Shown piece by piece: positions 1 through 64,000 of a DNA stretch of 64,000 nt. The stretch comes from an uncultured Dehalococcoidales bacterium (GTDB taxonomy: Bacteria > Chloroflexota > Dehalococcoidia > GIF9 > UBA5629). The position numbers and the translations under genes were made by a program. The notes beneath the pieces are model-generated. The model saw nothing but the letters and a program-made list of their open reading frames with translations, made no database searches and was not told the origin of the DNA. Within the stretch, counting starts at the first letter, position 1; the number at the start of each line of letters is the position of its first letter. The stretch is taken from the NCBI GenBank assembly GCA_964548415.1, contig CAZJQG010000001.1, positions 13,680-77,679 of the forward strand. The letters run 5' to 3'.

Positions 1-44
1 ACAGCTTCGTTCTGTCTAAATTCAGGGCGAGTACTTCGGGTATC

Positions 45-647
45 ATGAGCAGTTTTCAGGTAAAGTGCTATATAGCCGATCCCGAGGCGCCTCCTGCCCA
101 CGTGAAGGTAGGAATTTATGCCGATAACGCGGGAGTACCGGGAGCGCTGCTCAACAAAATAGACGATTCTGATAATGTTACTGTCCTCTCGGGCTGGAAC
201 CCGGTAAACTTCGATGCTACGAGTATCGTAAGTAGAACTTACTACTGGTTAGCGGGGATTGCCGATGCCGACGTTATTTCTGTAAAGAGCCCCAATGAGC
301 CGAGCTTGAATAAAAGTGCTGCATTCACAGGTTTCCTGTTCCCCAATCCGGCCGGGACTGGATTGACTACGCCAACTCCAGCAAACACCTATATGTTCCG
401 CGGCTTCTCAAACAGCCAGGCATTCATATTTCTTATGTCCGTCTGTTGTAAGGTAAATTTGCAGCCCAATGCTTCATTCTATGGCTCTATAGCGGGTGAG
501 ACGAATGTCGAACTGTCACCGCACTGCACCATCAATCTCGTAGATTACGATGAAAACGAACTCGAATTTCCCGGCGTTGGCGGGTCTGCTACCGGTCCTA
601 GTACCGGCGGCAACAGCCCGCCAATACTCACTTATAACATCGAGTAG
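45..647 (+). CDS. hypothetical protein lying upstream of the pilus-assembly genes
   Basis: 200 aa ORF. An in-frame stop at 18-20 prevents any upstream extension. No recognisable motif. Same strand and close spacing to the PilO/PilM-like genes. Confidence 0.3.
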   Translation: MSSFQVKCYIADPEAPPAHVKVGIYADNAGVPGALLNKIDDSDNVTVLSGWNPVNFDATSIVSRTYYWLAGIADADVISVKSPNEPSLNKSAAFTGFLFPNPAGTGLTTPTPANTYMFRGFSNSQAFIFLMSVCCKVNLQPNASFYGSIAGETNVELSPHCTINLVDYDENELEFPGVGGSATGPSTGGNSPPILTYNIE

Positions 648-843
648 TCGACACCGGCTAGGCGTACAACCTGACACCTGGCCGGTGAAGTCGCTGTCTT
701 TATTTAACAGGCAGATTCTGAAATTATGAAGCGCGACTTACAATAATGCCACGTTGCGCTTAAGCGGGTCCGACATCTGGCTGTTCTGTTTTTTTTAACA
801 TAAAAGTGATAAACTACACGCAGTTTACCGAAATTTAGAGATA

Positions 844-1425
844 ATGAAACAACAAGATACAACAGAAAAGAAGCCGGGCATTCTTGACCGGTTGCCCAAG
901 CTGGGCAAGACCAGCCAGTTCGTGCTGCTGATAGGTATTTTTCTGGTTATTTTCGTGGGTCTGTTTATGCTCGACCGTCAGCTGTCGACCAAGAAAACGG
1001 AGCTGAACGGAACTATGACCAACCTGCAGAGAATACTTTCGGGAGCACAAACTCCGCAGAGTAAGTTCGAGTCGGATCTGGCCGTGGCTACAGCTGAAAG
1101 TGAGGCTGCTAAGGGTGCTTACCCTGACCCGAACCAGGCGCCTGAAATAATGGACAGCCTGTTGGAACTGGCAAGCGCTAATGATATTTATGTTATCAGT
1201 ACGGCCATATCAAGTGATACAAAAAAAGGAGATATCGGCCCTACGCTCACCTTTACGCTTGGGCTTAAAGGACAGATACCAAAGTTTGAAAACTTTCTGC
1301 TTGCTCTGGATTCCAAGCTACCCACTTCACAGATCAGCAACTTTACCTTTACAGTAGCCAGTATAGAGGGTAACTATGACAGCGGCACGGTAAAAATTAC
1401 CGTACTGAGTTATGCAGGTGAATAG
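844..1425 (+). CDS. type IV pilus assembly membrane protein (PilO/PilN-like)
   Basis: N-terminal single TM helix (FVLLIGIFLVIFVGLFML) followed by a coiled-coil/periplasmic-type region. Sits 6 nt upstream of the PilM-like gene. Confidence 0.35.
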   Translation: MKQQDTTEKKPGILDRLPKLGKTSQFVLLIGIFLVIFVGLFMLDRQLSTKKTELNGTMTNLQRILSGAQTPQSKFESDLAVATAESEAAKGAYPDPNQAPEIMDSLLELASANDIYVISTAISSDTKKGDIGPTLTFTLGLKGQIPKFENFLLALDSKLPTSQISNFTFTVASIEGNYDSGTVKITVLSYAGE

Positions 1426-1430
1426 CAGCC

Positions 1431-2828
1431 ATGATAACACTTAATATCGAAGATACTGCTATTAAGCTCATGCTGGTCAGGGGGAGGCAGGTTGAGACGT
1501 CAGCCAGCTTGCCCCTTGAGCCCGGTCTGGTCCATGACGGCATTGTCACCAATCCGGCTATCGTGGGCAGGCATTTAAGCGAGCTTATGGCAGCTAATGG
1601 CATAGGGGAGAAAAGGGTACTGGTTAGCCTCAGTGGTATACATGCCATCTATCGCGTGGTTCCCGTGCCTAAGTTGCCTGGAAATCTAATGGCCGAAGCA
1701 GCCAAGCGAGAAATGGAAAGGGTAATGCCGGTATCACTGAACGAACTCTATACCTCGTGGCAACCAATCAACATATCAGACGTAGAGACGATAATCTGCC
1801 TGGTAGGACTACCACGAAATACTGTCGATGCCATGATAGAGACGTTACGCCAGGCTGGCCTGCAGCCCGACGCCATGGATATCAAGCCTTTGTCTGTAGC
1901 CAGAGTCACGGATGAGAGAGATGCTATTGTCATAAATGCCGACTCGACCGGCTTTGATATTGTAGTCATGATAGGAGGCATACCGGAACTGCTCCGCAGT
2001 TTGCCCTACACATCTGAGGCAGGAACGCCTGAGGAAAAAATAGACGAAGTCAAAGAGGAATTAGAGCGGACGATATCGTTTTATAACTCGAGCCACAAAG
2101 GCGCTGAAATCACCAATAGAATGGCGGCGTTTGTCAGTGGAGAGTTGGGAGAGCAGCTGGCACAAACGCTCGACTATAGGATTAAGCCGCTGCCCCGGGT
2201 GCTATCTTATTCCGACAGTTTGAATATCAGCGAGTATGCTGCCAATACCGGATTGGCTCTAAGGCAGGCAAAAAGTGAACTCAGCCCTGTGCGAGTTAGC
2301 CTCAGCGTAACACCAGAGGTATTTCTACCGAAGCCGTTTCCGGTCATGCAGCTCGCCTCCTGGGCTTTTATCGCCTTAGCCGCTATTGTAGTGATATTGT
2401 TCGGTATCAGAACCGTCCAAACATACCTGGATACCACGATGCTGCAAATTCGGATTTCCAGCGCAGAGAACCAGATGATTGCCAGGCAAGGCACCGCTAC
2501 TTCAGTAAAGCAAATTCAAGCCCAGATCGACGCTGCTAATCAAACTACTGCCACTTTTAAGACACCTCTTGATACCGCCAAAGCTCAACGGGAGAGTGTA
2601 AACGACGACTTGAGCACCATTACCAGCTTGCTACCGGGTATAGTGGATTTGAACTCAATTACTTATGGGACGGATGGTTATTTCGTAACCGGCACCGCTC
2701 CGGACGAGAGCACCATTGTTGACTATGTTCGTGCCTTAACGAACTCTGCCAAGTTCTCACAGGTGTTGATATCCGGTATGAACGAAGCAGAATTCAACAA
2801 GTGGCAGTTTACCCTGAAACTTGAATAG
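1431..2828 (+). CDS. pilM: PilM-like actin-fold pilus assembly ATPase fused to a PilN-like TM/coiled-coil C-terminus
   Basis: The first ~300 aa resemble PilM (IGIDIG-type start, LSVARV...). A TM segment (LASWAFIALAAIVVILFGI) and a Q/T-rich coiled coil follow. Confidence 0.55.
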   Translation: MITLNIEDTAIKLMLVRGRQVETSASLPLEPGLVHDGIVTNPAIVGRHLSELMAANGIGEKRVLVSLSGIHAIYRVVPVPKLPGNLMAEAAKREMERVMPVSLNELYTSWQPINISDVETIICLVGLPRNTVDAMIETLRQAGLQPDAMDIKPLSVARVTDERDAIVINADSTGFDIVVMIGGIPELLRSLPYTSEAGTPEEKIDEVKEELERTISFYNSSHKGAEITNRMAAFVSGELGEQLAQTLDYRIKPLPRVLSYSDSLNISEYAANTGLALRQAKSELSPVRVSLSVTPEVFLPKPFPVMQLASWAFIALAAIVVILFGIRTVQTYLDTTMLQIRISSAENQMIARQGTATSVKQIQAQIDAANQTTATFKTPLDTAKAQRESVNDDLSTITSLLPGIVDLNSITYGTDGYFVTGTAPDESTIVDYVRALTNSAKFSQVLISGMNEAEFNKWQFTLKLE

Positions 2829-2829
2829 A

Positions 2830-3805
2830 CTTTCTGGTTCCAACTTAAGGTAGTGGGTCAATTTGAATTTGACTGAATTTGAAATTTTTTCTGAACGTAT
2901 GTTTGCGGTAAGTACGCCGCAGTATCTTGGATGATTTCCCCAATACTCCAAACATGATCGGTAATTCCCGCCGCCATCGCTGGGGTTACGCCCAAGGTTT
3001 TATGTACCCTGGCAAAATTATAGAACATGAAATGCAACGCTACGGCGTGCTTTAAGTTATCTATTTTCTTTGAGAAGCCGTTGGTTAGCCTGGTGAATCG
3101 CCGCATAGCCATTCTCATAGTTAGGTTCTGTCTTTCAATGTAACTCGTAGATATTTGCGTGCGGTCAGGATTGCCCCTTATGACGTGGGTTTCAGTACCT
3201 AGACATTCCGATGGAGTATAACGCTTATCACCGCCGGGTTCTGCGCCATATAGCTTTATAAGCTGCGCGTAGTCTATTTCATCGCCGAACACATCATCTA
3301 CTGCGTCAAGATACATTCTATGACCGTCAGTAGTTAACTGAACTCTATTGATTAGCCTACGCCTTAAATCGGTTAAGAATTCAGTGGCAAAGCGTAGCGT
3401 TCTAAGGCCCACTAACCAGCAGGGCACTAACTTGATATCGGCATCCATAGCCACGTAAGTCCACACATCGCCATAACCTAGCTTGCCGCGTTTCCTGCGG
3501 GGTAAATGATCTTGCTTCGCATAGCAGAATGACCATATTTCATCGCACTGTAATCTAGTGCTTTTCAGGTTCTTTAGGTTCTTAAATTGGTACAGGTAAC
3601 ATGCTTTGCCTACATCTATTAGTAAGCGGGTAACTGTACCCTTAGCAACACCAGTCATCCGGCAGGTAGCCCGAATCGAATTACCCTCCACTAGAGCGGT
3701 AATTACTTGGGTTCTCTGCCTTAAACTTAACTGGTTCATACCTATATTATACTTGACCGCTCAAGCATTGTCAATAGGGAATAGGCTAATTTAAGAAAAT
3801 AATTG
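2830..3805 (-). mobile_element. IS1-family insertion sequence; ends are approximate and the inverted repeats are not resolved
   Basis: The transposase ORF starts 30 nt after the pilM/N stop. The flanks are AT-rich. I could not identify convincing terminal inverted repeats. Confidence 0.4.
2858..3739 (-). CDS. IS1-family DDE transposase (single fused InsA/InsB-type ORF)
   Basis: N-terminal HTH. DEIWSFCYAKQ matches IS1 InsB DEQWGYVGAKS. TDGHRMYLD matches TDGWPLYES. YIERQNLTMRMAMRRFTRLTNGFSKK matches [26 protein letters not shown]. Confidence 0.7.
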   Translation of the reverse strand: MNQLSLRQRTQVITALVEGNSIRATCRMTGVAKGTVTRLLIDVGKACYLYQFKNLKNLKSTRLQCDEIWSFCYAKQDHLPRRKRGKLGYGDVWTYVAMDADIKLVPCWLVGLRTLRFATEFLTDLRRRLINRVQLTTDGHRMYLDAVDDVFGDEIDYAQLIKLYGAEPGGDKRYTPSECLGTETHVIRGNPDRTQISTSYIERQNLTMRMAMRRFTRLTNGFSKKIDNLKHAVALHFMFYNFARVHKTLGVTPAMAAGITDHVWSIGEIIQDTAAYLPQTYVQKKFQIQSNSN

Positions 3806-3815
3806 TGATTATTAT

Positions 3816-4952
3816 TTATTGATCAGATTTATGTTTGTTCTTAATGATCTCTTCAGCTATTCTTATTGCTGCCCTACGCTCGTTCACGATAGAAGCTTTT
3901 CGAGAATTTGAGTTAAGGTATATATCGCGCACTTCTCCCTCAGTAAGGCATAGTAATTCTGCCAATTCTTTTGCTGTATATTTCATATCGGCTATGTAAG
4001 TTATGATAATTTCATTAAGTAGGTTGGGGGGTTCTTTCTGTAGGTCAACCTCGACCGGCTCACGTAATCTGTAGCCTGCCTTACTCATTTGGGTCCATAA
4101 ATTCCTTGCTTGCCTAGTGGTTATTTCGCTCAAATCCGATGCACGTTTCAGCAACGCAGCCATGGATACCTTCCAATATTGCTTCAAAGTGGCCAATTTT
4201 TCCAAAGATAAATCTCTGAGATACGGACGAATTTCGGACTCAGGCATCAGAAATTCGGAAGCAAATTCATCGGCCTGGCTTTCCATATTGGGATAGATAC
4301 TTTCCTGATGCATAATAATATGACCTACTTCATGACAAAGAGTAAAACGCAAACGGTCTGTAGGACTATATGTATTAACAAAAAAAAGGGGGGGCATATC
4401 AGATTGCCAATGACTCATTGCGTCTATCCTGTTAGTTCTGAAATCGAAGGGGATAACCAGGCCACGTTGACTTTCAATAACATCCACCAAGTTTTGTACT
4501 GGCCCCTTGGGTAATTGCCATCCCGCCCGGACGATACGTGCAATTTCCTTGGGTTTGTCATCAAAATCAGCCAGATCTATTTGCCTTATATTTACTTTGC
4601 CAATATTAACGCCACGAAGTAATTTCCGTATATTCATAGTTCTGATGCTGACTTGCGCATAAACAGCGTTCAATATTTTGTTAGGTATATTTTGCCGCTT
4701 GCGATTAAACATCTCACTAATACTTGGGCCGTACACTTTTTCGTCCTGAAAGAAAAAGGTCGGGGGGTAGCCCAATACCGTCGATAATTTCTTTAGGTCC
4801 GCATCATTAATACCACGCATCCCCCCCTCGACTCTGGAAAGCCATCCTTGTGATACAGACAATTTGTCCGCTAATTCTTGCTGAGTAACACCCCGTGATT
4901 CCCTTGCAAGAACTACCATTATTGAGTTTATTCTTTTATCCTTACGCGCCAT
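3816..4952 (-). CDS. fused XRE-family HTH / ImmA-IrrE (COG2856) zinc metallopeptidase regulator
   Basis: N-terminal HTH (RGVTQQELADKLSVSQGWLSRVE). HEXXH zinc motif HEVGHIIMH with a downstream E (EFASEFLMPE). Its start lies 2 nt after the stop of the upstream ORF. Confidence 0.75.
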   Translation of the reverse strand: MARKDKRINSIMVVLARESRGVTQQELADKLSVSQGWLSRVEGGMRGINDADLKKLSTVLGYPPTFFFQDEKVYGPSISEMFNRKRQNIPNKILNAVYAQVSIRTMNIRKLLRGVNIGKVNIRQIDLADFDDKPKEIARIVRAGWQLPKGPVQNLVDVIESQRGLVIPFDFRTNRIDAMSHWQSDMPPLFFVNTYSPTDRLRFTLCHEVGHIIMHQESIYPNMESQADEFASEFLMPESEIRPYLRDLSLEKLATLKQYWKVSMAALLKRASDLSEITTRQARNLWTQMSKAGYRLREPVEVDLQKEPPNLLNEIIITYIADMKYTAKELAELLCLTEGEVRDIYLNSNSRKASIVNERRAAIRIAEEIIKNKHKSDQ

Positions 4953-4954
4953 GC

Positions 4955-5542
4955 CTATTTATCAAGATCGTTCGTTTTTTCTTTCGGGTAAACACGCCTG
5001 CTTGGAGGATTAGAAGCTTCACTTATCTCGCCCGCACTGGAGACTTCCGGGGATTTCACCGCCGCTATTCTTAGTTCCCACTCATTATATTGCCCTCTGG
5101 GGCATATTATATATACGTCTTTAATAGCAGTCTGTAAGTCATTCCAAACGTACCCAGCAATAACATGCGTAACAGGTGAGGGCATATCTGGCAACTGGGC
5201 TTGCGTCTGATTCATTAACTGTACTATTCGCCTAGTTGGAATATTGCTTGGTCGAAGGCGATAATCCAGCTTCTTAAATCTCAGTTGGAACGAATCGCCA
5301 ATAAAAACGCTAAAAGTCTGGTGTCTACGGCTAAAAAGCAAACCAGGTAATCCTTCAAGTTCCGTGGCAGCGTTGAAGGCCATAAAATCATTAATGATAT
5401 TCGCCTTCGTTCTCTTCTTGAACTTAGACCTGGTTTGCGCATCCATCTTGTTATATTCCTCAATAGCACTGGCGATACAAGACTCGATCCGTTCTAAAAA
5501 CGGACTTAGTATGGCCCTGGCTTCCTCAAGAGTAATCATCAT
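4955..5542 (-). CDS. hypothetical protein co-transcribed upstream of the HTH-ImmA gene; candidate effector/toxin partner
   Basis: 195 aa with no recognisable motif. Good RBS (GGTGGAGG). A sigma70-like promoter and palindromic operator lie directly upstream. Confidence 0.5.
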   Translation of the reverse strand: MMITLEEARAILSPFLERIESCIASAIEEYNKMDAQTRSKFKKRTKANIINDFMAFNAATELEGLPGLLFSRRHQTFSVFIGDSFQLRFKKLDYRLRPSNIPTRRIVQLMNQTQAQLPDMPSPVTHVIAGYVWNDLQTAIKDVYIICPRGQYNEWELRIAAVKSPEVSSAGEISEASNPPSRRVYPKEKTNDLDK

Positions 5543-5561
5543 GCTTTACCTCCACCCTTAT

Positions 5562-5590
5562 AGTATACAATATTGTATGGCTCAAGTCAA
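5562..5590 (-). promoter_or_regulatory. sigma70-like promoter (TTGACT-17 nt-TATACT on the minus strand) overlapped by the 14-bp perfect palindrome ATACAATATTGTAT (5565-5578); candidate HTH operator
   Basis: Read directly from the sequence upstream of the 4955-5542 ORF. The palindrome overlaps the spacer and -10 element. Confidence 0.5.
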
Positions 5591-5644
5591 TGGCAAATAT
5601 GCCATATATTATGCCATTTCTAAGCTAAAAAAATATCGCTATTT

Positions 5645-5860
5645 CTACATCCATCTTTTTTGGGCTGCCCTCCTAGCAATTTCTTGGCGTTGCTCCGGGG
5701 TTAAACGTGCAGCCCTGGCCTTACCGCCCTTTAATCCACCCAGTCTACCAAGCGCAACAGCATGAGGATTCTTAGGGCGTTCTTCCGGTTCAGTAGTGGC
5801 CTGCTTAACAATGGAAGCAGCTAACTGGTTGGTATCTTTCTTACTTGACCGCTTAGGCAT
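5645..5860 (-). CDS. small basic protein with a KGG-type stress-protein motif (GGLKGGKARAARLTPEQRQEIARRAAQKRW)
   Basis: 71 aa. Recalled resemblance to KGG-repeat (YciG/GsiB-like) small proteins. TTGACA-17-CATACT promoter at 5867-5895 and no obvious SD, so possibly leaderless. Confidence 0.4.
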   Translation of the reverse strand: MPKRSSKKDTNQLAASIVKQATTEPEERPKNPHAVALGRLGGLKGGKARAARLTPEQRQEIARRAAQKRWM

Positions 5861-5918
5861 AGGTTAAGTATGCCATATTGTCTCTATGGTGTCAATCCAT
5901 CTCGTTGACAGGCTTATT

Positions 5919-5928
5919 CCCCCCCCCC
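5919..5928. repeat. C10 (G10) homopolymer in a divergent intergenic region
   Basis: Ten consecutive C residues. Placed in the spacer between a TTGACA box at 5905-5910 and an A-rich -10-like hexamer. Confidence 0.9.
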
Positions 5929-5981
5929 AAAATTTGAACGTTGTTTTCCTTAATTAGCTTCAAAGTGCCCATTGACGCCAA

Positions 5982-5990
5982 TGTTATAAT
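5982..5990 (+). promoter_or_regulatory. extended -10 promoter TGTTATAAT for the DUF3800 gene
   Basis: Perfect TGnTATAAT 22 nt upstream of ATG 6012. AGGAG RBS at 5999-6003. Confidence 0.5.
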
Positions 5991-6011
5991 TATCGTATAG
6001 GAGATAGAAAT

Positions 6012-6830
6012 ATGTTGGTTTTTATCGATCAAAGTGGCACTCCGCACCCGAATGATTCAGCTATACGGCCCGTATCGGTAGCCGTTTGTATGCAAGAAAG
6101 TGCATCCAGATCAATATCTGGCAGATTGCATACTCTAAAAAGGGAGTTGATTCGGCACGAAGCGCTAGAATTTAAGGCAAATCGCCTTCTTACAAGGGGC
6201 ACCTTCCGACGTTGTCCAGATAAAAGAGAACTTGTGGAGGCGTTCTTTGACTTGATAAGAAATCTTCCTATTACGGTTTTTGCAGTAATAATGGAACGGC
6301 CCATCTCTATTATACCCAAGACTACTCTTTTACCCAATCAATTTAGGTACTTATTACAGCGCTGTGATCTAGTATGTTCCGAATTACCGGAAATGACTAC
6401 AGTATTGTTTGATGGTGATTGTCGACAATGTGACAATTTGTCGCTGAAATTCAGTGCGTTTCTTTATAGGTCAAATGAGGGGCGTTCCATGACAACTATT
6501 ACAGATACGCCATTTTTTGTTGATTCACGGGTAACTGCGGGGATTCAAATGGCTGATATGGCTGCCGGTGTTATACGTATTTATGAAGAGCAACAATTAT
6601 TCCAGGGTGTGCCTTCTGGCGATTCATTTCTTTCTGCCATAAATAGATACTACAAAATATTAGAAGAGAGAACCAAGAATCAGACAAGTTCAGAGGGTTA
6701 CCCTAGAGCAGGGTTCTACCGTATGCCAGAACGAGACCATTATTACACTCTACCAACAGATCAGAACTCCACCGATATTGAAGCTGCCACTAGTAATGGA
6801 ACACCGCCTGTAAAACCAGAGAGCCAGTAG
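6012..6830 (+). CDS. DUF3800-family protein (variant with IDQSG instead of IDESG)
   Basis: N-terminal MLVFIDQSG and a central GIQMADMAAGVI, characteristic of DUF3800 (conserved DES and Q[IL]AD motifs). Confidence 0.55.
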   Translation: MLVFIDQSGTPHPNDSAIRPVSVAVCMQESASRSISGRLHTLKRELIRHEALEFKANRLLTRGTFRRCPDKRELVEAFFDLIRNLPITVFAVIMERPISIIPKTTLLPNQFRYLLQRCDLVCSELPEMTTVLFDGDCRQCDNLSLKFSAFLYRSNEGRSMTTITDTPFFVDSRVTAGIQMADMAAGVIRIYEEQQLFQGVPSGDSFLSAINRYYKILEERTKNQTSSEGYPRAGFYRMPERDHYYTLPTDQNSTDIEAATSNGTPPVKPESQ

Positions 6831-7097
6831 CAACACTCACAGAGTATTGCACCTGGCTCTTATGCTAAGAAGTATACCCTATAGATATTACTTTGTCAAG
6901 TGGTAAAAGGGTGTAGTAATATAGCATAGTACTAAAATACGTGTCAAGCCCCCCTTAACTTTATGTCCAAACTAGACCACTACCCAACTTAACATCGTTG
7001 CTCGAAATAACCCAGAACTTTATTCCAATTATTATGCTTAATATGGCTCAATGCCGGCAACTTCGACGATATTGACGATTCACCGAGTTAGAGAGGC

Positions 7098-7138
7098 CAT
7101 AAAAGAAGAAGGGGCATACCGTAGAGGTATGCCCCTTC
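7098..7138 (-). terminator. rho-independent terminator downstream of the pilin gene
   Basis: Perfect 12-bp stem gaaggggcatac / gtatgccccttc with a 7-nt loop. On the minus strand it is followed by CUUCUUUUAU. Confidence 0.55.
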
Positions 7139-7236
7139 ACCATTGTTTAATAATCTAGCTGCTAGGCGATCCGATCAAATCCGTTATACAACATTTTCAT
7201 AGTTCAAACCGACTCGTCGGATGCCAGCTACACTTG

Positions 7237-7593
7237 TTACGGGCCTCCTTGCGGAGTGCAATTAACGTCGGCAACCTGTGTAGCACAGTCTGGAACTACG
7301 ATACCATCGGTTCCGAAGGTCCAGGTCCACCTGGGGCTATCAAGCAAATACGTTCCCACCAGAGAAGGAACGTCAGCGGGCAACACTCCGTTGGCGTCTG
7401 CTTGCGCGGCTACTACCGCCGTCTGTACGTTGTGTCGCTCGGTCAAGCAGGCCTGACACGAACCTCTACCGATGAACTGACCCACCGCCAGGGTGACCAC
7501 CCCCGCCAGAGCTGCCAGGATACCGATTACCACCAGCAACTCGATGAGGGTGAAGCCTTTTTGACTTCGCATCGACTTCAATATCTTGTGCAT
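7237..7593 (-). CDS. type IV pilin-like protein (prepilin with N-terminal methylation motif)
   Basis: Leader MRSQKG then FTLIELLVVIGILAALAGV, the class III signal. Likely true start at 7572. Cys-rich C-terminus. AGGAGG RBS. Confidence 0.8.
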   Translation of the reverse strand: MHKILKSMRSQKGFTLIELLVVIGILAALAGVVTLAVGQFIGRGSCQACLTERHNVQTAVVAAQADANGVLPADVPSLVGTYLLDSPRWTWTFGTDGIVVPDCATQVADVNCTPQGGP

Positions 7594-8081
7594 TTTATTA
7601 CCAACCTCCTTTCTTTATAAGCTACAATAGAAGTTATCAATTCTGAGTATCAACGACATCTTATAGCAACGGTGTATCTGTGTCAACGGAAATCGATAGC
7701 TATTTAGTCTATTACGTTAATGAGAATATAGTACTAGTAGATAATATATAATATAGGAAATTAGTCCTAGTTCATTGGTAATGTCTCAATATAAATGGCG
7801 GCAATATTCGCCAATATCTGCTTTATTTGTCAATTATACTGTGACCGATAGTATTTGTTCGGCAGGGTTATGAATCGCTTTATCACTGTCCGGGTCGACT
7901 GATTAGCTTAAAGTTAAAGCACATCCCTGGCAACATAGCTGCTAATTGGTGCGCAGCTCGTCATCGGCATCTGGCTTAACCAAAACAGGTCTTTCTGCGG
8001 ATGCTCGGTTTCCAATGCTAAATTTAGGCTGTTTTGCTATGATATGGTTAATTCCCGGCTGCTTGTTAAAAAAGACATACA

Positions 8082-8945
8082 ATGAACAATAGAAGCCTTG
8101 TTAAACAGATAATTAGTTTGGCTGAGACGCCTAATGAAGCTAATGGCCAAAAATATCCGTCTATCAGCTTAAGAGCGCTTTCCCAACTTGCACAGGAACA
8201 CGAAATGGAAGTCAGGGATGCCGAAATAATGTCCCTTAAAAACGGTGTCATACCCCGGCGCTATCTCCGCAATATTGGTTCATTTGGTATTGCGGGGCAG
8301 GTTAAGCTGTTGCAGTCATCGGTGGCTGTCGTCGGGGCCGGCGGGCTGGGCGGCACCATCATCGAACTGCTGGCCAGACAGGGTACGGGCCATATTATCG
8401 TCATCGATGATGACTGCTTTACAGAACAGAATTTAAACCGGCAACTCTTGTCTACGGAGAAAAATCTAGGCAAATATAAGGCTGAGGCGGCAGCCAGGAG
8501 AGTTAGGCATATAAATTCAGCAGTGGCACTGACAGTATTTATAGAAAAATTGAACGAGGAAAATGCCGATAGATTGCTTAACGGTGCACAGGTAGTGGCT
8601 GACGCACTTGATAACCTGCCGTCCCGTTTCACGCTTGAGAAAGCCTGCCGTTATCTGGGGATTCCACTGGTGCACGGGACAATTGCCGGCTTTTGCGGGC
8701 AATTAACCACGATTTTCCCTGAGGACGCCGGTTTCTGCTGCATTTACGGTTCTTCAAATGAATTGCCGGAACAGGGTATGGAAGTGCAAATCGGTAATCC
8801 CTCCTCCACGCCGGCGGTTGTGGCCGCCTGGCAGGTGCAAGAAATTGTGAAGATTATTACCGGCATAGGTACGCCGCTGCGTAATGCACTCCTGGTACTA
8901 GATATGATGGATGGGACGGTCGAAAGGATTAATATTAGCCAATGA
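8082..8945 (+). CDS. ThiF/MoeB/HesA-family E1-like adenylyltransferase
   Basis: Rossmann motif VAVVGAGGLGGTIIELLARQG...IIVIDDDCFTEQNLNRQ. Its stop overlaps the prepilin peptidase start by 4 nt. Confidence 0.7.
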   Translation: MNNRSLVKQIISLAETPNEANGQKYPSISLRALSQLAQEHEMEVRDAEIMSLKNGVIPRRYLRNIGSFGIAGQVKLLQSSVAVVGAGGLGGTIIELLARQGTGHIIVIDDDCFTEQNLNRQLLSTEKNLGKYKAEAAARRVRHINSAVALTVFIEKLNEENADRLLNGAQVVADALDNLPSRFTLEKACRYLGIPLVHGTIAGFCGQLTTIFPEDAGFCCIYGSSNELPEQGMEVQIGNPSSTPAVVAAWQVQEIVKIITGIGTPLRNALLVLDMMDGTVERINISQ

Positions 8946-9748
8946 CCATTTTATGGATGGTCTTGTTTTTCGTTGCGGGCTCCATGGTTGGGAGCTTCTT
9001 AAATGTGGTCGCCGATCGGCTGCCCCAAGGCAAATCTATTATTTGGCCGATGTCACATTGCACCGGTTGCCGGCGCCCCATTTCAGCAAGAGACAATATC
9101 CCAATAGTCAGCTATATCTGGCTTCGAGGTCGCTGCCGAAACTGTAATGCATCCATACCGCAACGTGTGCTGTGGGTGGAAATCAGTACCGCAATTTTAT
9201 TCGCTTTTGTTTACTGGCACTATAACTTCAGCTGGGAATTGCCGCTGGTACTATTATTTTGCTGTGTATTCATTGTATTGCTGCTTATCGACCTAGAGCA
9301 TGGAATACTGCCGAATAAGATAGTTTATCCATCGATGGTTATAGCGCTGGCGCTGGCCGGTGTGGGCTCCATCTTTGGATTTGAACCGGGATATATAATA
9401 TTCTTCGGCTTTCATTTGTGGATAATTAACGTTCTTGTCGGTGGTATCATCGGTTTCGTGCTGATGCTTGTCCCCGCCCTGCTTTATCGCCTTATAGGCC
9501 GTGCAGAAGGAATGGGTTGGGGAGATGTTAAACTGGCAGCACTTATCGGCTTTGTAACCGGCTTTCCGCTGGTTATATTGGCCACATTTCTGGCTGTTAT
9601 TATTGGTGGAATCACGGCCGCTATTTTGCTACTTCTCAAGGTTAGAGGGCGAAAAGACGCCATACCATTCGGCCCTTTTCTCTCCGTGGCCGCCATGGTG
9701 ACCTTGTTTTGGGGAAGCAGTCTCATCATTCGGCTATTCTTATACTAG
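8942..9748 (+). CDS. pilD: prepilin peptidase (A24 family, PilD-like)
   Basis: N-terminal tetra-Cys motif CTGC...CRNC. Multiple TM helices. GWGDVKLAALIGF catalytic Asp region. Confidence 0.85.
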   Translation: MTILWMVLFFVAGSMVGSFLNVVADRLPQGKSIIWPMSHCTGCRRPISARDNIPIVSYIWLRGRCRNCNASIPQRVLWVEISTAILFAFVYWHYNFSWELPLVLLFCCVFIVLLLIDLEHGILPNKIVYPSMVIALALAGVGSIFGFEPGYIIFFGFHLWIINVLVGGIIGFVLMLVPALLYRLIGRAEGMGWGDVKLAALIGFVTGFPLVILATFLAVIIGGITAAILLLLKVRGRKDAIPFGPFLSVAAMVTLFWGSSLIIRLFLY

Positions 9749-9907
9749 AGCCCCCGGCGGCCGGGTCATACCTCCGTATGAGCCGCTATCATCAATAAGT
9801 CTTAGGCTAAAGTCACCTATTTTTGCTGATAAAACCAGCCACACTCAGGATTACTTTAGATCACCTGTCATTTACAATGGTTATGTATTTTTCAGCAGGC
9901 AGGTTCA

Positions 9908-10771
9908 ATGGTGAAAAAAGAAATTGAGACATCTGAAATAAAAGAGTCCCCGATTGTTTTCGGGAGTCACGGACCGCAACTGAAGGGTAAAATCATCATG
10001 CCCACCGGAGCCAGTGCTGACCAGCCGGTACCGGCGGTGGTGCTGTGTCATGGCTTCGGCGCTGCCTGCCGGGTAATGGAACCCGCCGCCCGAATGATGG
10101 CAACTCAGGGAGTGGGTAGCATAGTCTTCGATTTTCGTGGCCACGGAGTTAGCGAGGGCGCTGTCGATGGTAAGCTGGCCGAAGACGTTATCGATGCCTG
10201 GAATGTATTATGTCAACTACCCGAAGTTGATAGTGCTCGTATGGGTGCGGCTGGACACAGCCTTGGAGCCATGTCGGTTATTATGGCAGCCGACAAGTTA
10301 GCTAACCCTCGGGCGCTGGTGGCATTGTCCTGCCCGCCCGAAGTAGAAAGCCAGTTTCCCATCGGAGGTGAAAGAAACTTCGGCCGTTGGGGACGAGATC
10401 TTAAGGTTATTGTTGAATATCCCAGGCACGGCGCTTTCCCGTGGATGAAAGGTCTTGCAGCCCTCATATGCCGGGTCTGGATGTACGTGGGCTGCTTCAA
10501 GGTCCGGGTGGACTGGCATAGCTTTATGGATGCCTTCCCTCAAATGAATATGTCGACTATTCTGGAAAAATTGAAGGACTGCTCCAAGCTTTTTGTATTT
10601 TGCGAAGGCGATAGGGTAACTCCATATCGCAGCTATACGCCGGTTTTTCAAGCTGCTTGCCAGCCTAAAGAACTTCTTCTGGTTAAAGGCGGTTTTCACA
10701 CTACTCCGCTCTTACCGGGGAACCTGCGTTCCCAGTGGACAAGCTGGATGGTAAAAACCCTGACTGCTTAA
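9908..10771 (+). CDS. alpha/beta hydrolase (dienelactone hydrolase-like)
   Basis: GHSLGA nucleophile elbow. VVLCHGFGA... typical fold pattern. Confidence 0.6.
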   Translation: MVKKEIETSEIKESPIVFGSHGPQLKGKIIMPTGASADQPVPAVVLCHGFGAACRVMEPAARMMATQGVGSIVFDFRGHGVSEGAVDGKLAEDVIDAWNVLCQLPEVDSARMGAAGHSLGAMSVIMAADKLANPRALVALSCPPEVESQFPIGGERNFGRWGRDLKVIVEYPRHGAFPWMKGLAALICRVWMYVGCFKVRVDWHSFMDAFPQMNMSTILEKLKDCSKLFVFCEGDRVTPYRSYTPVFQAACQPKELLLVKGGFHTTPLLPGNLRSQWTSWMVKTLTA

Positions 10772-10794
10772 ATCTATTTTCACGAAGGAGCAAT

Positions 10795-11751
10795 ATGAAA
10801 GTATTGATTACAGGTGGAGCCGGACGTTTAGGCACTAACGTTGATAAAGCATTCATAAAGAATGGATTTCAGGTGCGTATCTTCGATCTCGACACACAAG
10901 CCAACAGGAATAGCGTCAAAAAGCTGGGAGCGAATGCTGACGTTTGCTGGGGCGATATTACGCAGCCTGATTCAGTACGTAAAGCTGTTGATGGTGTTGA
11001 CGCGGTGGTGCATATGGCGGGCATTCTACCGCCTGTAGCCTACGAAAGGCCTGACTTAGCAGCCCGTGTCAATGTTGGTGGCACCAGAATCATTGTAGAC
11101 CAGCTCAAACAATCCGGGAAACGGATTCCATTTATATTTACTTCATCGGTAGCTGCCTTCGGTCCGACGCCTGAGATTACCAGGCCACTTTGTCCTGATA
11201 GTCATAATCCCAATCCCAGGGGAGCCTACGGCGAAACCAAGCTCCAGGCTGAGAATATAATCAAGGAGTCCGGAATCGACTACGCTATATTGCGTCTTAC
11301 TGCCACCATGTACCTGAGCTTCTCGCTTAGCGACCTGAAAAGAATGTTCACCGTACCTCTGAACAACCGGGTGGAATATTGCCATCCCGATGATACAGCC
11401 GTAGCATTGGTCAATGCCGTTAAGAATTTCGATGAGGTGAAAGGTAACACCCTGGTCATCAGCGGCGGTCCCGAGCAGCGAATGCTATACAAAGATATGG
11501 TCGCTGCCATGTTGAGAGTCATGGGGTTGCCACTGCCTCCAGCTCATAAATTTACCAAAGAGCCCTACTATCTTGACTGGTATGATACTTCAAAGTCGCA
11601 AAGATTACTCAATTATCAGCGCCGAAGTTTTACCGATTACATCAGGGATTACTCAAAGCAACTTTCACGGCAGTACGGTCCCGGCTTTATACCTTTTATG
11701 CAGAGCTTTGTAGGTCCGGTTTTTGGTAAGGCTATCGTCCAATTTTTTTAA
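10795..11751 (+). CDS. NAD-dependent epimerase/dehydratase family protein
   Basis: MKVLITGGAGRLG Rossmann motif with an RBS GAAGGAG. The ORF-track start at 10735 overlaps the previous gene and was rejected. Confidence 0.7.
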   Translation: MKVLITGGAGRLGTNVDKAFIKNGFQVRIFDLDTQANRNSVKKLGANADVCWGDITQPDSVRKAVDGVDAVVHMAGILPPVAYERPDLAARVNVGGTRIIVDQLKQSGKRIPFIFTSSVAAFGPTPEITRPLCPDSHNPNPRGAYGETKLQAENIIKESGIDYAILRLTATMYLSFSLSDLKRMFTVPLNNRVEYCHPDDTAVALVNAVKNFDEVKGNTLVISGGPEQRMLYKDMVAAMLRVMGLPLPPAHKFTKEPYYLDWYDTSKSQRLLNYQRRSFTDYIRDYSKQLSRQYGPGFIPFMQSFVGPVFGKAIVQFF

Positions 11752-11825
11752 TATTTTTTCTCCCGACCTATTGCATACCATCATCACCGTGTGATATACT
11801 CACCTTCCAGTAAGACCTTTAAGTC

Positions 11826-13496
<1,671 letters not shown>

Positions 13497-13497
<1 letters not shown>

Positions 13498-14822
13498 TGG
13501 CTACTTCCCTATTGATAAGCGGCGGCCGTGTTATCGATCCCGGGCAGCGCATTGATAAAGTTGCAGACTTGCTCATTACCAAGGGCAAGGTTGCCTGGAT
13601 TGGTGAAAAAGGAGCTGCTCCGTCTCACGCCGATTCAAAGGTGGTTGACGCCAGCGGTCTGGTAGTTTGCCCGGGATTTATCGACCTGCACTGTCATCTC
13701 AGAGAACCTGGTTTTGAAGATAAAGAGACGATCAACACTGGAAGCCAGGCTGCCGCCAGAGGGGGCTTCACCACAATCTGCTGCATGCCTAATACTAATC
13801 CACCACTGGATAGTCAATCTTCGATAGATTATGTAAAGAAAGCGGCTCAGGCTGTCGGCATAGTTCAGGTTTTGCCTGTCGGCTGCATAACGAAAGGCAG
13901 ACAGGGTAAGGAACTAACCGAAATGTATGACCTGGCGGAGGCCGGAGTTGTTGCCTTCAGTGACGATGGAAGCCCTGTTTCCAGTTCGCGGATGATGTCG
14001 CTGGCCATGGATTATAGCCTTGGCGTCGGACTGCCAATTATCGACCACTGCGAGGATACGCAACTGACAGAGGACGCCTGTATGAATGAAGGCTGGGTAT
14101 CCGCCCGGCTGGGCCTTAAAGGTATGCCTGCCGCTGCGGAAGAGTTAATGGTTGCCCGTGATATAACGCTGGCGCAGCTTTCCGGTGCCAGACTTCACAT
14201 AGCTCACGTCAGCACGGCGGGCTCGGTAGAACTCATTCGAAGGGCTAAAGAGGCCGGCTTAAAAATTACCGCCGAAGTTACACCGCACCATTTAACCCTC
14301 ACTGAAGAACGAGTAATGAGCAAGTCGGATGATAACGAGCGGATATCCTATGATACGAACGCTAAGGTAAATCCACCGCTGCGAACCAGAAGAGACATCG
14401 AGGCTCTGGTTCAGGGACTGAAAGAGGGGGTTATCGATGTTATTGCTACTGACCATGCCCCTCACACACTCGCGGATAAGGCCTGTGAGTTCGGGCTGGC
14501 TGCCTTCGGTATCAGCGGCTTTGAAACGGCCTTCGGCAGCCTGATGAGTCTGGTGCACGAAGATAAGCTAAAGTTGGAGGGGCTAATATCCAAGCTCACC
14601 ATAGAGCCTGCCCGAATAATCGGCACCAGATACGGTGAACTCGGCACGCTCAAGCCTGGTACCCGGGCCGACGTCACCATCTTCGCTTCCAATAAGGAAT
14701 GGACAGCCGATAGTCGTGATTTCGTGTCTAAAGGTAAGAACACCCCCTTCGATGGTTCAGTGTTTAAGGGGAAAATACAGATGACCATAGCCGCCGGACA
14801 GGTAGTTTATAAGTCCCAATAA
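13497..14822 (+). CDS. pyrC: dihydroorotase (multifunctional type)
   Basis: HxH metal motif (DLHCHLREPG). DHAPH. Amidohydrolase fold. Confidence 0.85.
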
Positions 14823-14839
14823 AAATAAGGAGGTCCTTT

Positions 14840-17800
14840 GTGCCCAGGCGTAACGATATAAATAAAGTCATGATTATTGGTTCGGGGCCTATCGTCATAG
14901 GCCAGGCGTGCGAGTTCGATTATTCAGGAACTCAAGCCTGCAAAGCGCTCCGAAGTCTGGGCTACGAAATTGTATTAGCAAACTCAAATCCGGCAACTAT
15001 CATGACCGACCCGGGAATGGCTGATGTGACCTATATCGAACCGCTGAATCTCGAAATGATGACGCAGATTATAGAAAAGGAGCGGCCTGATGCCCTGCTG
15101 CCCAACCTGGGGGGACAAACCGGCCTCAATCTAAGTGCGGAGCTGGCACGCGCCGGAGTCTTGAAGAAATACGGGGTCCAGGTGATAGGTGTAGATGTAG
15201 ACGCTATTAAAAGCGGAGAGGACCGTATTACTTTCAAGGAAACAATGAACCGCCTGGGAATCGAAATGCCAGAAAGCCAGGCGGTCTATAGTGTCGAAGA
15301 CGCCGAAGTTGTTGCCGCTGAACTGGGTTACCCGGTCGTTATTCGTCCGGCCTATACGCTGGGAGGGACTGGAGGCGGACTCGTTTACAACGTAGAGGAG
15401 TTAAGGACGGTAGCCAGCCGCGGCATCTCAGCCAGCCTTATCGGTCAGGTGTTGGTGGAGGAATCGGTTCTGGGTTGGGAAGAGCTGGAGCTGGAGGTGG
15501 TTAGAGATTCCAAGAACCAGATGATTACCGTGTGCTTTATTGAAAACGTCGATGCCATGGGAGTTCACACAGGCGACTCTTTCTGTACAGCTCCCATGCT
15601 TACCATCGACACCGACCTCCAAAAGCGCCTTCAAGATTATTCATACCGAATTGTAGAGGCGATACGCGTTATAGGCGGCACCAATATACAGTTTGCCCAC
15701 GACCCTAAAACCGGCCGCGTGGTGGTTATAGAGATAAATCCCAGGACGTCACGCTCGTCGGCGCTGGCCTCCAAGGCGACAGGCTTCCCGATAGCCTTTG
15801 TCTCCGCCAAGCTGGCTGCTGGATTGACGCTGGATGAAATACCCTACTGGCGTGATGGCACTCTTGAAAAATATACACCTTCAGGTGACTACGTGGTAGT
15901 TAAATTCGCTCGCTGGGCATTTGAGAAGTTCAAAGATGCCGAAGACAAGCTGGGAACTCAGATGCGAGCTGTCGGTGAAGTTATGAGCATCGGCAAGAAC
16001 TACAAAGAAGCACTTCAGAAGGCAGTCAGGTCGCTGGAGATCGGCAGGCACGGGTTCGGCTTCGCCAAGGATTTTCATAAGAAGTCACTGGATGAACTTC
16101 TGGCCCTGCTTAAAGAGCCTACCAGCGAAAGACAATTCATTATGTATGAAGCCCTCAGAAAAGGCGCCGATATCCAGTCTTTGTACGAAAGGACATATAT
16201 CAAGCCCTGGTTTATCCAGCAGATGAAGGAACTCGTTGAACTCGAGGAAGAAATACTTAAGTACAAGGGCAAGGTGTTACCGGATTCGCTTCTTGTCCAG
16301 GCCAAGAAAGACGGGTTCGCCGACTGCTATCTGGCACAGATCCTTAACATGACCGAAAAGGAAATTCGCCGGAAACGCACCGCACTTGGGGTCGTAGAAG
16401 GTTGGGAGCCGGTGCCTGTAAGCGGCGTGGAAAACGCAGCCTATTACTTCTCTACCTACAATGGCCCCGATAAGACATCGAGCAGTCAAAGAAAGAAAGT
16501 AATGGTACTGGGCGGCGGACCGAACCGCATCGGCCAGGGCATAGAATTCGATTACTGCTGTGTCCACGCTGCTTTTACACTGCGAGATGAAGGTTATGAA
16601 ACCATAATGGTCAATTGCAATCCGGAAACCGTGTCCACAGACTATGACACATCCGATAAGCTTTACTTCGAGCCTCTGACGGTTGAAGACGTACTGAGTA
16701 TCTACGAAAAGGAAAAACCGGAAGGAGTTATCGTGCAGTTTGGGGGACAGACGCCGCTAAATATCTCTAAAGAATTATCTGAAGCCGGCGTAAAAATTCT
16801 GGGGACCACACCTGAGACAATAGACCTTGCAGAAGACAGAGACCGTTTCCGACATATGATGGAAAAACTTCGAATACCCATGCCCGAGTCCGGAATGGCC
16901 AGCAATTTGAAAGATGCGCTTAAAGTAGCCAGGAAAATCGGTTATCCGTTGATGGTCAGGCCGTCGTACGTACTTGGCGGTCGCGGGATGGAAGTTGTTC
17001 ACGATGAAGATATGCTTAAGGAATACGTCGCGGCAGCGGTTGACGTTACCCCAGACAGACCGATACTTATAGATAAGTTTCTTGAAAACGCCATCGAGAC
17101 CGAAGCCGATGCCATAGCTGACGGGACGGATGCATTTGTGCCGGCTGTTATGGAGCACATAGAACTTGCCGGCGTTCATTCCGGCGATTCAGCCTGTGTT
17201 ATACCCCCGGTAACCATACCGCAAAAACACATCGACACCATCAATCAGTACACCAGGACAATTGCCACCGAACTTAACGTGGTAGGCCTGATGAATATTC
17301 AATATGCCATAGCCAAAGATGTCCTTTACGTCCTGGAGGCGAATCCCAGGGCATCGAGGACCGTGCCGCTCGTCTCAAAAGTATGTAATGTGTCCATGGC
17401 GCGGCTGGCAACCCAGGTAATGCTGGGTAAAAAACTGTCGGAGCTTAATCTCAAGCAACGCCGTATACCGCACTTCGGCATAAAGGAAGCAGTTTTCCCC
17501 TTTCCCATGTTCCCTGAGGTTGACCCGATATTGGGCCCGGAAATGCGCTCGACGGGAGAAGTTCTGGGCATCGCCGACTCATTCGGGCTGGCCTTCTTCA
17601 AGGCGCAGATGGCAGCACAGCAGGTGCTTCCTATAGAAGGAACTGTATTGATAAGCCTGTTCAGCAAGGAAATGCCCCCATCTCTGGAGGTGGCCAAGCG
17701 TTTATCCGAGTTGGGGTTTAACATAAAGGCAACACGCGGTACTCATAGATTTCTGGCCAAACACGGCATCAGCTCGGCACTAATTCTCAAGATGCATGAA

Positions 17801-18040
17801 GGCCGTCCCAATATAGCCGACGGTATTAAGAACAGAGAGATTCAGCTTGTTATCAATACTCCGAGCGGCAAATTAAGCAAGTACGACGACTCCTATATCA
17901 GGAAGACGGCAATTAAGCATAAGGTGACCTATATCACGACGTTGGCGGCCGCACTGGCAGCAGCCAAAGGAATAGCTGCTTATCGAAGTGGCAGGCTGGA
18001 AGTAAAGTCCTTACAAAACTATCATGCGGATATTCAATAG
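14840..18040 (+). CDS. carB: carbamoyl-phosphate synthase large subunit
   Basis: 1066 aa with duplicated ATP-grasp halves and an MGS-like C-terminus. GTG start after the RBS AAGGAGG. Confidence 0.95.
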   Translation: MPRRNDINKVMIIGSGPIVIGQACEFDYSGTQACKALRSLGYEIVLANSNPATIMTDPGMADVTYIEPLNLEMMTQIIEKERPDALLPNLGGQTGLNLSAELARAGVLKKYGVQVIGVDVDAIKSGEDRITFKETMNRLGIEMPESQAVYSVEDAEVVAAELGYPVVIRPAYTLGGTGGGLVYNVEELRTVASRGISASLIGQVLVEESVLGWEELELEVVRDSKNQMITVCFIENVDAMGVHTGDSFCTAPMLTIDTDLQKRLQDYSYRIVEAIRVIGGTNIQFAHDPKTGRVVVIEINPRTSRSSALASKATGFPIAFVSAKLAAGLTLDEIPYWRDGTLEKYTPSGDYVVVKFARWAFEKFKDAEDKLGTQMRAVGEVMSIGKNYKEALQKAVRSLEIGRHGFGFAKDFHKKSLDELLALLKEPTSERQFIMYEALRKGADIQSLYERTYIKPWFIQQMKELVELEEEILKYKGKVLPDSLLVQAKKDGFADCYLAQILNMTEKEIRRKRTALGVVEGWEPVPVSGVENAAYYFSTYNGPDKTSSSQRKKVMVLGGGPNRIGQGIEFDYCCVHAAFTLRDEGYETIMVNCNPETVSTDYDTSDKLYFEPLTVEDVLSIYEKEKPEGVIVQFGGQTPLNISKELSEAGVKILGTTPETIDLAEDRDRFRHMMEKLRIPMPESGMASNLKDALKVARKIGYPLMVRPSYVLGGRGMEVVHDEDMLKEYVAAAVDVTPDRPILIDKFLENAIETEADAIADGTDAFVPAVMEHIELAGVHSGDSACVIPPVTIPQKHIDTINQYTRTIATELNVVGLMNIQYAIAKDVLYVLEANPRASRTVPLVSKVCNVSMARLATQVMLGKKLSELNLKQRRIPHFGIKEAVFPFPMFPEVDPILGPEMRSTGEVLGIADSFGLAFFKAQMAAQQVLPIEGTVLISLFSKEMPPSLEVAKRLSELGFNIKATRGTHRFLAKHGISSALILKMHEGRPNIADGIKNREIQLVINTPSGKLSKYDDSYIRKTAIKHKVTYITTLAAALAAAKGIAAYRSGRLEVKSLQNYHADIQ

Positions 18041-18066
18041 GTGGTGACGGTGAAGGAGCCATCCGT

Positions 18067-18840
18067 TTGAAACAAGTCCCGGCTAGACTGTTATCCAATG
18101 AAGAGCTCATGCCTGGATACCACTTGATGCGTCTTGAAGCTCCGTATATTGCTTCAGAAGCTAACCCGGGCCAATTCGTTGCCGTAACCTGTGGCTCCGA
18201 ACTGGTGCTTCGCCGCCCCTTCAGCATTCACATGGTGGAGAACGACAAAGAATTCTCTATTATTTTTGCTGTCGTAGGGTCCGGTACAAGATGGCTGGCA
18301 CAGCGCCGGAAAGGTGAGACTCTGGATGTGCTGGGCCCACTGGGTAACGGTTTTTCCATTGATAACTCATCGAAGAAATTATTGCTGGCGGCCGGAGGTA
18401 TAGGCATTGCCCCTCTGGTTTTTTTAGCGCAAAAAGCCACAGCCAGCGATAAGCTTGTAAAGTTACTCCTGGGCGCTCGCACAAAGGATTGCCTCTACCC
18501 TCGCCACCTCCTGCCCGACAAAGTCGAGATTCTGGTTACCAGCGAAGACGGCAGTGAGGGTATAAAAGGAAAATTGACGGACATTTTTCCTGGATACGTA
18601 GATTGGGCGGACCAAATTTACGTTTGCGGTCCACTGGCCATGTATCAATCGATAAACGATTATCAAGCAGTAAGGCAGACCCACAAAAAGATTCAGGTCT
18701 CTTTGGAAGTAAGGCTTGGGTGCGGCATCGGTGCCTGCCTTGGCTGCAGTATCAAAACGAAAACCGGTATGAAAAAGGTCTGCCTTGATGGTCCGGTTTT
18801 TAACCTGGATGAAGTCATGCTGGAAGAGGTGAGAATATGA
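18067..18840 (+). CDS. pyrK: dihydroorotate dehydrogenase electron-transfer subunit (FAD/NAD-binding, 2Fe-2S)
   Basis: RPFS FAD motif. C-terminal CGxGxCxxC...C cluster. TTG start after GAAGGAG. Confidence 0.8.
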   Translation: MKQVPARLLSNEELMPGYHLMRLEAPYIASEANPGQFVAVTCGSELVLRRPFSIHMVENDKEFSIIFAVVGSGTRWLAQRRKGETLDVLGPLGNGFSIDNSSKKLLLAAGGIGIAPLVFLAQKATASDKLVKLLLGARTKDCLYPRHLLPDKVEILVTSEDGSEGIKGKLTDIFPGYVDWADQIYVCGPLAMYQSINDYQAVRQTHKKIQVSLEVRLGCGIGACLGCSIKTKTGMKKVCLDGPVFNLDEVMLEEVRI

Positions 18841-19256
18841 CGATAGTGACTAAAACGATTCACATTAATACCAGGGGAAATTGCGACATGCTGGATATTA
18901 CAGGTCAGGTAGAGAAAGAAATCCATGCCGCCAATATTGAGAGCGGGTTAGCCACTATTTTCATTACCGGGTCGACCGCAGGCGTAACCACTATTGAGTA
19001 CGAAGGAGGCGTCCTTAACGACTATAAAGCTATGTGGGAGAGGAACGCACCCTCAAATATAGATTATCAGCACGACCTCAGGTGGGGAGACGGCAATGGA
19101 TTTTCCCACGTTAGAGCGTCCCTGCAGGGGCCATCCTTGGTTGTGCCTTTTGTTAAAAAGAAAATGATGCTCGGGACATGGCAGCAAATCGTGGTTGTCG
19201 ACTTCGATAACCGTCCCAGGTCCAGAGAAATCGCACTTCAGATTCTGGGGGAATAG
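18837..19256 (+). CDS. YjbQ/UPF0047-family protein (secondary thiamine-phosphate synthase-like)
   Basis: Characteristic length and motifs (ITGSTAGVTTIEYE, DGNGFSHVRASLQGPS). Confidence 0.75.
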   Translation: MTIVTKTIHINTRGNCDMLDITGQVEKEIHAANIESGLATIFITGSTAGVTTIEYEGGVLNDYKAMWERNAPSNIDYQHDLRWGDGNGFSHVRASLQGPSLVVPFVKKKMMLGTWQQIVVVDFDNRPRSREIALQILGE

Positions 19257-19305
19257 GCTAAAGAGGTTGCCTTATCCAATGTCAGAATGGCATACTAATT
19301 AAACT

Positions 19306-19884
19306 GTGCCTCAAATAGATATCCTTTCTATTCTTCTTATTGCCCTGGCTCTATCCGCTGATTGTTTTGCAGTAGCCCTGGGCAGTGGTTTTAATATAAA
19401 GACCACCTCGCTGTCTCCTATTGTACGTATGGCTGTTGCCTTCGGTTTGGCACAGGCTTTAATGACAGGCTTAGGATGGCTGGTAGGACGGACTGTGGTC
19501 GATCTGGTATCGGCCTACGATCATTGGGTTGCCTTCATTCTACTGGCAATTATCGGTGGAAGAATGATTTGGGAGTCGTTCCATCCTGAAGATAAGAGAA
19601 AAAAGGTGGACATCAGTAAAGGGGTGGTACTGGTCGGCCTGGCAGTGGCTACCAGCATTGACGCTCTGGCAGTAGGACTATCTTTTGCGTTTCTCAAAGT
19701 AAATATCGTCTTGGCTTGCCTGGTAATCGGAGTCGTTGCCTTCGGCGTAACTATCGGCGGCTTCTTCTTAGGCAAAAGAGTCCAATCATTTTTAGGCAAG
19801 TACGCGGAAGCTATCGGTGGCGTTATTCTCATAGCCATCGGCATTAGAATCCTTCTGAGTCATCTACTCCAGCAGCAATTATGA
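19306..19884 (+). CDS. mntP: manganese efflux pump MntP
   Basis: Start ILSILLIALALSADCFAVALGSG and an internal repeat with SIDALAVGLSF (two DUF204 halves). Confidence 0.85.
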   Translation: MPQIDILSILLIALALSADCFAVALGSGFNIKTTSLSPIVRMAVAFGLAQALMTGLGWLVGRTVVDLVSAYDHWVAFILLAIIGGRMIWESFHPEDKRKKVDISKGVVLVGLAVATSIDALAVGLSFAFLKVNIVLACLVIGVVAFGVTIGGFFLGKRVQSFLGKYAEAIGGVILIAIGIRILLSHLLQQQL

Positions 19885-19962
19885 TTTATTGCTAAGCGGT
19901 GCATTCACAGGTAAAATGTCAGCGGTTAGTCTCTATGCCCGGTCAGCACATTTACTAATATA

Positions 19963-21222
19963 ATGCGTATCTGTTTTCTTAGTTACAGGAGCTATCGCTA
20001 TTCCGGCGGTCAGGGAATTTATTTAAGGTACCTGAGCAGGTCGCTGCGCGACCTGGGCCACCAGGTTGATATAGTTTCCGGCCCGCCTTATCCGGAGCTT
20101 GACGAAGGTGTGCGGCTCATCAAATTACCGAGTCTAGACTTATACTCCATGTCTTCCGTCCGGCGCCTCTTTATCAATCCCAGAAAATTAAATACTCGTG
20201 CCAATCTGGTCGAATGGACGGGTATCATGACCGGCTATTTCTCGGAACCCCTGGCTTTCGGTATGAGAGCTTACGACATGATGCTTAATGGGGCTCTGAA
20301 TAAATACGATATCATTCATGATAACCAGACTATGTCTTACGGCATCCTGAAGATTCAAGACCTCGGGCTGCCTGTTGTCGAGACTATTCACCACCCGGTT
20401 ACAATAGATCGCGATTCAGCAATTCAGTCGGCGAAATCAGTAAAAGACAAACTTGGTCTTAGAAGATGGTTCTCCTTTATCAACATGCAGATGAAGGTGG
20501 CTCGCCGGCTTCGTCACATAATTACTGTTTCACAGACGGCATGCCGCCACATAGTAGATACCTTTGGCCTGCCCCAGGAAAGAATGCATGTGGTTTACAA
20601 TGGAATTGATACGAAGGTTTTCAGCCCGTCTCGAACCGTTTCCCGGCGCGATAACCGGTTGTTGGTGGTTATAAGCAGAGACACGCCGGTGAAAGGTCTC
20701 CGCTATATGCTTGAAGCTCTTGCCGTTTTGCGCCAGGAACATAACCTGACATTGGTGGTAGTGGCTAAAGGAACAGATAATACACTGACCCAGAGACTGA
20801 TTGACACTTTAGGTATTAGAGATAACGTCCAGATTATTGACGAAATAGATACTCCGGAACTTGTACACCAGTACCGCATGGCTACAATAGTGGTAGTCCC
20901 CTCTGTTTACGAAGGATTTGGTTTACCGGCCGCCGAAGGTATGGCCTGCGAAGCTCCGGTTATTTCCACTACCGCAGGTGCTCTGCCCGAAGTGGTGGGT
21001 GATGCCGGTATTCTAGTGGCTCCGGCCAACGTCAAAGCGCTGGTGGATGCCATATCCGCTCTAATAGAATCTCCGCAAAAACGCTACACTCTAGGTCGAA
21101 ATGGAAGAGACAGGATTTTGCGCGAATTCAATTGGGACAACACTGCTCAAGGCACGCTAGCTGTCTACGCGGAAGCAATCGAGTACCGGAAACGCTCAAA
21201 TATGTCTAGTCCAGTCAAATAA
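19963..21222 (+). CDS. GT4-family glycosyltransferase (paralog 1)
   Basis: EGFGLPAAEGMACEAPVISTTAGALPEVV GT-B C-terminal motif. N-terminus MRICFLSYRSYRYSGGQG. Confidence 0.8.
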   Translation: MRICFLSYRSYRYSGGQGIYLRYLSRSLRDLGHQVDIVSGPPYPELDEGVRLIKLPSLDLYSMSSVRRLFINPRKLNTRANLVEWTGIMTGYFSEPLAFGMRAYDMMLNGALNKYDIIHDNQTMSYGILKIQDLGLPVVETIHHPVTIDRDSAIQSAKSVKDKLGLRRWFSFINMQMKVARRLRHIITVSQTACRHIVDTFGLPQERMHVVYNGIDTKVFSPSRTVSRRDNRLLVVISRDTPVKGLRYMLEALAVLRQEHNLTLVVVAKGTDNTLTQRLIDTLGIRDNVQIIDEIDTPELVHQYRMATIVVVPSVYEGFGLPAAEGMACEAPVISTTAGALPEVVGDAGILVAPANVKALVDAISALIESPQKRYTLGRNGRDRILREFNWDNTAQGTLAVYAEAIEYRKRSNMSSPVK

Positions 21223-21380
21223 GAACCTGGTAAATCCTCCTATACCTGTTTTCGCTGATAATAAATTACGACCAATGACCTGACCTAAATCCTATTGATA
21301 TATCGTGACAACATATGTAAAATGTCTTGGTATTGTGGGTTTTATTAAATTGAGAATCTGACGTTCAGGTGAATTGTGGA

Positions 21381-22628
21381 ATGCGCATTTGTTTGCTTAG
21401 TTACAGAGGTTATCGTTATTCGGGCGGACAGGGTATCTATGTCCGCTATCTTAGCCGATTCCTTAGAGAACTCGGTCATGATATAGATGTAATTGCGGGG
21501 CCCCCCTACCCAGATCTTGATGACGGCATTAAACTCATAAAATTGCCAAGTCTCGACCTGTATACCCGTTCAGAATTAATGCGTCTTTTTGTAAATCCCG
21601 CAAGACTTAATTCCTCAGCAAACATAGTCGAATGGCTCGGCGAATGCAGCGGCTTCTTCACTGAGCCGCTGACCTTCGGTATGCGAGCCTACAAATATTT
21701 GCGAAACAACAACCACTTTAAAAAATATGACGTCGTACATGATAATCAGAGCTTGTCCTACAGCATCCCGAAAATTCAGGACATTGGAATCCCCGTGGTG
21801 GCTACAATTCATCACCCCATCGCTATCGACCGTGACCTGGCTGTTAAAGCAACCAGGTCTTGGTGGAAAGCCATGGGAATAAAACGCTGGTATTATTTCA
21901 TTAACATGCAAATAAAAGTTTCTAAAAAACTTTCCCAATTCATCACCGGGTCACACAATTCTTATAAACAGGTACTTGATGTCTTTCACATGCCGGAGAA
22001 GAGCCTGCATGTAATTTATGATGGTGTGGACACCTCTGTTTTTCAACGAACATCGAGAAATGGACGATTCAACGACCGGCTGCTGGTAATCAATAGTGGA
22101 GATATACCGCTAAAAGGATTGAAGTATCTATTGGAAGCAGTAGCTGCCCTGAAAACGGAGAGGAAGGTACATCTCACCATTGTGGGGAAACAGGTAAAAA
22201 ACGGCTATACACAAGGACTGGTGGACAGCCTGGGCATAGGCGATTGTGTTGTACATAAAGGACAGGTAGATACTGACGAACTTGTTCGACAGTACTCGGA
22301 GGCTACAATGCTCGTGGTGCCCTCCGTTTACGAAGGTTTTGGCCTGCCCGCTGCCGAGGCCATGTGCTGCAAGACACCGGTTATTTCGACAACCGCCGGC
22401 GCCTTGCCCGAGATCGTAGGAGATGCAGGTATTCTTGTGCCCCCAGCCAACACAAAAGCTTTGGTGGATTCAATATCTGACCTGCTGGATAATCCCGAAA
22501 AGAGACACCAGTTGGGCGAAATGGGATACAAGCGAGTGACCGCTATGTTCGACTGGAGAAATACCGCCCGGCAAACAGCCGATGTCTACAGAGAAGCAAT
22601 CGAGCAACGTAAGGCAGTGGCACAATGA
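21381..22628 (+). CDS. GT4-family glycosyltransferase (paralog 2)
   Basis: About 60% identical to the upstream gene along its whole length (MRICLLSYRGYRYSGGQG...EGFGLPAAEAMCCKTPVISTTAGALPEIV). Start chosen by paralog alignment. Confidence 0.8.
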   Translation: MRICLLSYRGYRYSGGQGIYVRYLSRFLRELGHDIDVIAGPPYPDLDDGIKLIKLPSLDLYTRSELMRLFVNPARLNSSANIVEWLGECSGFFTEPLTFGMRAYKYLRNNNHFKKYDVVHDNQSLSYSIPKIQDIGIPVVATIHHPIAIDRDLAVKATRSWWKAMGIKRWYYFINMQIKVSKKLSQFITGSHNSYKQVLDVFHMPEKSLHVIYDGVDTSVFQRTSRNGRFNDRLLVINSGDIPLKGLKYLLEAVAALKTERKVHLTIVGKQVKNGYTQGLVDSLGIGDCVVHKGQVDTDELVRQYSEATMLVVPSVYEGFGLPAAEAMCCKTPVISTTAGALPEIVGDAGILVPPANTKALVDSISDLLDNPEKRHQLGEMGYKRVTAMFDWRNTARQTADVYREAIEQRKAVAQ

Positions 22629-22650
22629 CATCTACTTTGGAGCAATTCGG

Positions 22651-23682
22651 ATGACGTTAGAACTGGATAATTGCCTTTCTCGAGAGTATCTTCAGCCGAC
22701 TGTTGGGTCCATTGTGACCGTTCAACAGCCTGATGGTGCTATACCGTGGCTCCCGGGCGGAATTATCGACCCGTGGACACACGTTGAAAACGCCATGGCT
22801 CTGGATGTAGGTAAGTTTCACCTGGAAGCGGAACATGCCTACAACTGGCTGTCCGAGAACCAGATGCCCGATGGCAGCTGGTTTGCTACATATCAGGATG
22901 GAAAACCGCTCGATATTTCGAAGGTTTCGCACGGTATTTCATATATTGCCGTAGGCATATGGCACCACTATCTTTCGACGGGGAATATTCCGTTCGTTCA
23001 GAAAATATGGCCATGCGTCCAGGCGGCCATCGACTTCGTTCTGGACATGAGAGGCCCTGCCGGAGAAATTTACTGGGCCAGGGACAGCGCCGGTAAAATC
23101 TATCCTACGGCACTGATAAGCAGTTGCAGTTCAAGCTACTTAAGCATAAAGAGCGCTATGTCGATAGCGTCGCTGTTGGAAGAATGCAGGCCTGACTGGA
23201 AAGAGGCCAATAAAACGCTGGCAAAAGCCATTCAAGACATGCCCTGTATTCTCACCGCGCCAAAAGGGGATAATCCGACTTTTGCCATGGATTGGTATTA
23301 TCCGGCAATGTGCTCCGTCATAAATGGCGACGAGGCCAGGCAGCACCTGTCCAGCGGCTGGGACAAATTTGTTATCGAGGGCATGGGCTCCCTGTGCAGC
23401 CTCGAGCAGGGCTGGGTCACTGCCGCTGAGACCAGCGAACTGGCCATGGCATTGGCAGTGCATGGCGAGTATGAACATTCAACGAGAGTATTTAACTGGA
23501 TTCACCAGATGCGCGATGACGACGGCGCCTACTGGTATGGAATGGCCATACCTGATAACGAAATCTGGCCGCAGGAAAAACCCACCTGGACATCGGCAGC
23601 GGTGGTTCTGGCAGCGGATATGCTCAGGCCGATGTCACCCACCAATTTACTTCTCGATCACCATAGCCCGGCGCCGCTGTAA
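22651..23682 (+). CDS. prenyltransferase / squalene-oxidase-repeat (terpene cyclase-like alpha/alpha toroid) protein
   Basis: QxxDGSW repeat (ENQMPDGSW, DDDGAYWY). The start could be 22582, which overlaps the previous gene. Confidence 0.55.
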   Translation: MTLELDNCLSREYLQPTVGSIVTVQQPDGAIPWLPGGIIDPWTHVENAMALDVGKFHLEAEHAYNWLSENQMPDGSWFATYQDGKPLDISKVSHGISYIAVGIWHHYLSTGNIPFVQKIWPCVQAAIDFVLDMRGPAGEIYWARDSAGKIYPTALISSCSSSYLSIKSAMSIASLLEECRPDWKEANKTLAKAIQDMPCILTAPKGDNPTFAMDWYYPAMCSVINGDEARQHLSSGWDKFVIEGMGSLCSLEQGWVTAAETSELAMALAVHGEYEHSTRVFNWIHQMRDDDGAYWYGMAIPDNEIWPQEKPTWTSAAVVLAADMLRPMSPTNLLLDHHSPAPL

Positions 23683-24297
23683 AATCCCCAGCGTCTTTAT
23701 CATCTCCAGCTCTTCAAAAACGCCCGATTTCAGCGCCAGCTTATATACTTCATATGGAGCCTGCCCACCCTGCGCCGGGTCCAAAAAGATGTCATGAAAT
23801 ACAAGCAAACCGCCGGGCAGGACATGCGGATACCAGCACTCGTAATCGGTTAGCACTGTTTGGTAGCTGTGACCGCCGTCGATGAATACCATACCCAGAG
23901 GTGTCGCCCAATCCCTGGCAGCCACATGAGATTTAGCGACTATCGGTACCACCACTTCCTCTAATCCGGCCTTATCAATCGTGGCACGAAAATATGGAAA
24001 GCTGTTTATTGTTTCTGAGTTTTTGTCCAGCAGTTCGGAATCGAAGTATAGCTGGCCCGGCTGTTGTTCCTCAGAGCCCCGGTGATAATCGATGGAAAAC
24101 AGCGTTCTACCCCGTATTTTGCAGGCCGTCCCCAAGTATACGGTAGACTTACCACAAAAGCTGCCAATCTCCAGGCAGGGACCGATTAAGCAGCCCTGTA
24201 GGGCCAGTTCGTATAGCCTCACCCCCTCGCTCTCATCCAGAAAGCCCTTTATTTCATTAACAAATGCGGGTATGGCTCTTTTATCTTTCTTTTCCAT
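23647..24297 (-). CDS. class I SAM-dependent methyltransferase (TylF/MycF-type O-methyltransferase-like)
   Basis: LEIGSFCGKST SAM-binding motif and VFIDGGHSY. Start taken at MEKKDK. Confidence 0.7.
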   Translation of the reverse strand: MEKKDKRAIPAFVNEIKGFLDESEGVRLYELALQGCLIGPCLEIGSFCGKSTVYLGTACKIRGRTLFSIDYHRGSEEQQPGQLYFDSELLDKNSETINSFPYFRATIDKAGLEEVVVPIVAKSHVAARDWATPLGMVFIDGGHSYQTVLTDYECWYPHVLPGGLLVFHDIFLDPAQGGQAPYEVYKLALKSGVFEELEMIKTLGILQRRRAMVIEK

Positions 24298-24437
24298 GTG
24301 TCCAGAGTATAGCATACCGCTAACTTTAATCCCTATCACCGTCTTTCCGACGGGTTGTAAATGGGCAGAAAGCAACAAAAGCAGTATGGTATGATGCCAC
24401 GACCAGGCTTAAATCCAAAGCGGAGATATCACATCAC

Positions 24438-24569
24438 ATGAAAAAGAAACTGATTAAAGCCACAACTATTATAGTAGCTATTTGTTCAATACCTTTGGCC
24501 GGTTGTACCGGCAAAGAGACCGGGACCACTGATGAAAGTACCGTATCCGGATACGTCGACCTCGCTTGA
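24438..24569 (+). CDS. possible 43-aa lipoprotein (MKKKLIKATTIIVAICSIPLAGC...)
   Basis: Signal peptide plus L-A-G-C lipobox. GGAG 11 nt upstream. Below the ORF-track size cutoff. Confidence 0.3.
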   Translation: MKKKLIKATTIIVAICSIPLAGCTGKETGTTDESTVSGYVDLA

Positions 24570-24710
24570 ATGGGTCAGGGCGAACGGGGAAATAAGTTAA
24601 ACGCTAAAAGCTAAAGGTCAAAAGTTCAGGTTATACGTTAAATGTAAGGCACGGGTAACGGGTCAGCAAAAAGTCTCCCTTTGGAAAGGGAGATTTAGAG
24701 GGATTCTATC
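24570..24710. repeat. copy of the dispersed modular repeat, in reverse-complement orientation to 31291-31366
   Basis: The reverse complement of 24570-24650 aligns closely with 31291-31366 (cgtttaac...ccgttcgccctga modules). 24670-24700 matches the 42041-42083 'ctccctttNNaaagggagatttagagggatt' module. Confidence 0.55.
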
Positions 24711-24712
24711 CT

Positions 24713-25279
24713 TTATTTTCCCAGTACGAGTGACAGAAACTCGGCGCGCGTGGCCGATCGACTCCGGAAAGACCCTCTTGTTGCCGATGTTATAACATTA
24801 CTTCCCGGTTTCTTAATGCCGCGCATGGTCATACATAAATGCTCGGCTTGAATGACCACCGCCACTCCATCGGGCTGTAAAGCCTCGCAAATCGCATCCG
24901 CTATCTGCGAGGTCATCCTCTCCTGTATTTGAAGCCGTTTAGCGAAAATTTCTACCACTCGTGCCAGTTTGCTCACGCCGACCACTCTCCCCTCCTGATT
25001 CGGAATATAGCCCACGTGAGCCACGCCGTAGAACGGCAGCAGGTGATGCTCGCACATCGAGTAAAACGGGATATCTCTAAGTATCACCATTTCACGATGT
25101 CCCACTTCAAAACCAACGGTCAGTTCGGCTTTGGCATCCATATCCAGGCCGGCAAAAAGCTCCTTATACATATCGGCCACGCGCTTGGGTGTATCCCGCA
25201 GGCCCTCCTTTTCCGGTTCCTCGCCAATGGCTTTGATAATGGAACGTACCGCTTTTTGAATTTCTGCTTCGTCTACCAC
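24713..25279 (-). CDS. folE: GTP cyclohydrolase I
   Basis: CEHHLLPF and GxxHxGYIP motifs. Confidence 0.9.
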
Positions 25280-25306
25280 TGAAGTCTCCTCTCTGGACGA
25301 CCTCGC

Positions 25307-25909
25307 CTATCGCCTTCCGTAAGTTTCGCGGTCAAGTAATCTCTCTGACTCTTTCTTTGTAGTTATGTAAAGTTCTGCGCCCAGATAAAGAGCCGGATTC
25401 AGCTGGCTCAGGTCCAGCGTGCCTTTGGCCGTAAATAAATCATCGCTGAAGTGCACGGCGACTATTTCACCCACCATCCAAGCATGATCGCCGTAAACTT
25501 TAGAATCCACAAGTTTACACTCATAAGCGGCGTAGGCATCTTTAAGTACGGGGGCACTTGTTTTAAACGGTTTCTCTTCAATCATATTGAACCGGCTGAA
25601 CTTATCAATCTGGCTGCCTCCACTGCCTCCTACCGAAGCAATAAGGTCGGCGGACTCGTACGGTACAAAGTTAATACCAAACTCCCCGGATTGCACAATT
25701 AGGTTGTATGTAAATCTCTTAGGCGCCACTGACACGCCGTATAGTGGAGGTTTGAAGGATATTGGACTGTGCCAGGCAGCCGCCATGGCATTCTTCTTGC
25801 CGCCGGCGTTTACCGTAAGTATAGCTACTACCCTGGGATAATGCTGATAGAATTCACCAACTTCGCCTTTAACTAATTTCGCCACTGGTCTCCCCCTATT
25901 TTGCGGCAA
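25307..25909 (-). CDS. flavin reductase-like FMN-binding protein
   Basis: Split-barrel flavin reductase pattern (VAILTVNAGGKKNAMAAAWHSP). Confidence 0.7.
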   Translation of the reverse strand: MPQNRGRPVAKLVKGEVGEFYQHYPRVVAILTVNAGGKKNAMAAAWHSPISFKPPLYGVSVAPKRFTYNLIVQSGEFGINFVPYESADLIASVGGSGGSQIDKFSRFNMIEEKPFKTSAPVLKDAYAAYECKLVDSKVYGDHAWMVGEIVAVHFSDDLFTAKGTLDLSQLNPALYLGAELYITTKKESERLLDRETYGRR

Positions 25910-25915
25910 CTGGAA

Positions 25916-26983
25916 TTAATGCCAGCCCAGTGCTCTCCCAACCGCTTTTATATCAGCTGGCAATTCCGGGAATGGCTCGGCAAACTTGGCCGGCAAACTG
26001 GGGTCTTTCAGACCGCTGCCGGTGATAATACATACCACCTTTTTCCCGGAAAGGTTAAGTCCCTTAGAAGTCATTTTGATAAGACCGGCTACCGATGCTG
26101 CCGACGCCGGTTCGCCGAAGACGCCTTCTTTTCTGGCCAGCAGCTTGTAAGCAGCCACAATCTCATCGTCGGTTACGGAATCGATTATTCCTCCCGATTC
26201 ATCCCGGGCCGCTACTGCGCTCTGCCAGCTGGCAGGATTGCCGATACGAATGGCTGTGGCCAGAGTTTTCGGCTTGTCGACTACCTTTCCTCTGACAATT
26301 GGCGCGGCTCCGGCAGCCTGAAAGCCCATCATTTTCGGAGTCTGCCCGGCTTTGCCGGAACTGTTATATTCCAGGAAACCTTTCCAGTAGGCAGTGATAT
26401 TGCCGGCGTTGCCCACCGGAATAAAAAAGTAGTCCGGAGCGTTGCCCAGAGCATCTACAATCTCAAAAGCGGCCGTCTTTTGGCCCTGAATCCGGTTTGG
26501 ATTGACCGAATTGACCAGAGTCACCGGATGTTTTTCAGCCAGGCTGCGTACTATCTGCAGCGCCTGGTCGAAGTTTCCCTGAATGGCAATAATCCTGGCG
26601 CCGTAGGCTATGGCCTGTGCCATCTTACCCAGCGCTATCTTGCCCTTCGGGACCATTACGACTACATCCAGGCCGAATCTGGCACCATAAGCGGCCGCTG
26701 AAGCGCTGGTATTTCCCGTAGAAGCGCAGATAACGCTGCGACTGCCCTCTTCGACGGCTTTGGCTATGGCCACGACCATACCCCGGTCCTTGAACGAACC
26801 GGTTGGATTACAGCCTTCCAGCTTAAAATATAGCTCCCCGCAGCCGAGTTCCTTTTCTAAGAAAAGCGACCTCAACAGCGGGGTACTGCCCTCGCCCAGA
26901 GTTATCATGGGCGTGGCTGCTGTAACCGGCAGAAAATCGCGGTATCGGAATAAAACGCCGCGTTCCATATTATTCGGCCTCAA
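25916..26983 (-). CDS. thrC: threonine synthase
   Basis: PLP lysine motif [16 protein letters not shown]. Overlaps hom by 14 nt. Confidence 0.9.
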
Positions 26984-28271
26984 CCCTGACGAAATTGCTG
27001 ATCTCTTTGACCACGCCCAGCTTCTGCGTCTCTTTGAGCGCCTTCTGTACTGCCTGTTCCTCGGCCGGATGGGTCATTATTACGATTTCCGCCAGCCGAG
27101 TTGAGGTGTCCGTCTCCTTCTGAATCACTGACGATATGCTGATGGCATGGTCGCCTAATATCTTAGATATCTGTGCCAGCACACCCGGCTGGTCATTAAC
27201 GCTCATCCTCATATAGTAGCGGGTCTTTATACCATCCATAGGAATAACCTTGCGGTGGGTGGCAAAAGGCAGCCGCGGAACGGTAGGCTTACCGCTGTTT
27301 ATATCCTGAGCGATTTTGATTATGTCCGAGACCACGGCGCTGGAAGTTGCTCTTGCCCCGGCGCCCTGTCCGTAAAAAATAACCGGACCCACCAGGTCGC
27401 CCTCTACCAGTATGGCATTGAAAACACCGTCTACTTTAGCCAGAAGCGAGTCCTCCGATATAAATACCGGGTGTACGCGGGCTTCTATGGAATCATCGGT
27501 CCGCTTGGCGATTGCCAGTAGCTTTATAGCATAGCCCAGCTCGCGGGCATAACGGAAATCACGTGCTTTCAACCGTGAGATACCCTCATGAAACACGTTT
27601 TCCGGCTTTACCTCGGTACCGAAAGCTATAGTAGTTAGTATAGCCAGCTTATAAGCTGCGTCGATGCCCTCCACGTCATTGGTGGGGTCGGCTTCGGCAT
27701 AGCCCAATTTCTGTGCGTTCTTCAAAGCTACCGAGAAGTCCAGCCCTTCTTTGGCCATCCTGGTTAGAATATAGTTAGTGGTGCCGTTAACGATGGCGTA
27801 GATGGCTGAGACGTCGTTGGCTATCAAGTCTTCCTGAAACGGGGTGATCAGTGGAATGCCTCCGCCCACACTGGCCTCATATCGTATAACGACATGATTA
27901 TCGCGGGCTGCGGTCAGCAGTTCCGCCCAGTGCTTCGACATTACCTCTTTATTAGCGGTGACCACATGCTTGCCGCGGGTCAGCGCCTCTTTCATGAACT
28001 CGAAAGCGGGATGTTCACCGCCCATCAGCTCTACAACTATGTCTATGCCAGGTTCCTGCACCAGGTCTTCAACTCTGGTGGTGAAAATAGCGCGGTCGAG
28101 CCCCGAAGCTCCGTGCTTCGATACGTCTTTTTCCAGGACCTTCTTGAGCACCAGCGCGCTGCCCGCTTCCCTGGCCAGAGTATCCGGTTTTTCGAGAAGC
28201 ACCTTGACCACACCGGTCCCGATTACCCCGATGCCCATAAGCCCTATATTGATGCTTTTTCTGCCTGCCAT
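26970..28271 (-). CDS. hom: homoserine dehydrogenase with C-terminal ACT domain
   Basis: N-terminal [12 protein letters not shown] motif, catalytic region and ACT domain. Confidence 0.9.
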
Positions 28272-28277
28272 TTCAAT

Positions 28278-29561
28278 TTATCCCCTGCTTTTAACGACCA
28301 GGTCTATAGCCCAGCTTTTTTGCTGATCGGTCATTACCGTATTCACAACATCAGTGTTCATTTTCTCCATAAGCCAGTTTTGAAAAAGCCCGCTGATTAA
28401 TGTCTGCCGGGTATTGTTATCCAGCGTTTTATTATCATCCCTGTCTATCACCTTGACCACCCAATAACCACCGATAGTTTTTACGCTGCTATCGGCAGCC
28501 GGTTCACTTACGTCTCCGACTCCGAGTGGCATAGCCAGCCCAAGGACAGTTCTGTTGGAGATCGTAGCTTCTCCAGTCCAACCTAATTCCCCGGCAAGAC
28601 TGGCGCTATCATAATCTTGCGAATAGCTCTTAACCAGTCCGGCAAAATCCTCTCCGGCGAGTATCTTTTCTCTAATAACATCGGCATCATGCCGGCTGCC
28701 GGTTAGAATACCCCGCACGTAGTTGCCCTTTGTTGGGTCGGTTTCGGTCACCTGCACTACCCAGTAACCGACAGACTTGCTGACCGTGCCATCGAACGTG
28801 GGCTGACTGACTTCTCCGGCCTGCAATGTAAAGGGGATATCCTTTAACGCTGAGTTACCCAGACTACCCAGCAGTAGATAGGCGAAGTCCTTGGGCAGCC
28901 AGCCGAGATTCCCTCCCGCAGCTTTAGTCAGTGGCTCCAGGTCGTATTCGTCAACAAGAGCCGTAAAATTATCTCCCGCAGCCGCTTTAGCTCTGGCTTT
29001 ATCGGCTATGTCCTGGCTTTCTACGAATAACGCCTGGGCGTTAACCTGTTCTACGCTGGCAGGTATTTGCTTGTCGAAATGGTTTTGGATCAGCTTACTC
29101 GCCACTATTTGCGCCTCAATGGCGTCACGGTTTGGCTGATTATCGGTCCATCCATTGGACTCAAGCGCTGTGTCTATCTCGTCTTTAGTGGCGCTGATAC
29201 CCAGCTCCGGTGCATACTTAACCAGTGCCTGGTTAGACCGAATAAAATTTATAGTCTGGTCTGCCGCACTGGAAACCTGGCTACTATCCGTACCGGTGGT
29301 GGTCATCTTGGCGTATGCACTTAGAGATTTCACATAATAATCCATATTATAGGTGACGCCGTTTATGGTAACCGCAGTCTGGTGATAGGGTTTAATTTGC
29401 TCAGTCCAGAATGCCCATCCCAAAAAACCAATCAGCGCCGCCAGAAATACAGCGCCCGCTATATAAATGATATGCTGAATTCGCTCCTGGCGCCTGTGCC
29501 TGGATAACTGCCTTCTGGTAGGCACATGCTTGACTTCGATACTATCGCGTTTTTTAGCCAA
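28278..29561 (-). CDS. membrane-anchored peptidyl-prolyl cis-trans isomerase (SurA/PrsA-like, parvulin domains)
   Basis: N-terminal TM helix and two parvulin-like segments (GGNLGWLPKD..., ELGWTGEATI...). Confidence 0.65.
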   Translation of the reverse strand: MAKKRDSIEVKHVPTRRQLSRHRRQERIQHIIYIAGAVFLAALIGFLGWAFWTEQIKPYHQTAVTINGVTYNMDYYVKSLSAYAKMTTTGTDSSQVSSAADQTINFIRSNQALVKYAPELGISATKDEIDTALESNGWTDNQPNRDAIEAQIVASKLIQNHFDKQIPASVEQVNAQALFVESQDIADKARAKAAAGDNFTALVDEYDLEPLTKAAGGNLGWLPKDFAYLLLGSLGNSALKDIPFTLQAGEVSQPTFDGTVSKSVGYWVVQVTETDPTKGNYVRGILTGSRHDADVIREKILAGEDFAGLVKSYSQDYDSASLAGELGWTGEATISNRTVLGLAMPLGVGDVSEPAADSSVKTIGGYWVVKVIDRDDNKTLDNNTRQTLISGLFQNWLMEKMNTDVVNTVMTDQQKSWAIDLVVKSRG

Positions 29562-29584
29562 CTTAGCTTCTCCTAATTAAAATC

Positions 29585-29645
29585 CCTTTCTAACAAATTT
29601 CCCCCTTTCAGAAGGGGGATCGAAGGGGAAATCTCCCGTATATCC
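29585..29645. repeat. 'cccccttt...aaggggga' hairpin repeat module
   Basis: ccccctttcagaaggggg hairpin plus ggggaaatctccc. The same module type occurs at 34775-34860 and 41985-42085. Confidence 0.45.
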
Positions 29646-29711
29646 TAGCCAATTTGCCAGATTGTTTCAAATATCGACTTATGATACCATAATGACTGAG
29701 CCAAAGCCACG

Positions 29712-29788
29712 CGGGGTGTAGCGCAGCCTGGTAGCGCACCTGAATGGGGTTCAGGTGGTCGTCGGTTCAAATCCGACCACCCCGACCA
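29712..29788 (+). tRNA. tRNA-Pro (anticodon GGG), CCA encoded
   Basis: Manual cloverleaf: acceptor CGGGGUG/CACCCCG. D stem GCGC. Anticodon stem CCUGA/UCAGG. Loop AUGGGGU. T arm GUCGG-UUCAAAU-CCGAC. Confidence 0.85.
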
Positions 29789-29874
29789 TTTATTCCCGGT
29801 GACATGTCCTGTAACACTTCTCCGTAATTTTCGTATATTATGTTAGTCAACCGGATAAAGGGAGGTAGGTAGAT

Positions 29875-31206
29875 ATGAAATACAGTGCCCCGGTATCGAT
29901 AATTCTGGTTGCCGTCCTTCTTATAGGCGGCATGTCCTGCGTGGTGCCTCCGACACCGCCCTCTCCACCGCAGGGACAGGAATTGCAATCTGACAAACAA
30001 AGAATCACTTCGCCTGTAGCCAGCCAGGTCGACCTGGCAACCCTGGTAGACGGCAACAACGACTTCGCCTTCGAGGCTTATCAGACAATTAAGGGCGACG
30101 GCAACGTGTTCTTTTCACCCTACAGCATTTCCATCGCGCTGGCTATGACCTATGCCGGCGCCAGAAACAGCACCGAACAGCAGATGGCTGATACACTTCA
30201 CTTCACCCTGCCGCAGGACCGGCTGCATCCCGTATTCAATAGCCTCGATTTGGAACTAGCCCAGCGCGGCCAGGGCGCTAAAGGTAAGGACGATAAAGGA
30301 TTCAGGCTGAACATCGTTAACGCGCTCTGGGCTGAGAAAGACTTCACCTTTTTACAGACCTTCCTGGATACGCTGGCACAGAACTACGGCGCCGGCATCC
30401 GGCTGCTTGATTTTAAGAACGCCCCCGAGCCTGCACGCCTGACCATAAACGACTGGGTCAGCGAACAGACGGAAGGCAAGATCAAGGACTTGATTCCACA
30501 GGGCGCTATCAATGCTCTGACCCGGCTTGTTCTGACCAACGCCATCTATTTCAATGCTGCCTGGCAGAACGCCTTCTCCAAGAACAACACCAGCGACGGC
30601 ACCTTCCATTTACGGAATTCCGGCGAGGTTACGGTACCCATGATGCACCAGACCGACCGTTTCACTTACACCGAGGGCACGGACTATCAGGCGGTAGAGC
30701 TGCCCTATGACGGCCGCGAGCTGTCTATGGTGGTCCTGCTGCCTAAAGAGGGCCAGTTCAACGCCTTCGAAAGTTCGCTTGACGCCGGCAAAGTCGATGC
30801 CATTGTTCAAGGCCTGGAAGGCAAAGAAGTCCAGCTGACGATGCCCAGGTGGGAGTTCACTTCCAGCTTCGGTTTAAATGCAGCTCTGGGCGATTTAGGT
30901 ATGCCGGTAGCTTTTGTGCCGCCCGTTTCCAGTGGTTGCACTCCACAGCAAGCCAATTTCTCCGGCATGGACGGCACCTGCGACCTGTACATATCCGACG
31001 TAATCCATAAGGCGTTTATCTCAGTCGATGAGACGGGTACCGAGGCAGCCGCCGCCACCGCAGTCATTGTGGGAGTTACCAGTATGCCGATGCCCGAGGA
31101 AACCGTCGTCATGACCATCGACCGGCCGTTCATATTCCTGATACGTGATATCCAGACCGGCACCATCCTGTTCCTCGGCCGCGTCATGGACCCGGAAAAT
31201 AAGTAA
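29875..31206 (+). CDS. serpin-family serine protease inhibitor, lipoprotein signal
   Basis: Serpin fold signatures (NAIYFNAAW, reactive-centre hinge GTEAAAATAV, FIFLIRD). N-terminal signal with GGMSC lipobox. Confidence 0.85.
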   Translation: MKYSAPVSIILVAVLLIGGMSCVVPPTPPSPPQGQELQSDKQRITSPVASQVDLATLVDGNNDFAFEAYQTIKGDGNVFFSPYSISIALAMTYAGARNSTEQQMADTLHFTLPQDRLHPVFNSLDLELAQRGQGAKGKDDKGFRLNIVNALWAEKDFTFLQTFLDTLAQNYGAGIRLLDFKNAPEPARLTINDWVSEQTEGKIKDLIPQGAINALTRLVLTNAIYFNAAWQNAFSKNNTSDGTFHLRNSGEVTVPMMHQTDRFTYTEGTDYQAVELPYDGRELSMVVLLPKEGQFNAFESSLDAGKVDAIVQGLEGKEVQLTMPRWEFTSSFGLNAALGDLGMPVAFVPPVSSGCTPQQANFSGMDGTCDLYISDVIHKAFISVDETGTEAAAATAVIVGVTSMPMPEETVVMTIDRPFIFLIRDIQTGTILFLGRVMDPENK

Positions 31207-31209
31207 AAA

Positions 31210-31600
31210 ATCAAATATCAAAAGGCAAAAGTACAGATAAAAGTTTAAAATGGAAAATATTTCAAACTAATTTGCAGTGCAATTGTCAACTTTTAACGTT
31301 TAACCTGAACCTTTGACTTTTAGCTTTTAACGTTTAACTTATTTCTCCGTTCGCCCTGAGCTTGTAGACAGGGGCTTTACCCCCCACTGAGATTCTTCGC
31401 GGAGTTTATCCTGAGGAGATTTATTGACGAAGGGCTCAGAATGACACGTCACTGCCTCGTCATTGCGAGTCCTTCCTGCATAGGAAGGACGTGGCAATCT
31501 CATCATTCTCAGCCAACGGATCGAATTGCTGAAAACCGTTTCCGCTATGGTTCGACAAGCTCACCACGAGCGGATTCTAAGTTGGGTTTTTGGTTTAAGT
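31210..31600. repeat. composite block of dispersed repeat modules: cgtttaac/ccgttcgccctgagc, cttcgcggagtttatcc, gtccttcc...ggaaggac hairpin, ggttcgacaagctcaccacgagcgg
   Basis: Each module recurs elsewhere in the window (24570-24650, 34994-35066, 35140-35206, 41870-41935) in either orientation. Confidence 0.6.
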
Positions 31601-31797
31601 ACTTATCTGCCCGAACTTGTAAGCTTCAATTACCAGGTCCACGATATACCAGATTCCTAAACCGCCACAGGTGATCAGCTTGACCACACCCAGTGCCACC
31701 TCACCCTTGTAAAACCTGTCCAAACCCAAATAGCCTGCCACAAAGGATATGATCAGTATCGTTAGCTGCCGTTTATATTCATTCTTCGCTGCCATAA
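31595..31797 (-). CDS. TM2 domain-containing small membrane protein
   Basis: GYLGLDRFYKGEVALGVVKLITCGGLGIWYIVD is a TM2 signature. Start taken at MAAKNEY after a GAGGAGG RBS. Confidence 0.65.
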
Positions 31798-31980
31798 TAG
31801 CCTCCTCTGGTTTTATCAGCTGGTCATACAAGCAGTTTAGTCTATATAAACGCCATTGTAAAATTCAGCAAAAATATTTTTGGCTTCTGATTTTTGTATT
31901 TTGGTCTTTTGTTTCTTTCCCCATTATAAAAAAGGGGTATGAAGGGGGTTTGCTTAAACTGAATACCCGAAGGCCGAGGG

Positions 31981-32385
31981 TTACTTGTCGTGGAAATGGG
32001 CCTTCCAATGAGATCCATCGCAGAAAGGCATTTTCTTTGAAGCGCCGCAGCGGCACAGAGCAAAGGGTGCATCGACTTTGACGTTGTCGCCGTTTTCGTT
32101 TATCAGGCGACACTTGCCCGTAATCTTGTAAGGGCCGTCCTTCATTATTTTGATGATTGTTTCCGGCTTAGATCTTTTGCCCGGTATTTCGTAACTTAGC
32201 GCTCCGGTCGGGCAGGTGTCTATGACGCGCTTGATAGTTTCCGGGTCGGCTGCGTTAATATTCACCCACGGTCTCTTTTCAGGATTAAAAACCTGCGGCA
32301 ATTGCCCGTCACACCTGCCAGCCCTTATGCACTTGTCGCTGTCCCAGTTAACTATCAGTTTATTATTAGAATATTGAACCTTCAT
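31981..32385 (-). CDS. small iron-sulfur protein: divergent 4Fe-4S mono-cluster domain fused to a CDGSH-type domain
   Basis: N-terminal C-x-R-A-G-R-C-D... C-terminal CRCGASKKMPFCDGSH (the CDGSH motif). Confidence 0.65.
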   Translation of the reverse strand: MKVQYSNNKLIVNWDSDKCIRAGRCDGQLPQVFNPEKRPWVNINAADPETIKRVIDTCPTGALSYEIPGKRSKPETIIKIMKDGPYKITGKCRLINENGDNVKVDAPFALCRCGASKKMPFCDGSHWKAHFHDK

Positions 32386-32477
32386 CGTTCGAGATATATT
32401 CTAGCACAATAATTTTAAACACGTCTCTGTCCTTCTCCCGCAGAGCCCAGTCGTAGAACCCCTTTTTAGCTTTTGGG

Positions 32478-32512
32478 CTTTGGTTTTTGGTTTTCGTCTG
32501 GGGATTTTACCC
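32478..32512. repeat. TTTTGG-rich repeat module
   Basis: Sequence gcttttgggctttggtttttggttttcgtc. Similar modules at 33396-33434, 35097-35132 and 31576-31592, and reverse-complement copies at 37911-37960 and 41838-41872. Confidence 0.45.
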
Positions 32513-32518
32513 AATAGA

Positions 32519-33292
32519 CTAGACCGACTTCTCCAGCCGCTGTATCACCGGCAGGGCGTCTTCTATGTTTATGGCATAGCCCATGCCCTCCACCCCACCG
32601 ATGGCCAGTTTCAGGCTGGTTATGCCCACTACCTCACCCGACAGGTTGACCAGCGGGCCGCCGCTGTTGCCGGGATTTATGGCGGCATTGGTCTCGATTA
32701 AACCGGAATAGGTTTCGCTCAGTGATATCTCTATGCTCACGCCCAGGCGGCTGACGATTCCATCCTTCACACTTATACCCATTCCCAGTGCATTCCCTAC
32801 CGCCACCACCCAGTCGCCTACTCTCAGCTTCGAGGTATCGCCAACTTTGAGAGCCGGCAGCGTTCCGGCATTTATCTTCAATATGGCTATATCGGAAGCC
32901 GGGTCGGTTTTTATGCTGACAGGAGTATAGGTCTTTCCGTTTTCCAGCTCGACCGTAATAGTCTGTGCGCCTTCGATTACATGGTTGTTAGTCACGATAA
33001 TGCCGCTGCTATCGATGATCCAGCCGGAGCCGGCTCCCTGTACGGTACGTTGAATATATCTCCTGCCGACCACGGTCTCGGTGTCGATCGATACCACCGA
33101 ATGCTTGACCGTATCGGTCAAATCGGCAAAGCTGGGCAGCACAATCATCGGTGTGGCCACCGCCGCCGGCGTGCTGACGGTTGACGGTGGGTCTATTTTG
33201 GACTGCGGTGCGGATGGCGGTACCAGGCAACCGCCCATTAACATTACTACGACAAAAGAAAAACTTAATAACAGGTATTTATAACGTTTCAT
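32519..33292 (-). CDS. trypsin-like serine protease (S1 family, HtrA-like without PDZ), lipoprotein
   Basis: TNNHVIEG (His), catalytic Asp region and GNSGGPLVN (Ser). Signal with LMGGC lipobox. Confidence 0.85.
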   Translation of the reverse strand: MKRYKYLLLSFSFVVVMLMGGCLVPPSAPQSKIDPPSTVSTPAAVATPMIVLPSFADLTDTVKHSVVSIDTETVVGRRYIQRTVQGAGSGWIIDSSGIIVTNNHVIEGAQTITVELENGKTYTPVSIKTDPASDIAILKINAGTLPALKVGDTSKLRVGDWVVAVGNALGMGISVKDGIVSRLGVSIEISLSETYSGLIETNAAINPGNSGGPLVNLSGEVVGITSLKLAIGGVEGMGYAINIEDALPVIQRLEKSV

Positions 33293-33395
33293 TCATACTC
33301 CTTATTCAGAGCGGACCTCTATTCAATTCCAGCCATAAATTTTGGGTAGGGAATGGTACAACCTGTGCCGCAAGGTGTCAAAATGCCGAAATTTC

Positions 33396-33488
33396 TAATT
33401 TTTGGCTTTTGGTCTTTGGTTTATGGTCTTCGTTGTCATCCTCGAGCGAAGCGAAGGATCTCGAAAATTGAATCACGTTTTGTTTTTT
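33396..33488 (+). repeat. composite repeat: TTTTGG-rich module + gtcatcctcgagcgaagcgaaggatctcga...aatcacgttttgt
   Basis: About 92% identical to 35207-35261 over the 54-bp core. Near-palindromic core gtcatcctcgagcgaagcgaaggatctcgac. Confidence 0.6.
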
Positions 33489-33542
33489 ACATCTCTTTCC
33501 CGTTGACATCTCTCTATAACTGCCTTAATATTTAACCCAGCC

Positions 33543-34769
33543 ATGAAGAAGCCCCCCATCCCCATAACCAGGACCAACATCAACCGTGTCTTCAAATTCA
33601 CTGACGAAGTCGTAGAAAACTACCCCGACCGCTTGGCCGGCACCGAAGCCTGCCGTCAGGCCGCCGACCGCATCAAGCAGGAGTTCACCAAATACTGCGA
33701 CCGTAGCTCGGTGCAGATAGAGGATTTCGAGGTCCACCCCAGGAGCTTCTTAAAATACATTCCCGCCCTGGTCGTCATGTACTTCATCGGCGCCGTTCTC
33801 CTCTATTTCGGAAAACCGCTGCCGGCGTTCGTCATCCTCGGTCTGGCCATCTTCATGTTTTACGCCCAGTTCGCCCGCTACTGGGAAATAATCGACCCCT
33901 ATTTCCCCAAAGCCACCGGCTACAACATCATCGGCTCCATCGAGCCGGAAGGCGAGGTAAAGCAGCAAATCGTCGTCAGCGGCCACCACGATGCCGCCTA
34001 CGTTTTCCAGTTGCTGACGTATATACCCAAATACTATGCCATGCTCATCAATGCCGGCATACTCGTTTTAATCATCGCTTTCCTGGTATCTCTGGCTGCC
34101 CTTGTCCTGGCGTTAGTCCATGTAATATTTCCAACCTGGATAGCCATCGTCTTAATGGCCCTGGGTATTTTCCAGATTCCCCTGGCATTCTTCACCACGC
34201 GGGAGGTATCGCCGGCCGCCGGTGATAACATGGTCGCCGTGGCCGTTGCCGCCGAGACCGCCGGCATTTTCCGCAAGTCCAAAAAACCTTTGCGCCATAC
34301 CCGCCTTATCTTCGCCTCCTTCGATGCCGAAGAAGCCGGCCTCCGCGGTGCCCGTGACTACTGCCGCAAGCACGGTCGGGAGCTTCTGGATACCAAGACC
34401 TACGTTTTTAATATCGACACGCTGTACAAGCTTGAAGACCTCCACTTTCTCACCAGGGACCTGAACGGCTCGGTCAAGCTGTCTCTTCCCATGGCGCAGG
34501 ACTGCGTCGATATTGCCGCCGGGCTGGGCTATAAAGCCGGGACCGCCGTCATGCCCTTCGGCGCTGGCGCCACCGACGCCGCCGAGTTCGGCAAGCTGGG
34601 CGTGGAAGCCACGAACATGGCCGGCATCTCATTCGATATCAAGAAATTCAACGCGGACATGGTCTACCACACGCCGGACGATTTCTCCGCCTACATCGAG
34701 CCTGCCCTCGTCGAAGCCTCCCTCAAAATCATCACCTCCTACATCCTCCAAAAAGACAACCAGGTCTGA
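33543..34769 (+). CDS. M28-family zinc peptidase with internal transmembrane segments
   Basis: SGHHDA, FDAEEAGLRGA and YHTPDD metal-ligand motifs. Hydrophobic helices at residues 70-110 and 170-220. Confidence 0.7.
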   Translation: MKKPPIPITRTNINRVFKFTDEVVENYPDRLAGTEACRQAADRIKQEFTKYCDRSSVQIEDFEVHPRSFLKYIPALVVMYFIGAVLLYFGKPLPAFVILGLAIFMFYAQFARYWEIIDPYFPKATGYNIIGSIEPEGEVKQQIVVSGHHDAAYVFQLLTYIPKYYAMLINAGILVLIIAFLVSLAALVLALVHVIFPTWIAIVLMALGIFQIPLAFFTTREVSPAAGDNMVAVAVAAETAGIFRKSKKPLRHTRLIFASFDAEEAGLRGARDYCRKHGRELLDTKTYVFNIDTLYKLEDLHFLTRDLNGSVKLSLPMAQDCVDIAAGLGYKAGTAVMPFGAGATDAAEFGKLGVEATNMAGISFDIKKFNADMVYHTPDDFSAYIEPALVEASLKIITSYILQKDNQV

Positions 34770-34774
34770 TCTCT

Positions 34775-35265
34775 TCCCCCCTTAGAATAAGTGCCTCCCA
34801 AAATCCCCCTTAGAAAAAGGGGGGGCTTTGTACCAAAAGGGGGATTAAGGGGGATTTAAATCTATCCTCTCTCCCCTGGATGGAGAGAGTTAGAGTGAGG
34901 GTGATTTTCCCGCTCATCCTGAGATTGTCGAAAGGTGAACTGGGTACCTTGGAGCATCCGCTCCAAGGTCGTGTCATCCTCAATAAACCATCTCCCCGTT
35001 CGCCCTGAGCTAGTCGAAGGGTGAATGTTAATCCGCCATGGTTCGACAAGCTCACCACGAGCGGAATATAGCATAATTTTTACATTTGTATCTGTCATTT
35101 TGATTTTTGGTTTTTTATTTTTGGTTTGCGTTGTCATCCTAAGCCCTTCGTCAGTCCTTCCGTGGAAGGATCTCCTTAGGATAAACTCCGCGAAGTATCC
35201 GTACGTGTCATCCTCGAGCGAAGCGAAGGATCTCGACAATTAAATCACGCTTTTGTCTTTTCACC
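34775..35265. repeat. 490-bp intergenic region composed almost entirely of nested hairpin repeat modules
   Basis: Contains aaggggga hairpins, ctctctcccctggatggagagag, gtcatcctgagattgtcgaaaggtgaac, ccttggagcatccgctccaagg, ccgttcgccctgagc, ggttcgacaagctcaccacgagcgg, a TTTTGG module and a gtcatcc-flanked nested insert at 35140-35206. Confidence 0.6.
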
Positions 35266-35289
35266 TCAATCTTGTTAACATTCTTGGTC

Positions 35290-36438
35290 ATGCCCAAATC
35301 CAAGGTAGCCCTGGTAAAATGCACCACCTACGATAAAAACGAAGTCCTCCACGCCGTCCGCACCGGCCTGGACCTCCTTGGCGGCGCCTCCCGCTTCATC
35401 AAACCCGGCGACAAAATCGTCCTCAAGCCCAACGTCCTCATCGGCACCAGCCCAGATAACGGCGTCACCACCCATACCGCCATATTCAGGGCCGCCGCCG
35501 GCCTCTTCAAAGAAGCCGGCGCCGTCGTCTCTTACGGCGATTCCCCCGCCTTCGGCAAATGCGAGGGCAACCTCAGAAGGGCCGGCTTAAAGAAAGTTGG
35601 TGATGAGCTGGGGCTAAAACTGGCCGATTTCGATTCCGGCAAGGAGGTCAGCCACAAAGATGCCCTGCTGGTCAAGAAGTTCGTCATTGCCAATGGCGTG
35701 CTACAGGCTGACGGCCTGGTCAGCCTGCCCCGGCTAAAAACGCACGGCTTTATGCTTTTTACCGGAGCGGTTAAAAACCAGTTCGGCTGCATCCCCGGCC
35801 TGCTCAAGAGCCAGTACCACGTTAAACTGCCTGACCCCTACGATTTCGCCGCCATGCTGGTTGACTTGAATGCGCTTATAAAGCCTCGCCTTTACATTCT
35901 GGATGGTATTACCGCCATGGAGGGCAACGGCCCCAGGAGCGGCCAGCCGAAGCAGCTAAATGTCCTGCTGTTCTCCAGCGACCCCATCGCCCTGGATGCC
36001 ACCGCCTGCCGTATTATCAACCTCGATCCCCACATAGTGCCCACCAGCCGGCCCGGTGAAAAAGCCGGACTGGGAACCTATCATGCTGAGAACATCGAGC
36101 TGTTAGGCGGAGACATTGATACCTTCTTCGACCCGAGCTTTGAGATAAAGCGGACGTCTCCTGCCCACAGTACCGGCGGCCGGTTCAGCACCTTCATCAA
36201 GAATCGTATAACCCAGCGGCCGGTTATCGATAAAACCAGGTGCGACCTCTGCGGTGTCTGCGTTAAGATGTGTCCCGTCAGCCCCAAGGCCGTTGACTGG
36301 TACAACGGTGATAAGTCTCAGCCTCCCCGGCACAACTACGACCGCTGCATCCGCTGCTACTGCTGCCAGGAAACCTGCCCCGACGGAGCCATCCACATCG
36401 AAACTCCCCTGCTAGGAAGATTGTTCGCCAAGATTTGA
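35290..36438 (+). CDS. DUF362 domain protein with C-terminal 2x[4Fe-4S] ferredoxin domain
   Basis: DUF362-type N-terminus (KVALVKCTTYD...). C-terminal CxxCxxCxxxCP twice (CDLCGVCVKMCP, CIRCYCCQETCP). Confidence 0.75.
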   Translation: MPKSKVALVKCTTYDKNEVLHAVRTGLDLLGGASRFIKPGDKIVLKPNVLIGTSPDNGVTTHTAIFRAAAGLFKEAGAVVSYGDSPAFGKCEGNLRRAGLKKVGDELGLKLADFDSGKEVSHKDALLVKKFVIANGVLQADGLVSLPRLKTHGFMLFTGAVKNQFGCIPGLLKSQYHVKLPDPYDFAAMLVDLNALIKPRLYILDGITAMEGNGPRSGQPKQLNVLLFSSDPIALDATACRIINLDPHIVPTSRPGEKAGLGTYHAENIELLGGDIDTFFDPSFEIKRTSPAHSTGGRFSTFIKNRITQRPVIDKTRCDLCGVCVKMCPVSPKAVDWYNGDKSQPPRHNYDRCIRCYCCQETCPDGAIHIETPLLGRLFAKI

Positions 36439-36601
36439 ACTATGGTAAGAATTCCCATGATTTGAGATTGTCTATATCATAATCGTAGACCGCTTTATTA
36501 TTGTATCGCCAACTGCCTGAATGTGGTATAACTATGCCACCGAGTAGGTTCTTCCCTTTAGCATTCTGCTCTTTTATATATTGGTATAGACCTTCTGTCT
36601 T

Positions 36602-36943
36602 TCATTTTGCAGTCTCAGCTGTAATTTTCAATTTAGTATCAAATAGACCAAGCTTACCGTTTTTGTACTTCACAATTGCTTTCTCGTGGGAATAATTTAG
36701 CACAGACAGGGCATGGTAGTTGTCACCCTCAATAAGTATATGGGTAATATCATCATCGCCAGAATGGATTTCATTATCCTTAATCTCTTTGAGAACTGGC
36801 AGCTCATTCTGGTAATCAAGGACTATTTTTTCCGGTTCTCTCTCTGTATCCCAGACGAGACCGTATTTCTTTCGCTTTTCTAAAGCGTTAATTCTTTTAA
36901 TTAAGTCTTCTTTTGGCCAACTTGAATAGTCAGTCTTAGGCAT
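36602..36943 (-). pseudogene. truncated N-terminal fragment of an N6-adenine/N4-cytosine DNA methyltransferase (restriction-modification remnant)
   Basis: HILIEGDNYHALSVL resembles the conserved N-terminal region of type III Mod / beta-class MTases. The ORF stops at 113 aa before any DPPY catalytic motif. No continuation in any frame. AT-rich flanks. Confidence 0.4.
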
Positions 36944-37142
36944 CGCTTATTGCCTCAAGTTCTATAATGAGTCCTTAGCTACGGCTAATTATACCTCCCT
37001 CTCGTTTCGTCAACAATATGTAACATTTTGAATGCTCTATTGCGTTCCGAATAAACAATTATATAAACAAATTATGGCTATTGGCGCCCTTCTATGCTAT
37101 CTTATTTCTTAGGGAGACCTTAATTGTCACAGGAGGTGAGAC

Positions 37143-37910
37143 ATGGCAAAATCGTTCTGGAAGGGTGTTATCAGCTTCGGACTGGTGGCCATACCGGTCA
37201 AGATGTACGTGGCCACCGAAACCAGGCCGGTGAGCTTTCATCTGCTGCATAAGAAGTGCCTGACACGGCCGAAACAGGTGCTTCACTGCCATGTAGACAA
37301 CGAGTACTTCAGTATAAAAGATACGGTGCGCGGCTACGAGGTGTCTAAAGACCAGTACGTCGTCCTCGACGAGAGTGATTTCGAGAAGGTACCTATTAAA
37401 TCCTCTCACGCTATCGATATTCAGTGTTTTATTGACGCTAAAGAAATCGACCCGGTCTACTACTACGGCGGCCATTATATCGAGCCGGAGGAGCTGGGGG
37501 TGAAGCCGTTTCAACTGCTGCGAGAGGCACTGGAGAAGACAGGCAAGGTGGGCATCGCCAAGGTGGCCTTCCAGCACCGGGAGCACCTGTGCTGTCTGAG
37601 GCCGCTGGAGGATATACTGGCGCTGCAGACTATACATTTCCAGAGCGAGATATTGCCACATGATGAGATTGAAGTTCCGGAGGCGAAGACAACGGCGGCG
37701 GAGATGGATATGGCGGTGTCATTGATTAAGGCGATGGTGAAGTCCTTTAAGCCGGAGGATTATCATGATGAGTACCAGGAGGCTTTGAAGAAGGTGGTGG
37801 AAGCAAAGATTAAGGGGCAGAAGTTCGTGGCGCCTTCGGTGGCCAAGGTGGAGATGATGGATTTGATGGCGGCATTGAGAGCAAGTGTGGAAGCGACTAA
37901 AGTCAAATAA
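37143..37910 (+). CDS. ku: Ku protein (non-homologous end joining)
   Basis: MAKSFWKGVISFGLVAIPVKMY... is the canonical bacterial Ku N-terminus. RBS GGAGGTG. Confidence 0.9.
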   Translation: MAKSFWKGVISFGLVAIPVKMYVATETRPVSFHLLHKKCLTRPKQVLHCHVDNEYFSIKDTVRGYEVSKDQYVVLDESDFEKVPIKSSHAIDIQCFIDAKEIDPVYYYGGHYIEPEELGVKPFQLLREALEKTGKVGIAKVAFQHREHLCCLRPLEDILALQTIHFQSEILPHDEIEVPEAKTTAAEMDMAVSLIKAMVKSFKPEDYHDEYQEALKKVVEAKIKGQKFVAPSVAKVEMMDLMAALRASVEATKVK

Positions 37911-38054
37911 AAAACCAAAACCCAAAACCCAAAAATACAAAAGCCAAAAATTCAGATAATAAAGTAAAAATTAGACGAGGTCAGGATTGGCGGAACCACA
38001 ACGATGTACGGCACCTATTTTTTACTTTTGGTTTGTATCTTTTCATTTTGGTCT
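37911..38054. repeat. AAAACC / TTTTGG repeat modules filling the convergent gap between ku and the DUF72 gene
   Basis: aaaaccaaaacccaaaacccaaaaatacaaaagccaaaaa, followed in the opposite sense by ttttacttttggtttgtatcttttcattttggtcttt. Confidence 0.45.
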
Positions 38055-38954
38055 TTAATCTTTGATTTTCGTTGCTTCTAGCAACGACTGCATCTGGGTG
38101 ACGTTGCGGATGGGAAAGTCAAGGTGCTTGTTTTTGAAGATGACGTGGATCTCGGCGGTAACGGCCAGGTGACGGATGCGCGGCACCCACTCCATCAGCT
38201 CCTCTTCGGTGTAAAGATAGTTGAACCTTTCATCGGCGGGTATCCCCTTCTTTTCCCAGGTATCGGCGTTCCGGCCGTGAAACCGGATAATCGCCAGGTC
38301 AGAAGTGGCCTCCGCTACCGGCGGCACGCTCGACCTGAAGCCCTGCGGCTCGTCGACGCAGACCAGCGCGATTTTCCGCTGTCTCAGAAACTCCAGCGTC
38401 GCGTCTTTATGCTGAGCCAGCCATGAGCCCGTGCGGAACTCCACGGCCACATGACAGTGCTTTATCCGCCGGCAGCAGTCCTCTATATACTGGTAGTTGT
38501 CCGGCTCGGGATGAAACCACGACGGGAACTGGAAGAGCACGGCGCCCAACTTGCTGGCGTCATGAAAGCGGTTGACTATCAGGTCGAATACCGCCCACAG
38601 CTCGTCAATTGCCTCCGCAGGCAGATGGTGCGCGTAAATATTGCTCTTCGCCTGAATCCGGTCGTTATACCTGTCGCGAATGGATTTGGGCAGCGATTCG
38701 GGCGATGTGGGATGCCCGGTGAGCAGGCTGAAAGCCCTGACATTGAAAACGAAGCCAGCGGCGGCGTTTTCCAGCCACAGTTCTACGTTGTGCGCGGTGG
38801 GGAAAAAGTGAAAGCTGGAATCTATCTCGGCCACCGAGAACCTCGAAGAGTAATACTTGAGCCTGTCCGCGGCCGACTTTACTTCCGGCGGGTAGAAGCT
38901 CTTCTCCAGCTCGGGCGTCGACCAGGTGGAAATGCCAAACCGAATTCGTCCCAT
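38055..38954 (-). CDS. DUF72 (UPF0759) family protein
   Basis: MGRIRFGISTWSTPELEKSFYP... is a typical DUF72 start, with conservation throughout. Confidence 0.8.
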   Translation of the reverse strand: MGRIRFGISTWSTPELEKSFYPPEVKSAADRLKYYSSRFSVAEIDSSFHFFPTAHNVELWLENAAAGFVFNVRAFSLLTGHPTSPESLPKSIRDRYNDRIQAKSNIYAHHLPAEAIDELWAVFDLIVNRFHDASKLGAVLFQFPSWFHPEPDNYQYIEDCCRRIKHCHVAVEFRTGSWLAQHKDATLEFLRQRKIALVCVDEPQGFRSSVPPVAEATSDLAIIRFHGRNADTWEKKGIPADERFNYLYTEEELMEWVPRIRHLAVTAEIHVIFKNKHLDFPIRNVTQMQSLLEATKIKD

Positions 38955-39001
38955 TACTCGGCACCGTAGACAGTAGTAAATATCTATTATAACATGTAGA
39001 T

Positions 39002-41683
39002 ATGAGCCCCAAACTGAAGGAATACGGCGAGAAGCGCGATTTTAAGCTGACACCCGAGCCGGAGGCAAAGATCCCAGAAAGGCAGGGGCCGCTGATATTC
39101 GTCGTCCAGAAACACCGCGCCCGGGTGCTGCACTACGATTTGAGGCTGGAAGTCGACGGTGTGCTGAAGTCATGGTCGGTGCCCAAGGGACCGTCGCTCG
39201 ACCCGCTGACGAAGCGGCTGGCGGTGATGGTGGAAGACCACCCAATCGACTACGCCGGCTTCGAGGGCACGATTCCCAAGGGAGAGTACGGTGCCGGCGA
39301 GGTCATCGTCTGGGACAACGGCACCTACTCACCGGATGAAGGCGGCAAGCTGCTGTTTAACGACCGTTCGGCCGCCGAAGAGGAGATGAGGCAGGGGCTG
39401 GCCAAAGGCAAGCTGTCGTTTAGGCTCCGGGGTCACAAACTGAAAGGTTCTTGGACGCTGGTGAAGACCCGCCAGGCAGCAAACAGCTGGCTGCTGATGA
39501 AGCACAGGGACGAGTTCGCCCGAGCGGATAAGGATATACTGGAAGAGGACCGCTCGGTGCTGTCGGGCCGGACCACGGAAGAGGTCAAGGCTTCGGAGGC
39601 GGCCGAGGCGCCCCCGCCAGCCTTAAACCCGGGAGATATGGAGGGCGCCAAAAAGGCGCGTTTTCCATCCGCTATCAAGCCGATGCTGGCGCGGCTGGCC
39701 GCTGGGCCGTTCTCCAGATCGGGCTGGATATTCGAGCCCAAGCTCGACGGTTACAGAACGCTGGCTTACATCCGTAACGGACAGGTGCGACTATTGTCAC
39801 GGCGCGGCATAGACGTGACCGAACATTACACGGCGCTGGTGCCCGAGCTTGAGCGTCAGCCGGTTTCGGAAATGGTACTGGATGGAGAAATCATCGCCCT
39901 GGACGAAAAGGGCAAGCAGTGCTTTCAGTGCCTGCAGAACTACCTGCGGTCGGTGCAGCGGATAAAGACGGCGGGCGGCGAAGCGGCGGCGCTGATTTAC
40001 TACGTCTTCGATATACTTTACCTGGACGGCTACGACCTGCGCGGCGTCGACCTGCGCCATAGAAAAGAGCTGCTGGGCAATATATTCAGGCCGTCACAAG
40101 AGGTAAGGCTGGTCGACCACTTCGAAACCGAAGGCGAGCGCGTTTACCAGGCGGCGGTGGAGAACGGGCTGGAAGGAGTCATGGCGAAGCAGAGCGACAG
40201 CCGTTATGAATCGGGCGAGAGGTCTGGCAGCTGGCTGAAGATGAAGTCGGCGCTGTCCGACGAGTTCGTCATCGGCGGCTACACCACGGGTCAGGGCAGT
40301 CGGGCGCATTCCTTCGGCGCGCTACTGCTCGGCTACTATGATGACAAAGGCAAACTGAAGTTCGCCGGGCACGTGGGCACCGGTCTCGACGAGCGGTCGC
40401 TTGGCGACCTGAAGAAGAAGCTGGACGAGCTACGGATTGACCGCTGCCCGTTTACCGAGGTACCGGAGACAAATACGCCTGCCGTTTGGGTGCGTCCGAA
40501 GCTGGTGGCCGAGGTCAAGTTCTCGGAATGGACGCAGGATGGGAGGTTGAGGATTCCGGTGTTCATGAGGCTGCGCGAAGATAAGGCGCCATCCGAGGTT
40601 CACAGGAGCCAGACTGTTACCGCTGCTTCTGCCCCGGACATGACACATAACTCACCGAACCTGGTAGAGCAGCTGGAAAAGTCCGGCGATAGCGTATCGG
40701 TGCAAATTGAGGGAAACCATATTAGCTTGACGCATATGGACAAAATCCTATGGCCTGAGAGTAAAGGCCACGCGGCGTTGACTAAGCGGCATTTTCTGGC
40801 ATATCTAGCCGCTGTCTCATCGTATTTACTGCCGCATTTGAAGGACCGGCCGCTGACTTTGAGCCGCTACCCCGACGGCATCGGGGGCGAGCACTTCTGG
40901 CAGAAGCACTGGAACAGTCCCCTGCCTGACTTCGTGCAGCGAGTCAATATCACACAGGAGGGAGACAGCGTCCAGGAATACCTGTTGTGCGATAATCTTG
41001 CGACTCTCATCTGGTTGGGCCAACAGGCGGACATCGAGTTTCACGCCTGGTTTTCACGGACGAATCCTACGCCTGACATGCGGGCTAAGAAGGACGTCGA
41101 TTATATATTGGACTACCCCGACTTTCTCATCTTCGACCTGGATCCGTATATATATTCCGGCAAGGAAAAAGCCGGCGACGAACCGGAGCTGAACCGGAAG
41201 GCGTTCGATAAGGTGTGCCAGGTGGCGCTGTGGATCAAGGAAGTGCTTGATAAACTTTCGTTAGTATCTTATGTCAAGTCATCGGGCAAGACGGGGCTGC
41301 ACATCTACGTCCCGATTGTGCGCAATTTGGACTACAAGGCAGTGAGGTCGTCCGCTGAAACCATCGGCCACTTCGTGCTGCGGAACCATCCTGAAGACGT
41401 CACCATGGAATGGTCGGTGGAAAAGCGCACCGGCAAGGTCTTTATCGACTTCAACCAGAACGTACGCGGCAAGACGCTGGCGGCGGCGTATTCGCCACGG
41501 CCGGCACCGGGAGGCCCGGCGTCCACGCCGCTGCACTGGCACGAACTGGGCAAGGTCTACCCTACCGATTTCACCATACTGACGCTGCCGGAGCGGCTTA
41601 AAAAGTCGGGCGATTTATGGGAGGACATACTGAAAGACAAGCGTGATGTCAGGAAAGCACTCAACCCTCCGGTCAGAAAATAG
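39002..41683 (+). CDS. ligD: multidomain ATP-dependent DNA ligase D: phosphoesterase, then ligase, then polymerase/primase
   Basis: N-terminal PE domain (FVVQKHRARVLHYDLRLE). Ligase KxDG (EPKLDGYR). C-terminal primase-polymerase domain (ISLTHMDKILWP...RYPDGIGGEHFWQKH). Confidence 0.9.
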   Translation: MSPKLKEYGEKRDFKLTPEPEAKIPERQGPLIFVVQKHRARVLHYDLRLEVDGVLKSWSVPKGPSLDPLTKRLAVMVEDHPIDYAGFEGTIPKGEYGAGEVIVWDNGTYSPDEGGKLLFNDRSAAEEEMRQGLAKGKLSFRLRGHKLKGSWTLVKTRQAANSWLLMKHRDEFARADKDILEEDRSVLSGRTTEEVKASEAAEAPPPALNPGDMEGAKKARFPSAIKPMLARLAAGPFSRSGWIFEPKLDGYRTLAYIRNGQVRLLSRRGIDVTEHYTALVPELERQPVSEMVLDGEIIALDEKGKQCFQCLQNYLRSVQRIKTAGGEAAALIYYVFDILYLDGYDLRGVDLRHRKELLGNIFRPSQEVRLVDHFETEGERVYQAAVENGLEGVMAKQSDSRYESGERSGSWLKMKSALSDEFVIGGYTTGQGSRAHSFGALLLGYYDDKGKLKFAGHVGTGLDERSLGDLKKKLDELRIDRCPFTEVPETNTPAVWVRPKLVAEVKFSEWTQDGRLRIPVFMRLREDKAPSEVHRSQTVTAASAPDMTHNSPNLVEQLEKSGDSVSVQIEGNHISLTHMDKILWPESKGHAALTKRHFLAYLAAVSSYLLPHLKDRPLTLSRYPDGIGGEHFWQKHWNSPLPDFVQRVNITQEGDSVQEYLLCDNLATLIWLGQQADIEFHAWFSRTNPTPDMRAKKDVDYILDYPDFLIFDLDPYIYSGKEKAGDEPELNRKAFDKVCQVALWIKEVLDKLSLVSYVKSSGKTGLHIYVPIVRNLDYKAVRSSAETIGHFVLRNHPEDVTMEWSVEKRTGKVFIDFNQNVRGKTLAAAYSPRPAPGGPASTPLHWHELGKVYPTDFTILTLPERLKKSGDLWEDILKDKRDVRKALNPPVRK

Positions 41684-41689
41684 GCTCGA

Positions 41690-42090
41690 CTTTTTGGCAC
41701 CATAAACCTTTCCCGTTTTATTACGTTTTATATATTAGGAGCGAGTCATCGCCCCCTTAACCAAACTGAGAGACCAGCGTCGTGACCAGCGCTGGTTTCT
41801 CCCTTTTTAATTGGTTTAAATCCCCCTTAATCCCCCAATGAAAACCAAAGACCAAAAGCCAAAAGCAAAAAAAGTTAAATGTTAAAGGCTAAAAGTCAAA
41901 GGTTCAGGTAAAACGTAAAAAGTTAGGTTATAAAGACATAGTTAAACATTTTATATTTGACGTTTAATTTTTAACTTCGGTTGAAATCCCCCTTAGTCCC
42001 CCTTTTTCTAAGGGGGAGAGTAGAGATCATGTTGAGTGAAAAGTCTCCCTTTCGTAAAGGGAGATTTAGAGGGATTTTTGAGACTAAATC
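41690..42090. repeat. repeat-packed intergenic region: AAAACC module, gttaaatgttaaaggctaaaagtcaaaggttcagg module, aaggggga and ctccctttcgtaaagggagatttagagggatt hairpins
   Basis: Modules match 24595-24700 and 31291-31335. The small ORFs predicted here (41971-42163) are repeat artefacts. Confidence 0.55.
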
Positions 42091-42324
42091 GTCACTTATC
42101 CGCATTATTGCTAAGTTTAAAACAGGTCTATATATCCTGAACGTTATGACCAACAGAATTTAGTAACTATGTAATAAAATTTTTATAAAATCGCTCGAAA
42201 TTTTATATTTTTGTAATCATCTGCATGCTAATATGTATTAAATTATATATTTGAAATGAGGAAGGTAAAATTCACCTCGATATCCTGCCGGTGGCAGCCT
42301 GATAGCAACCCGGATAAAGCATAA

Positions 42325-42672
42325 ATGCACGTACTAATTGTCGACGACGATGCCAGAATACTGAGGTTTATCAGTTCGAGCCTCAAGCTGGCCGGGCATT
42401 CCGTGTCTATCGCTACTTGCGGAGAGGATGCGCTCAAGCTGGCGGAATCAGACGAGCCTGATGTCATGGTCCTCGACCTGCTGATGCCTAAAGTAGACGG
42501 CTTCGAGGTTTTGACCAGATTACGCGCTGTCTCTGAGATACCCGTGATAGCCATCAGCGCTCACACGTCCTCTCGTGAGAAAGCCCTGAGCCTGGGAGCC
42601 AACACTTTTCTGGCCAAGCCGTTCAGGCCCGAAGAATTGATCAGGATAATCGCCTCCCTGTCTGTAGCATAA
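42325..42672 (+). CDS. stand-alone response-regulator receiver domain (CheY-like)
   Basis: DDD...D phospho-acceptor (VMVLDLLMP)...K pattern. No output domain. Confidence 0.8.
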   Translation: MHVLIVDDDARILRFISSSLKLAGHSVSIATCGEDALKLAESDEPDVMVLDLLMPKVDGFEVLTRLRAVSEIPVIAISAHTSSREKALSLGANTFLAKPFRPEELIRIIASLSVA

Positions 42673-42722
42673 CAACCAAATCGATTTCATCAGGTGGATT
42701 CAGTTATCCGGTAGTTGGGCAC

Positions 42723-45101
42723 CTACGCCAGCGGCAGGCTGAAGAAGAAAGTAGCGCCCCGTCCCGGCTCCGATTCGACCCAGATGCGGCCTCCGTGAGC
42801 TTCCACCAGCCGGCGGCAGACATTGAGCCCCAGCCCAAACCCTCCGACGTTATCAAGCAGCTCCAGTCGCTCGAATGGCTGGAATAGCTTTGCCTGGTCT
42901 GCTTTCGAAATGCCGATTCCACGGTCTTTGACCACCACGACCAGGCAATCATTCTCTTTCCGGGCGAGTACCGAAATATCGCCACCATCGGGAGAGTATT
43001 TGATGGCGTTGTCCAGCAGATTATGCAGTATCCTCTCCAGGCGAATCTTATCGGCGTTTACCGGAGGCAGACCATCATCGATGTTCACAACTAAATTATG
43101 CATATCCGATCTGCCCCTGTATACTTCCACGACATTTCGTATGATATCAGCGATATCTATTCGTTCTCTTCTTATTACCAACCGATCTGCCTGAGCCCGT
43201 GATAGTTCGAGCAGATTGTCCACAATAGTGGCCAGCGTTTCCGCCGATGAAGCGGCGTCCTGGAGGAGTTCGCGTGCGTCTTTCTTTGATATACGCGGGC
43301 TCATAGCCGTGGACACGGCTCCGATAACCACGGTAATCGGCGTCTTTAGCTCATGAGAAACCAGGCCGATGAATTCGTCCTTTAGCTGTTCTGCCTTTTT
43401 ACGCTCGGTGATATCCTGACCCTGGGCAATGGTGGCTACCGGAGTTTTGCCGTCGGCGTCGAAGATAGTGGCGGAGTTCCACAGGACGATCCGGATCGGG
43501 CCATCGATATGCTGAATGGGTATTTCGACTACCTCCAGGTGCTGGCTGGCCATGGCATCAAGAATATGGCCAAGGGATGCCTCCCGGCTATCATCCGGGA
43601 ATAGTATGTCCAGTTTCTTGCCCAGCACTTCTTCGGCAGTTCGTCCCGTAAGCCGCTCGAAGGCATGATTAAATCGGGTAATCTCCAGCGCCGGATTCAG
43701 TACCACAATGGGGGCATTGGCGTAGTTAAACAGGTTATCCAGATAATCACGTGCCTCCCGCAGTGACTCTTCGGCCCTGTCACGCTCTTCCCTGATGCGC
43801 AGTACTGTAATGCCGAATGCCAGGTCGCCGGCCAGCTCCTCGAGTAGCTGTACTTCGACCGGGGTGAAGCCGTTGGGCTCAGCGGCGTACAACGTGAATA
43901 CGCCGAATATTTTGCCGTCGTTATCCGACAGCGGAATGGCTATGCTGGAGCGGAAACCCCTGGCAAGTGCCGCCTCTCGCCACGGAGCTGCCCTGGTTTG
44001 GGTGGCAAAATCCTGACAGAAGTCGGTCTTGCCGGTACGCACGGCCGTGCCGGTAGGTCCGCGTCCCAATTCGGTATCAGCCCACGAAATCCTGGCTTCC
44101 TTTAGATAACCATCTTCTACACCCGCCGAGGCTACCGGACGCACCGACCTGGCTGCATCGTTTTCCGCCAGGCCCACCCAGGCCATGCGGTAGCCGACCA
44201 CATCGCACATAATACGGCAGACTTCATTTAGGAGCATCGGCTCGTCTGTAGCCCGGACTATAGCCTGGTTGCAGTCACTAATGGCCCTCAGCCGGCGGTT
44301 TAATCGACCCAGCTCTTCTTCGGCCTTTTTACGCTCGGCAATCTCTCTTTCCAGGTCTGTCTTGGAAGCGGTCACCTCTTTCAGACTGGCCGTCATACGG
44401 TTAAAGGCTGCGGACAAATCACCAATTTCATCATTCCTCCTCACCTTAAGTTTGAAATCCATATTGCCGGCTCCTATTACCAAGGCGCCTGCTTGAAGCT
44501 TGTTTATGGATTTTAAAACACGCTGCTGGACAATAAGGTAGCTGACCAAGAAGTAGGCGCCAAATACACCTATCATGGCGAATATCACAGTCATATTAAG
44601 TCTGTGCAATTGCCCTACTTGCGCATCTAGAAGCTGATTCAGGCGGGCAGCATCTAAGGCTAAAGCCTGGGTCTGTATCGCCATTCGGCTCCATGAGACC
44701 TGGAAAAAGGCCATGTCCGAGGGGGCATTCTGATTTTGTGACGTAGTGGCCACGCCGGATACTATACTGTCAAATACTTCCTTTAAGCGCTGTGCATTGG
44801 CCTGTATATTGGTGATTAGAGCCTGCTGTTCCGGTACATCCGTCTTCAGGCTGTCAACATCTTCGGAAAAGGTGATGAACCTGGACTGCCACCGGCTGAG
44901 TTGCTGGCTTTCACGGTAAATAAGGTAGTCGCTCGCCAGATAGTTTAAATCGCCGGCTCCCTGCGCGATATCTCCTGAAATCTCCGCCTGCCGGCTTATT
45001 TTTTCCACCAGTTGGCTGGTAAATATTACCGAACCGACAATGGCAACCAGAACGACACTGAAAAGAATTATGGTTATATAAAATTGCGTCCGTATTTTCA
45101 A
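42723..45101 (-). CDS. membrane sensor histidine kinase (HAMP-GAF-PAS-HisKA-HATPase)
   Basis: H-box SHELKTP. N-box, G1 (DRGIGI) and G2 (GGFGLGL). GAF and PAS regions. N-terminal TM. Confidence 0.85.
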   Translation of the reverse strand: MKIRTQFYITIILFSVVLVAIVGSVIFTSQLVEKISRQAEISGDIAQGAGDLNYLASDYLIYRESQQLSRWQSRFITFSEDVDSLKTDVPEQQALITNIQANAQRLKEVFDSIVSGVATTSQNQNAPSDMAFFQVSWSRMAIQTQALALDAARLNQLLDAQVGQLHRLNMTVIFAMIGVFGAYFLVSYLIVQQRVLKSINKLQAGALVIGAGNMDFKLKVRRNDEIGDLSAAFNRMTASLKEVTASKTDLEREIAERKKAEEELGRLNRRLRAISDCNQAIVRATDEPMLLNEVCRIMCDVVGYRMAWVGLAENDAARSVRPVASAGVEDGYLKEARISWADTELGRGPTGTAVRTGKTDFCQDFATQTRAAPWREAALARGFRSSIAIPLSDNDGKIFGVFTLYAAEPNGFTPVEVQLLEELAGDLAFGITVLRIREERDRAEESLREARDYLDNLFNYANAPIVVLNPALEITRFNHAFERLTGRTAEEVLGKKLDILFPDDSREASLGHILDAMASQHLEVVEIPIQHIDGPIRIVLWNSATIFDADGKTPVATIAQGQDITERKKAEQLKDEFIGLVSHELKTPITVVIGAVSTAMSPRISKKDARELLQDAASSAETLATIVDNLLELSRAQADRLVIRRERIDIADIIRNVVEVYRGRSDMHNLVVNIDDGLPPVNADKIRLERILHNLLDNAIKYSPDGGDISVLARKENDCLVVVVKDRGIGISKADQAKLFQPFERLELLDNVGGFGLGLNVCRRLVEAHGGRIWVESEPGRGATFFFSLPLA

Positions 45102-45175
45102 TTCAGTTCCTTACGAATTATGTTTACCGTTTCATTGTTTTTTAGTCTATCGGTTAATTATACCGCCTGGCCGGG

Positions 45176-46153
45176 TTACCTAATAATATTTACGCTTTCA
45201 GGTTTTATCGCTTTAAGGTAACTCTCGTCAACGTAGTTGAGGAAATCCGGCACCTGTTTTTCGGTCGTAAGATCGTTATTTATCATCCACCTGGCTTCGT
45301 CTTCCATCGACAGGATGAGTGACTGGTCGAGAGATACGGAATACTGGTTTCGAGGCCAGACCGTTTCCACATAAGGAGCATCCAGGCCTAACGACTTTTG
45401 TACGATTGATTTTGCTTCCTGCGGATGGTGGATGAAATAGCCTTCAGCTTGCACCAGCGATTTAAGGAACCTGCCCGCCGGTTCCGGGTGCTCTGCTACC
45501 CACCCAGGCGAAGAGATGATTAATCCATAAGTGGACTGGCTGCTTTGTGCCGGCCATATAAGCACGTTTCCGTCCATTTTATCCCGAATTGACTCTATAT
45601 ACGGTTTAGCAGTACAAACGGCATCGACGTCTCCGTCTACGATGGCGTTCACCCATTCTTCCGGTGTTTTGAGGTCAACCGGGACTACATCCTGGATACC
45701 CAGACCATTCAGATCAAGAAACCGCCCCAGGTAGAAATGTGCGACAGTTCCAAAAGTAGTTCCAACTCTTTTCCCTTTCAGGTCTGAGACCTCATCAATC
45801 CCCCGGTCTTTCCGCGCCACAAGGTAAATGAGATCAACTTTATCAATGTTTCCAATTATGAGCATTGGCTCTTTCTGGAAGGCCCTCCCGACAACGGGAA
45901 ATTCGGTTGTACCTACGACAATATCAGCTTCTCCCTTTAGCATTCCGGCCAGCGCACCTGCACCGCTATCATATTTGCGCCATGTTATGTTAAGTCCGTT
46001 TTGGCTGAAAAAGTTCTGGTCCTGGGCAATCCAGGCAAGCGCGATAGTTTCAAACGGGGAGTACGCCGCTGTGATGAAATCGGTTTTTGTCGTACAGGAT
46101 ATTGCGCCGAGGCCGGCCGTCAGGCTGACCAGAACAGCACACATAAAGAACAC
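45176..46153 (-). CDS. periplasmic substrate-binding protein (NMT1/THI5-like, nitrate/sulfonate/bicarbonate family)
   Basis: Signal peptide. Family-typical segments (GLNITWRKYDSGAGAL, VGTTFGTVAHFYLGRFL). Confidence 0.65.
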   Translation of the reverse strand: MFFMCAVLVSLTAGLGAISCTTKTDFITAAYSPFETIALAWIAQDQNFFSQNGLNITWRKYDSGAGALAGMLKGEADIVVGTTEFPVVGRAFQKEPMLIIGNIDKVDLIYLVARKDRGIDEVSDLKGKRVGTTFGTVAHFYLGRFLDLNGLGIQDVVPVDLKTPEEWVNAIVDGDVDAVCTAKPYIESIRDKMDGNVLIWPAQSSQSTYGLIISSPGWVAEHPEPAGRFLKSLVQAEGYFIHHPQEAKSIVQKSLGLDAPYVETVWPRNQYSVSLDQSLILSMEDEARWMINNDLTTEKQVPDFLNYVDESYLKAIKPESVNIIR

Positions 46154-46232
46154 AACCTTCGTTATGGCTTCGCCCCCTGTTTAGCCCAAAGACATTCAAC
46201 TGTAAAGCCGGGATTTACTCAAACTACGATTT

Positions 46233-46730
46233 CTAGTTAAGGTTAAATGAGGAGATAATATAGGGGAAGGGATAACCACTGTATCCCGCCGCATCTCCGG
46301 CTGTATCTAATTTATAGACGTGGTCCTCGGTGCTCTTGAAATAAGCCTCCCCGTGATATGGTCCCGTACCGGCATCGTAGTCGTATGACACGTACCAGTT
46401 CCAAAATCCCTCCATGGCTTTGTTTTCCAGCAGCGCGAAATCTACGTTACCAGTCCCCATAGCCATAACCCATCTCTGGGCGGCATCCTGTGCCGTCATT
46501 GGCCCTATCACGTCTATTCTCACGGATGCCAATCCCGACTGAGATTTTACGACGTATATCAAAGAATCCTTGGAAATTTCAGACTGCCAGTTTATCGGAT
46601 ATTTAAAGCTGTAGCCGCCGACATCGTTGGTATAAGTGGTATATCCGGACTGCCCACAAGCTGTGACAACTCCAGCCAGTAATACCACAACCCACAGAAG
46701 CGAAAACCAATGTTTGACGCTATTCCTCAT
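46233..46730 (-). CDS. secreted lipoprotein with a YxFxYPxxW domain
   Basis: Signal plus AGVVTAC lipobox. GYSFKYPINWQSE resembles EYGFSFEYPKDWVERPD in the 54488 and 55281 proteins. Confidence 0.5.
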   Translation of the reverse strand: MRNSVKHWFSLLWVVVLLAGVVTACGQSGYTTYTNDVGGYSFKYPINWQSEISKDSLIYVVKSQSGLASVRIDVIGPMTAQDAAQRWVMAMGTGNVDFALLENKAMEGFWNWYVSYDYDAGTGPYHGEAYFKSTEDHVYKLDTAGDAAGYSGYPFPYIISSFNLN

Positions 46731-46803
46731 TGAACCTCCTTGTGGCCGCCTTATTTACCGGCCTGCATGATTATACTGTTTAACCGCAGACGTGTCACGT
46801 TAG

Positions 46804-46839
46804 TATCAAATTGCTAGCAAAATGAGATTAAATTTGATA
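46804..46839 (+). promoter_or_regulatory. 9-bp inverted repeat TATCAAATT-N18-AATTTGATA upstream of the acyl-CoA ligase operon (candidate operator)
   Basis: Seen directly, about 40 nt upstream of the RBS for 46878. Confidence 0.25.
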
Positions 46840-46877
46840 TACTTACGACTTAGCAAAAAGGAGGACACTATACAATC

Positions 46878-48740
46878 ATGGCTCAGCCAAAGAAGTCACG
46901 CCCTAAGAAGCCTTTCCCGAAGAAACCTCTCGCCAAGAAATCTCTCGCCAAGAAATCCTTCGCAAAGAAATCTCTCAAAAAGATATCTGTCACCAAGAAG
47001 CCTCTCGTGAAGAAGGCTGAATCAAGAAAAGGCGATATCAATAAAGCTCGATACGAATCCAGACCATGGCTCAAGTTCTACCTCAAAGAAGTACCGGCAG
47101 ATGTTAAAATCCCGGAAAAATCAGCAGTGGAAACCTTTGATGAATCCACAACTAAATGGAAGGATAGGACTGCTGTAATATTTTACGGCAGGAAGATAAG
47201 TTACAGCGAATTAAGAGACCAGGTAGACAGGTTTGCAGCCGCTATGCAAGACCTGGGCGTAAAAAAAGGCGACCGGGTCGCACTGCTGCTACTAAATTCG
47301 CCACAATTCATCATAGCCTATTTCGGCGCCCTGAAGGCAGGAGCTGTACTGACGGCAATCAGCCCGGTATACGTCAGTCCTGAAATCAAACATCAAATTG
47401 AAGACAGCGGCGCCAGGATATTAATTTGTCAGGATATACTTTATGATAATGTGGAACGCTCCGGTGTTAAACTGGACAAGGTAATATTAACCAGTATCGC
47501 CGAATACCTGCCCGGTATGAAAAAGTTCCTGGGCAGCAGCATTTTAAGGGCAGTCTATCAGAAGATGGCTGCACCGCCTGTAGAAATCTTCCAGAGGGAA
47601 GGCTTCCATCAATTTCAGGACCTGATCAAGAAATACCCACCTAATCCGCCAAAAATTAAGTTCGATATACATAATGACTTGGTCACCCTACCCTATACTG
47701 GAGGGACCACAGGACTTCCCAAGGGTGCCATGATAACGCATTATAATATCACCGCAGCCCGATTCATAAGCTCGGAGTTCTGGGGCAATGTCGTAGAAGA
47801 AGGTAAAGAGACCATACTGGCATATTTACCCTTCTACCATATTTACGGTCAATCGGTGATTATGCTGGGAGGTATGTCTCAGGGCTATACTCTGGTAATT
47901 TTCACGACGCCGGACCTCGATGATATGCTTAACGCCATTGAAAGCTATAAAGTGACCCTTTTCTTCAGTGTTCCTTCACTGTATGAATATCTGAGAGACT
48001 ATCATCGGACAGATAGAGTCAACTGGAAGCGTATTAAGGTACTGGTTTCCGGTGCCGATGCTCTACTGGAAGATACAGCGGCAGGCTGGGAAAAACGGAC
48101 GGGTACCAAAATTCACGAAGGCTGGGGAATGACCGAGACCAGTTCCATCGGAATGGGCAGCCCTTACGGCAGACCGAAGATAGGTTCTTTTGGTGTACCC
48201 ATGTGCAATACCGTAGCTGGGATAATGTCCCCCGAAAGCACAAAATTTATGCCTCCCGGCGAGATAGGTGAACTGGTCGTCAGGGGTCCCCAGATAGCGA
48301 AAGGTTACTGGAAGAAACCTGAAGAGACCAAGAAGATGTTTATCACCCTCGACGGGCAAACATGGCTGCGTACCGGCGACCTGGCTCGAATGGACGAGGA
48401 CGGCTACTTCTTCTTTTACGATAGAAAACGCGACATGATTAAGTATAAGGGCCTGGCAGTATTCGCCAGAGAGGTTGAGGAAGTACTGAAAGCTCACCCG
48501 CAGATTAAGGAAGCAGGTGTAATAGGAGTTCCGGACCCCGAGGTGGGAGAGAAGGTAAAAGCCATAGTGGTTCTGGAATCCGACGCCAGAGGCAAGATTA
48601 GCGAAGAGGAAATTATGAAGTATTGCGCCCAGCAAATGGCGCACTACAAATGCCCCAAAATCGTTGAGTTCAGGGGCGAGGTCCCCAAGACTGACGTAGG
48701 CAAAGTTTCACGGCGGGAACTCAGGGAAGAAGAGCTTTAA
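46878..48740 (+). CDS. long-chain fatty-acid-CoA ligase (AMP-binding) with a Lys-rich repetitive N-terminal extension
   Basis: AMP-binding motif LPYTGGTTGLPKG. C-terminal K of PKTDVGKV. Strong RBS AAAGGAGGA. About 55-aa K-rich N-terminus before the region shared with its paralog (ESRPWLKFYL). Confidence 0.85.
   Translation: MAQPKKSRPKKPFPKKPLAKKSLAKKSFAKKSLKKISVTKKPLVKKAESRKGDINKARYESRPWLKFYLKEVPADVKIPEKSAVETFDESTTKWKDRTAVIFYGRKISYSELRDQVDRFAAAMQDLGVKKGDRVALLLLNSPQFIIAYFGALKAGAVLTAISPVYVSPEIKHQIEDSGARILICQDILYDNVERSGVKLDKVILTSIAEYLPGMKKFLGSSILRAVYQKMAAPPVEIFQREGFHQFQDLIKKYPPNPPKIKFDIHNDLVTLPYTGGTTGLPKGAMITHYNITAARFISSEFWGNVVEEGKETILAYLPFYHIYGQSVIMLGGMSQGYTLVIFTTPDLDDMLNAIESYKVTLFFSVPSLYEYLRDYHRTDRVNWKRIKVLVSGADALLEDTAAGWEKRTGTKIHEGWGMTETSSIGMGSPYGRPKIGSFGVPMCNTVAGIMSPESTKFMPPGEIGELVVRGPQIAKGYWKKPEETKKMFITLDGQTWLRTGDLARMDEDGYFFFYDRKRDMIKYKGLAVFAREVEEVLKAHPQIKEAGVIGVPDPEVGEKVKAIVVLESDARGKISEEEIMKYCAQQMAHYKCPKIVEFRGEVPKTDVGKVSRRELREEEL
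46893..47010 (+). repeat. degenerate 18-nt tandem repeat encoding (P/S)LAKKS units inside the CDS
   Basis: cctctcgccaagaaatct / ctcgccaagaaatccttc / gcaaagaaatctctc. Generates spurious ORFs on both strands (46822-47010 and 46883-47074). Confidence 0.7.
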
Positions 48741-49032
48741 CAGCCGCGTGACCCGACTGATTTTGGACATCAATAACTGTATAATATAGTGCTGTTCCAG
48801 GCTCTCTACTCAATTAGAGCCTGACAAAGGCTTGAAGGCAGATTCCCTTTTAGGGGATGTTAGAATTTGGTGCTATTATGAAAGTACCAGAGCGAAATCT
48901 GAAAGCGCTCGAGAATCCAATCTCATTTGTATTTGCATCTCTGTTTCGTACTATTATTTTTAGCCTCAGTTGCATTGGCAAAAACCAGTCGCTGTGCTAT
49001 ACTTTGCCACAAATAAAGGAGGAGGTGACGTA

Positions 49033-50742
49033 ATGGCGGTCGATCCTAACAAAACGTTATATGAATCTAGGCCATGGCTAAAGTTTTATCTCCCCGAGGT
49101 ACCGGCTGACATTAAGATCGAGGATAAGTCGGCGGTACAGGTCTTTGATGAAGCCACGGATAAATGGCAGGACAGGACTGCCATTGTGTTCTACGGCCGC
49201 AAGATGACCTATAAAGAGCTGAGAGAACATGTAGACAGATTCGCTACGGCTCTTCACGACCTCGGAGTACAAAAAGGCGACCGTGTGGCGCTATTGCTCC
49301 TCAATTCGCCACAATTCATTATCGCTTTTTTCGGTGCTTTGAAAGCGGGAGCCATTTTAACCGCTATCAGTCCGTTCTATGTTAGCCCTGAAATCAAGCA
49401 TCAAATCGAGGACAGCGGCGCCAAGTATATTATCTGCCAAGATAATCTCTACGATAATGTAGAACGGTCGGGCGTCCAACTCGACAAGGTTATCCTCGTT
49501 AACATTACCGATTACCTGCCCTGGCTAAAAAGATTCATGGGCAGCAGCGTTCTGCGTGCCGTCTATCAGAAGATGGCAGCTCCACCAACCGAGCTTTATA
49601 AAAGGGAAGGAATCTATAGTTTCAAAGAGTTGATCAAGAAGTATCCACCTAATCCACCGCAAGTAGAATTCAGCAAGGATGACCTGGTGACGCTTCCTTA
49701 CACCGGCGGGACCACAGGACTACCTAAAGGCGTCATGATAACTCACGAAAATATCAACGCATCAGAACACATCGCCGCAAATTTCTGGGGTGACATTACG
49801 CAGGAAGGTAAGGAGACTATTTTGGCCTACTTGCCTTTTTATCATATTTACGGGCAGGCGGTGCTAGTGGCCGGAGGCATAGCACAGGGCTACACTCTGG
49901 TGATATTTACTACAATCGATCTTGACGACCTGTTAAATGCCATGCAAACCTACCATGCCACTATTTTCTACAGCGTGGCTGCTTTATATGAATACCTCAG
50001 AGATTACCACCGTACCGACAGGGTAGACTGGAAAAAGGTTAAAGTTCTCGTTTCCGGCGCCGACATACTTCTTGAAGACACCGCCAAGGGATGGGAAAAG
50101 AGGACCGGCGCTAAAATCCACGAAGGTTGGGGTATGACGGAGACAACATCAGTTGGTATCGTTAATCCGTATGGCAAAACCAAAGTAGGCTCTTTCGGTG
50201 TGCCGCTTCCCAACACAGTCGCCGCTATAGTCGATCCCGACAGCGAAAAATTCTTCCCGATTGGCGAGATAGGCGAGCTTATTATTAAAGGCCCACAGGT
50301 TGCCAAAGGTTACTGGAAAAATGAGAAGGCAACCGACGAGACATTCGTTCATATAGACGGAGACGTATGGCTGCGTACCGGCGACCTATGCCGGATGGAT
50401 GAAGACGGCTACTTCTTCTTCTATGACAGAAAACGAGATATGATCAAGCACAAGGGGAAGGTGGTATTCGCTAGGGAAGTGGAAGAGGTTTTGGCGGCCC
50501 ATCCTCAAATCAAAGAGACAGGTGTCATTGGCGTAAAGGATGCAGAGGTAGGCGAGAAGGTTAAAGCCGTGGTTGTCCTTGAGACGGAAGCCAGAGGCAA
50601 GCTTTCAGAAATGGAAATAATGAAGTATTGCGCTGAAAGATTGCCCGATTATAAGTGCCCAACAATCATCGAGTTTAGAGGCGAGGTACCAAAGACAGAC
50701 GTGGGCAAAGTCTCTCGCCGAGAATTGAGAGAGGAGGACTAG
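49033..50742 (+). CDS. long-chain fatty-acid-CoA ligase (AMP-binding), paralog 2
   Basis: About 75% identical to the 46878 product. Start MAVDPNKTLYESRPWLKFY after the RBS AAGGAGGAGG. The 48970 start was rejected. Confidence 0.85.
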   Translation: MAVDPNKTLYESRPWLKFYLPEVPADIKIEDKSAVQVFDEATDKWQDRTAIVFYGRKMTYKELREHVDRFATALHDLGVQKGDRVALLLLNSPQFIIAFFGALKAGAILTAISPFYVSPEIKHQIEDSGAKYIICQDNLYDNVERSGVQLDKVILVNITDYLPWLKRFMGSSVLRAVYQKMAAPPTELYKREGIYSFKELIKKYPPNPPQVEFSKDDLVTLPYTGGTTGLPKGVMITHENINASEHIAANFWGDITQEGKETILAYLPFYHIYGQAVLVAGGIAQGYTLVIFTTIDLDDLLNAMQTYHATIFYSVAALYEYLRDYHRTDRVDWKKVKVLVSGADILLEDTAKGWEKRTGAKIHEGWGMTETTSVGIVNPYGKTKVGSFGVPLPNTVAAIVDPDSEKFFPIGEIGELIIKGPQVAKGYWKNEKATDETFVHIDGDVWLRTGDLCRMDEDGYFFFYDRKRDMIKHKGKVVFAREVEEVLAAHPQIKETGVIGVKDAEVGEKVKAVVVLETEARGKLSEMEIMKYCAERLPDYKCPTIIEFRGEVPKTDVGKVSRRELREED

Positions 50743-50745
50743 CAA

Positions 50746-51519
50746 ATGGCATTTCTCGAAGTCGAAGGTTTAACCAAGACCTTCGGTGGTTTGTCTGCGG
50801 TTAACAATGTCAGTTTCAAGATAGAAAGGGACGAAATTGTCGGCCTTATCGGCCCCAATGGAGCAGGGAAAACAACATTAATACGTTGTTTACTCGGCAT
50901 ATTGAAGCCGGACTCGGGTAAAGTCATTTTGGAAGGTAAGGATATAACCAAAAAACGTTCCTGGGAAATCGTGCAGAGAGGTATGGTGGGAACTTTTCAG
51001 GTGGTTAAACCGTTCCGCCATCTGCCAATCATAGCTAATGTCATGGTAGGCTGTCTTTGTCCCAGAATCACCAAGCGCGGTGAGTGGGTTAAAAGGGTCG
51101 AGGTGAAAGCACGTGATGCCCTGGAGTTCGTGGGCATCGCCGACCTGGCCCTGGAGCCGGCCTCCATCCTTTCTCACGGCGACTTGAAACGATTGGAAGT
51201 AGCCAGAGCTATTGCCACCGAACCGGAGTTACTTATCCTGGACGAGCCTTTCGGAGGACTGAACCCTGCAGAAACCGAGCTTGTTGCCAAGTCTATGAAA
51301 CGCTTGCACAAGGGTGGAAGGTTCGGCAGGCTGCACAGCGAAGGCCCGGCCATGCTAATCATTGAGCACAAACTTAGTGAGCTGATGAAAATAGTCGATA
51401 GGGTTATCGTGCTCAGCTTCGGCGAAATCATCGCCACGGGCACACCGGAAGAAATATCTAAAAACGCAACCGTTGTTGAAGCCTATACCGGTAAGGAGGT
51501 GCTCATTGCTAGAAGCTAA
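50746..51519 (+). CDS. livG: branched-chain amino acid-type ABC transporter ATP-binding protein (LivG-like)
   Basis: Walker A GPNGAGKTT, signature region and Walker B ILDEP. Confidence 0.8.
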   Translation: MAFLEVEGLTKTFGGLSAVNNVSFKIERDEIVGLIGPNGAGKTTLIRCLLGILKPDSGKVILEGKDITKKRSWEIVQRGMVGTFQVVKPFRHLPIIANVMVGCLCPRITKRGEWVKRVEVKARDALEFVGIADLALEPASILSHGDLKRLEVARAIATEPELLILDEPFGGLNPAETELVAKSMKRLHKGGRFGRLHSEGPAMLIIEHKLSELMKIVDRVIVLSFGEIIATGTPEEISKNATVVEAYTGKEVLIARS

Positions 51520-52255
51520 AAACGTAACTGTCCGTTACGACACCGCCATGGTGCTGGACGACGCCAACATCAATGTACAAAAGGGAGAGTTAGTCGGCCT
51601 CGTCGGCCCCAATGGAGCAGGGAAAACAACACTGCTCAGGGCTATGTCAGGGCTGATAAAGTGGGAAAAAGAAGTACTAAAAGGTACGAGGCAGGCGGAT
51701 ATCACCTTCGAGGGGACTATAGAATTCGAGGGTGAAAGAATCGAGAAACTTTCTGCATCCGATATAGCCAAGAGAGGCTTGCTTCTTTGTCCTGAACGAG
51801 GACGACCGTTTGTAGAAATGACAGTTAAGGATAACCTATTTGCCGGCGCTTATCTGGTCAAAGACCAGAAAGTCGTAAATGCCAGCCTGGCCAAAGTATA
51901 TGAGCTGTTTCCCCGTCTGAAGGAGCGACATAACCAAGTTTCAGGGACGCTTTCCGGCGGCGAAAGACAGATGTTGGCTATCGGCAGAGCGTTGATGAGA
52001 CGGCCCAAGCTAATGCTGGTAGATGAACCTTCCAGCGGACTGGCGCCAAAGCTGAAGCAGGACCTTTTCACGCGGGTGGAGGAGATTTACCACGAACTGG
52101 GCGTAACCATCTTATTGGCCGAACAGGATATTAGTTTTGCCTTTGACCTGTCCGTCAGAAACTACGTCATGTCCAGGGGACATATCATCGCCCACGGTAC
52201 CGCTAAAGAATTGCTCTCGGATGAGACTATAAGAAAGACCTACCTGGGTCTATAA
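51509..52255 (+). CDS. livF: branched-chain amino acid-type ABC transporter ATP-binding protein (LivF-like)
   Basis: Walker A GPNGAGKTT. LSGGERQMLAIGRAL. Walker B LVDEP. TTG start after GGTAAGGAGG. Confidence 0.8.
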   Translation, partial: LEAKNVTVRYDTAMVLDDANINVQKGELVGLVGPNGAGKTTLLRAMSGLIKWEKEVLKGTRQADITFEGTIEFEGERIEKLSASDIAKRGLLLCPERGRPFVEMTVKDNLFAGAYLVKDQKVVNASLAKVYELFPRLKERHNQVSGTLSGGERQMLAIGRALMRRPKLMLVDEPSSGLAPKLKQDLFTRVEEIYHELGVTILLAEQDISFAFDLSVRNYVMSRGHIIAHGTAKELLSDETIRKTYLGL

Positions 52256-52278
52256 ACTTTATTTACAGGATAGAAAAA

Positions 52279-52309
52279 GCTCACCTACTTTTGGTAGGTG
52301 AGCTTTTTT
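52279..52309. terminator. bidirectional rho-independent terminator between the convergent liv-like operons
   Basis: 10-bp stem gctcacctac / gtaggtgagc with a 5-nt loop. Flanked by A5 upstream and T6 downstream. Confidence 0.6.
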
Positions 52310-52336
52310 ACGTCTACTTATAAGTAACCGTAAGAT

Positions 52337-53407
52337 CTAGTACAAATCCGCTCCGCAAGCCCGGCACGCATGACGCCACGATACATTGGTTAGCTTACAT
52401 CTAGGGCACTGTCTCTCGATCTTATCGCGAATCCAAACTGCGATACCTTCCGGCATGAATAAAAGAATCAGGATTACGATGACAGCAAAAATCAACAACC
52501 TGTACTCGGAGATAAAACGTAAAGACTCGGTCAGCGGATAAAGGATGTAAGTCCCTACTACTGCGCCGTAGATGCTTACGATGCCTCCAAAGACAGTCCA
52601 TATTATCGCCTGAAATGACAGGGTTAGGTCCAAACTAGAAGGGCCAGCTATTCTGAGAAAGTGTGCGTACATAGCACCTGATAAACCAGCGAAGAAACCG
52701 CCCACGGCAAAAGCGAATAGTTTGTAAGCTATGGTATTTATACCGCTGGCGCGCGCTGCAATCTCGTCCTCACGGATGGCATGCATAATAATCCCTGTGC
52801 GCACCAGCGAACTTTGGGCATCGGTTAGCTTCCACATTATGAGTACCGAAACCAGCATAACCACCACCGAAATGTAGTAATCGGCTACCCTTGAGTCAGT
52901 CATCCGGTCGATGCCGGAAATGCCTAACTCACCGCCGGTAAACTGGGTGAAAGAGAAAATGACCCCGAGAAGAATAAGAGGAAATGCCAGGGTTACCAGC
53001 GCCAGATATGGTCCTCTCAACCTCAAGGCCGGTAAGCACATAATAACGCCGGCGACCACTGCTGCTAACGCGCCAATCGGTATAGTTGCCCATATCGGCC
53101 AGTGCGGTCCCAGGGGAGCTCCCCTGTTCAGCATGGCCGTCACATAGGCAGCTACCCCGAAGAAAAGCGCATGACCGAAGTTCATCTGTCCGGTATAGCC
53201 GGATATAAAATCCCAGCTTACAGCGAAGATAACGAACATGTTGGTGAAAATCAGCATGCGCAGTATATAAGACTGCTGGGTAAATGCAGGAAAGAGGAAC
53301 AGAAGCACGAAGAAAATAAGGGCTATCAACCTCCCTGGAATGGCTATTATGTCACCTTGAAAATCTTTAAATAATCTACTTAGCACTTTACAATCTCTCC
53401 TCTTCAA
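52337..53407 (-). CDS. livM: ABC transporter permease (LivM-like) with a C-terminal zinc-ribbon extension
   Basis: Multiple TM helices with LivM-like conservation. C-terminus CPRCK...CRACG. Confidence 0.75.
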   Translation of the reverse strand: MKRRDCKVLSRLFKDFQGDIIAIPGRLIALIFFVLLFLFPAFTQQSYILRMLIFTNMFVIFAVSWDFISGYTGQMNFGHALFFGVAAYVTAMLNRGAPLGPHWPIWATIPIGALAAVVAGVIMCLPALRLRGPYLALVTLAFPLILLGVIFSFTQFTGGELGISGIDRMTDSRVADYYISVVVMLVSVLIMWKLTDAQSSLVRTGIIMHAIREDEIAARASGINTIAYKLFAFAVGGFFAGLSGAMYAHFLRIAGPSSLDLTLSFQAIIWTVFGGIVSIYGAVVGTYILYPLTESLRFISEYRLLIFAVIVILILLFMPEGIAVWIRDKIERQCPRCKLTNVSWRHACRACGADLY

Positions 53408-54281
53408 ATACTATGCCAAATAGACCCTCAGGCCTGAAAATTAGCACGATTATCATAACCAGTAAGGCGGCGGCCCCTTTGAGAAAGGCACCGGTCGGTA
53501 GTAAGAAGACAACCAGTGTCTCAACCAGCGCCAGAATGAAGGCACCTATCACACTCCCCTTAATACTGCCCAGGCCTCCCAGCGTAATTATGGCCATTAC
53601 CATAACGAACGGCGGCCATAACATTCCCGGTTCCAGTACCATAGTTGGTGCCACCAGGATGCCGGCAATGGCAGCCAGCGCTGCAGCGATACCCATAACC
53701 AGGAATAGTATGGTGGACACATTTATTCCCATCAGATTTGCGATTTCCGTATCCTGGGCCGTCGCTCTAATGGCAATGCCCAGTCTTGTTTTTTGCAAAA
53801 GCGCCCATACTATCAATAGGACTATGCCGGCAGCTACAAACACCAGTACATTCTGATAGGCGACCTTTACACCCAGTATTTCCCAGTACCCGGTCACAAA
53901 GGATGGCGCTGAGCGATACTGGCCGGAGAAAATAATAACCATAATCTGCTGAAAAGCCATAGCCACAGCCAGTGTTATAAGCATCACAGTAACATGGTGC
54001 TCTCGTACACGATCGATGAAGAGTTTATATACGGCAAGCCCGATACCGGTAGTAATAAGTAAAGAGAGGACAATTGCCACAGCGGGGTTGCTAAGAGGCG
54101 CATATTTTCCCAGAAATGCGATGTCCGTAAAAGTAAATAAGCCGTAGGCGGCCAGCATGTAGAACGAGGTATGCGACAGCTGAAGCACACGGGCTACGCC
54201 GAATATCAGTGCAAAACCGAGAGCCAGCAGTGCATACACGCTTCCCTTTACCAGAGTTTGAACAATAATTCCTTCAATCAT
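53388..54281 (-). CDS. livH: ABC transporter permease (LivH-like)
   Basis: MIEGIIVQTLVKGSVYALLALGFALIFG is a canonical LivH N-terminus. Confidence 0.85.
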   Translation of the reverse strand: MIEGIIVQTLVKGSVYALLALGFALIFGVARVLQLSHTSFYMLAAYGLFTFTDIAFLGKYAPLSNPAVAIVLSLLITTGIGLAVYKLFIDRVREHHVTVMLITLAVAMAFQQIMVIIFSGQYRSAPSFVTGYWEILGVKVAYQNVLVFVAAGIVLLIVWALLQKTRLGIAIRATAQDTEIANLMGINVSTILFLVMGIAAALAAIAGILVAPTMVLEPGMLWPPFVMVMAIITLGGLGSIKGSVIGAFILALVETLVVFLLPTGAFLKGAAALLVMIIVLIFRPEGLFGIVFEEERL

Positions 54282-54487
54282 ACTCTACGTTACCTAACCT
54301 TCACTGTTGAATTGACTGATCTACTGGTACCTAGTTGTTGACACATATATACTAAAGAGCAGCCGTAAGCACATCATATAGCTACTCGATTGCCGGCCTA
54401 AATAATACCAGCTAACAAGTTGTTTATCAAGCCTTTGAAGACCCCAGGACTCGTAGCGCCCGGGGTCTTCAAATAAGCCATGAATCT

Positions 54488-55159
54488 CTATTGGAATTTG
54501 ACTGTACTGAGTATCTCTTCGTATAGCGTCTCGTTGAACGGCTCGAATTCTGTCACGGTGAATACCATGAAGCGGATACGCTTGGCGCCGCGGTCAACAT
54601 CCAGACATAGGCCCTGTGCCTGATAGCCGGAGGAAGAGATATAGCCAAGCTGGTACATATAGCCCGTGCTGCCGTCCTGAGTGGTGACTGGAGTGATGTC
54701 GGTCAGCACTTTGGGGCTCTGGCCGCCAATCAGGCCAACACTAGACTTTATCCAGTCCGCCGATTCTGGGGCATCGGCATCGAACTGGATGACAACAATT
54801 CCCGGAACAAAGGCGCTGACGCTAAACGCTACAACGTGATGGGGAGTGGTCAACATGTCAGGACGTTCCACCCAGTCCTTGGGATACTCGAAACTGAAGC
54901 CGTATTCTGCGTTGGTATACGTAGCGGCCTCAAATGATAGGGTAGCAGGTGGTGTTAGTTGTTTTCCCCCTGTTGTTGGCGGTGTGGTTGGCGGCGGTGT
55001 GGTCGGTGGTGGTGTTGTTGGTGGGGGTGTTGTTGTTGGCGTTGTGGTCGGCGGGGGCGTCGTGGGTGGAGTGGTTGGTGCTGCGCAGGCCGATACTACC
55101 AGGCCCAGCACGAGCATGACGGCTAAAAATACGGTTACGATTCTAAACGATTTTTTCAT
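54488..55159 (-). CDS. lipoprotein with a (T/P)-rich linker and a C-terminal YxFxYPxxW domain
   Basis: Lipobox VSAC. PTTPPPTTTPTTTPPPTT repeats. The C-terminal 150 aa are about 75% identical to the C-terminal extension of the 55281 binding protein. Confidence 0.6.
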   Translation of the reverse strand: MKKSFRIVTVFLAVMLVLGLVVSACAAPTTPPTTPPPTTTPTTTPPPTTPPPTTPPPTTPPTTGGKQLTPPATLSFEAATYTNAEYGFSFEYPKDWVERPDMLTTPHHVVAFSVSAFVPGIVVIQFDADAPESADWIKSSVGLIGGQSPKVLTDITPVTTQDGSTGYMYQLGYISSSGYQAQGLCLDVDRGAKRIRFMVFTVTEFEPFNETLYEEILSTVKFQ

Positions 55160-55280
55160 CGTCCCTCCTTTAATATTTTATTATTACGGGACATTGCCGT
55201 CCCGATTGCTTCCTTCATTTTTAGGATGGAGACTCCGGGCCGTTGCCGGCCCGGAGTTCTTCTTATAAGCAAACTGGACA

Positions 55281-57203
55281 CTACTTGAAAGTAACGGTGT
55301 TTACTATCTCCTCAAACAGCGCTTGATCGTAGTCCGCGAATGCAGTTACGGTATAAACCATGAAGCGTAGCCGCTTGCCATCGCGGTCTACGTCCTTGCA
55401 CCAACCCTCTGCTTCGTAGCCCGTTGACGAGATGTAACCGAGTTTATAAGTATAGGCCTTGCTGCCATCTGGAGTTGTTGCATCCGTGATATCCGTAAGC
55501 ACTTTGGGGCTCTGACCGCCGATTTGTCCCACGCTTGCCTTTATCCAGTCGACGGATTCAGGAGCATCAGCGTCGAACTGCATTGCCACAATCCCCGGAA
55601 CAAAGGCGCTTACACTGAACGCTGCAAGATGATGTACGGTTGTCACCATATCCGGCCGTTCCACCCAGTCACTGGGGTACTGGAAGGTGAAACCATATTC
55701 AGTGTTGGTGTACGTTTTGGCTGCAAATGAGGTGGCTGCTGCCGCGGTCTCTTCGCCAGCCGCTGGTGTCGCCTCTGGTGTCGCCGCAGGCGTCTCTGGT
55801 GCCACAGGCGCAGTTCCACCTTCAGCCTTCAGTTTATCAAGCAACAATGGCGGCACTACCCATTTGTGAATGCCACCGTATTTTACATCCTTCCACGTGG
55901 CAGGATATCCAGCAGCGACAGAAGCATCAGCGTAATCCGCGTTCGGCCAGACGGCTAGCTGTTCTCCAGCCACCCACTGCGTGGATATGCCCGTGGTTAT
56001 GCCCGGACCGTAAGGCACATCATGAGGATTGCCGCCGGGCGCATCCATAGTTGTAAACTGGAAGGGTGTGGCCAGGGTTGAGACCTGGTTTGTCTTCTCG
56101 AGTTCGGCAACCATCATGTCTGAATCCCAGGTTCCGTCACTCTTAATGGCCGCTGTTCCGGCTCTCTCCAGAGCTGATTTAATGATATAAATAGCATCGT
56201 AAGTGCCAGCATTGTATGCAGGTACCTGGCCATTCAGCTCTATAAATTTATCAATGAAGGGCAATGTCAGCGGATCCACTTCCAGTCCCCTTGCATAGGA
56301 ATTCAGTGAAGTATCGTACTCACCTAACCCGTTGGTATTCTTCCAGAAGCCGGGGTCGCTCTGTGACTCGACGTTAATGCCTACTGAAGCCGCCGGTATC
56401 TTCAACTCACCGTATGACCTGGCGTACGGGATGCCCACGGGACCCGAGAAAATCTCACAGATTATATCAGTATTTTTGGACTGCATGTCTGTCATTTCCG
56501 CGGTAAGCTCGGTAGCTGTGGGGGAAGGTCTCCAGGTACCTACAACCTCCATCCCCAACTTTTTCGGTACGTAAGCGTTCATTATTCCCGTGATCGAGTC
56601 AGCCCATTTAGCTCCTTCAGTACATACAGCCACTTTCAGCTTTCTCTGTATGCCAGTCTCTTCTTTAATTCTGGCCTGTGCCATAGCCAATGTCATTACC
56701 ACATTGTCAGCCAGCTTGGCACTGACGAACGGCGTGACTCTGAAGGTGTACTTATAGCGCTCGTAATCCGATTTTACCGGTGCTACCAGTATCTGGTCAG
56801 CGGCGCCACAGATCATGAAAATCATTTTGTTGTCCATGGCAACTTCTTGCATAGGGATCACAGCTTCCGTTCGGAAACCGCCGATAACAAAATTTGCGCC
56901 ATCCACCGTTATCAGTTTTTCCATAGCTGACGTAGCATCGGTAACGCTGTTAATCTCATTCGAATCCGATTGAATCAGCTCAATCTGATACGACTTGTCG
57001 CCAATCTGTATACCACCGGCTGCATTAATTTCATCACGGGCTTGCGTGGCGCCCCACCAGTGGTTCTGCCCCTGTAGATATTGCATCGGCCCGATAACGC
57101 CTATTTTTATCACGTCGCCTGCTTCTGTGGTGGGTTTGCAGGCAGGAATAACCATGGCAACAAGCATGAGGCAGGTAAACAATAAAAATAGAATTTTTTT
57201 CAC
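55281..57203 (-). CDS. ABC transporter substrate-binding protein (Leu/Ile/Val-binding family) with an extra C-terminal YxFxYPxxW domain
   Basis: Lipoprotein signal. Type I periplasmic binding fold over about 430 aa. A/P/T-rich linker. C-terminal domain paralogous to 54488. Confidence 0.8.
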   Translation of the reverse strand: MKKILFLLFTCLMLVAMVIPACKPTTEAGDVIKIGVIGPMQYLQGQNHWWGATQARDEINAAGGIQIGDKSYQIELIQSDSNEINSVTDATSAMEKLITVDGANFVIGGFRTEAVIPMQEVAMDNKMIFMICGAADQILVAPVKSDYERYKYTFRVTPFVSAKLADNVVMTLAMAQARIKEETGIQRKLKVAVCTEGAKWADSITGIMNAYVPKKLGMEVVGTWRPSPTATELTAEMTDMQSKNTDIICEIFSGPVGIPYARSYGELKIPAASVGINVESQSDPGFWKNTNGLGEYDTSLNSYARGLEVDPLTLPFIDKFIELNGQVPAYNAGTYDAIYIIKSALERAGTAAIKSDGTWDSDMMVAELEKTNQVSTLATPFQFTTMDAPGGNPHDVPYGPGITTGISTQWVAGEQLAVWPNADYADASVAAGYPATWKDVKYGGIHKWVVPPLLLDKLKAEGGTAPVAPETPAATPEATPAAGEETAAAATSFAAKTYTNTEYGFTFQYPSDWVERPDMVTTVHHLAAFSVSAFVPGIVAMQFDADAPESVDWIKASVGQIGGQSPKVLTDITDATTPDGSKAYTYKLGYISSTGYEAEGWCKDVDRDGKRLRFMVYTVTAFADYDQALFEEIVNTVTFK

Positions 57204-57494
57204 TTAGCCATTAACCTCCTAAAACGTTGCAAAGGGTCTCATTGCTGGCAAACACAGATCGACCCCGGTTTGCCCCCAAACGCTAAATCTCATTCACTCG
57301 ATAATACCACCCCCTTCTCCCGAAATCTTATTTTTAATATTCATACGGTAAATATGTGCACTTAAAAATACACTGCAATCGGAGGTTTAAATGACATTAT
57401 ACCACAGCGTGTCAATACTAAAAGTACCCCAACCACGCTCAGCATATACCCTTTTTTCGAAGCCGTCAACTGGTTGTAAGTCCAGGCTAAATAC

Positions 57495-58697
57495 TTATAA
57501 ACCGACGATGGCGACGCTGACAATATTCATTGCCGGAAAACCACCCATATTATGTGTCAGCCCCAGCCTGGGATTCTTCAACTGGCGTTCAGGCAGCTGG
57601 GCTTTCCCCTGCAGCTGTTTATACATTTCGTACATCATCCTCAGCCCCGAAGCACCGATGGGATGTCCGAAGCATTTTAGCCCTCCATCGGGTTGAATTG
57701 GCTGCTCACCGTTGAGGTCAAAGCGCCCGGCTTCGATATCTTCTTTCACCTTGCCGCGAGGGCTGAACTGTAAATCTTCCATAGTTACCGCCTCGGTGAT
57801 AGAAAAGCAGTCATGTACCTCGGCCATACTGATCTCATTTCTCGGGTCTTTGACTCCTGCCTCCTTGTATGCCAGAATCCCGGCGCGAAGCCCGGTTTCA
57901 ACGTGAGCGCCATCCCACTTTGTGTACATTAACTCTTCGCCGGAACTCAACGCAATCTGTAGTGATTTAATGTACACAGGATCGGGCCTGAACTTCTTGG
58001 CCAGTTCTGCAGTTGTCACAATTGCAGCCGCAGAACCATCGCTAACGCCACAGCAGTCGAAAAGGCCCAGTGGCCAGGCTATAATAGGCGCATTCATTAC
58101 TTGCTCGACCGTGATTTCCCTACGCAAGTGTGCCTTGGGATTGAGCGAGCCGTTGTGATGGCTTTTAGCCGAGACCCTGGCCAGCATTTTTTTACCGTCT
58201 TCGGGGCTAAGCCCGTAAACCGCGAAATACCGCGTAGCCATCATGGCAAAACTTCCCGGCGCGGTGATTTTGGGCATTATCAGAGCGTTTCTTGCACCAA
58301 GAAGACCCTGGCCACCCGGCAGGCCGCCATAACCCGTGTCCTTTAGTTTCTCCACCCCCAAGGCCAGAGCGATGTCACACGCTCCCGACGCGACTCCGTA
58401 ACAAGCACCTCTAAGAGCCTCGGTGCCGGTGGCACAAAAGTTTTCCACTCTGGTAACGGGAATAAAAGGCAACTTTAATGCCAGCGCCATCGAGGTTGCA
58501 CCCTTGCCGACGCTCTGTTCCTCGAAATGTACGCCGAACCAGGCTGCCTCGATATCTTTCTTCTCAATACCCGCATCCTCGAGGCACTCCTGGAATGACT
58601 CTACCATCAAGTCCTCGGCACCTTTGTTCCAGAGTTCTCCAAACTTCGTGCAACCCATCCCGATGATAGCTACTTTATCTTTAATTCCCTCTGCCAT
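57495..58697 (-). CDS. thiolase (SCP-x/archaeal-type acetyl-CoA C-acetyltransferase-like)
   Basis: N-terminus MAEGIKDKVAIIGMGCTKFGE with the active Cys. C-terminal GHPIGASG. Confidence 0.85.
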   Translation of the reverse strand: MAEGIKDKVAIIGMGCTKFGELWNKGAEDLMVESFQECLEDAGIEKKDIEAAWFGVHFEEQSVGKGATSMALALKLPFIPVTRVENFCATGTEALRGACYGVASGACDIALALGVEKLKDTGYGGLPGGQGLLGARNALIMPKITAPGSFAMMATRYFAVYGLSPEDGKKMLARVSAKSHHNGSLNPKAHLRREITVEQVMNAPIIAWPLGLFDCCGVSDGSAAAIVTTAELAKKFRPDPVYIKSLQIALSSGEELMYTKWDGAHVETGLRAGILAYKEAGVKDPRNEISMAEVHDCFSITEAVTMEDLQFSPRGKVKEDIEAGRFDLNGEQPIQPDGGLKCFGHPIGASGLRMMYEMYKQLQGKAQLPERQLKNPRLGLTHNMGGFPAMNIVSVAIVGL

Positions 58698-58730
58698 TTC
58701 TAATCTCCTCCGTATCGTTAGTTCAACCCA

Positions 58731-60170
58731 TCAAGCACGCACAGGCATGGCTTTCCAGGAGTAGCCGTATACACCATGGCCCTCATCAACATATCTCCTG
58801 CGAAAAGTCATTTCAACGGGCATCCCTACTTTAATTGATTCGAGATCACAGTCGGTGAGGTCGAACCAGAACCTGCCTCCTCCATTAAAATCTACGAATC
58901 CGTATATTGCCGGCGGGTCTATGCTGGCTGCCAGGTTGTCACCGGTATAGGTGAACAGCACGCCTTTCCTGTCAGAAAAGCGGTAGCCTTCCATCTGGTC
59001 TACGGCGCCGCAATCGGGATTGACACATATTCTCTGGCGTGGATACTGTGGCGTTCCACACTTCTTACACTTGGAGCCACATAATGCCAGAACCGTTTCT
59101 CGTTCTCTGAATAGCGTGGACATTGGGGTCCGAAAATCTACTTCACCTCTCATTCCCAGATCCATAGGCGCCAGATTACGAAACGCCAGGTATTTTTCGT
59201 AACTGGCAAGCTCTTTTTTCGTTTCTAAATTTTTACTGACGCCGCGGTGGCCCGGTAAATTTTTAATGTTTTCCGTTACCTGTAAAAACATGGCATCGCT
59301 GCCATTGCCGAAGCTGGCCACAAGAATCTTGTCGCCGGGCTTAGCCTTTTCCAGTACCTCTACTAGCATCATCAGTGGAGATGCAGAACCTGTATCTCCA
59401 ACTTTGTCAACCAGCGATGTTGGGAGCTGGCGTGGTTCAGCACCCAATCGCTTGATAATTGCGGCATGCTCCCTGGGATAAAGGTCCGGAAATGCAATTG
59501 TGGCAAAATCGGCAATGGCCAGATTATATTTTTTTAGCAATCCGGAAATCGCCTCAGGCAGCATCTTGGTATAGCCTTCATCGCGAATGAACCTGTCTTC
59601 CCAGGAATGCTCAAATTTCTCAGTAGCCGCCCTCCAGCGATCGGGAAAATCGTAAGATACCGAGTAAAAACCCTCCAGCGTAGCGATCAAATCCTGGCTA
59701 CCGGTTAGTAAAGCTGCGGCACCGTCACCGTACAGCGGCTCTTGCGGGCTGCCCGGTTTACTGACTCGGCAATCGGAAGCACAGACCAGCACATTTGACG
59801 TGCCGCTATTGACAGCATCGAAAGCAGACAGAAGCGCACTTGTGCCTGACTTGGTAGAGCCCAGGAAATCACTCGTCCTTATGTTACTAGGCAGGTCAAG
59901 GGCAGCAGCCACTAGTGCCGAGTTCTGACGTAACATATAAGGCTGGCTGGTGGTTGCCAAGAAAAGGCCGCCTAGCTCCTCCCTTTTTATATTGCTCAGA
60001 CAATCCATGCCGGCCGCCACTGCCATGCTTAGAGTATCCTCGTCATGGTTTGCCACCGCGTTCTCCCCCGGCGGAGGAAAACTGCCTAAGAATCCAATAG
60101 CCGTAAAAATTGTATTGTGACTAATTCTGTACCTTGGGATGTAAGCACCATACGATTTGATACCTACCAT
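58731..60170 (-). CDS. fused HMG-CoA-synthase-like condensing enzyme + DUF35 (OB-fold / zinc-ribbon) protein
   Basis: N-terminus MVGIKSYGAYIPRYRI with the thiolase-fold Cys region (VCASDC). C-terminal CxxC...CxxC ribbon (CGSKCKKCGT...CVNPDCG) followed by an OB-fold region. Confidence 0.75.
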   Translation of the reverse strand: MVGIKSYGAYIPRYRISHNTIFTAIGFLGSFPPPGENAVANHDEDTLSMAVAAGMDCLSNIKREELGGLFLATTSQPYMLRQNSALVAAALDLPSNIRTSDFLGSTKSGTSALLSAFDAVNSGTSNVLVCASDCRVSKPGSPQEPLYGDGAAALLTGSQDLIATLEGFYSVSYDFPDRWRAATEKFEHSWEDRFIRDEGYTKMLPEAISGLLKKYNLAIADFATIAFPDLYPREHAAIIKRLGAEPRQLPTSLVDKVGDTGSASPLMMLVEVLEKAKPGDKILVASFGNGSDAMFLQVTENIKNLPGHRGVSKNLETKKELASYEKYLAFRNLAPMDLGMRGEVDFRTPMSTLFRERETVLALCGSKCKKCGTPQYPRQRICVNPDCGAVDQMEGYRFSDRKGVLFTYTGDNLAASIDPPAIYGFVDFNGGGRFWFDLTDCDLESIKVGMPVEMTFRRRYVDEGHGVYGYSWKAMPVRA

Positions 60171-60396
60171 GAAGCAACCTCCTGATTAGCAGTAGATTGA
60201 AGAAAAAAGTCAGCCAACGTAGACTAACACAGCCTTCGCTCACAGTCAACATTACTAACTCACAAACAGCCAATATAGGAATAAATTCCTATACCTGCAT
60301 TTCAGACTTGACGTGTAAAATCTACAAGTTGTACTATCGTATCCACTCTCAGGGGGTAATCCGTTAGTGCAATAAGCTACTGGAGAAAGGGGAACC

Positions 60397-61995
60397 ATGA
60401 ACGTCGGCAGTCTCATCGCAGAAAACGTTAAGAGATTTGGCGAGTACGAAAGCATCTATTTTGAGGGCAGGTGGTATACAAATTCTGAAATAAATCTCAC
60501 CTCTAATAAACTCGGTAACGTTTTGAAATCACTCGGCATAGCCAAAGGTGACCGGGTGGCAGTACAGATGCCCAACAGCCCACCGGTTTTTTCGGCCTTT
60601 CCCGCTATATATAAGGTAGGCGGCGTCGTAGTACCATTGAATCCACTGCTACGTCCCGACCAGGCAGCATACATATATCATGACTGCGGAGCCAAAGCGC
60701 TTCTGACCAGTTCTGATTTTCTGGGCTGGGTAATGGAAGCACGGAAACAAGCTCCGGACCTGAAACATATAATTGTGACCGACAAGGATGATATTCCCGA
60801 TACTTTGTCGTACGGCAAGCTAATGTCCGAAAGCCCTGACGAATTGATAGTGGTAGAAACCGATAACGATGACCTTGCGGCTCTGATCTATACAGCGGGT
60901 ACCACGGGATATCCTAAAGGAGTAATGCATACACATTTTTCGCTTTACATTAATGCTTTATGCTTTTTTGAATACGTACTTTTTAATCTGGGTACGACCA
61001 TAAACCAGAATATTACGCATATAGACCCAAAGACACTTCAACCAATCGAAGATTCCATTATGACTACCGGCGTGAGCCGTTCCAATGTCAGCCTCGGAGT
61101 ATTGCCGCTTTCCCATTCGTACGGCATCGCATTCAGCATGGGCGGTTCATTCGTTGGCGGTAAAGCCATCGTACTAAAATGGTGGAATCCCGAGGAAGCT
61201 CTGAAAATGATTCAGGCTTTCAAGGTTACGCACATGGCAGCTGTGCCAACAATGTACGTACAGTTGCTGGACCATCCGGATTTCGACAAGTATGATATCA
61301 GTTCACTGCTGGGTTGCAACTCAGGAGGCGCACCACTTCCGGTAGAAGTCGCGCTGAGGTGGAAAGAAAAGACAGGCGTTGATATCAGAGAAGGATGGGG
61401 ACTTACCGAATCGGGGGCTACTACCACCGGACAGCCCGTCGACCTCCTACCCAAATATGGTTCTGTTGGCAAAAACTTACTTAGATGCAACAGCGTCAAA
61501 GTATTTGATGACAATGAAAAGGAGCTTCCTCTAGGAGAACGCGGTGAAATCGTAGTCAAAGGCCCTACACTGATGAAAGGCTACTGGAATCTACCGGAAG
61601 AGACGGAACAGGCCATGAAAGGCGGCTGGCTTCATACCGGTGATGTGGGCTATGTAGATGAAGATGGCTATGTATATTTAACCGATAGGAAGAAGGATAT
61701 TATTATTCGCGGCGGAGAAAATGTATCTCCACGGGAAATTGAAGATGTACTAAGCACAAATCAGAAAGTTGCTGAAGCCGGTGTCATCGGAGTACCCGAT
61801 AAAGTCTACGGGGAAGAAATAAAAGCATTCGTTGTGCTTAAAACCCGGGAGAACGCAACCGAAGAAGAACTGATAGCTTATTGTAAACAGTCTTTGCCCA
61901 CCTTCAAAATACCGAAGACGGTACAGTTTATCGACACATTGCCTAAAAATCTTTTGGGCAAATTATTGAGGGCTGAACTGCGTAAGCTTGGTTAA
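60397..61995 (+). CDS. AMP-dependent synthetase/ligase (acyl-CoA synthetase)
   Basis: YTAGTTGYPKG AMP motif. C-terminal PKTVQFIDTLPKNLLGKLLR. Confidence 0.85.
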   Translation: MNVGSLIAENVKRFGEYESIYFEGRWYTNSEINLTSNKLGNVLKSLGIAKGDRVAVQMPNSPPVFSAFPAIYKVGGVVVPLNPLLRPDQAAYIYHDCGAKALLTSSDFLGWVMEARKQAPDLKHIIVTDKDDIPDTLSYGKLMSESPDELIVVETDNDDLAALIYTAGTTGYPKGVMHTHFSLYINALCFFEYVLFNLGTTINQNITHIDPKTLQPIEDSIMTTGVSRSNVSLGVLPLSHSYGIAFSMGGSFVGGKAIVLKWWNPEEALKMIQAFKVTHMAAVPTMYVQLLDHPDFDKYDISSLLGCNSGGAPLPVEVALRWKEKTGVDIREGWGLTESGATTTGQPVDLLPKYGSVGKNLLRCNSVKVFDDNEKELPLGERGEIVVKGPTLMKGYWNLPEETEQAMKGGWLHTGDVGYVDEDGYVYLTDRKKDIIIRGGENVSPREIEDVLSTNQKVAEAGVIGVPDKVYGEEIKAFVVLKTRENATEEELIAYCKQSLPTFKIPKTVQFIDTLPKNLLGKLLRAELRKLG

Positions 61996-62007
61996 TTAAT
62001 AAAAAAA

Positions 62008-62081
62008 CGACCCCGATGGGATTCGAACCCACGATCTCCACCGTGACAGGGTGGCATGTTAGTCCGCTACACCACGGGGCC
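62008..62081 (-). tRNA. tRNA-Asp (anticodon GUC), CCA not encoded
   Basis: Manual cloverleaf on the minus strand: acceptor GGCCCCG/CGGGGUC. Anticodon stem CCACC/GGUGG. Loop CUGUCAC. T arm GUGGG-UUCGAAU-CCCAU. Followed by U7. Confidence 0.85.
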
Positions 62082-62247
62082 GCGCTGGAAAGATCCAACC
62101 TCAAGAGTCTATCAATACGACGAATGTGATGTCAAGCCAGCAGGCACAGAAATAATCCTCGTTCAACAGCTCGTTCTATAAATTATTATTTGATTTTTCC
62201 ATCCGGGAACTATAAACTAGTTCTTCAAAATAATTTGGAGATAAAAT

Positions 62248-63870
62248 TTGGGGCGGTTTAGAATTCTACGATTACTAGCTATAGTGTTTTTTATTACTTT
62301 TTTATTTTTGTGGCCAGCTATTCCGGTCCACGCTTCCAACATCGCTATCACGCCCACATCCGGAGCAACCGCCTCCATTGTTCATATTAGTGGATACGGA
62401 TTTTCAGGACACGAGGCTACAATCTACTGGGACAGGCAGGCAACGCTTAATAATATTCCGATATCAGAAAGAGGGGAACTGAATTATGATTACCAGGTTC
62501 CTACAGACGCTAAGGGGGCACATACCATCAAGATTACCGATGACAGCAACTGGGACGCAGGCATAGCCACTGCAACGTTTACCATATTACCTGCCATATC
62601 GATATTCCCCACCATCGGCCGGCCCTACGCTTCAATTATAGTGACTGGTACAGGATTTGGTCGTCTTGAAAAAGACATTAAAATAACGATGGATAAGTCA
62701 GTATTACCAACTCCTATTAGCGCCAATTATATGGGTACCTGGAGCGCCAATATCGATGCTCCTGGTCCGAACAAGGGTGAACATTTTATTAGTGCCTTTA
62801 GTGCTTCTACTACTGCTGCCGAAGTAGGCGACCACAAATTCATTGCTGGGCCATTTGCCAGTATAAACCCAACATCCGGACCAGTTGGATCAGAAATATC
62901 TATAGATGGATGTGGTTTTCGTACCAGCGAGGATGGTATAACCATAACCTGGGACAATCAAATAATCTTCATGAACTTTATCGCCGGTTTCGACGGAATA
63001 TTACATACAACATTTACTGTTCCCGCCACTACTCAGGGGCATCATTTAGTAGGGCTTTTCGGCAGCGATTTTACGCCTAAGGGAGTTATCCCGGATATGT
63101 ACTTCAACGTCGTCCCGAATATAGAATTACAGCCTGCTTCAGGAAATAAGGGCACAAAAGTCACCGTTAACGGAACCGGGTTCGCTAAAGGCGAAACCAT
63201 TAATTTAAGTTTTGAGGGAAATAGCTTAAATATAGATGCCAGTACTGATGACCATGGTAGTTTTACCACTAACTTTCTTGCACCTCAAAGTGCGAATACA
63301 GAAAATAAGGTGAAGGCCCAGGGAACGACGGGAAGTTCATCTGAAGCAATCTTCGTTATTCAACGCGTCACGCCTCCAGCACCTACATTAGTATATCCTG
63401 AACCCGGGTCTACGGTCGCGGCTTTTAACTCCACAGGTGCGGTGTTTATAGGAGCGGCCAAACAGTTATTCCGTGTTCTGTCTTTCAGTAGTAATGGACG
63501 AGTGCCAATGGGGCTATCAGACGAAACTTTTCAATGGTCGAACGATAATAACAAGGGCAATAAGACATACTGTCTCCAGATCGCCAATAATGGCGACTTT
63601 TCATCGCCAATTCTATCAAAGGAAGGATTAACCAGCACCGAGTATACATTATCCGACGGCGAGGTATTAAGTATCGGTAAGCATAGCTGGCGAGTAAGGG
63701 CGGTCGATGAAATAGGCAATGAGGGTTCGTGGTCTGAGGCCAGGCAATTTACAGTGATATCTATGTCGGCTGGAATACTTATTATGTCGTTGACTATTCC
63801 TCTATTATTTATAGGGGTTGCTATAGCTGTGGGTATAGTAATCTGGAGACGGCACCAGGCCGGCACATAA
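62248..63870 (+). CDS. cell-surface protein with repeated Ig-like/beta-sandwich domains and a C-terminal TM anchor
   Basis: Signal peptide. Recurring domain motifs (GYGFSG, GTGFG, DGCGF, NGTGFAKGE). C-terminal hydrophobic helix plus RRHQAG. TTG start. Confidence 0.55.
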   Translation: MGRFRILRLLAIVFFITFLFLWPAIPVHASNIAITPTSGATASIVHISGYGFSGHEATIYWDRQATLNNIPISERGELNYDYQVPTDAKGAHTIKITDDSNWDAGIATATFTILPAISIFPTIGRPYASIIVTGTGFGRLEKDIKITMDKSVLPTPISANYMGTWSANIDAPGPNKGEHFISAFSASTTAAEVGDHKFIAGPFASINPTSGPVGSEISIDGCGFRTSEDGITITWDNQIIFMNFIAGFDGILHTTFTVPATTQGHHLVGLFGSDFTPKGVIPDMYFNVVPNIELQPASGNKGTKVTVNGTGFAKGETINLSFEGNSLNIDASTDDHGSFTTNFLAPQSANTENKVKAQGTTGSSSEAIFVIQRVTPPAPTLVYPEPGSTVAAFNSTGAVFIGAAKQLFRVLSFSSNGRVPMGLSDETFQWSNDNNKGNKTYCLQIANNGDFSSPILSKEGLTSTEYTLSDGEVLSIGKHSWRVRAVDEIGNEGSWSEARQFTVISMSAGILIMSLTIPLLFIGVAIAVGIVIWRRHQAGT

Positions 63871-64000
63871 TCCTACTTTTAAAAATATTTTATTTGTTTC
63901 AGAACAACACTATGTGATATATTGAATACTGGTTTTCGGTAACCGCTAGGGGTGCCCTGAAATAAACCAGGCTGAGACTCCGCCATTGCGGAGAACCGTC

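What the first reader, a model, noticed from the sequence alone, without database searches (positions are those of the whole stretch)
2830..6900. AT-rich accessory island inserted into a type IV pilus locus
The pilM/N-like and pilO-like genes (844-2828) and the pilin and prepilin peptidase (7237-9748) would normally be contiguous. Here a roughly 4 kb block separates them. The block carries an IS1-family transposase, a fused HTH-ImmA/IrrE regulator with a tightly coupled unknown ORF, a KGG-motif small protein and a DUF3800 protein. It is visibly more AT-rich than the flanking core genes and has its own strong promoters. This is the typical look of a horizontally acquired defence or addiction island.
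Basis: partly seen in the sequence, partly recalled or inferred. Interest (0 to 1): 0.7.

Follow-up and report, generated by a model that had tools for sequence, protein, structure and literature searches.

The report
IS1-family transposon carrying defence-type cargo
The AT-rich block in the pilus locus is one 4.1-kb IS1-type transposon carrying a toxin-antitoxin-like pair and a DUF3800 gene, and it belongs to a large, apparently undescribed group of similar cargo-carrying elements.

Summary
It is not a mosaic island. It is one transposable element of 4136 bp. Imperfect terminal inverted repeats start with GGTAGTG, the IS1-family GGnnnTG signature. A perfect 8-bp target-site duplication, CAACTTAA, flanks it at 2841-2848 and 6985-6992. 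The insertion lies 13 nt after the pilMN stop codon.

At least 27 further distinct elements from other metagenomes have homologous transposases (48-83% identity), the same repeat type and their own perfect 8-bp duplications. They are 1.8-5.4 kb long; none is a bare 1-kb IS. Their cargo varies: restriction-modification, GmrSD, Fic, nSTAND ATPase, HipA-like+DUF3037, Panacea, DUF3800 and HTH-protease pairs.

The 71-aa "KGG" protein is not cargo. It is a conserved backbone gene, found in 27 of 29 elements.

In the window, the cargo is a RosmerTA-like pair and a DUF3800 gene. The pair consists of RmrA (PADLOC E 2.6e-61) and an upstream 195-aa protein from an uncharacterised family with a weak restriction-endonuclease-like fold.

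Transposition activity, toxicity and defence are inferred, not shown.

The parts
2841..2848 (.). Left copy of the 8-bp target-site duplication CAACTTAA. It lies 13 nt after the pilMN stop codon.
   Evidence: (D7). An identical octamer sits at 6985-6992, directly outside the other terminal repeat.
2849..2866 (+). Transposase-proximal terminal inverted repeat (IRR), GGTAGTGGGTCAATTTGA. It overlaps the last codons of the transposase.
   Evidence: (I13). Homology among four elements stops exactly at ...CCACTACC, after which the flanks differ. It begins GGnnnTG, as in the IS1 family (PMC6807381).
2858..3739 (-). Single-ORF IS1-family DDE transposase, 293 aa, with an N-terminal HTH.
   Evidence: at least 8000 homologues. 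D66, D138 and E202 are invariant, as is the block ER.NLTMRM.MRRFTRLTN.FSKK, in 27 transposases.
3746..3774 (-). Perfect-consensus promoter (TTGACA-17-TATAAT) of the transposase. The -10 box ends 6 nt before the ATG, so the mRNA is probably leaderless. The spacer contains the box ATGCTTGAGCGG (3768-3757).
   Evidence: 12/12 match; conserved in L027 and L030; the box is repeated in many elements.
3816..4952 (-). RmrA-like protein, 378 aa: Xre-type HTH plus M78/ImmA Zn-peptidase, with HEVGH at residues 207-211. Candidate antitoxin/repressor.
   Evidence: PADLOC RmrA E 2.6e-61, matching 11-354 of 378; spr1629-family repressor/antitoxin, E 3.5e-31..
4955..5542 (-). 195-aa protein of an uncharacterised family. 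It sits 2 nt upstream of rmrA. Candidate toxin (RmrT position).
5645..5860 (-). 71-aa basic protein with a C-terminal GGLKGGKARA..LTPEQRQEIARRAAQKRW motif. It is a conserved backbone gene of the transposon family. Its first 12 nt repeat the box found in the transposase promoter.
   Evidence: 18-member cluster; an HMM finds it in 27 of 29 elements, always on the transposase strand; at least 7968 homologues; no Pfam or PDB match..
6012..6830 (+). DUF3800 protein, 272 aa. It begins FIDQSG, where L054's DUF3800 has VDESG. It lies in the exchangeable module next to the left repeat.
   Evidence: PF12686, E 3.6e-7; window ~5906-6955 has no homology to the sister elements L116 and L120, which carry NYN genes there.
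6871..6947 (-). Two strong promoter-like sites (11/12 each) just inside the left repeat, reading inward. Here they run antisense to the 3' end of DUF3800.
   Evidence: a TTGAC box 30-40 nt from the repeat tip recurs in many elements, where it precedes the small gene.
6967..6984 (-). Distal terminal inverted repeat (IRL), GGTAGTGGTCTAGTTTGG when read inward.
   Evidence: the first 29 nt are 100% identical to the IRL of L116.
6985..6992 (.). Right copy of the target-site duplication CAACTTAA.
7108..7138 (.). 13-bp-stem hairpin. It is terminator-like for the pilin gene on the minus strand. Before the insertion it lay about 270 nt after the pilMN stop. It is host sequence, outside the element.
   Evidence: (I18).

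Best explanation
Window 2849-6984 is a single 4136-bp IS1-family transposon that carries passenger genes (a 'transporter IS'). It inserted into the intergenic spacer between the convergent pilMN and pilin genes and duplicated 8 bp of target (CAACTTAA).

The backbone has four parts:
- the two terminal inverted repeats;
- an inward-reading promoter next to the distal repeat;
- a small basic protein gene;
- a single-ORF DDE transposase at the other end, whose stop codon lies in the repeat.

Between these sit exchangeable cargo modules. In this copy they are (a) a two-gene RosmerTA-like toxin-antitoxin/defence module, made of a 195-aa candidate toxin followed by the HTH-Zn-peptidase RmrA, and (b) a separately transcribed DUF3800 (RNase H-like) gene.

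Shown by sequence: the element limits, the duplication, the family architecture and the variability of the cargo.

Inferred:
- The transposase moves the whole unit by an IS1-type DDE reaction.
- The RmrA/195-aa pair stabilises the element and/or aborts phage infection.
- The small protein is a DNA-binding accessory or regulator of the element.
For: 1. Ends and duplication. Inverted repeats at 2849-2865 and 6968-6984 are flanked by identical octamers.

2. Exact end of the element. Four homologous transposase loci share sequence up to ...CCACTACC and then diverge.

3. Independent copies.
- L026, L027 and L030 have perfect 8-bp duplications: CATTGCCT, TAAACTTG and CAAAAACT.
- Three IMG/VR loci do as well.
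- A motif-free scan (any 16-nt inverted repeat plus 7 or 8 of 8 matches in the duplication) found 26 loci, 25 of them distinct. Lengths were 1766-4164 bp.
- L070 (5430 bp) and L120 (4018 bp) are two more.

4. IS1 features. The ends fit GGnnnTG (PMC6807381). D66, D138, E202 and the ER.N..R..FSK block are invariant. NCBIfam transpos_IS1 gives E 1.1e-11.

5. Small gene. It is present in 27 of 29 elements on the transposase strand.

6. Modular cargo. L116 and L120 share a 3-kb block (73-75% nucleotide identity) covering small gene, 195-aa gene, rmrA and tnp, but they carry NYN in place of DUF3800.

7. RosmerTA-like pair. PADLOC RmrA gives E 2.6e-61. The HExxH motif is present. A 195-aa family member also sits upstream of the L097 RmrA-like gene. 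Published RosmerTA systems pair a Zn-peptidase antitoxin with varied toxins of unknown function.

8. Foreign composition.
Against: - No empty site was found. Every contig carrying this exact pilMN or pilin also carries the element at 100% identity, so recent mobility in this population is not shown.
- The two terminal repeats differ by a 1-nt indel and several mismatches, and they look like two different subtypes. This copy may be a recombinant and could be impaired.
- Transposase matches to the curated IS1 models fall below their cut-offs.
- The 195-aa protein matches no RmrT model. It also lacks a canonical PD-(D/E)xK triad.
- About 40 surveyed loci gave no repeat-plus-duplication call.
Confidence: 0.88

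Rival explanations
1. It is a mosaic defence or addiction island built by several independent acquisitions, and the IS1 transposase is only one resident.
For: - The cargo is heterogeneous and has separate promoters.
- The DUF3800 module is not shared with the sister elements, so the content did arise in more than one step.
Against: - One pair of family-typical inverted repeats and one 8-bp duplication enclose all five genes.
- The same architecture recurs in at least 27 other elements at unrelated sites.
- The mosaicism lies inside the transposon, not at the chromosomal site.
Confidence: 0.06
2. An ordinary ~1-kb IS sits next to unrelated genes, and the distal repeat at 6967-6984 is a leftover solo end of a second, decayed IS copy. 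This would be a former composite transposon.
For: - The two repeats belong to slightly different subtypes (GGTCTAG against GGGTCAAT).
- Several assemblies break near 3758-3869, just past the transposase.
Against: - There is no repeat-like sequence between the transposase start and rmrA.
- There is no transposase remnant near 6984.
- No evaluable family member has a repeat within 0.8 kb upstream of its transposase.
- The octamers flanking the outer ends match perfectly.
Confidence: 0.04
3. It is a remnant of a prophage or integrative element. The HTH-ImmA/IrrE protein would be its immunity regulator, as ImmR/ImmA are in ICEBs1.
For: - The 378-aa protein matches phrog_2439, 'transcriptional regulator', at E 1.1e-83.
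- ImmA-type proteases regulate mobile elements.
Against: - There is no integrase, no structural or conjugation gene and no adjacent tRNA.
- The unit is only 4.1 kb and is bounded by transposon ends.
- The full-length PADLOC RmrA match and the toxin-like upstream partner fit a TA module better.
Confidence: 0.02

Closest known systems
IS1 family insertion sequences (classical IS1; ISfinder single-ORF and ISMhu11 subgroups)
   Same: - DDE transposase with the IS1-type C-terminal ER.N..R...FSK block.
- Terminal repeats starting GGnnnTG.
- An 8-bp target duplication.
- A promoter next to the left repeat driving a small basic protein, positionally like insA.
   Different: - 4.1 kb instead of about 0.77 kb.
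- A single transposase ORF without the insA-insB' frameshift.
- The small protein has no detectable similarity to InsA or any Pfam family, and cargo separates it from the transposase.
- Scores against the curated IS1 models are below cut-off.
- I recall, but could not verify here, that ISfinder lists ISMhu11-type IS1 members of up to 4.6 kb with passenger genes.
Transporter IS (tIS) and unit transposons with defence cargo, e.g. Tn7-like elements (Benler et al., bioRxiv 10.1101/2021.08.23.457393, seen)
   Same: A single pair of transposon ends encloses a transposase plus variable defence, TA and restriction-modification cargo.
   Different: - Much smaller, with one transposase gene.
- No target selector and no conserved attachment site.
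- The recurring partner is a ~75-aa protein rather than TnsB/C/D-type proteins.
RosmerTA (RmrT/RmrA) toxin-antitoxin phage-defence systems (Millman et al. 2022; Ernits et al. 2023, PMC10440598)
   Same: A two-gene operon: a protein of unknown function is followed by an HTH + ImmA/M78 Zn-peptidase that matches the RmrA profiles over its full length. The partner differs between related systems.
   Different: - The 195-aa partner matches none of the PADLOC RmrT models.
- It has a soluble alpha/beta, restriction-endonuclease-like predicted fold, unlike the membrane-depolarising RmrT of phage Kita.
- Toxicity and defence are untested.
DUF3800 proteins (retron type VII effectors; TPR-DUF3800 next to Cas12a2/a3; DUF3800-associated RNA motifs)
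   Same: The Pfam DUF3800 domain, on a mobile element alongside defence-type genes.
   Different: - A stand-alone gene with no reverse transcriptase and no CRISPR genes among the element's ORFs.
- No Rfam DUF3800 RNA motif.
- The N-terminal motif reads DQSG, where the DUF3800 of L054 has DESG.

Membership tests
IS1 family (ISfinder definition) | DDE transposase related to IS1 InsB | tested here: inconclusive
   NCBIfam transpos_IS1 gives E 1.1e-11 but only 45 bits against a cut-off of 100. Pfam DDE_Tnp_IS1 gives 21.8 bits against 24.1. D66, D138, E202 and the ER.NL..R....R..R....FSK block are invariant. Sources name the homologues 'IS1 family transposase'.
IS1 family (ISfinder definition) | Terminal inverted repeats beginning GGnnnTG | tested here: met
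   Both ends read GGTAGTG. The rule is cited from PMC6807381.
IS1 family (ISfinder definition) | Target-site duplication of 8-9 bp | tested here: met
   8 bp here and in at least 27 other elements. The 8-9 bp rule is from my own knowledge of ISfinder.
IS1 family (ISfinder definition) | insA/insB' organisation with a programmed -1 frameshift and a length of about 0.7-1.2 kb (classical subgroup) | tested here: not met
   A single 293-aa ORF in a 4136-bp element. It therefore does not belong to the classical subgroup. It may fit the single-ORF or ISMhu11-type subgroup, which I could not check (one search found no paper).
Transporter IS (IS with passenger genes) | One transposase and one pair of IS-type repeats enclosing genes not needed for transposition, flanked by a target duplication | tested here: met
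   Cargo differs between elements that share the backbone.
Composite transposon | Two IS copies flanking the cargo | tested here: not met
   There is only one transposase and one copy of each end in the 64-kb window.
RosmerTA | RmrA: an HTH plus ImmA/M78 Zn-peptidase antitoxin | tested here: met
   PADLOC RmrA E 2.6e-61, matching 11-354 of 378. HTH_3 and Peptidase_M78. HEVGH at 207-211.
RosmerTA | An adjacent co-transcribed toxin gene (RmrT) | tested here: inconclusive
   The 195-aa ORF is 2 nt upstream on the same strand. The pairing is conserved in L116-L122, and a distant member pairs with the L097 RmrA-like gene. Neither it nor 72 relatives hit any PADLOC RmrT model.
RosmerTA | Toxicity neutralised by RmrA, and protection against phage | not testable with these tools
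   This needs expression and plaque assays.
DUF3800 (PF12686) | A match to the Pfam model above its gathering score | tested here: met
   31.4 bits against 21, E 3.6e-7, covering residues 2-189.
Retron type VII (RT + ncRNA + DUF3800) | A reverse transcriptase and an msr/msd RNA next to DUF3800 | tested here: not met
   No RT ORF in the element. No Rfam hit in 2600-7800 at E<=1. Only a weak hit to PADLOC DUF3800_VII, E 0.005.

The most novel reading that the evidence does not exclude
The window holds one member of a very large clade of IS1-derived 'defence shuttles' (thousands of protein clusters) that is apparently undescribed.
- The clade has a fixed backbone: a promoter embedded next to the left repeat, a new ~75-aa basic protein, and a leaderless single-ORF transposase.
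- The sequence box ATGCTTGAGCGG is duplicated at the head of the small gene and in the transposase promoter, so the two copies bracket the main cargo slot.
- The box pair and the small protein could form a dedicated system for regulating the element or for swapping TA, restriction and defence cassettes, somewhat like a miniature integron on a transposon.
Probability: 0.3. Interest if true: 0.8.

Novelty: new variant of a known kind. Interest (0 to 1): 0.58.

Why it matters
- It turns a vague 'AT-rich island' into a precisely bounded mobile element with a testable mechanism.
- IS1-type elements, usually thought of as minimal 0.8-kb insertion sequences, include a widespread lineage that always carries extra genes. 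The lineage is found in Dehalococcoidia and other Chloroflexota, and element GC of 37-63% suggests a wider host range.
- That lineage ferries toxin-antitoxin, restriction-modification and other anti-phage modules. This gives a simple route for the spread of defence genes in uncultured, slow-growing lineages where plasmids and phages are poorly known.
- It yields three candidates for experiments:
  - a ~75-aa protein family (at least 7968 clusters) tied to transposition;
  - a ~200-aa family (1252 cluster representatives) that is a candidate RosmerTA toxin;
  - a repeated box that may regulate the element or exchange cargo.
- Exact ends and duplications also make these elements useful for finding new defence genes by 'guilt by cargo'.

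Tried and rejected
- Empty site and variants. Exact-protein look-ups for pilMN, the transposase, DUF3800 and the pilin returned only the same 100%-identical locus from about 8 assemblies. No empty site and no second insertion site were found.
- Repeat upstream of the transposase. I looked for a left repeat just upstream of the transposase, which would indicate a simple 1-kb IS. None was found in the window or in relatives.
- pilT. A pilT or Wzy_C-like gene was sought in the window by tblastn. None was found, so there is no evidence that the element displaced pilT.
- Second copy. No second copy of any element gene or end exists in the 64-kb window.
- Small protein. Pfam scans of the 16 aligned members at E<=1 and a PDB profile search at E<=1 returned nothing meaningful.
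- 195-aa family. Pfam and PADLOC scans of 73 members and a PDB profile search of their alignment gave nothing. A first AlphaFold run with 4 sequences was unusable (pLDDT 46.6). The run with 73 sequences was good.
- Fold search. The AFDB50 library was unavailable. BFVD gave no significant match.
- Rfam. The scan for DUF3800-associated or other RNAs was negative.
- Literature. ISMhu11 gave 0 papers. Searches for IS1 with passenger or defence cargo gave nothing specific.
- Organism.

Full report
**1. The observation**

- 844-1425: a PilO/GspM-like protein, a weak match only.
- 1431-2828: a PilM-PilN fusion.
- 2858-3739(-): an IS1-like transposase.
- 3816-4952(-): a 378-aa HTH_3 + Peptidase_M78 protein.
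- 4955-5542(-): a 195-aa ORF ending 2 nt before the previous gene, with no family match in Pfam, NCBIfam, PADLOC or PHROGs.
- 5645-5860(-): a 71-aa basic protein.
- 6012-6830(+): a DUF3800 protein.
- 7237-7593(-): a prepilin.
- 8082-8945: a ThiF-family gene.
- 8942-9748: the prepilin peptidase.

The block has 42.7% GC against 49.8% for the rest of the window. It is the lowest of all 4-kb windows. GC3 of its genes is 0.36-0.46, against 0.49-0.62 for the neighbours. Promoter-like sites are enriched, with 18 found against 10.8 +/- 3.5 expected, and they include a perfect consensus before the transposase.

**2. What it is**

The repeat search gave the key lead. An inverted repeat, GGTAGTGGGTCAATTTG at 2849-2865 and CAAACTAGACCACTACC at 6968-6984, has the octamer CAACTTAA immediately outside each arm (2841-2848 and 6985-6992). 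That is the signature of a transposon with an 8-bp target-site duplication.

I tested this with relatives. The transposase has at least 8000 homologous clusters, which their sources name 'IS1 family transposase'. Most named ones come from Dehalococcoidia and Chloroflexi MAGs.

I fetched three loci with homologues of 81-83% identity. Sequence similarity to the window runs through the transposase and stops exactly at ...CCACTACC, after which every locus differs. In each locus the matching repeat, GGT(A/G)GTGG(G)TC.A.TTTGGACATAA, lies 3.2-3.4 kb upstream. It is flanked by a perfect 8-bp copy of the sequence that follows the other end: CATTGCCT, TAAACTTG and CAAAAACT.

Scans of IMG/VR and of JGI metagenomes with the transposase added many more elements.
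- A motif-based script and a motif-free one (any 16-nt inverted repeat with at most 3 mismatches, plus at least 7 of 8 matches in the duplication) agree closely. The motif-free scan added only L053. It dropped L108 and the L111 group, which the first script had listed without a full 8-bp match.
- The motif-free scan called 26 loci, 25 of them distinct, each with a perfect 8-bp duplication.
- These elements are 1766-4164 bp long, and their transposases are 48-83% identical to the window's.
- L120 (4018 bp) and L070 (5430 bp, with cargo on both sides of the transposase) are two more.
- No evaluable locus has a repeat closer than about 0.8 kb upstream of the transposase, so the sample contains no bare IS.

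The chance of one adjacent 8-bp match is about 1.5e-5. More than 25 independent perfect matches exclude coincidence.

**3. Family assignment**

Several features fit the IS1 family.
- The ends fit GGnnnTG, noted as an IS1-family feature in PMC6807381.
- The 8-bp duplication fits the IS1 rule of 8-9 bp (my own knowledge of ISfinder).
- In an alignment of 27 transposases, D66, D138 and E202 are invariant. So is the block ER.NLTMRM.MRRFTRLTN.FSKK, which resembles the C-terminal signature of IS1 InsB as I recall it.

Other features do not fit the classical subgroup. Matches to the curated IS1 models are significant but below their cut-offs. The element has a single transposase ORF, and it is four to five times longer than IS1.

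I therefore file it as an IS1-family element of the passenger-carrying ('transporter IS') kind, not as classical IS1. I recall that ISfinder lists an ISMhu11 subgroup of up to 4.6 kb. I could not verify this, because the held literature has nothing on it.

**4. Backbone and cargo**

I clustered the ORFs of 27 elements. The 71-aa 'KGG' protein falls in an 18-member cluster. An HMM built from that cluster finds the gene in 27 of 29 elements. In 26 the match is full-length, and in L026 only a remnant remains. The gene is always on the transposase strand, and it is usually the first gene after the distal repeat.

The protein family has at least 7968 clusters, all annotated 'hypothetical'. It matches no Pfam family and no solved structure. 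It is therefore part of the element's backbone, not cargo.

Its conserved features are an N-terminal KRPRD.NQLAK.IVD.ATGE segment and a C-terminal GG.KGG.ARA..LTPE.R.EIAKKAA.ARW segment.

A TTGAC box 30-40 nt inside the distal repeat recurs across elements. In the window it is part of two 11/12 promoter-like sites at 6947-6918 and 6899-6871.

Both the small gene and the transposase gene have a -10 box ending 6-7 nt before the ATG. This suggests leaderless mRNAs (inference).

**5. Cargo elsewhere in the family**

Cargo in other elements is diverse and typical of conflict systems.
- L034: an N6/N4 DNA methylase with an unknown partner.
- L046: a SmaI-type endonuclease with a methyltransferase.
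- L081: a C5-methylase with a GIY-YIG protein.
- L086: GmrSD-HNH plus NYN.
- L108: Fic.
- L027 and L033: nSTAND1 ATPases.
- L072 and L090: HipA-like kinase plus DUF3037.
- L052: a Panacea-domain protein.
- L088: an SDH-type ClpP-like protease.
- L049: a P63C protein.
- L030: DUF4325.
- L054: another DUF3800.
- L078, L091, L097 and L111: HTH-peptidase pairs.

**6. The window's cargo**

*The RmrA pair.* The 378-aa protein matches PADLOC RmrA profiles over its full length (best E 2.6e-61). It also matches NCBIfam 'spr1629 family repressor/antitoxin' (E 3.5e-31), and it keeps the HEVGH motif. RosmerTA systems were described as a Zn-peptidase antitoxin paired with a toxin of unknown function. Deleting rmrA could not be tolerated. 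RmrA partners with many different toxins, and in 58% of cases the toxin gene comes first (PMC10440598).

*The 195-aa partner.* It occupies the toxin position.
- The word-indexed search found only four close clusters.
- The exhaustive phmmer search found 1252 cluster representatives, all about 200 aa and matching over the full length.
- An HMM of the family also hits the 202-aa ORF that overlaps the start of the RmrA-like gene in L097, an element whose transposase is only 53% identical to the window's. The pairing is therefore old.
- With a 73-sequence alignment, AlphaFold gives a confident model (pLDDT 91.3, pTM 0.80). It shows two long N-terminal helices and an alpha/beta core.
- Foldseek's top seven PDB matches are all EcoRV (E 0.01-0.06, probability up to 0.84).
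- These scores are modest. The nearly invariant residues are D52, K90, T103, Q112, G130, Y131, C147, P148 and W155, and they do not form a canonical PD-(D/E)xK triad.

I therefore call it 'restriction-endonuclease-like fold, nuclease activity possible', at low to moderate confidence.

*The DUF3800 gene.* It lies in a module (window ~5906-6955) that has no counterpart in the sister elements L116 and L120. Those two share the remaining 3 kb at 73-75% nucleotide identity, but they carry NYN genes at that position, in either orientation. DUF3800 has been described as RNase H-like and linked to mobile elements and defence. It is the accessory gene of type VII retrons (PADLOC model name; PMC7736814 listed). 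It is also associated with 11 structured RNA motifs. The window has no reverse transcriptase ORF and no Rfam hit.

**7. Effect on the pilus locus**

Removing the element and one copy of the duplication reconstructs the sequence ...TGAATAGACTTTCTGGTTCCAACTTAACATCGTTGC.... This is a clean intergenic insertion 13 nt after the pilMN stop. A 13-bp-stem hairpin at 7108-7138, terminator-like for the pilin gene, lies beyond it. No gene is interrupted. Any effect on pilMN transcript termination is untested.

In the only two genome relatives found, a pilT-type ATPase sits between pilMN and the pilin, and a Wzy_C/TPR gene replaces ThiF. These are a Dehalococcoidales MAG (43% PilMN identity) and a Dehalococcoidia MAG (36%). 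The window has no pilT. The clean duplication argues that the element did not remove it.

**8. Mechanism, with status**

Shown:
- the boundaries and the duplication;
- the family-wide architecture;
- the modular cargo.

Inferred from family knowledge:
- DDE-mediated IS1-type transposition of the whole unit.
- The RmrA pair acts as an addiction and/or abortive-infection module that also favours retention of the element.

Speculative:
- The small protein binds the ends or the promoter box and regulates the element, an InsA-like role without homology to InsA.
- The two promoter-like sites next to the distal repeat make an antisense or small RNA opposite DUF3800.

**9. An unexplained feature**

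The box ATGCTTGAGCGG(TCAAGTA) occurs twice as a direct repeat. One copy is in the spacer of the transposase promoter. The other is at or just before the start of the small gene. I saw this in the window (3768-3757 and 5860-5849) and in at least seven other elements. The two copies bracket the main cargo slot. They could be a shared operator, a duplication scar or a recombination site for cargo exchange.

**10. Caveats**

- Every public contig with this exact locus is identical, so there is no direct evidence of recent movement.
- The window's two repeats belong to different subtypes and differ by an indel. This suggests a recombinant element.
- All functional statements about the cargo rest on homology and context.

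**11. Verdict**

The finding is real and its 'foreign DNA' reading is right. The thing itself is more specific than an island. It is a complete IS1-family cargo transposon, and it belongs to a large family with a conserved small-protein backbone gene that I could not find described. I rate it a new variant of a known kind, of moderate to good interest for mobile-element and defence-system research.

Noticed in passing
window 3757-3768 and 5849-5860 (minus strand); also L049, L052, L054, L057, L072, L116, L120: A 12-19-nt box, ATGCTTGAGCGG(TCAAGTA), is directly repeated. One copy is in the transposase promoter spacer, and the other is at the head of the small basic-protein gene. The two copies bracket the main cargo slot in many elements of the family.
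   Followed up: partly
window 6820-6947: Two 11/12 promoter-like sites on the minus strand sit just inside the distal repeat. They point into a 19-nt-arm hairpin (6820-6860) and run antisense to the 3' end of DUF3800. This could be an antisense or small RNA. DUF3800 genes are known to associate with structured RNAs, but no Rfam family matched.
   Followed up: partly
window 8082-8945, compared with L024 4885-7395 and L025 13072-15567: A ThiF-family (E1-like adenylyltransferase) gene lies between the pilin and the prepilin peptidase and overlaps the peptidase start by 4 nt. Two Dehalococcoidia relatives have an ~830-aa Wzy_C/TPR (O-antigen-ligase-like) gene at that position. This suggests a different pilin modification.
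   Followed up: no
L024 2881-3951, L025 11431-12495; window 1-64000: Relatives carry a pilT-type ATPase between pilMN and the pilin. The window and the 8.5 kb upstream of it (L001) have only the 826-aa PilB-like ATPase and no pilT.
   Followed up: partly
L002, L006 (end at window 3758); L012, L013 (end at 3869); L005 (4008); L004 (4955): Independent assemblies of the same population break repeatedly between the transposase promoter and the cargo. This would be expected if sister elements with the same transposase but different cargo coexist in those samples.
   Followed up: no
L049 element 918-1958 (minus strand): A 346-aa P63C-domain protein starts with the same KGGKARA..LSPE.R.EIA...ALARW motif that forms the C-terminus of the small backbone protein. 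phrog_2384 matches that motif too, so the motif is a portable module.
   Followed up: no
window 45-647: A 200-aa ORF upstream of the pilO-like gene has no hit in Pfam or NCBIfam. In the longer contig (L001) a 563-aa ORF with no Pfam hit on record ends about 200 nt upstream of the pilO-like gene, and several small genes without Pfam hits lie earlier in the locus. These may be lineage-specific pilus components.
   Followed up: no
L026 1-1568: About 2 kb outside the L026 transposon lies another Peptidase_M78 + DUF4411 pair. ImmA-type TA modules therefore recur around these elements.
   Followed up: no

What the first reader, a model, noticed from the sequence alone, without database searches (positions are those of the whole stretch)
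3816..5590. Candidate autoregulated toxin / ImmA-type protease module
An unknown 195-aa ORF (4955-5542) ends 2 nt before a 378-aa protein that fuses an XRE helix-turn-helix to an ImmA/IrrE zinc-peptidase domain (HEVGH). COG2856-Xre proteins are known partners of diverse toxins and, as the separate CapH and CapP proteins, regulators of anti-phage operons. The operon has a textbook promoter (TTGACT-17-TATACT) whose spacer and -10 are covered by the perfect palindrome ATACAATATTGTAT. That fits autorepression by the HTH, relieved by a stress-activated protease. I do not recognise the upstream protein as any known family, so it may be a new effector.
Basis: partly seen in the sequence, partly recalled or inferred. 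Interest (0 to 1): 0.7.

Follow-up and report, generated by a model that had tools for sequence, protein, structure and literature searches.

The report
Rosmer-type toxin–antitoxin module, unannotated toxin

Summary
Every sequence fact in the finding is correct. The 378-aa protein is a full-length RmrA, the HTH + M78 zinc-peptidase antitoxin of RosmerTA (PADLOC E 2.6e-61).

The 195-aa protein matches nothing in Pfam, NCBIfam, PHROGs, PADLOC (RmrT models included) or PDB sequences. It is not an orphan, though. An exhaustive HMM search finds 1,276 cluster representatives, all about 200 aa. In all 20 distinct loci examined (Dehalococcoidia, proteobacterial plasmids, a viral contig) it sits directly upstream of an RmrA homologue on the same strand.

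A confident AlphaFold model (pLDDT 91) resembles restriction-endonuclease folds only weakly, and the canonical acidic catalytic residues are not conserved.

The palindrome is real but no rarer than chance, and close homologues lack it. What is conserved is two or more direct repeats at an 11–12 bp period, abutting the −35 (window: ATGGCATA ×2 plus an inverted half-site). The repeat sequence covaries with the RmrA recognition helix.

Verdict: a new toxin family in a known system. Toxicity, neutralisation and defence are inferred, not shown.

The parts
4955..5542 (-). Presumed toxin/effector 'T', 195 aa. It belongs to an unannotated family of about 200-aa proteins with a weakly restriction-endonuclease-like alpha/beta core and a disordered C-terminal tail carrying a conserved RRVxPK motif.
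   Evidence: ORF. No Pfam, NCBIfam, PHROG, PADLOC or PDB-sequence match. Family size 1,276 representatives. Conserved residues D52, K90, T103, Q112, G130, Y131, C147, W155. AF2 pLDDT 91.1. Fold hits.
3816..4952 (-). RmrA-type antitoxin/regulator, 378 aa: N-terminal Xre HTH, M78 (ImmA/IrrE) zinc-peptidase and a C-terminal region.
   Evidence: PADLOC RmrA PDLC03949 E 2.6e-61 over residues 11-354. Pfam HTH_3 and Peptidase_M78. phrog_2439 E 1.1e-83. NCBIfam spr1629 antitoxin 108.6 bits, below its 335-bit cutoff.
4752..4907 (-). Xre-type HTH domain of RmrA (residues 16-67). The recognition helix reads VSQGWLSRVEGG.
   Evidence: Pfam HTH_3 E 3.5e-11. The helix sequence covaries with the upstream repeat sequence across loci.
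4137..4445 (-). M78 peptidase domain of RmrA (residues 170-272). The zinc motif HEVGH is at nt 4334-4320.
   Evidence: Pfam Peptidase_M78 E 1.8e-17. PADLOC capP E 6.6e-19. PDB CapP 7t5t E 0.0019.
5562..5590 (-). Sigma-70-type promoter of the T-RmrA operon: TTGACT (5590-5585), 17 nt, TATACT (5567-5562).
   Evidence: A TTGACA-like -35 and TATA(C/A)T -10 recur at the same place in most homologous loci.
5590..5617 (-). Likely operator: direct repeats ATGGCATAA (5617-5609) and ATGGCATAT (5605-5597), 12-nt period, plus the inverted half-site TGCCAT (5595-5590) that overlaps the -35.
   Evidence: Exact TGGCATA-N5-TGGCATA occurs once in the window. Repeats sit at the same position at an 11-12 nt period in about 14 of 17 loci. 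Covaries with the RmrA recognition helix.
5565..5578 (.). Perfect 14-nt palindrome ATACAATATTGTAT in the spacer and -10. It is probably incidental or at most specific to this lineage.
   Evidence: Seven such palindromes in the window against 4.5 expected. Absent from homologous promoters L002, L005, L009, L011 and L020.
5549..5557 (-). Shine-Dalgarno GGGTGGAGG, 6 nt upstream of the T start codon.
   Evidence: Read directly from the sequence.
5645..5860 (-). Small basic ORF (71 aa, motif GGLKGGKARAxxLTxEQRxEIAxxAAQKRW), apparently on a leaderless transcript. A frequent upstream neighbour, but not specific to this module.
   Evidence: Present upstream of T in 8 of 17 loci (plus L005). The family has at least 7,968 clusters and occurs in other contexts such as NYN, nSTAND and P63C genes.
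2830..7230 (.). Lower-GC island of about 4.4 kb (IS1-like transposase, RmrA, T, small ORF, DUF3800 gene) interrupting a type IV pilus gene cluster. The end coordinates are approximate.
   Evidence: GC 0.40-0.445 inside against 0.48-0.50 in the flanks. IS1-like and DUF3800 hits. PilM/PilN, pilin and prepilin peptidase on either side.

Best explanation
The region is a bicistronic RosmerTA-type toxin-antitoxin / abortive-infection module on a small, horizontally acquired island.

- **Transcription (inferred from consensus and conservation).** A sigma-70 promoter drives T (195 aa) and then RmrA (378 aa). Their reading frames are 2 nt apart, so translation is probably coupled.
- **T (inferred).** T is the growth-arresting effector. 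It is a soluble alpha/beta protein of about 22 kDa with a core that weakly resembles a restriction endonuclease, a conserved basic patch, and a disordered C-terminal tail ending in RRVxPK.
- **RmrA (inferred).** RmrA neutralises T. Through its Xre HTH it also represses the operon by binding the direct repeats ATGGCATA-N4-ATGGCATA-N3-TGCCAT, which abut and overlap the -35.
- **Trigger (inferred by analogy).** Phage infection or another stress is presumed to upset the balance and free T. This could happen through the M78 peptidase activity of RmrA or through loss of RmrA.

Shown here: domain identities, family size, conserved synteny, the conserved repeat architecture and its covariation with the HTH, and the mobile/defence context.

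Inferred only: toxicity, neutralisation, DNA binding, the trigger, and T's biochemical target.
For: 1. RmrA identity: 14 PADLOC RmrA models match at E 1e-32 to 1e-61 over nearly the whole protein.
2. Literature on the system type:
   - RosmerTA is a Zn-peptidase antitoxin plus a toxin of unknown function, and the rmrA deletion could not be transformed.
   - RmrA pairs with many unrelated RmrT toxins, and the toxin gene comes first in 58% of pairs.
   - RipA/RipB (spr1630/spr1629) is a validated Rosmer pair.
3. Synteny: T lies directly upstream of an RmrA homologue on the same strand in 20 of 20 distinct loci, down to 24-29% T identity. Spacing ranges from a short overlap to a 40-nt gap. The loci come from Dehalococcoidia, Rhizobium, Polaromonas and Roseicitreum plasmids, and a viral contig.
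4. Context:
   - A type II R-M system lies next to L012, and a PsyrT-like PRTase next to L011.
   - An integrase, a methyltransferase and a PDDEXK nuclease lie next to L016.
   - Phage lysis and tail genes surround L029.
   - In the window the module sits in a low-GC island with an IS1-like transposase.
5. Operator: repeats at the same position and period in about 14 of 17 loci. The repeat sequence tracks the recognition helix:
   - (S/T)QGWLSR with TGGCATA
   - S(P/S)GWLSR with GGGCAA
   - other helices with GGAATA or TGAATA.
Against: - No experiment bears on this family: toxicity, neutralisation and defence are all unproven.
- T matches no RmrT model, although the library holds them (positive control: E. 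coli RmrT PDLC03929, E 4.7e-24). A PADLOC search of T and its family finds RmrA but no RmrT match, so an HMM-based system caller that needs both is unlikely to report this locus.
- The canonical acidic residues are not conserved. R/K sits where the (D/E) of (D/E)xK would be, and D83 is D in only 46% of sequences.
- The helix-repeat covariation is confounded by phylogeny.
- Sites upstream of the -35 can also serve activators or act as UP elements.
- Only two of the related loci have clear defence neighbours.
Confidence: 0.65

Rival explanations
1. Regulator plus effector, not a true toxin-antitoxin pair. RmrA would be a fused CapH/CapP-like transcriptional switch that only represses the operon. 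Stress-activated self-cleavage would then derepress T, a single-protein defence effector, with no protein-level neutralisation.
For: The protease domain matches capP (E 6.6e-19) and the HTH matches capH (E 1.4e-5). CapP also appears among PDB hits. There is a conserved operator-like element at the promoter. NetFlax proposes HTH cleavage for Rosmer-like systems.
Against: RmrA is co-transcribed downstream of T with 2-nt spacing or overlaps. That fits stoichiometric co-production better than a separate regulator. CapH and CapP are separate proteins encoded beside multi-gene systems. In validated Rosmer pairs the antitoxin neutralises toxin expressed in trans from a foreign promoter.
Confidence: 0.17
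2. One reading: the 14-nt palindrome ATACAATATTGTAT in the spacer and -10 is the operator bound by the RmrA HTH.
For: It is a perfect palindrome placed ideally for repression by occlusion. Close homologues keep a loose ACA...TGT pattern in the spacer.
Against: Seven such palindromes occur in the window against 4.5 expected. The palindrome is absent in L002, L005, L009, L011 and L020, although their RmrA recognition helices are identical or nearly so. The conserved, covarying element lies upstream of the -35.
Confidence: 0.08
3. Immunity or regulatory module of a mobile element (ImmR/ImmA-like, fused). T would be a non-toxic accessory protein of that element, for example one that binds or processes DNA.
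For: phrog_2439 'transcriptional regulator' E 1.1e-83. One copy lies in a viral contig with four operator repeats, between replication and lysis/tail genes. Other copies are on plasmids next to an integrase.
Against: The pair travels as a self-contained two-gene unit in unrelated settings (chromosomal island, plasmids, phage), with no conserved partner genes of any one element. ImmR and ImmA are separate proteins.
Confidence: 0.07

Closest known systems
RosmerTA (RmrT/RmrA), Millman et al. 2022 (bioRxiv 10.1101/2022.05.11.491447); NetFlax ImmA hub D25 (PMC10440598)
   Same: The antitoxin is a full-length RmrA (HTH + M78 Zn-peptidase). A partner of about 200 aa and unknown function lies directly upstream in the same operon. 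The module occurs on phages, plasmids and islands.
   Different: The partner matches no RmrT model. HMMER finds no similarity to the E. coli RmrT (PDLC03929 type), with a score no better than shuffled sequences, and hhalign gives only E 0.04. There are no experimental data for this family.
RipA/RipB (Spr1630/Spr1629) of Streptococcus pneumoniae (PMC12795458)
   Same: A Rosmer-type pair with the toxin gene first. The antitoxin combines an Xre HTH with an ImmA-like protease. RmrA hits the NCBIfam spr1629 model (E 3.5e-31).
   Different: The score of 108.6 bits is far below the equivalog cutoff of 335. T has no NCBIfam hit. RipA targets the DnaN pocket, and for T this is only a hypothesis resting on a QLxLP-like loop.
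Gordonia phage Kita RmrT(D5)/RmrA (PMC10440598)
   Same: An RmrA-type antitoxin paired with a toxin that has no detectable family. Validated as toxin-antitoxin and anti-phage.
   Different: The Kita toxin is membrane-targeted, has a predicted transmembrane region and depolarises the membrane. T is predicted to be a soluble globular alpha/beta protein.
CapH/CapP regulators of CBASS and other defence operons; ImmR/ImmA of ICEBs1; DdrO/IrrE
   Same: The same two domain types, an Xre HTH repressor and an M78 metallopeptidase. The logic of protease-relieved repression may also be shared.
   Different: In those systems the two domains are separate proteins, and the protease cleaves the separate repressor. 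Here they are fused and lie downstream of a single effector gene.
EcoRV-like (beta-class) PD-(D/E)xK restriction endonucleases (EcoRV, NaeI, SfiI, BglI, HincII, SwaI)
   Same: They are the best and only consistent structural neighbours of the T model. The core order alpha-beta-beta-beta-alpha-beta is the same, with a conserved Lys in the third strand (K90).

Membership tests
RosmerTA | Antitoxin RmrA combines an Xre HTH with a Zn-peptidase (M78) carrying HExxH | tested here: met
   PADLOC RmrA E 2.6e-61 over residues 11-354. Pfam HTH_3 and Peptidase_M78. HEVGH at residues 207-211.
RosmerTA | A partner (toxin) gene adjacent and co-oriented in one operon | tested here: met
   2-nt gap in the window. 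T followed by RmrA in 20 of 20 distinct loci.
RosmerTA | The partner matches a described RmrT family | tested here: not met
   None of 103 family members hits a PADLOC RmrT model. The positive control, E. coli RmrT, hits PDLC03929 at E 4.7e-24. HMMER comparison with that RmrT is no better than shuffles.
RosmerTA | The partner is toxic and RmrA neutralises it | not testable with these tools
   Needs expression assays.
RosmerTA | The system confers anti-phage defence | not testable with these tools
   Only context is available: R-M and PsyrT-like neighbours, phage and plasmid carriage.
spr1629 (RipB) antitoxin equivalog, NCBIfam NF052239 | Score at or above the curated cutoff of 335 bits | tested here: not met
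   108.6 bits, E 3.5e-31. Related, but not an equivalog.
CapH/CapP | Separate HTH repressor and M78 protease genes flanking a defence operon such as CBASS | tested here: not met
   The domains are fused in one 378-aa protein downstream of a single gene. Only domain-level matches to capP and capH.
PD-(D/E)xK nuclease superfamily (for T) | Restriction-endonuclease-like alpha-beta-beta-beta-alpha-beta core | tested here: inconclusive
PD-(D/E)xK nuclease superfamily (for T) | Catalytic D ... (D/E)xK signature | tested here: not met
   The third strand reads R88-F89-K90 (R/K in 90% of sequences). D83 is D in only 46%. The only near-invariant acid is D52, in a helix. The residue mapping comes from sequence and secondary structure, not from coordinates.
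Beta-clamp-binding proteins (for T) | Clamp-binding motif QL[SD]LF or QLxLxL in an accessible segment | tested here: inconclusive
   The loop at 112-121 has consensus Q-x-Q-L-x-L-P-G-M-P. Of 103 members, 39 fit Q[LFIMV]x[LFIMV][PFLMIV] and 2 have QLSLF. The window protein has QAQLP. The loop is ordered in the model.

The most novel reading that the evidence does not exclude
The T family may be a catalytically divergent, restriction-endonuclease-fold toxin that poisons replication by docking its conserved Q-L-x-L-P loop into the hydrophobic pocket of the beta sliding clamp.

Two observations make this worth testing:
- The unrelated-in-sequence E. coli prophage RmrT carries a canonical QLSLF, conserved down to 63% identity.
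- The Rosmer toxin RipA is suppressed by DnaN pocket mutations.

If all three hold together, clamp targeting would be a recurring theme among Rosmer toxins. RmrA would recognise tandem direct repeats rather than a palindrome.
Probability: 0.15. Interest if true: 0.65.

Novelty: new member of a known kind. Interest (0 to 1): 0.4.

Why it matters
- **A gap in defence annotation.** No model in PADLOC 2.0.0 matches this toxin family, so a caller that needs both an RmrT and an RmrA match is unlikely to report these loci. The family has at least 1,276 clusters at 50% identity, spans Chloroflexota and Proteobacteria and also turns up on a viral contig. An HMM built from alignment A2 would recover these loci.
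- **An exact, testable operator.** The tandem direct repeats at a period of about one helical turn, which covary with the recognition helix, predict where an RmrA-type regulator binds. I found no described RmrA operator in the papers I read.
- **A possible link to the sliding clamp.** If the clamp-binding idea holds, it would connect three sequence-unrelated Rosmer toxins to one target.
- **Otherwise ordinary.** This is one more toxin-antitoxin module on a small mobile island.

Tried and rejected
1. **T as an orphan.** The word-indexed search found only 4 relatives, and a second search with a 103-sequence profile found only 6. The exhaustive HMM search overturned this with 1,276 representatives.
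2. **First structure model.** The model from 4 sequences was useless (pLDDT 46.6). It was redone with 103 sequences (pLDDT 91.1).
3. **The palindrome as operator.** Rejected because it is not beyond chance and not conserved.
4. **A third RmrA site in the small ORF's promoter.** The TGGCATACT there looked like one, which would have made a three-gene regulon. Rejected: the same TGGCATACT is the -10 of this small ORF in L036, which has no T-RmrA pair.
5. **The small ORF as an obligatory third component.** Rejected. It is present in only 8 of 17 loci, and its family of at least 7,968 clusters also occurs in unrelated contexts.
6. **Remote homology of T to the E. coli RmrT.** By eye the two share length, a D in a helix, an F-(K/T)-K strand, an RLRxxN segment, QLxL(F/P)G and a basic tail. 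Statistics do not support it: HMMER gives -1.8 bits, with 298 of 1,000 shuffles scoring as high, and hhalign gives E 0.04, probability 1.3%.
7. **NetFlax supplementary files.** They do not list the RefSeq accessions of the Rhizobium or Polaromonas pairs.
8. **Other features.** No Rfam family and no tRNA in or near the island. No T homologue in the phage genome collection by tblastn.
Full report
**1. Observation**

- ORF 4955-5542 (-) encodes 195 aa and ends in TAG. Two bases later the ATG at 4952 opens a 378-aa ORF, 3816-4952 (-).
- The 378-aa protein has an Xre-type HTH (Pfam HTH_3, residues 16-67, E 3.5e-11) and a Peptidase_M78/ImmA-IrrE domain (residues 170-272, E 1.8e-17). HEVGH is at residues 207-211.
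- Upstream of the 195-aa ORF lie TTGACT (5590-5585), 17 nt, TATACT (5567-5562), and a GGAGG Shine-Dalgarno 6 nt before the ATG.
- The perfect palindrome ATACAATATTGTAT occupies 5578-5565.

**2. The downstream gene is RmrA**

- The 378-aa protein matches 14 PADLOC RmrA models across almost its whole length. The best is PDLC03949, E 2.6e-61, residues 11-354.
- It also matches phrog_2439 (E 1.1e-83).
- It matches the NCBIfam spr1629 repressor/antitoxin model at 108.6 bits, below the 335-bit equivalog cutoff.
- RmrA is the antitoxin of RosmerTA, described as a Zn-peptidase antitoxin with a toxin of unknown function. The rmrA deletion could not be transformed (bioRxiv 10.1101/2022.05.11.491447).
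- NetFlax describes the ImmA/RmrA node as a hub paired with many unrelated toxins, with the toxin gene first in 58% of pairs. That study validated a Gordonia phage Kita pair (PMC10440598).
- S. pneumoniae RipA/RipB (Spr1630/Spr1629) is another validated Rosmer pair. Its toxin acts through the DnaN hydrophobic pocket (PMC12795458).

**3. The upstream gene belongs to a large unannotated family**

- The 195-aa protein (T) has no hit in Pfam, NCBIfam, PHROGs or PADLOC, and no PDB sequence relative.
- The word-indexed protein search found only four relatives, of which the three non-identical ones are about 70% identical.
- The exhaustive HMM search found 1,276 representatives at E ≤ 1e-3 and 449 at E ≤ 1e-10. 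Of the 150 best hits listed, all are single-stretch proteins of 151-251 aa, mostly about 200.
- A 103-sequence alignment (A2) shows these motifs: RTRASIInD, RFKKLD..LR..NIPTQQ, AGY..N, CPnG..N.W and a C-terminal RRVxPK.
- The near-invariant residues are D52, K90, T103, Q112, G130, Y131, C147 and W155.
- None of the 103 members hits any Pfam family or any PADLOC RmrT model.
- This negative result means something, because the library does hold RmrT models. The 216-aa partner of an E. coli prophage/plasmid RmrA hits RmrT PDLC03929 at E 4.7e-24.
- Named copies in public sources are all 'hypothetical protein'.

**4. Conserved pairing and context**

- I examined 20 distinct loci with sequence downstream of T. 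In every one, T is immediately followed on the same strand by an RmrA homologue.
- The spacing ranges from a short overlap (29 nt in called genes; longest-ORF coordinates give larger figures) to a 40-nt gap. It is 2 nt in the window and also in Polaromonas pH1NP1.
- The loci include three Dehalococcoidia MAGs, plasmids of Rhizobium leguminosarum, Polaromonas and Roseicitreum and an IMG/VR viral contig.
- In that viral contig the pair sits between replication/FtsK-like genes and endolysin/tail-fibre genes.
- Neighbours elsewhere:
  - a type II restriction enzyme (E 1.8e-93) with its methyltransferase;
  - a PsyrT-like phosphoribosyltransferase (E 3.1e-20);
  - in Polaromonas, an integrase, a DNA methyltransferase and a PDDEXK nuclease.
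- In the window the pair lies in a lower-GC stretch of about 4.4 kb (0.40-0.445 against 0.48-0.50). That stretch also carries an IS1-like transposase and a DUF3800 gene.
- The island interrupts a type IV pilus cluster: PilM/PilN at 1431-2828, pilin at 7237-7593 and prepilin peptidase at 8942-9748.
- Other HTH-M78 genes in the same kind of genome pair with unrelated partners of about 210 aa (L032). This fits the known promiscuity of RmrA.

**5. Structure of T**

- With four sequences the model was unusable (pLDDT 46.6). With alignment A2 it is confident: pLDDT 91.1, pTM 0.80.
- The model has two long N-terminal helices, then beta-beta-beta-alpha-beta-beta-beta, then a low-confidence tail from residue 162.
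- Every hit that aligns most of the domain is nevertheless a PD-(D/E)xK enzyme:
  - EcoRV (E 0.009, probability 0.85, TM 0.33-0.36), ThaI and HincII by Foldseek;
  - a PD-(D/E)XK protein as the best hit in BFVD (E 0.06).
- The order alpha-beta-beta-beta-alpha-beta matches that core.
- The catalytic signature is missing. The third strand reads R88-F89-K90, with R/K where the (D/E) of (D/E)xK would sit. The aspartate after strand 2 (D83) is D in only 46% of members.
- I could not inspect model coordinates, so this mapping rests on sequence and secondary structure.
- I conclude that T has a restriction-endonuclease-like core with a divergent or lost canonical active site. Nuclease activity is possible but not supported.

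**6. Regulation**

- The palindrome is not statistically special. The window holds seven 14-nt perfect palindromes, against 4.5 expected.
- It is absent from the promoters of the 70%-identical homologues and of more distant ones.
- What is conserved sits immediately upstream of, and overlapping, the -35. It is two or more direct repeats of an 8-10-nt unit at an 11-12-nt period.
- In the window these are ATGGCATAA (5617-5609) and ATGGCATAT (5605-5597), followed by the inverted half-site TGCCAT (5595-5590).
- Exact TGGCATA-N5-TGGCATA occurs once in the 64-kb window.
- Examples from other loci:
  - TTGGCATATTTT four times in the viral contig L029;
  - GGAATATTT twice in L026;
  - TCTAGAATA twice in L014;
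  - ATTGAATA twice in the Rhizobium plasmid.
- In about 14 of 17 loci the best 9-mer direct repeat in the 130 nt upstream of T falls at this position, with a spacing of 12 in most. Eight loci have a perfect 9/9 match, reached by at most 0.5% of shuffles.
- The repeat sequence tracks the RmrA recognition helix:

| Recognition helix | Repeat | Loci |
|---|---|---|
| (S/T)QGWLSR | TGGCATA | 7 |
| S(P/S)GWLSR | GGGCAA | 2 |
| SQGF, TQGA, KQAH | GGAATA | 3 |
| SQAT, SQAN, AQAV, SQAM | (C/T)(T/A)GAATA | 4 |

- This correlation is confounded by shared ancestry. It is still the pattern expected if the RmrA HTH binds the repeats.
- Autoregulation therefore remains the best reading, with a different operator from the one proposed.

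**7. Ideas tested and dropped**

- The small ORF at 5645-5860 (-) is 71 aa, has the motif GGLKGGKARA...RW, and appears to be on a leaderless transcript. It precedes T in 8 of 17 loci.
- It is not part of the module. Its family has at least 7,968 clusters and sits beside NYN, nSTAND, P63C and IS1-like genes elsewhere.
- Its TGGCATACT is simply its own -10 box. The same box is present in L036, which has no T-RmrA pair.
- By eye, T and the E. coli RmrT look alike. HMMER nevertheless scores the pair no better than shuffles, and hhalign gives E 0.04. Homology is not established.

**8. A speculative lead**

- The T loop between helix 104-110 and strand 125-133 has the consensus Q-x-Q-L-x-L-P-G-M-P.
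- Of 103 members, 39 fit Q[LFIMV]x[LFIMV][PFLMIV] and a few carry QLSLF or QLTLF.
- From my own knowledge, this resembles the beta-clamp-binding motifs QL[SD]LF and QLSLPL.
- The E. coli RmrT carries an exact QLSLF, conserved down to 63% identity.
- RipA toxicity is suppressed by mutations in the DnaN pocket.
- Against this, the loop is ordered in the model and the window protein has the weaker QAQLP. I give clamp targeting about 15%.

**9. Verdict**

- The locus is a RosmerTA-type module. RmrA membership is met. The partner is adjacent, co-oriented and strictly co-inherited.
- The partner belongs to a toxin family that no current model covers. Toxicity, neutralisation, the trigger and defence are inferred by analogy and untested.
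- Novelty: a new member (a new toxin family) of a known kind.
- Interest is moderate. The practical gains are an HMM-ready family that current defence-system models do not cover, and a precise, testable operator prediction.

Noticed in passing
window 5645-5860 (-); also L002 7662-7904, L005 1415-1657, L014 2-139, L025 623-880, L026 1321-1569, L036 3501-3740: A small basic protein of 71-89 aa with the motif NPxAVALGRLGGLKGGKARAxxLTxEQRxEIAxKAAxxRW. Its family has at least 7,968 clusters at 90% identity, all 'hypothetical' with no Pfam match, and the few taxonomically named hits are from Dehalococcoidia/Chloroflexi. The -10 box (TGGCATACT) lies only 6-7 nt before the ATG and there is no Shine-Dalgarno, so the transcript is probably leaderless. 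Its neighbours vary: NYN, nSTAND ATPase, P63C, IS1-like and Rosmer-like pairs.
   Followed up: partly
window 3728-3768 compared with 5822-5860: The promoter and start region of the IS1-like transposase gene (2858-3739, -) resembles the 5' end of the small ORF: ATGCTTGAGCGGTCAAGTATAAT... against ATGCCTAAGCGGTCAAGTAAGAAAG... This looks like a degenerate second copy of the small ORF's start. It hints at a link between this small-gene family and IS1-like elements, and an IS1-like gene also lies near the small ORF in L030.
   Followed up: no
window about 2830-7230: A lower-GC island (0.40-0.445 against 0.48-0.50) carrying an IS1-like transposase, RmrA, T, the small ORF and a DUF3800 gene (6012-6830, +). 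It splits a type IV pilus cluster: PilM/PilN fusion 1431-2828, pilin 7237-7593, prepilin peptidase 8942-9748. No flanking direct repeats or tRNA were found.
   Followed up: partly
L039 1119-1769 (E. coli plasmid NZ_AP026904.1) and 49 IMG/VR loci L041-L089: The canonical E. coli prophage RmrT (PADLOC PDLC03929) contains an exact beta-clamp-binding consensus, QLSLF, within EQLSLFG. It is conserved in variants down to 63% identity. I did not see this mentioned in the Rosmer papers I read. It is of interest because the Rosmer toxin RipA acts through the DnaN pocket.
   Followed up: partly
L029 about 4880-4935 (IMG/VR UViG_3300002852_000041): The phage-borne copy of the module has four tandem TTGGCATATTTT repeats upstream of its -35, where other loci have two. 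This suggests cooperative, multi-site binding of the regulator.
   Followed up: no
L011 5798-6984 (-) and L012 2639-4395 (-): Dehalococcoidia homologues of the module sit next to a PsyrT-like phosphoribosyltransferase with a weak ShosA-like partner, and next to a type II restriction-modification pair. These are small defence islands.
   Followed up: partly
window 5861-6011: Divergent, back-to-back promoter-like sites lie between the small ORF and the DUF3800 gene: TTGACA-17-CATACT on the minus strand (5895-5867) and TTGACA-17-CAAAAT on the plus strand (5905-5933).
   Followed up: no

Follow-up and report, generated by a model that had tools for sequence, protein, structure and literature searches.

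The long intergenic spacers in an approximately 18-kb, repeat-rich stretch (24.4–42.3 kb) of the window, the 64,000-nt DNA from an uncultured Dehalococcoidales bacterium (Dehalococcoidia) that was analysed, are best explained, with a probability that we put at roughly 0.6, as BIME/NIME-like mosaics of several REP-type families of non-autonomous, selfish or semi-domesticated palindromic DNA. This reading is supported by short, tagged, extragenic palindromes that occur in both orientations as singletons, inverted doublets and tandem arrays, that are nested within one another, and whose occupancy of spacers differs between relatives.

Intergenic repeats cluster in one part of the window

Self-BLAST of the window placed all non-coding repeat pairs within 24.5–42.1 kb. 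The lowest E-value reported was for 24575–24642 and 31359–31292 (93%, E = 5e-22), and further pairs linked 31288–31344 with 41924–41868 (E = 1e-15), 33434–33488 with 35206–35261 (E = 5e-15) and 31541–31574 with 35032–35065 (97%, E = 3e-9). An earlier note on this DNA had described five recurring module types at eight sites; its motifs are present at all eight, far above chance by self-BLAST and shuffles, and recur in both orientations, as seen in the self-BLAST pairs and the site annotation. A degenerate 23-mer for the first two types has five copies in the window compared with none in 100 shuffles. The site list missed a T-run plus G hairpin at 31876–31951, and its last entry (41690–42090) takes in 41690–41800, which is no module but a terminator-like hairpin conserved in relative L285.

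Modules occupy 9 of the 11 spacers longer than 100 nt inside 24.4–42.3 kb but none of 15 outside (Fisher p = 1.8e-5), a regional clustering that random transposition does not explain. The proposal that modules account for essentially all long spacers of the stretch thus holds apart from two that are module-free (36439–36601 and 36944–37142). Module coverage amounts to 55% of the nine occupied spacers and to 73–79% of the three densest.

That these similarities are chance low-complexity matches or an assembly artefact has a next to negligible probability. The T-run and A-run pieces are indeed low in complexity, and a T-run pattern scan matched only unrelated, mostly coding-looking contexts, so that fair caution is warranted in calling the isolated T-runs a family. 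However, E-values reach 5e-22 with no hits in shuffles, 100% identical contigs were recovered from three separate metagenome samples, and the same families are found in relatives as well as distant genomes. The explanation is refuted as far as the U, M3 and G units are concerned. Nor are the modules confined to the window, being present also in L037, L202, L286, L287 and many other contigs.

The modules resolve into four kinds

Rather than five types, four kinds of module were distinguished, namely U, M3, G and A/T-rich periodic runs; the first two of the earlier types are one U unit seen in opposite orientations within one inverted doublet. The earlier third type is M3, and the fourth (TTTTGG runs) adjoins it wherever both are present. 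The annotated features are as follows.

24574–24645, minus strand: half U unit (gtcagggcgaacgg) plus an A/T-rich periodic module, modA; reverse-complement repeat (71 nt) of 31289–31359, 92–93%; begins 5 nt past the stop codon of a 43-aa ORF
24673–24705, plus strand: G3 hairpin with duplicated 3' arm (gtCTCCCTTTggaaAGGGAGAtttAGAGGGAtt); 95% repeat of 42039–42076; folds
29598–29633, plus strand: G5 hairpin, its arm duplicated, in the divergent spacer that separates a PpiC-type gene start from tRNA-Pro; fold
31207–31345, plus strand: A-run (31207–31253) and T-rich modA (31288–31345); self-BLAST, fold
31347–31574, plus strand: U inverted doublet (left unit 31347–31369, right unit 31541–31574); motif matches, fold; inside it a G hairpin (31370–31385), a compound M3c on the minus strand (31391–31446) and M3b, CGTCATTGCGAG..GGCAATCTC, with an inner hairpin (31458–31501)
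31578–31599, plus strand: short T-run closing the serpin/TM2 mosaic and entering the TM2 ORF 3' end by 5 nt
31876–31951, plus strand: T-run and G hairpin (ccccattataaaaaaggggtatgaaggggg); self-BLAST
32464–32508, plus strand: T-run ending in cgtctggggatttt; self-BLAST
33398–33482, plus strand: T-run, M3 hairpin (TGTC-ATCCTCGAGC-GAA-GCGAAGGAT-CTCG), then aaaattgaatcacgttttg; direct repeat of 35206–35281, 83–93%
34773–34908, plus strand: row of four G-type hairpins or duplicated arms (34773–34803, 34804–34825, 34835–34862, 34867–34908); self-BLAST, fold
34910–34968, plus strand: diverged U unit (ccgctcatcctgagattgtcgaaaggtgaac) and small hairpin ccttggagcatccgctccaagg; motif match, fold
34996–35065, plus strand: compact U inverted doublet, CCGTTCG-CCCT-GAGCTAGTCGA-AGGG...TTAA...GGT-TCGACAAGCTC-ACC-ACGAGCGG; DNA-fold z = -3.1
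35096–35255, plus strand: T-run, compound M3c (35132–35199), M3 (35206–35235), then acaattaaatcacgcttttg; self-BLAST, fold
37909–38072, plus strand: A-run and T-run forming a long A/T-rich inverted repeat in the convergent Ku/DUF72 spacer; z = -1.9
41815–41980, plus strand: G5 duplicated arm (reverse complement), A-run with modA (reverse complement), T-rich arm; self-BLAST
41983–42076, plus strand: G-unit inverted doublet (tail-hairpin 41983–42027, hairpin-tail 42043–42076); DNA-fold z = -4.3

The U unit, a 35-nt hairpin tagged with CGAACGG, has a stem of 3–5 bp that co-varies and an 11-nt loop that is invariant (TCGACAAGCTC). It was found in at least 120 genome stretches and spans at least six phyla (Pseudomonadota, Chloroflexota, Acidobacteriota, Elusimicrobia, Dadabacteria and Campylobacterota). 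Among 140 distinct units, 89.7% of stem cells are paired compared with 66.9% in shuffles, and the covariation score is 0.547 compared with 0.149, with none of 500 shuffles scoring as high and slid controls at or below 0.14. G.T and A.C mismatches are about equally frequent in the stems, giving no sign of an RNA strand preference. The compact doublet, with TTAA at its centre, shows 80% identity over 71 nt to Moraxella osloensis plasmid spacers.

The M3 unit carries a TGTC tag, and its stem of 9 positions closes on a GNA triloop flanked by tandem G.A pairs. At least 120 stretches of viral contigs contain it. T occupies position -1 in 88% of copies, and the Y/R stem position is paired in 139 of 140. 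The T-run and M3 feature at 33398–33482 abuts the -35 box of a promoter identified by promoter scan for the M28 peptidase gene (TTGACA-17-TAATAT, 33503–33531), and the array at 35096–35255, whose M3c carries an inner hairpin at 35154–35174, lies upstream of the DUF362 gene; the compound M3c form also occurs in the unrelated contigs L307 and L349.

G units are C/G-run hairpins in which the 3' arm is duplicated; they were found in 51 viral-contig stretches, and 47 of 57 distinct copies have the complementary arm in place. Read on the minus strand, 24673–24705 is a stem plus CTTTTT with a terminator-like consensus, 20 nt past the folE stop. The row at 34773–34908 has reverse-complement matches to 41815–41836 and 41984–42017.

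The A/T-rich periodic runs seem to be lineage-specific. Directly after the serpin stop, the two halves of 31207–31345 fold together as a long A/T-rich hairpin, and the T-run of 37909–38072 reaches into the DUF72 ORF 3' end.

The proposed hairpin formation was borne out for the mosaics and for the U and G units (DNA-fold z = -4.65, -4.57, -4.3 and -3.1, compared with -0.65 to +1.2 for module-free spacers) but not for four T-run-bearing pieces tested (z >= 0). Units also sit within other units, in the loop or in the spacer at the centre, which gives palindromes nested in the pattern A-run[G[U..U]G]T-run. Compared to the compact doublet, the U doublet at 31347–31574 holds some 170 nt of other modules between its two units; the centre of the G doublet at 41983–42076 is free of nested modules.

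Spacer content turns over between relatives

Copies of the U, M3 and G families are found far beyond the source lineage, with a patchy distribution: 0.66 Mb of essentially unselected metagenomic loci held one U and three M3 cores. Presence or absence was compared in syntenic relatives, where the same spacers are empty or filled with different module sets, and spacer content therefore turns over. The TM2/serpin spacer measures 388 nt here but 13 and 20 nt in L285 and L283, respectively, the DUF362/M28 spacer 502 nt here but 42 nt in L285, and L283 and L285 contain no modules in 42 kb. In L286 and L287 these sites are occupied by other sets of modules, segments having been replaced between the two relatives and the window. 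The element at 29598–29633 is shared in place by L280 and L281, and other sequence stands there in L283 and L285. No single clean insertion event was found in the relatives compared and, since these are ~15% or more diverged, element ends are deduced rather than observed.

These comparisons bear on an alternative in which the hairpins serve primarily as functional cis-acting signals in RNA or DNA (such as intrinsic terminators, 3' hairpins that stabilise mRNA or sites bound by a conserved host protein), kept by selection and repeated because many genes need the same signal. Such an explanation accommodates the co-varying stems and the loop that is invariant across phyla, a combination that would also fit a functional protein-binding site, as well as the several copies at gene 3' ends, the CTTTTT after G3 hairpins on the minus strand, including the one after folE, and the long inverted repeat in the convergent Ku/DUF72 spacer. 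We nevertheless consider it unlikely, given that units lie in either orientation, also in divergent promoter spacers (29598–29633 and 33398–33482), that many are nested and stacked per spacer, that they are entirely missing from syntenic relatives in which the genes are the same, that most have no T-tract after the stem, and that no Rfam match or RNA strand preference was seen. The suggestion of a structured small RNA family is likewise not supported: no Rfam match was obtained even at E up to 5, units take either orientation relative to flanking genes and occur within divergent promoter regions, and close relatives with the same genes do without them.

Composites and the search for a mobiliser

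A composite of about 200 nt (G reverse complement, U doublet, G), its ends formed by inverted G hairpins, is collinear at the unrelated loci L037 and L286, raising the possibility that the mobile unit is a MITE-like composite of ~200–250 nt, mobilised by a DDE transposase whose gene lies elsewhere, with long imperfect TIRs (A/T run plus G hairpin with tail) around a U doublet centre and with the small modules as its fragments. The collinearity extends to A-run, G(reverse complement), U doublet and G(/T-run) between L037 and the serpin/TM2 spacer of L286; the TTAA centre of the compact U doublet would agree, and 41983–42076 resembles two ends without a core. Like the MITEs Correia, Nezha and RUP (200–400 nt), the composites have an overall inverted-repeat architecture, are intergenic and differ in occupancy between lineages. 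However, neither target-site duplications nor fixed termini were seen, nor TIRs that match an IS, module order varies among the window sites, and U, M3 and G behave as independent units, each occurring alone and separately distributed in other contigs and phyla. No transposase or recombinase was detected in the region or among the scanned, otherwise unannotated ORFs of the window, and none recurs beside U units across 196 loci. A search for a matching IS was likewise negative. We judge a MITE-like mobile unit improbable; of the mosaic MITE/REP-type origin that had been proposed, the REP half is supported and the MITE half is not.

Comparison with known repeat systems

The M3 unit matches the published description of CGTC-type REPs, a superfamily with dRS3 of Neisseria and RPE-4/-6 of Rickettsia among its members (Di Nocera et al. 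2013, PMC3733652), the comparison being with the description in words. As far as that description goes, the two share an unpaired tag (TGTC being an accepted variant of CGTC), a 9-position stem opening with complementary A-T and T-A pairs, a very short loop and a short tail that is unpaired; both occur as singletons and as head-to-head doublets, are found in many phyla and have no associated or dedicated transposase. M3 differs in its two tandem G.A mismatches in the stem, its loop of 3 nt compared with 4–5, its tail (CTC compared with CCA) and, in the source lineage, in lying next to a T-rich run and to a TAATCGAATCNCG-like segment and in being often repeated in tandem. That study places CGTC repeats in five phyla, Chloroflexi not among them, and describes large clusters of them in Neisseria (PMC3733652).

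Like the REPs and REPINs of the REPIN-RAYT systems of Pseudomonas and Enterobacteria, the units are short extragenic palindromes with an unpaired conserved tag, form spacer-separated inverted doublets that fold into one long hairpin, and include heterodimers whose arms have different stems. Unlike them, the units have no GTAG tag, no RAYT gene flanked by units was found among the window ORFs or the 196 loci, and U combines an invariant loop with a variable stem, the reverse of classical RAYT-type REPs. Published abstracts describe REPIN-RAYT systems as being passed on mostly vertically within lineages, whereas Chloroflexota and Gammaproteobacteria share a U doublet at 80% identity.

The mosaics resemble E. 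coli BIMEs in being intergenic and in alternating palindromic units with other short conserved motifs in variable order, but consist of entirely different and more numerous sequence families, with extensive palindrome nesting. BIMEs bind IHF and gyrase. NIMEs, with 50–150 nt intergenic repeat segments bounded by CGTC-type inverted repeats, are similar to the arrays in layout; no sequence homology was demonstrated, nor was a link to phage integration or a recombinase seen. In NIMEs, dRS3 (CGTC-type) flanks exchangeable segments, and it serves as attachment site for IS110/Piv-type recombinases or filamentous phages. The arrays might by analogy be recombination or integration target fields, as the fit of M3 to the superfamily that includes dRS3, the mosaic architecture, the segment replacement between the window, L286 and L287 and a weak 37-nt match of a G unit to Neisseria gonorrhoeae DNA (E = 0.08) would allow. 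We hold this to be quite improbable, because no integrase or IS110 gene was found within the stretch or close to it, prophage or cassette ORFs are absent from between the repeats, and the Neisseria match is not significant.

A proposed model for the spread and probable co-option of the units

Under the preferred reading as mosaics of REP-type families, a trans-acting enzyme or a replication template-switch would recognise the folded single-stranded hairpin and generate copies, preferentially at the apex or centre of an existing palindrome, and the arrays could then grow or shrink by slippage and recombination. Loop and tag may be held constant by horizontal transfer, by strong constraint from the recognising factor or by both, with the stems drifting by compensatory change. 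Some copies have probably been co-opted: one G hairpin with its T-run is found 20 nt past folE, at the position expected of a terminator, and a T-run with M3 is situated just upstream of a -35 box.

Repeat families in the 24.4–42.3-kb block

Self-BLAST of the 64-kb window returned significant non-coding pairs only at 24.5–42.1 kb (E to 5e-22), and a repeat search of the window recovered the same families as direct and inverted copies, in agreement with an earlier note that had proposed dispersed repeats in both orientations here. A degenerate 23-mer for two of the modules listed in that note matched five times in the window and never in 100 shuffles. An assembly accident can be discounted, since window positions 23742–41206 match contigs of three separate JGI metagenome samples at 100% identity. 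Our inventory holds 37 module copies across 9 spacers, all of them spacer-located or clipping ORF ends, and every copy within the 64 kb is confined to one 18-kb block. Inside 24.4–42.3 kb, modules occur in 9 of the 11 spacers longer than 100 nt, compared with 0/15 such spacers elsewhere in the window (Fisher p = 1.8e-5), and they cover 55% of the nine occupied spacers (73–79% of the three densest). The proposal that modules fill essentially all long spacers of this stretch thus held for nine of them but not for the module-free spacers 36439–36601 and 36944–37142, which flank a 113-aa ORF. The five proposed modules reduce to four kinds of element, namely three hairpin families (U, M3 and G) and A/T-rich periodic runs, and the eight sites originally listed had missed 31876–31951 and had wrongly included 41690–41800, which is not a repeat module but a separate terminator-like hairpin conserved in a relative. 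The latter (41768–41801, + strand) has a 13-bp stem followed by CCTTTTT and lies ∼85 nt past the LigD stop; its sequence is conserved in opposite orientation in the syntenic contig L285 (∼1290–1340), and it looks like an ordinary intrinsic terminator outside the repeat families.

The genes of the block are ordinary: folE, flavin reductase, thrC, hom, PpiC-type rotamase, tRNA-Pro, serpin, TM2, zf-CDGSH, trypsin-like protease, M28 peptidase, DUF362, Ku, DUF72 and LigD. The homoserine dehydrogenase (Hom) is 86% identical to NCBI proteins labelled 'Dehalococcoidia bacterium', which places the source among uncultured Dehalococcoidia (Chloroflexota). Ku and a four-domain LigD form an NHEJ repair pair (37143–41683) with the DUF72 gene between them on the opposite strand, and the Ku/DUF72 spacer is filled by a long A-run/T-run inverted repeat. 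The 113-aa ORF (36602–36943, − strand) is without a Pfam match and lies mid-block between two module-free, A/T-rich spacers (36439–37142); its counterpart next to DUF362 was not called in L285.

Principal repeat units of the block (window coordinates; strand where assigned)
24574–24587, half U copy
31347–31574, split U doublet, interrupted by ∼170 nt of other modules
31391–31446 (−), compound M3 relative
31458–31501, compound M3 relative
33434–33463, full M3 copy
34910–34940, diverged U copy
34996–35065, compact U inverted doublet, centre TTAA, z = −3.1
35132–35199, compound M3 relative
35206–35235, full M3 copy, a direct repeat of the other at a distance of 1772 nt
41983–42076, G inverted doublet, z = −4.3

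The U unit

What had been described as the core of one module (ccgttcgccctgagc...) and a second module (ggttcgacaagctcaccacgagcgg) proved to be a single 35-nt unit, U, in opposite orientations: 5'-(CCGTTC-AT)-NNT-TCGACAAGCTC-ANN-(AC)GAACGG-3'. It is a hairpin with an 11-nt loop, TCGACAAGCTC, a stem of 3–5 bp and, flanking the stem on one side, a conserved CGAACGG tag. Among 140 distinct units the loop is invariant and the stem variable, and the stem co-varies: 89.7% of cells are paired, compared with 66.9% in shuffles, and the covariation score is 0.547 against 0.149 after shuffling, a value reached in 0/500 shuffles (slid controls, ≤0.14). The tag is kept at 58–70% per position in units that the search pattern had not selected.

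GTDB species genomes contain exact matches to a U 23-mer in at least 120 stretches, from at least six phyla overall, the matches listed including Sphingomonadales, Burkholderiales, Nitrosomonadales, Methylococcales, Moraxella, Dehalococcoidia and other Chloroflexota, Acidobacteriota, Elusimicrobia, Dadabacteria and Sulfuricurvum. Three complete Dehalococcoidia chromosomes (OZ252238.1, OZ253588.1 and OZ244803.1) are among them. In these genomes' loci U occurs as singletons and as head-to-head or tail-to-tail doublets, and doublets are many. The 71-nt doublet of the window is 80% identical to an unannotated narL/histidine-kinase spacer on Moraxella osloensis plasmids, and its left unit (31–33 nt) is 93–97% identical to Sphingobium and Comamonas plasmid DNA. 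An empty site that would reveal the ends of the doublet and a target duplication was sought among the Moraxella plasmids, where 7/7 matching plasmids carry the element.

The U 23-mer also matches 76 IMG/VR stretches. Phages were rejected as vectors: the U doublet had no match among 50,697 deposited phage genomes, which match only an M3b-type 31-mer, in uncultured gut phage contigs. Many of the U-carrying 'viral' contigs (L010–L079) are related high-G+C syntenic clusters of 13–28 loci each that, judged by how their ORFs cluster and by their base composition, resemble GTA-like or prophage-like Sphingomonadales regions in which a conserved spacer contains a U doublet. On this reading, some of the viral-contig matches counted stem from host loci and not from phages.

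M3, G and the A/T-rich runs

M3 is a 30-nt unit, TGTC-ATCCT(C)GAGC-GAA-GCGAAGGAT-CTCG. On paper it forms a 9-position stem in which two tandem G.A pairs close on a GCGAAGC mini-hairpin, a motif of unusual stability that the folding parameters used do not model. An M3 25-mer matches at least 120 IMG/VR stretches. The consensus is AT-YCTGAGC / GNA / GCGAAGR-AT, with a 3-nt loop and a (C)TC tail, and the sole variable stem position (Y-R) pairs in 139 of 140 copies. Position −1 is T in 88% of 135 distinct copies, which gives TGTC, and TC follows; the window copies read ttgtc and gtgtc. An inverted partner lies within 120 nt of 14/140 copies. The compound forms of the window recur in unrelated contigs. 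M3b-type units (CGTCATCGCGAG..hairpin.. and GTCTTTGCGAG..GTGGCAATCCC) are also present at 222–345 of contig L200, which carries a protease 78% identical to the trypsin-like protease of the block; their position there is non-orthologous, indicating that dispersal of the family extends to that relative.

In G units (33–45 nt), which are hairpins of C/G runs, the 3' arm is duplicated, as in gtCTCCCTTTggaaAGGGAGAtttAGAGGGAtt. The duplicated-arm 19-mer matches 51 IMG/VR stretches, the complementary arm is in place in 47/57 distinct copies, and AGTC often precedes the unit. Chance similarity or artefact is excluded as an explanation for U, M3 and G. The fourth kind of element comprises (TTTTGGN)n runs and a 57-nt piece, modA, which form inverted A-run/T-run pairs or lie immediately 5' of M3. 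The T-run was rejected as a widespread family, as a viral scan gave 21 matches, every one in an unrelated context; we regard T-runs as low-complexity runs that are specific to the lineage and adjoin M3.

The modules had been called hairpin-forming. When folded as single-stranded DNA (z relative to shuffles), two large mosaics (z = −4.65 and −4.57), the G doublet (−4.3) and the compact U doublet (−3.1) bore this out, but four T-run-carrying pieces did not (z ≥ 0). Module-free spacers gave z values from −0.65 to +1.2.

Mosaic order and occupancy of orthologous spacers

Elements lie within the centres of other elements, so that palindromes enclose one another, as in A-run[G[U..U]G]T-run, and module order varies among sites of the window as well as among the window and two syntenic relatives, L286 and L287. 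These and two further relatives, L283 and L285, were obtained via Hom and M28 peptidase homologues plus exact-contig matching; a metagenome scan with the trypsin-like protease returned mostly generic relatives at 35–56% identity and was useful only for L200 (78%) and L202, a more distant contig with the same kinds of mosaic.

In L283 and L285 (Hom 85–86% identity) the order serpin-TM2-CDGSH-M28(-DUF362) is retained, with zero modules across 42 kb. The TM2/serpin spacer measures 20 nt in L283 and 13 nt in L285 versus 388 nt in the window, and the DUF362/M28 spacer 42 nt in L285 versus 502 nt. L286 and L287 (M28 peptidase 84–85% identity) have modules at the same sites with other content and order: the L286 serpin/TM2 spacer reads A-run hairpin, G, a U doublet with a different 70-nt insert at its centre, G and T-run, and its M28 gene is flanked by tandem (T-run + M3 + TAATCGAATCTCG) copies. 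By comparison, essentially unselected metagenomic loci (0.66 Mb) contained one U and three M3 cores. Occupancy is therefore patchy and lineage-specific, with turnover, which is the behaviour of mobile or rapidly expanding and contracting repeats and not of fixed regulatory sites. A hairpin 5' of the PpiC-type gene was considered as a regulatory hairpin that keeps its position and undergoes compensatory changes, an idea rejected on alignment, as the L283 and L285 sequences differ there.

The trypsin-like protease gene (32519–33292, − strand), between the M28 peptidase and zf-CDGSH genes, is missing from that position in L283, L285 and L286, so that the block varies in its genes as well as in its repeats; upstream of the L200 copy lies a different gene.

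Could the repeats be true MITEs? A composite of ∼200 nt, made up of G in reverse complement, a U doublet and G, is present in collinear form in the L286 serpin/TM2 spacer and at an unrelated locus on L037, and such recurrence keeps this explanation alive; the L037 contig comes from a sample in which the window's population is also present. MITEs have terminal inverted repeats, target-site duplications and a parent IS, whereas the composites here are palindromic overall, and no target-site duplication, fixed termini or IS was found at the compared spacers, in the window or near U units.

Terminators, promoters and RNA

A G3 hairpin (24693–24674, − strand) followed by CTTTTT, 20 nt past the folE stop, has the features of an intrinsic terminator. 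The terminator consensus also occurs at 42064–42044 (−) and 29619–29600 (−), neither with a same-strand gene end just upstream, and most units lack a T-tract or have the wrong orientation for a terminator. A T-run + M3 block ends ∼20 nt 5' of the −35 box of an M28 promoter found by promoter scan (TTGACA-17-TAATAT); L285 has the matching promoter and no module, indicating that the promoter does not belong to the element. Some copies, such as the G hairpin after folE and the T-run + M3 block by the M28 promoter, may thus have been co-opted.

That the repeats are purely functional RNAs or terminator signals, the former being an option raised in the earlier note, is weakened by their presence in both orientations, their stacking, the copies in divergent promoter spacers and the syntenic relatives without copies. 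Nor was there an Rfam match: with Rfam 15 only tRNA-Pro, tRNA-Asp and PyrR scored above gathering thresholds in the window, and at E up to 5 nothing credible appeared in 24.3–42.4 kb.

Other features of the window

The PyrR-binding RNA leader (RF00515, 61 bits, above the gathering score) lies at 11812–11941 (+), just 5' of a run of plus-strand ORFs taken to be a pyrimidine-biosynthesis operon; a 1066-aa ORF at 14840–18040 looks like carB. A low-G+C islet (5543–8081) contains a DUF3800 protein (6012–6830) and a 128-aa ORF without a Pfam match (7234–7620), set apart by unusually long spacers (403 and 461 nt) in which the repeat modules are absent; the islet may be a small insert of mobile or defence type. 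Three diverged repeat sets are located in coding DNA:
19963–22628, adjacent 419-aa ORFs, ∼75% DNA identity over 212 nt (20846–21056 versus 22267–22477)
46878–50742, adjacent 620-aa and 590-aa ORFs, ∼70% over 1.7 kb
54488–57203, a 379-nt segment (74%) common to ORFs 54488–55159 and 55281–57203
Within ORF 54488–55159 (−), a G/T-rich imperfect tandem repeat (54959–55095, period 12–15 nt, 7 copies) probably encodes a low-complexity linker.

Relation to known repeat systems

In size, U (35 nt), M3 (30 nt) and G (33–45 nt) in the 64-kb window match REP/REPIN elements, which are short (20–40 nt) extragenic repeated imperfect palindromes. U and G share the tag-stem-loop layout of REPs, often with a GTC-like tag, and form REPIN-like inverted doublets as long hairpins (U at 34996–35065 and 31347–31574, G at 41983–42076). 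In place of the unpaired GTAG at the 5' stem foot of GTAG-type REPs, U carries CCGTTCG/CGAACGG, M3 carries TGTC and G often has (A)GTC. As in BIME/NIME mosaics, the window has intergenic clusters of palindromic units in both orientations, combined with other conserved motifs in variable order. BIMEs bind IHF and gyrase, and dRS3 repeats serve as phage attachment sites. As to sequence likeness with the E. coli PU/REP or Neisseria dRS3/RS units, the one match seen, over 37 nt between a G unit and N. gonorrhoeae, is not significant (E = 0.08). Literature searches with repeat-derived peptide and DNA strings gave nothing relevant and no description of U or G by sequence, and a keyword search for Dehalococcoidia with palindromic repeats gave nothing specific.

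M3 resembles the CGTC-tagged REP superfamily, which has been reported from five phyla and lacks a dedicated transposase (PMC3733652). As described there, these REPs have an unpaired CGTC (or TGTC/CCTC) tag at one end, which M3 matches with TGTC; an 8–9 bp stem that starts with A-T and T-A pairs, a 4–5 nt loop and a 3-nt CCA tail, compared with nine stem positions (two of them G.A), a 3-nt loop and a (C)TC tail in M3; and predominantly head-to-head dimers, compared with a nearby inverted partner for 14 of 140 M3 copies. M3 fits this description, with a different loop length and tail, and is a candidate member of the superfamily (PMC3733652).

No gene for a RAYT (Y1 HUH transposase) was found in the window, and none recurs near U in 196 loci of ∼8 kb each. 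When 3566 ORFs within 2.5 kb of U were clustered, no recurrent cluster was transposase-like as judged by eye, and neither were the ORFs between paired U units in L016 and L143. The recurrent ORF clusters near U come from related high-G+C IMG/VR 'viral' contigs, which we suspect to be GTA-like Sphingomonad loci, so that the clusters reflect sampling. Neither a transposase (window; 196 U loci) nor a target-site duplication was found. A NIME-like recombination field would be attractive by analogy, but no recombinase is present in or near the stretch.

DISCUSSION

The units form hairpins with compensating stem substitutions, they occur as doublets, arrays and nested sets, their orthologous sites have gained, lost and refilled copies, and the families reach distant phyla. 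We consider it probable (about 0.6) that they are REP-type tagged palindromes in BIME/NIME-like mosaics, and the mosaic REP-type reading of the earlier note was in this respect essentially right. A trans-acting factor may recognise the folded strand and insert at palindrome centres; arrays would then expand by slippage or recombination, and loop and tag could have been fixed through horizontal transfer or constraint.

A more speculative proposal, which we regard as doubtful, is that U, and perhaps M3 and G, are ligands of one widely transferred recognition system that inserts units at the apices of existing palindromes, candidate recognisers being a new hairpin-specific transposase/nuclease or a conserved host replication/repair factor. 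Such a system would jointly explain the invariant 11-nt loop with its co-varying stem, the shared xGTC-like tag, the nesting and an identity of 80% between units of Chloroflexota and Gammaproteobacteria. If so, the units would constitute a pan-bacterial class of mobile hairpin DNA.

When the loci are translated in six frames, the units are read as peptides such as FDKLRANG, LSLSKP and RQAQHER within long spurious ORFs, and a covariance-model library of the units would help to clean MAG annotation. U also gives a handle on the question raised for CGTC-type REPs of what mobilises or maintains tagged palindromes without a dedicated transposase: a loop and tag fixed across at least six phyla above a co-varying stem imply a specific recognising factor, which is now searchable. 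Most work on REP-type repeats has concerned Proteobacteria. In the uncultured Dehalococcoidia lineage of the window, at least four hairpin families that interact have inflated spacers up to ∼30-fold; none of these families is present in sister lineages that share the gene order, and the filled and empty lineages offer a natural before-and-after comparison for studies of invasion.
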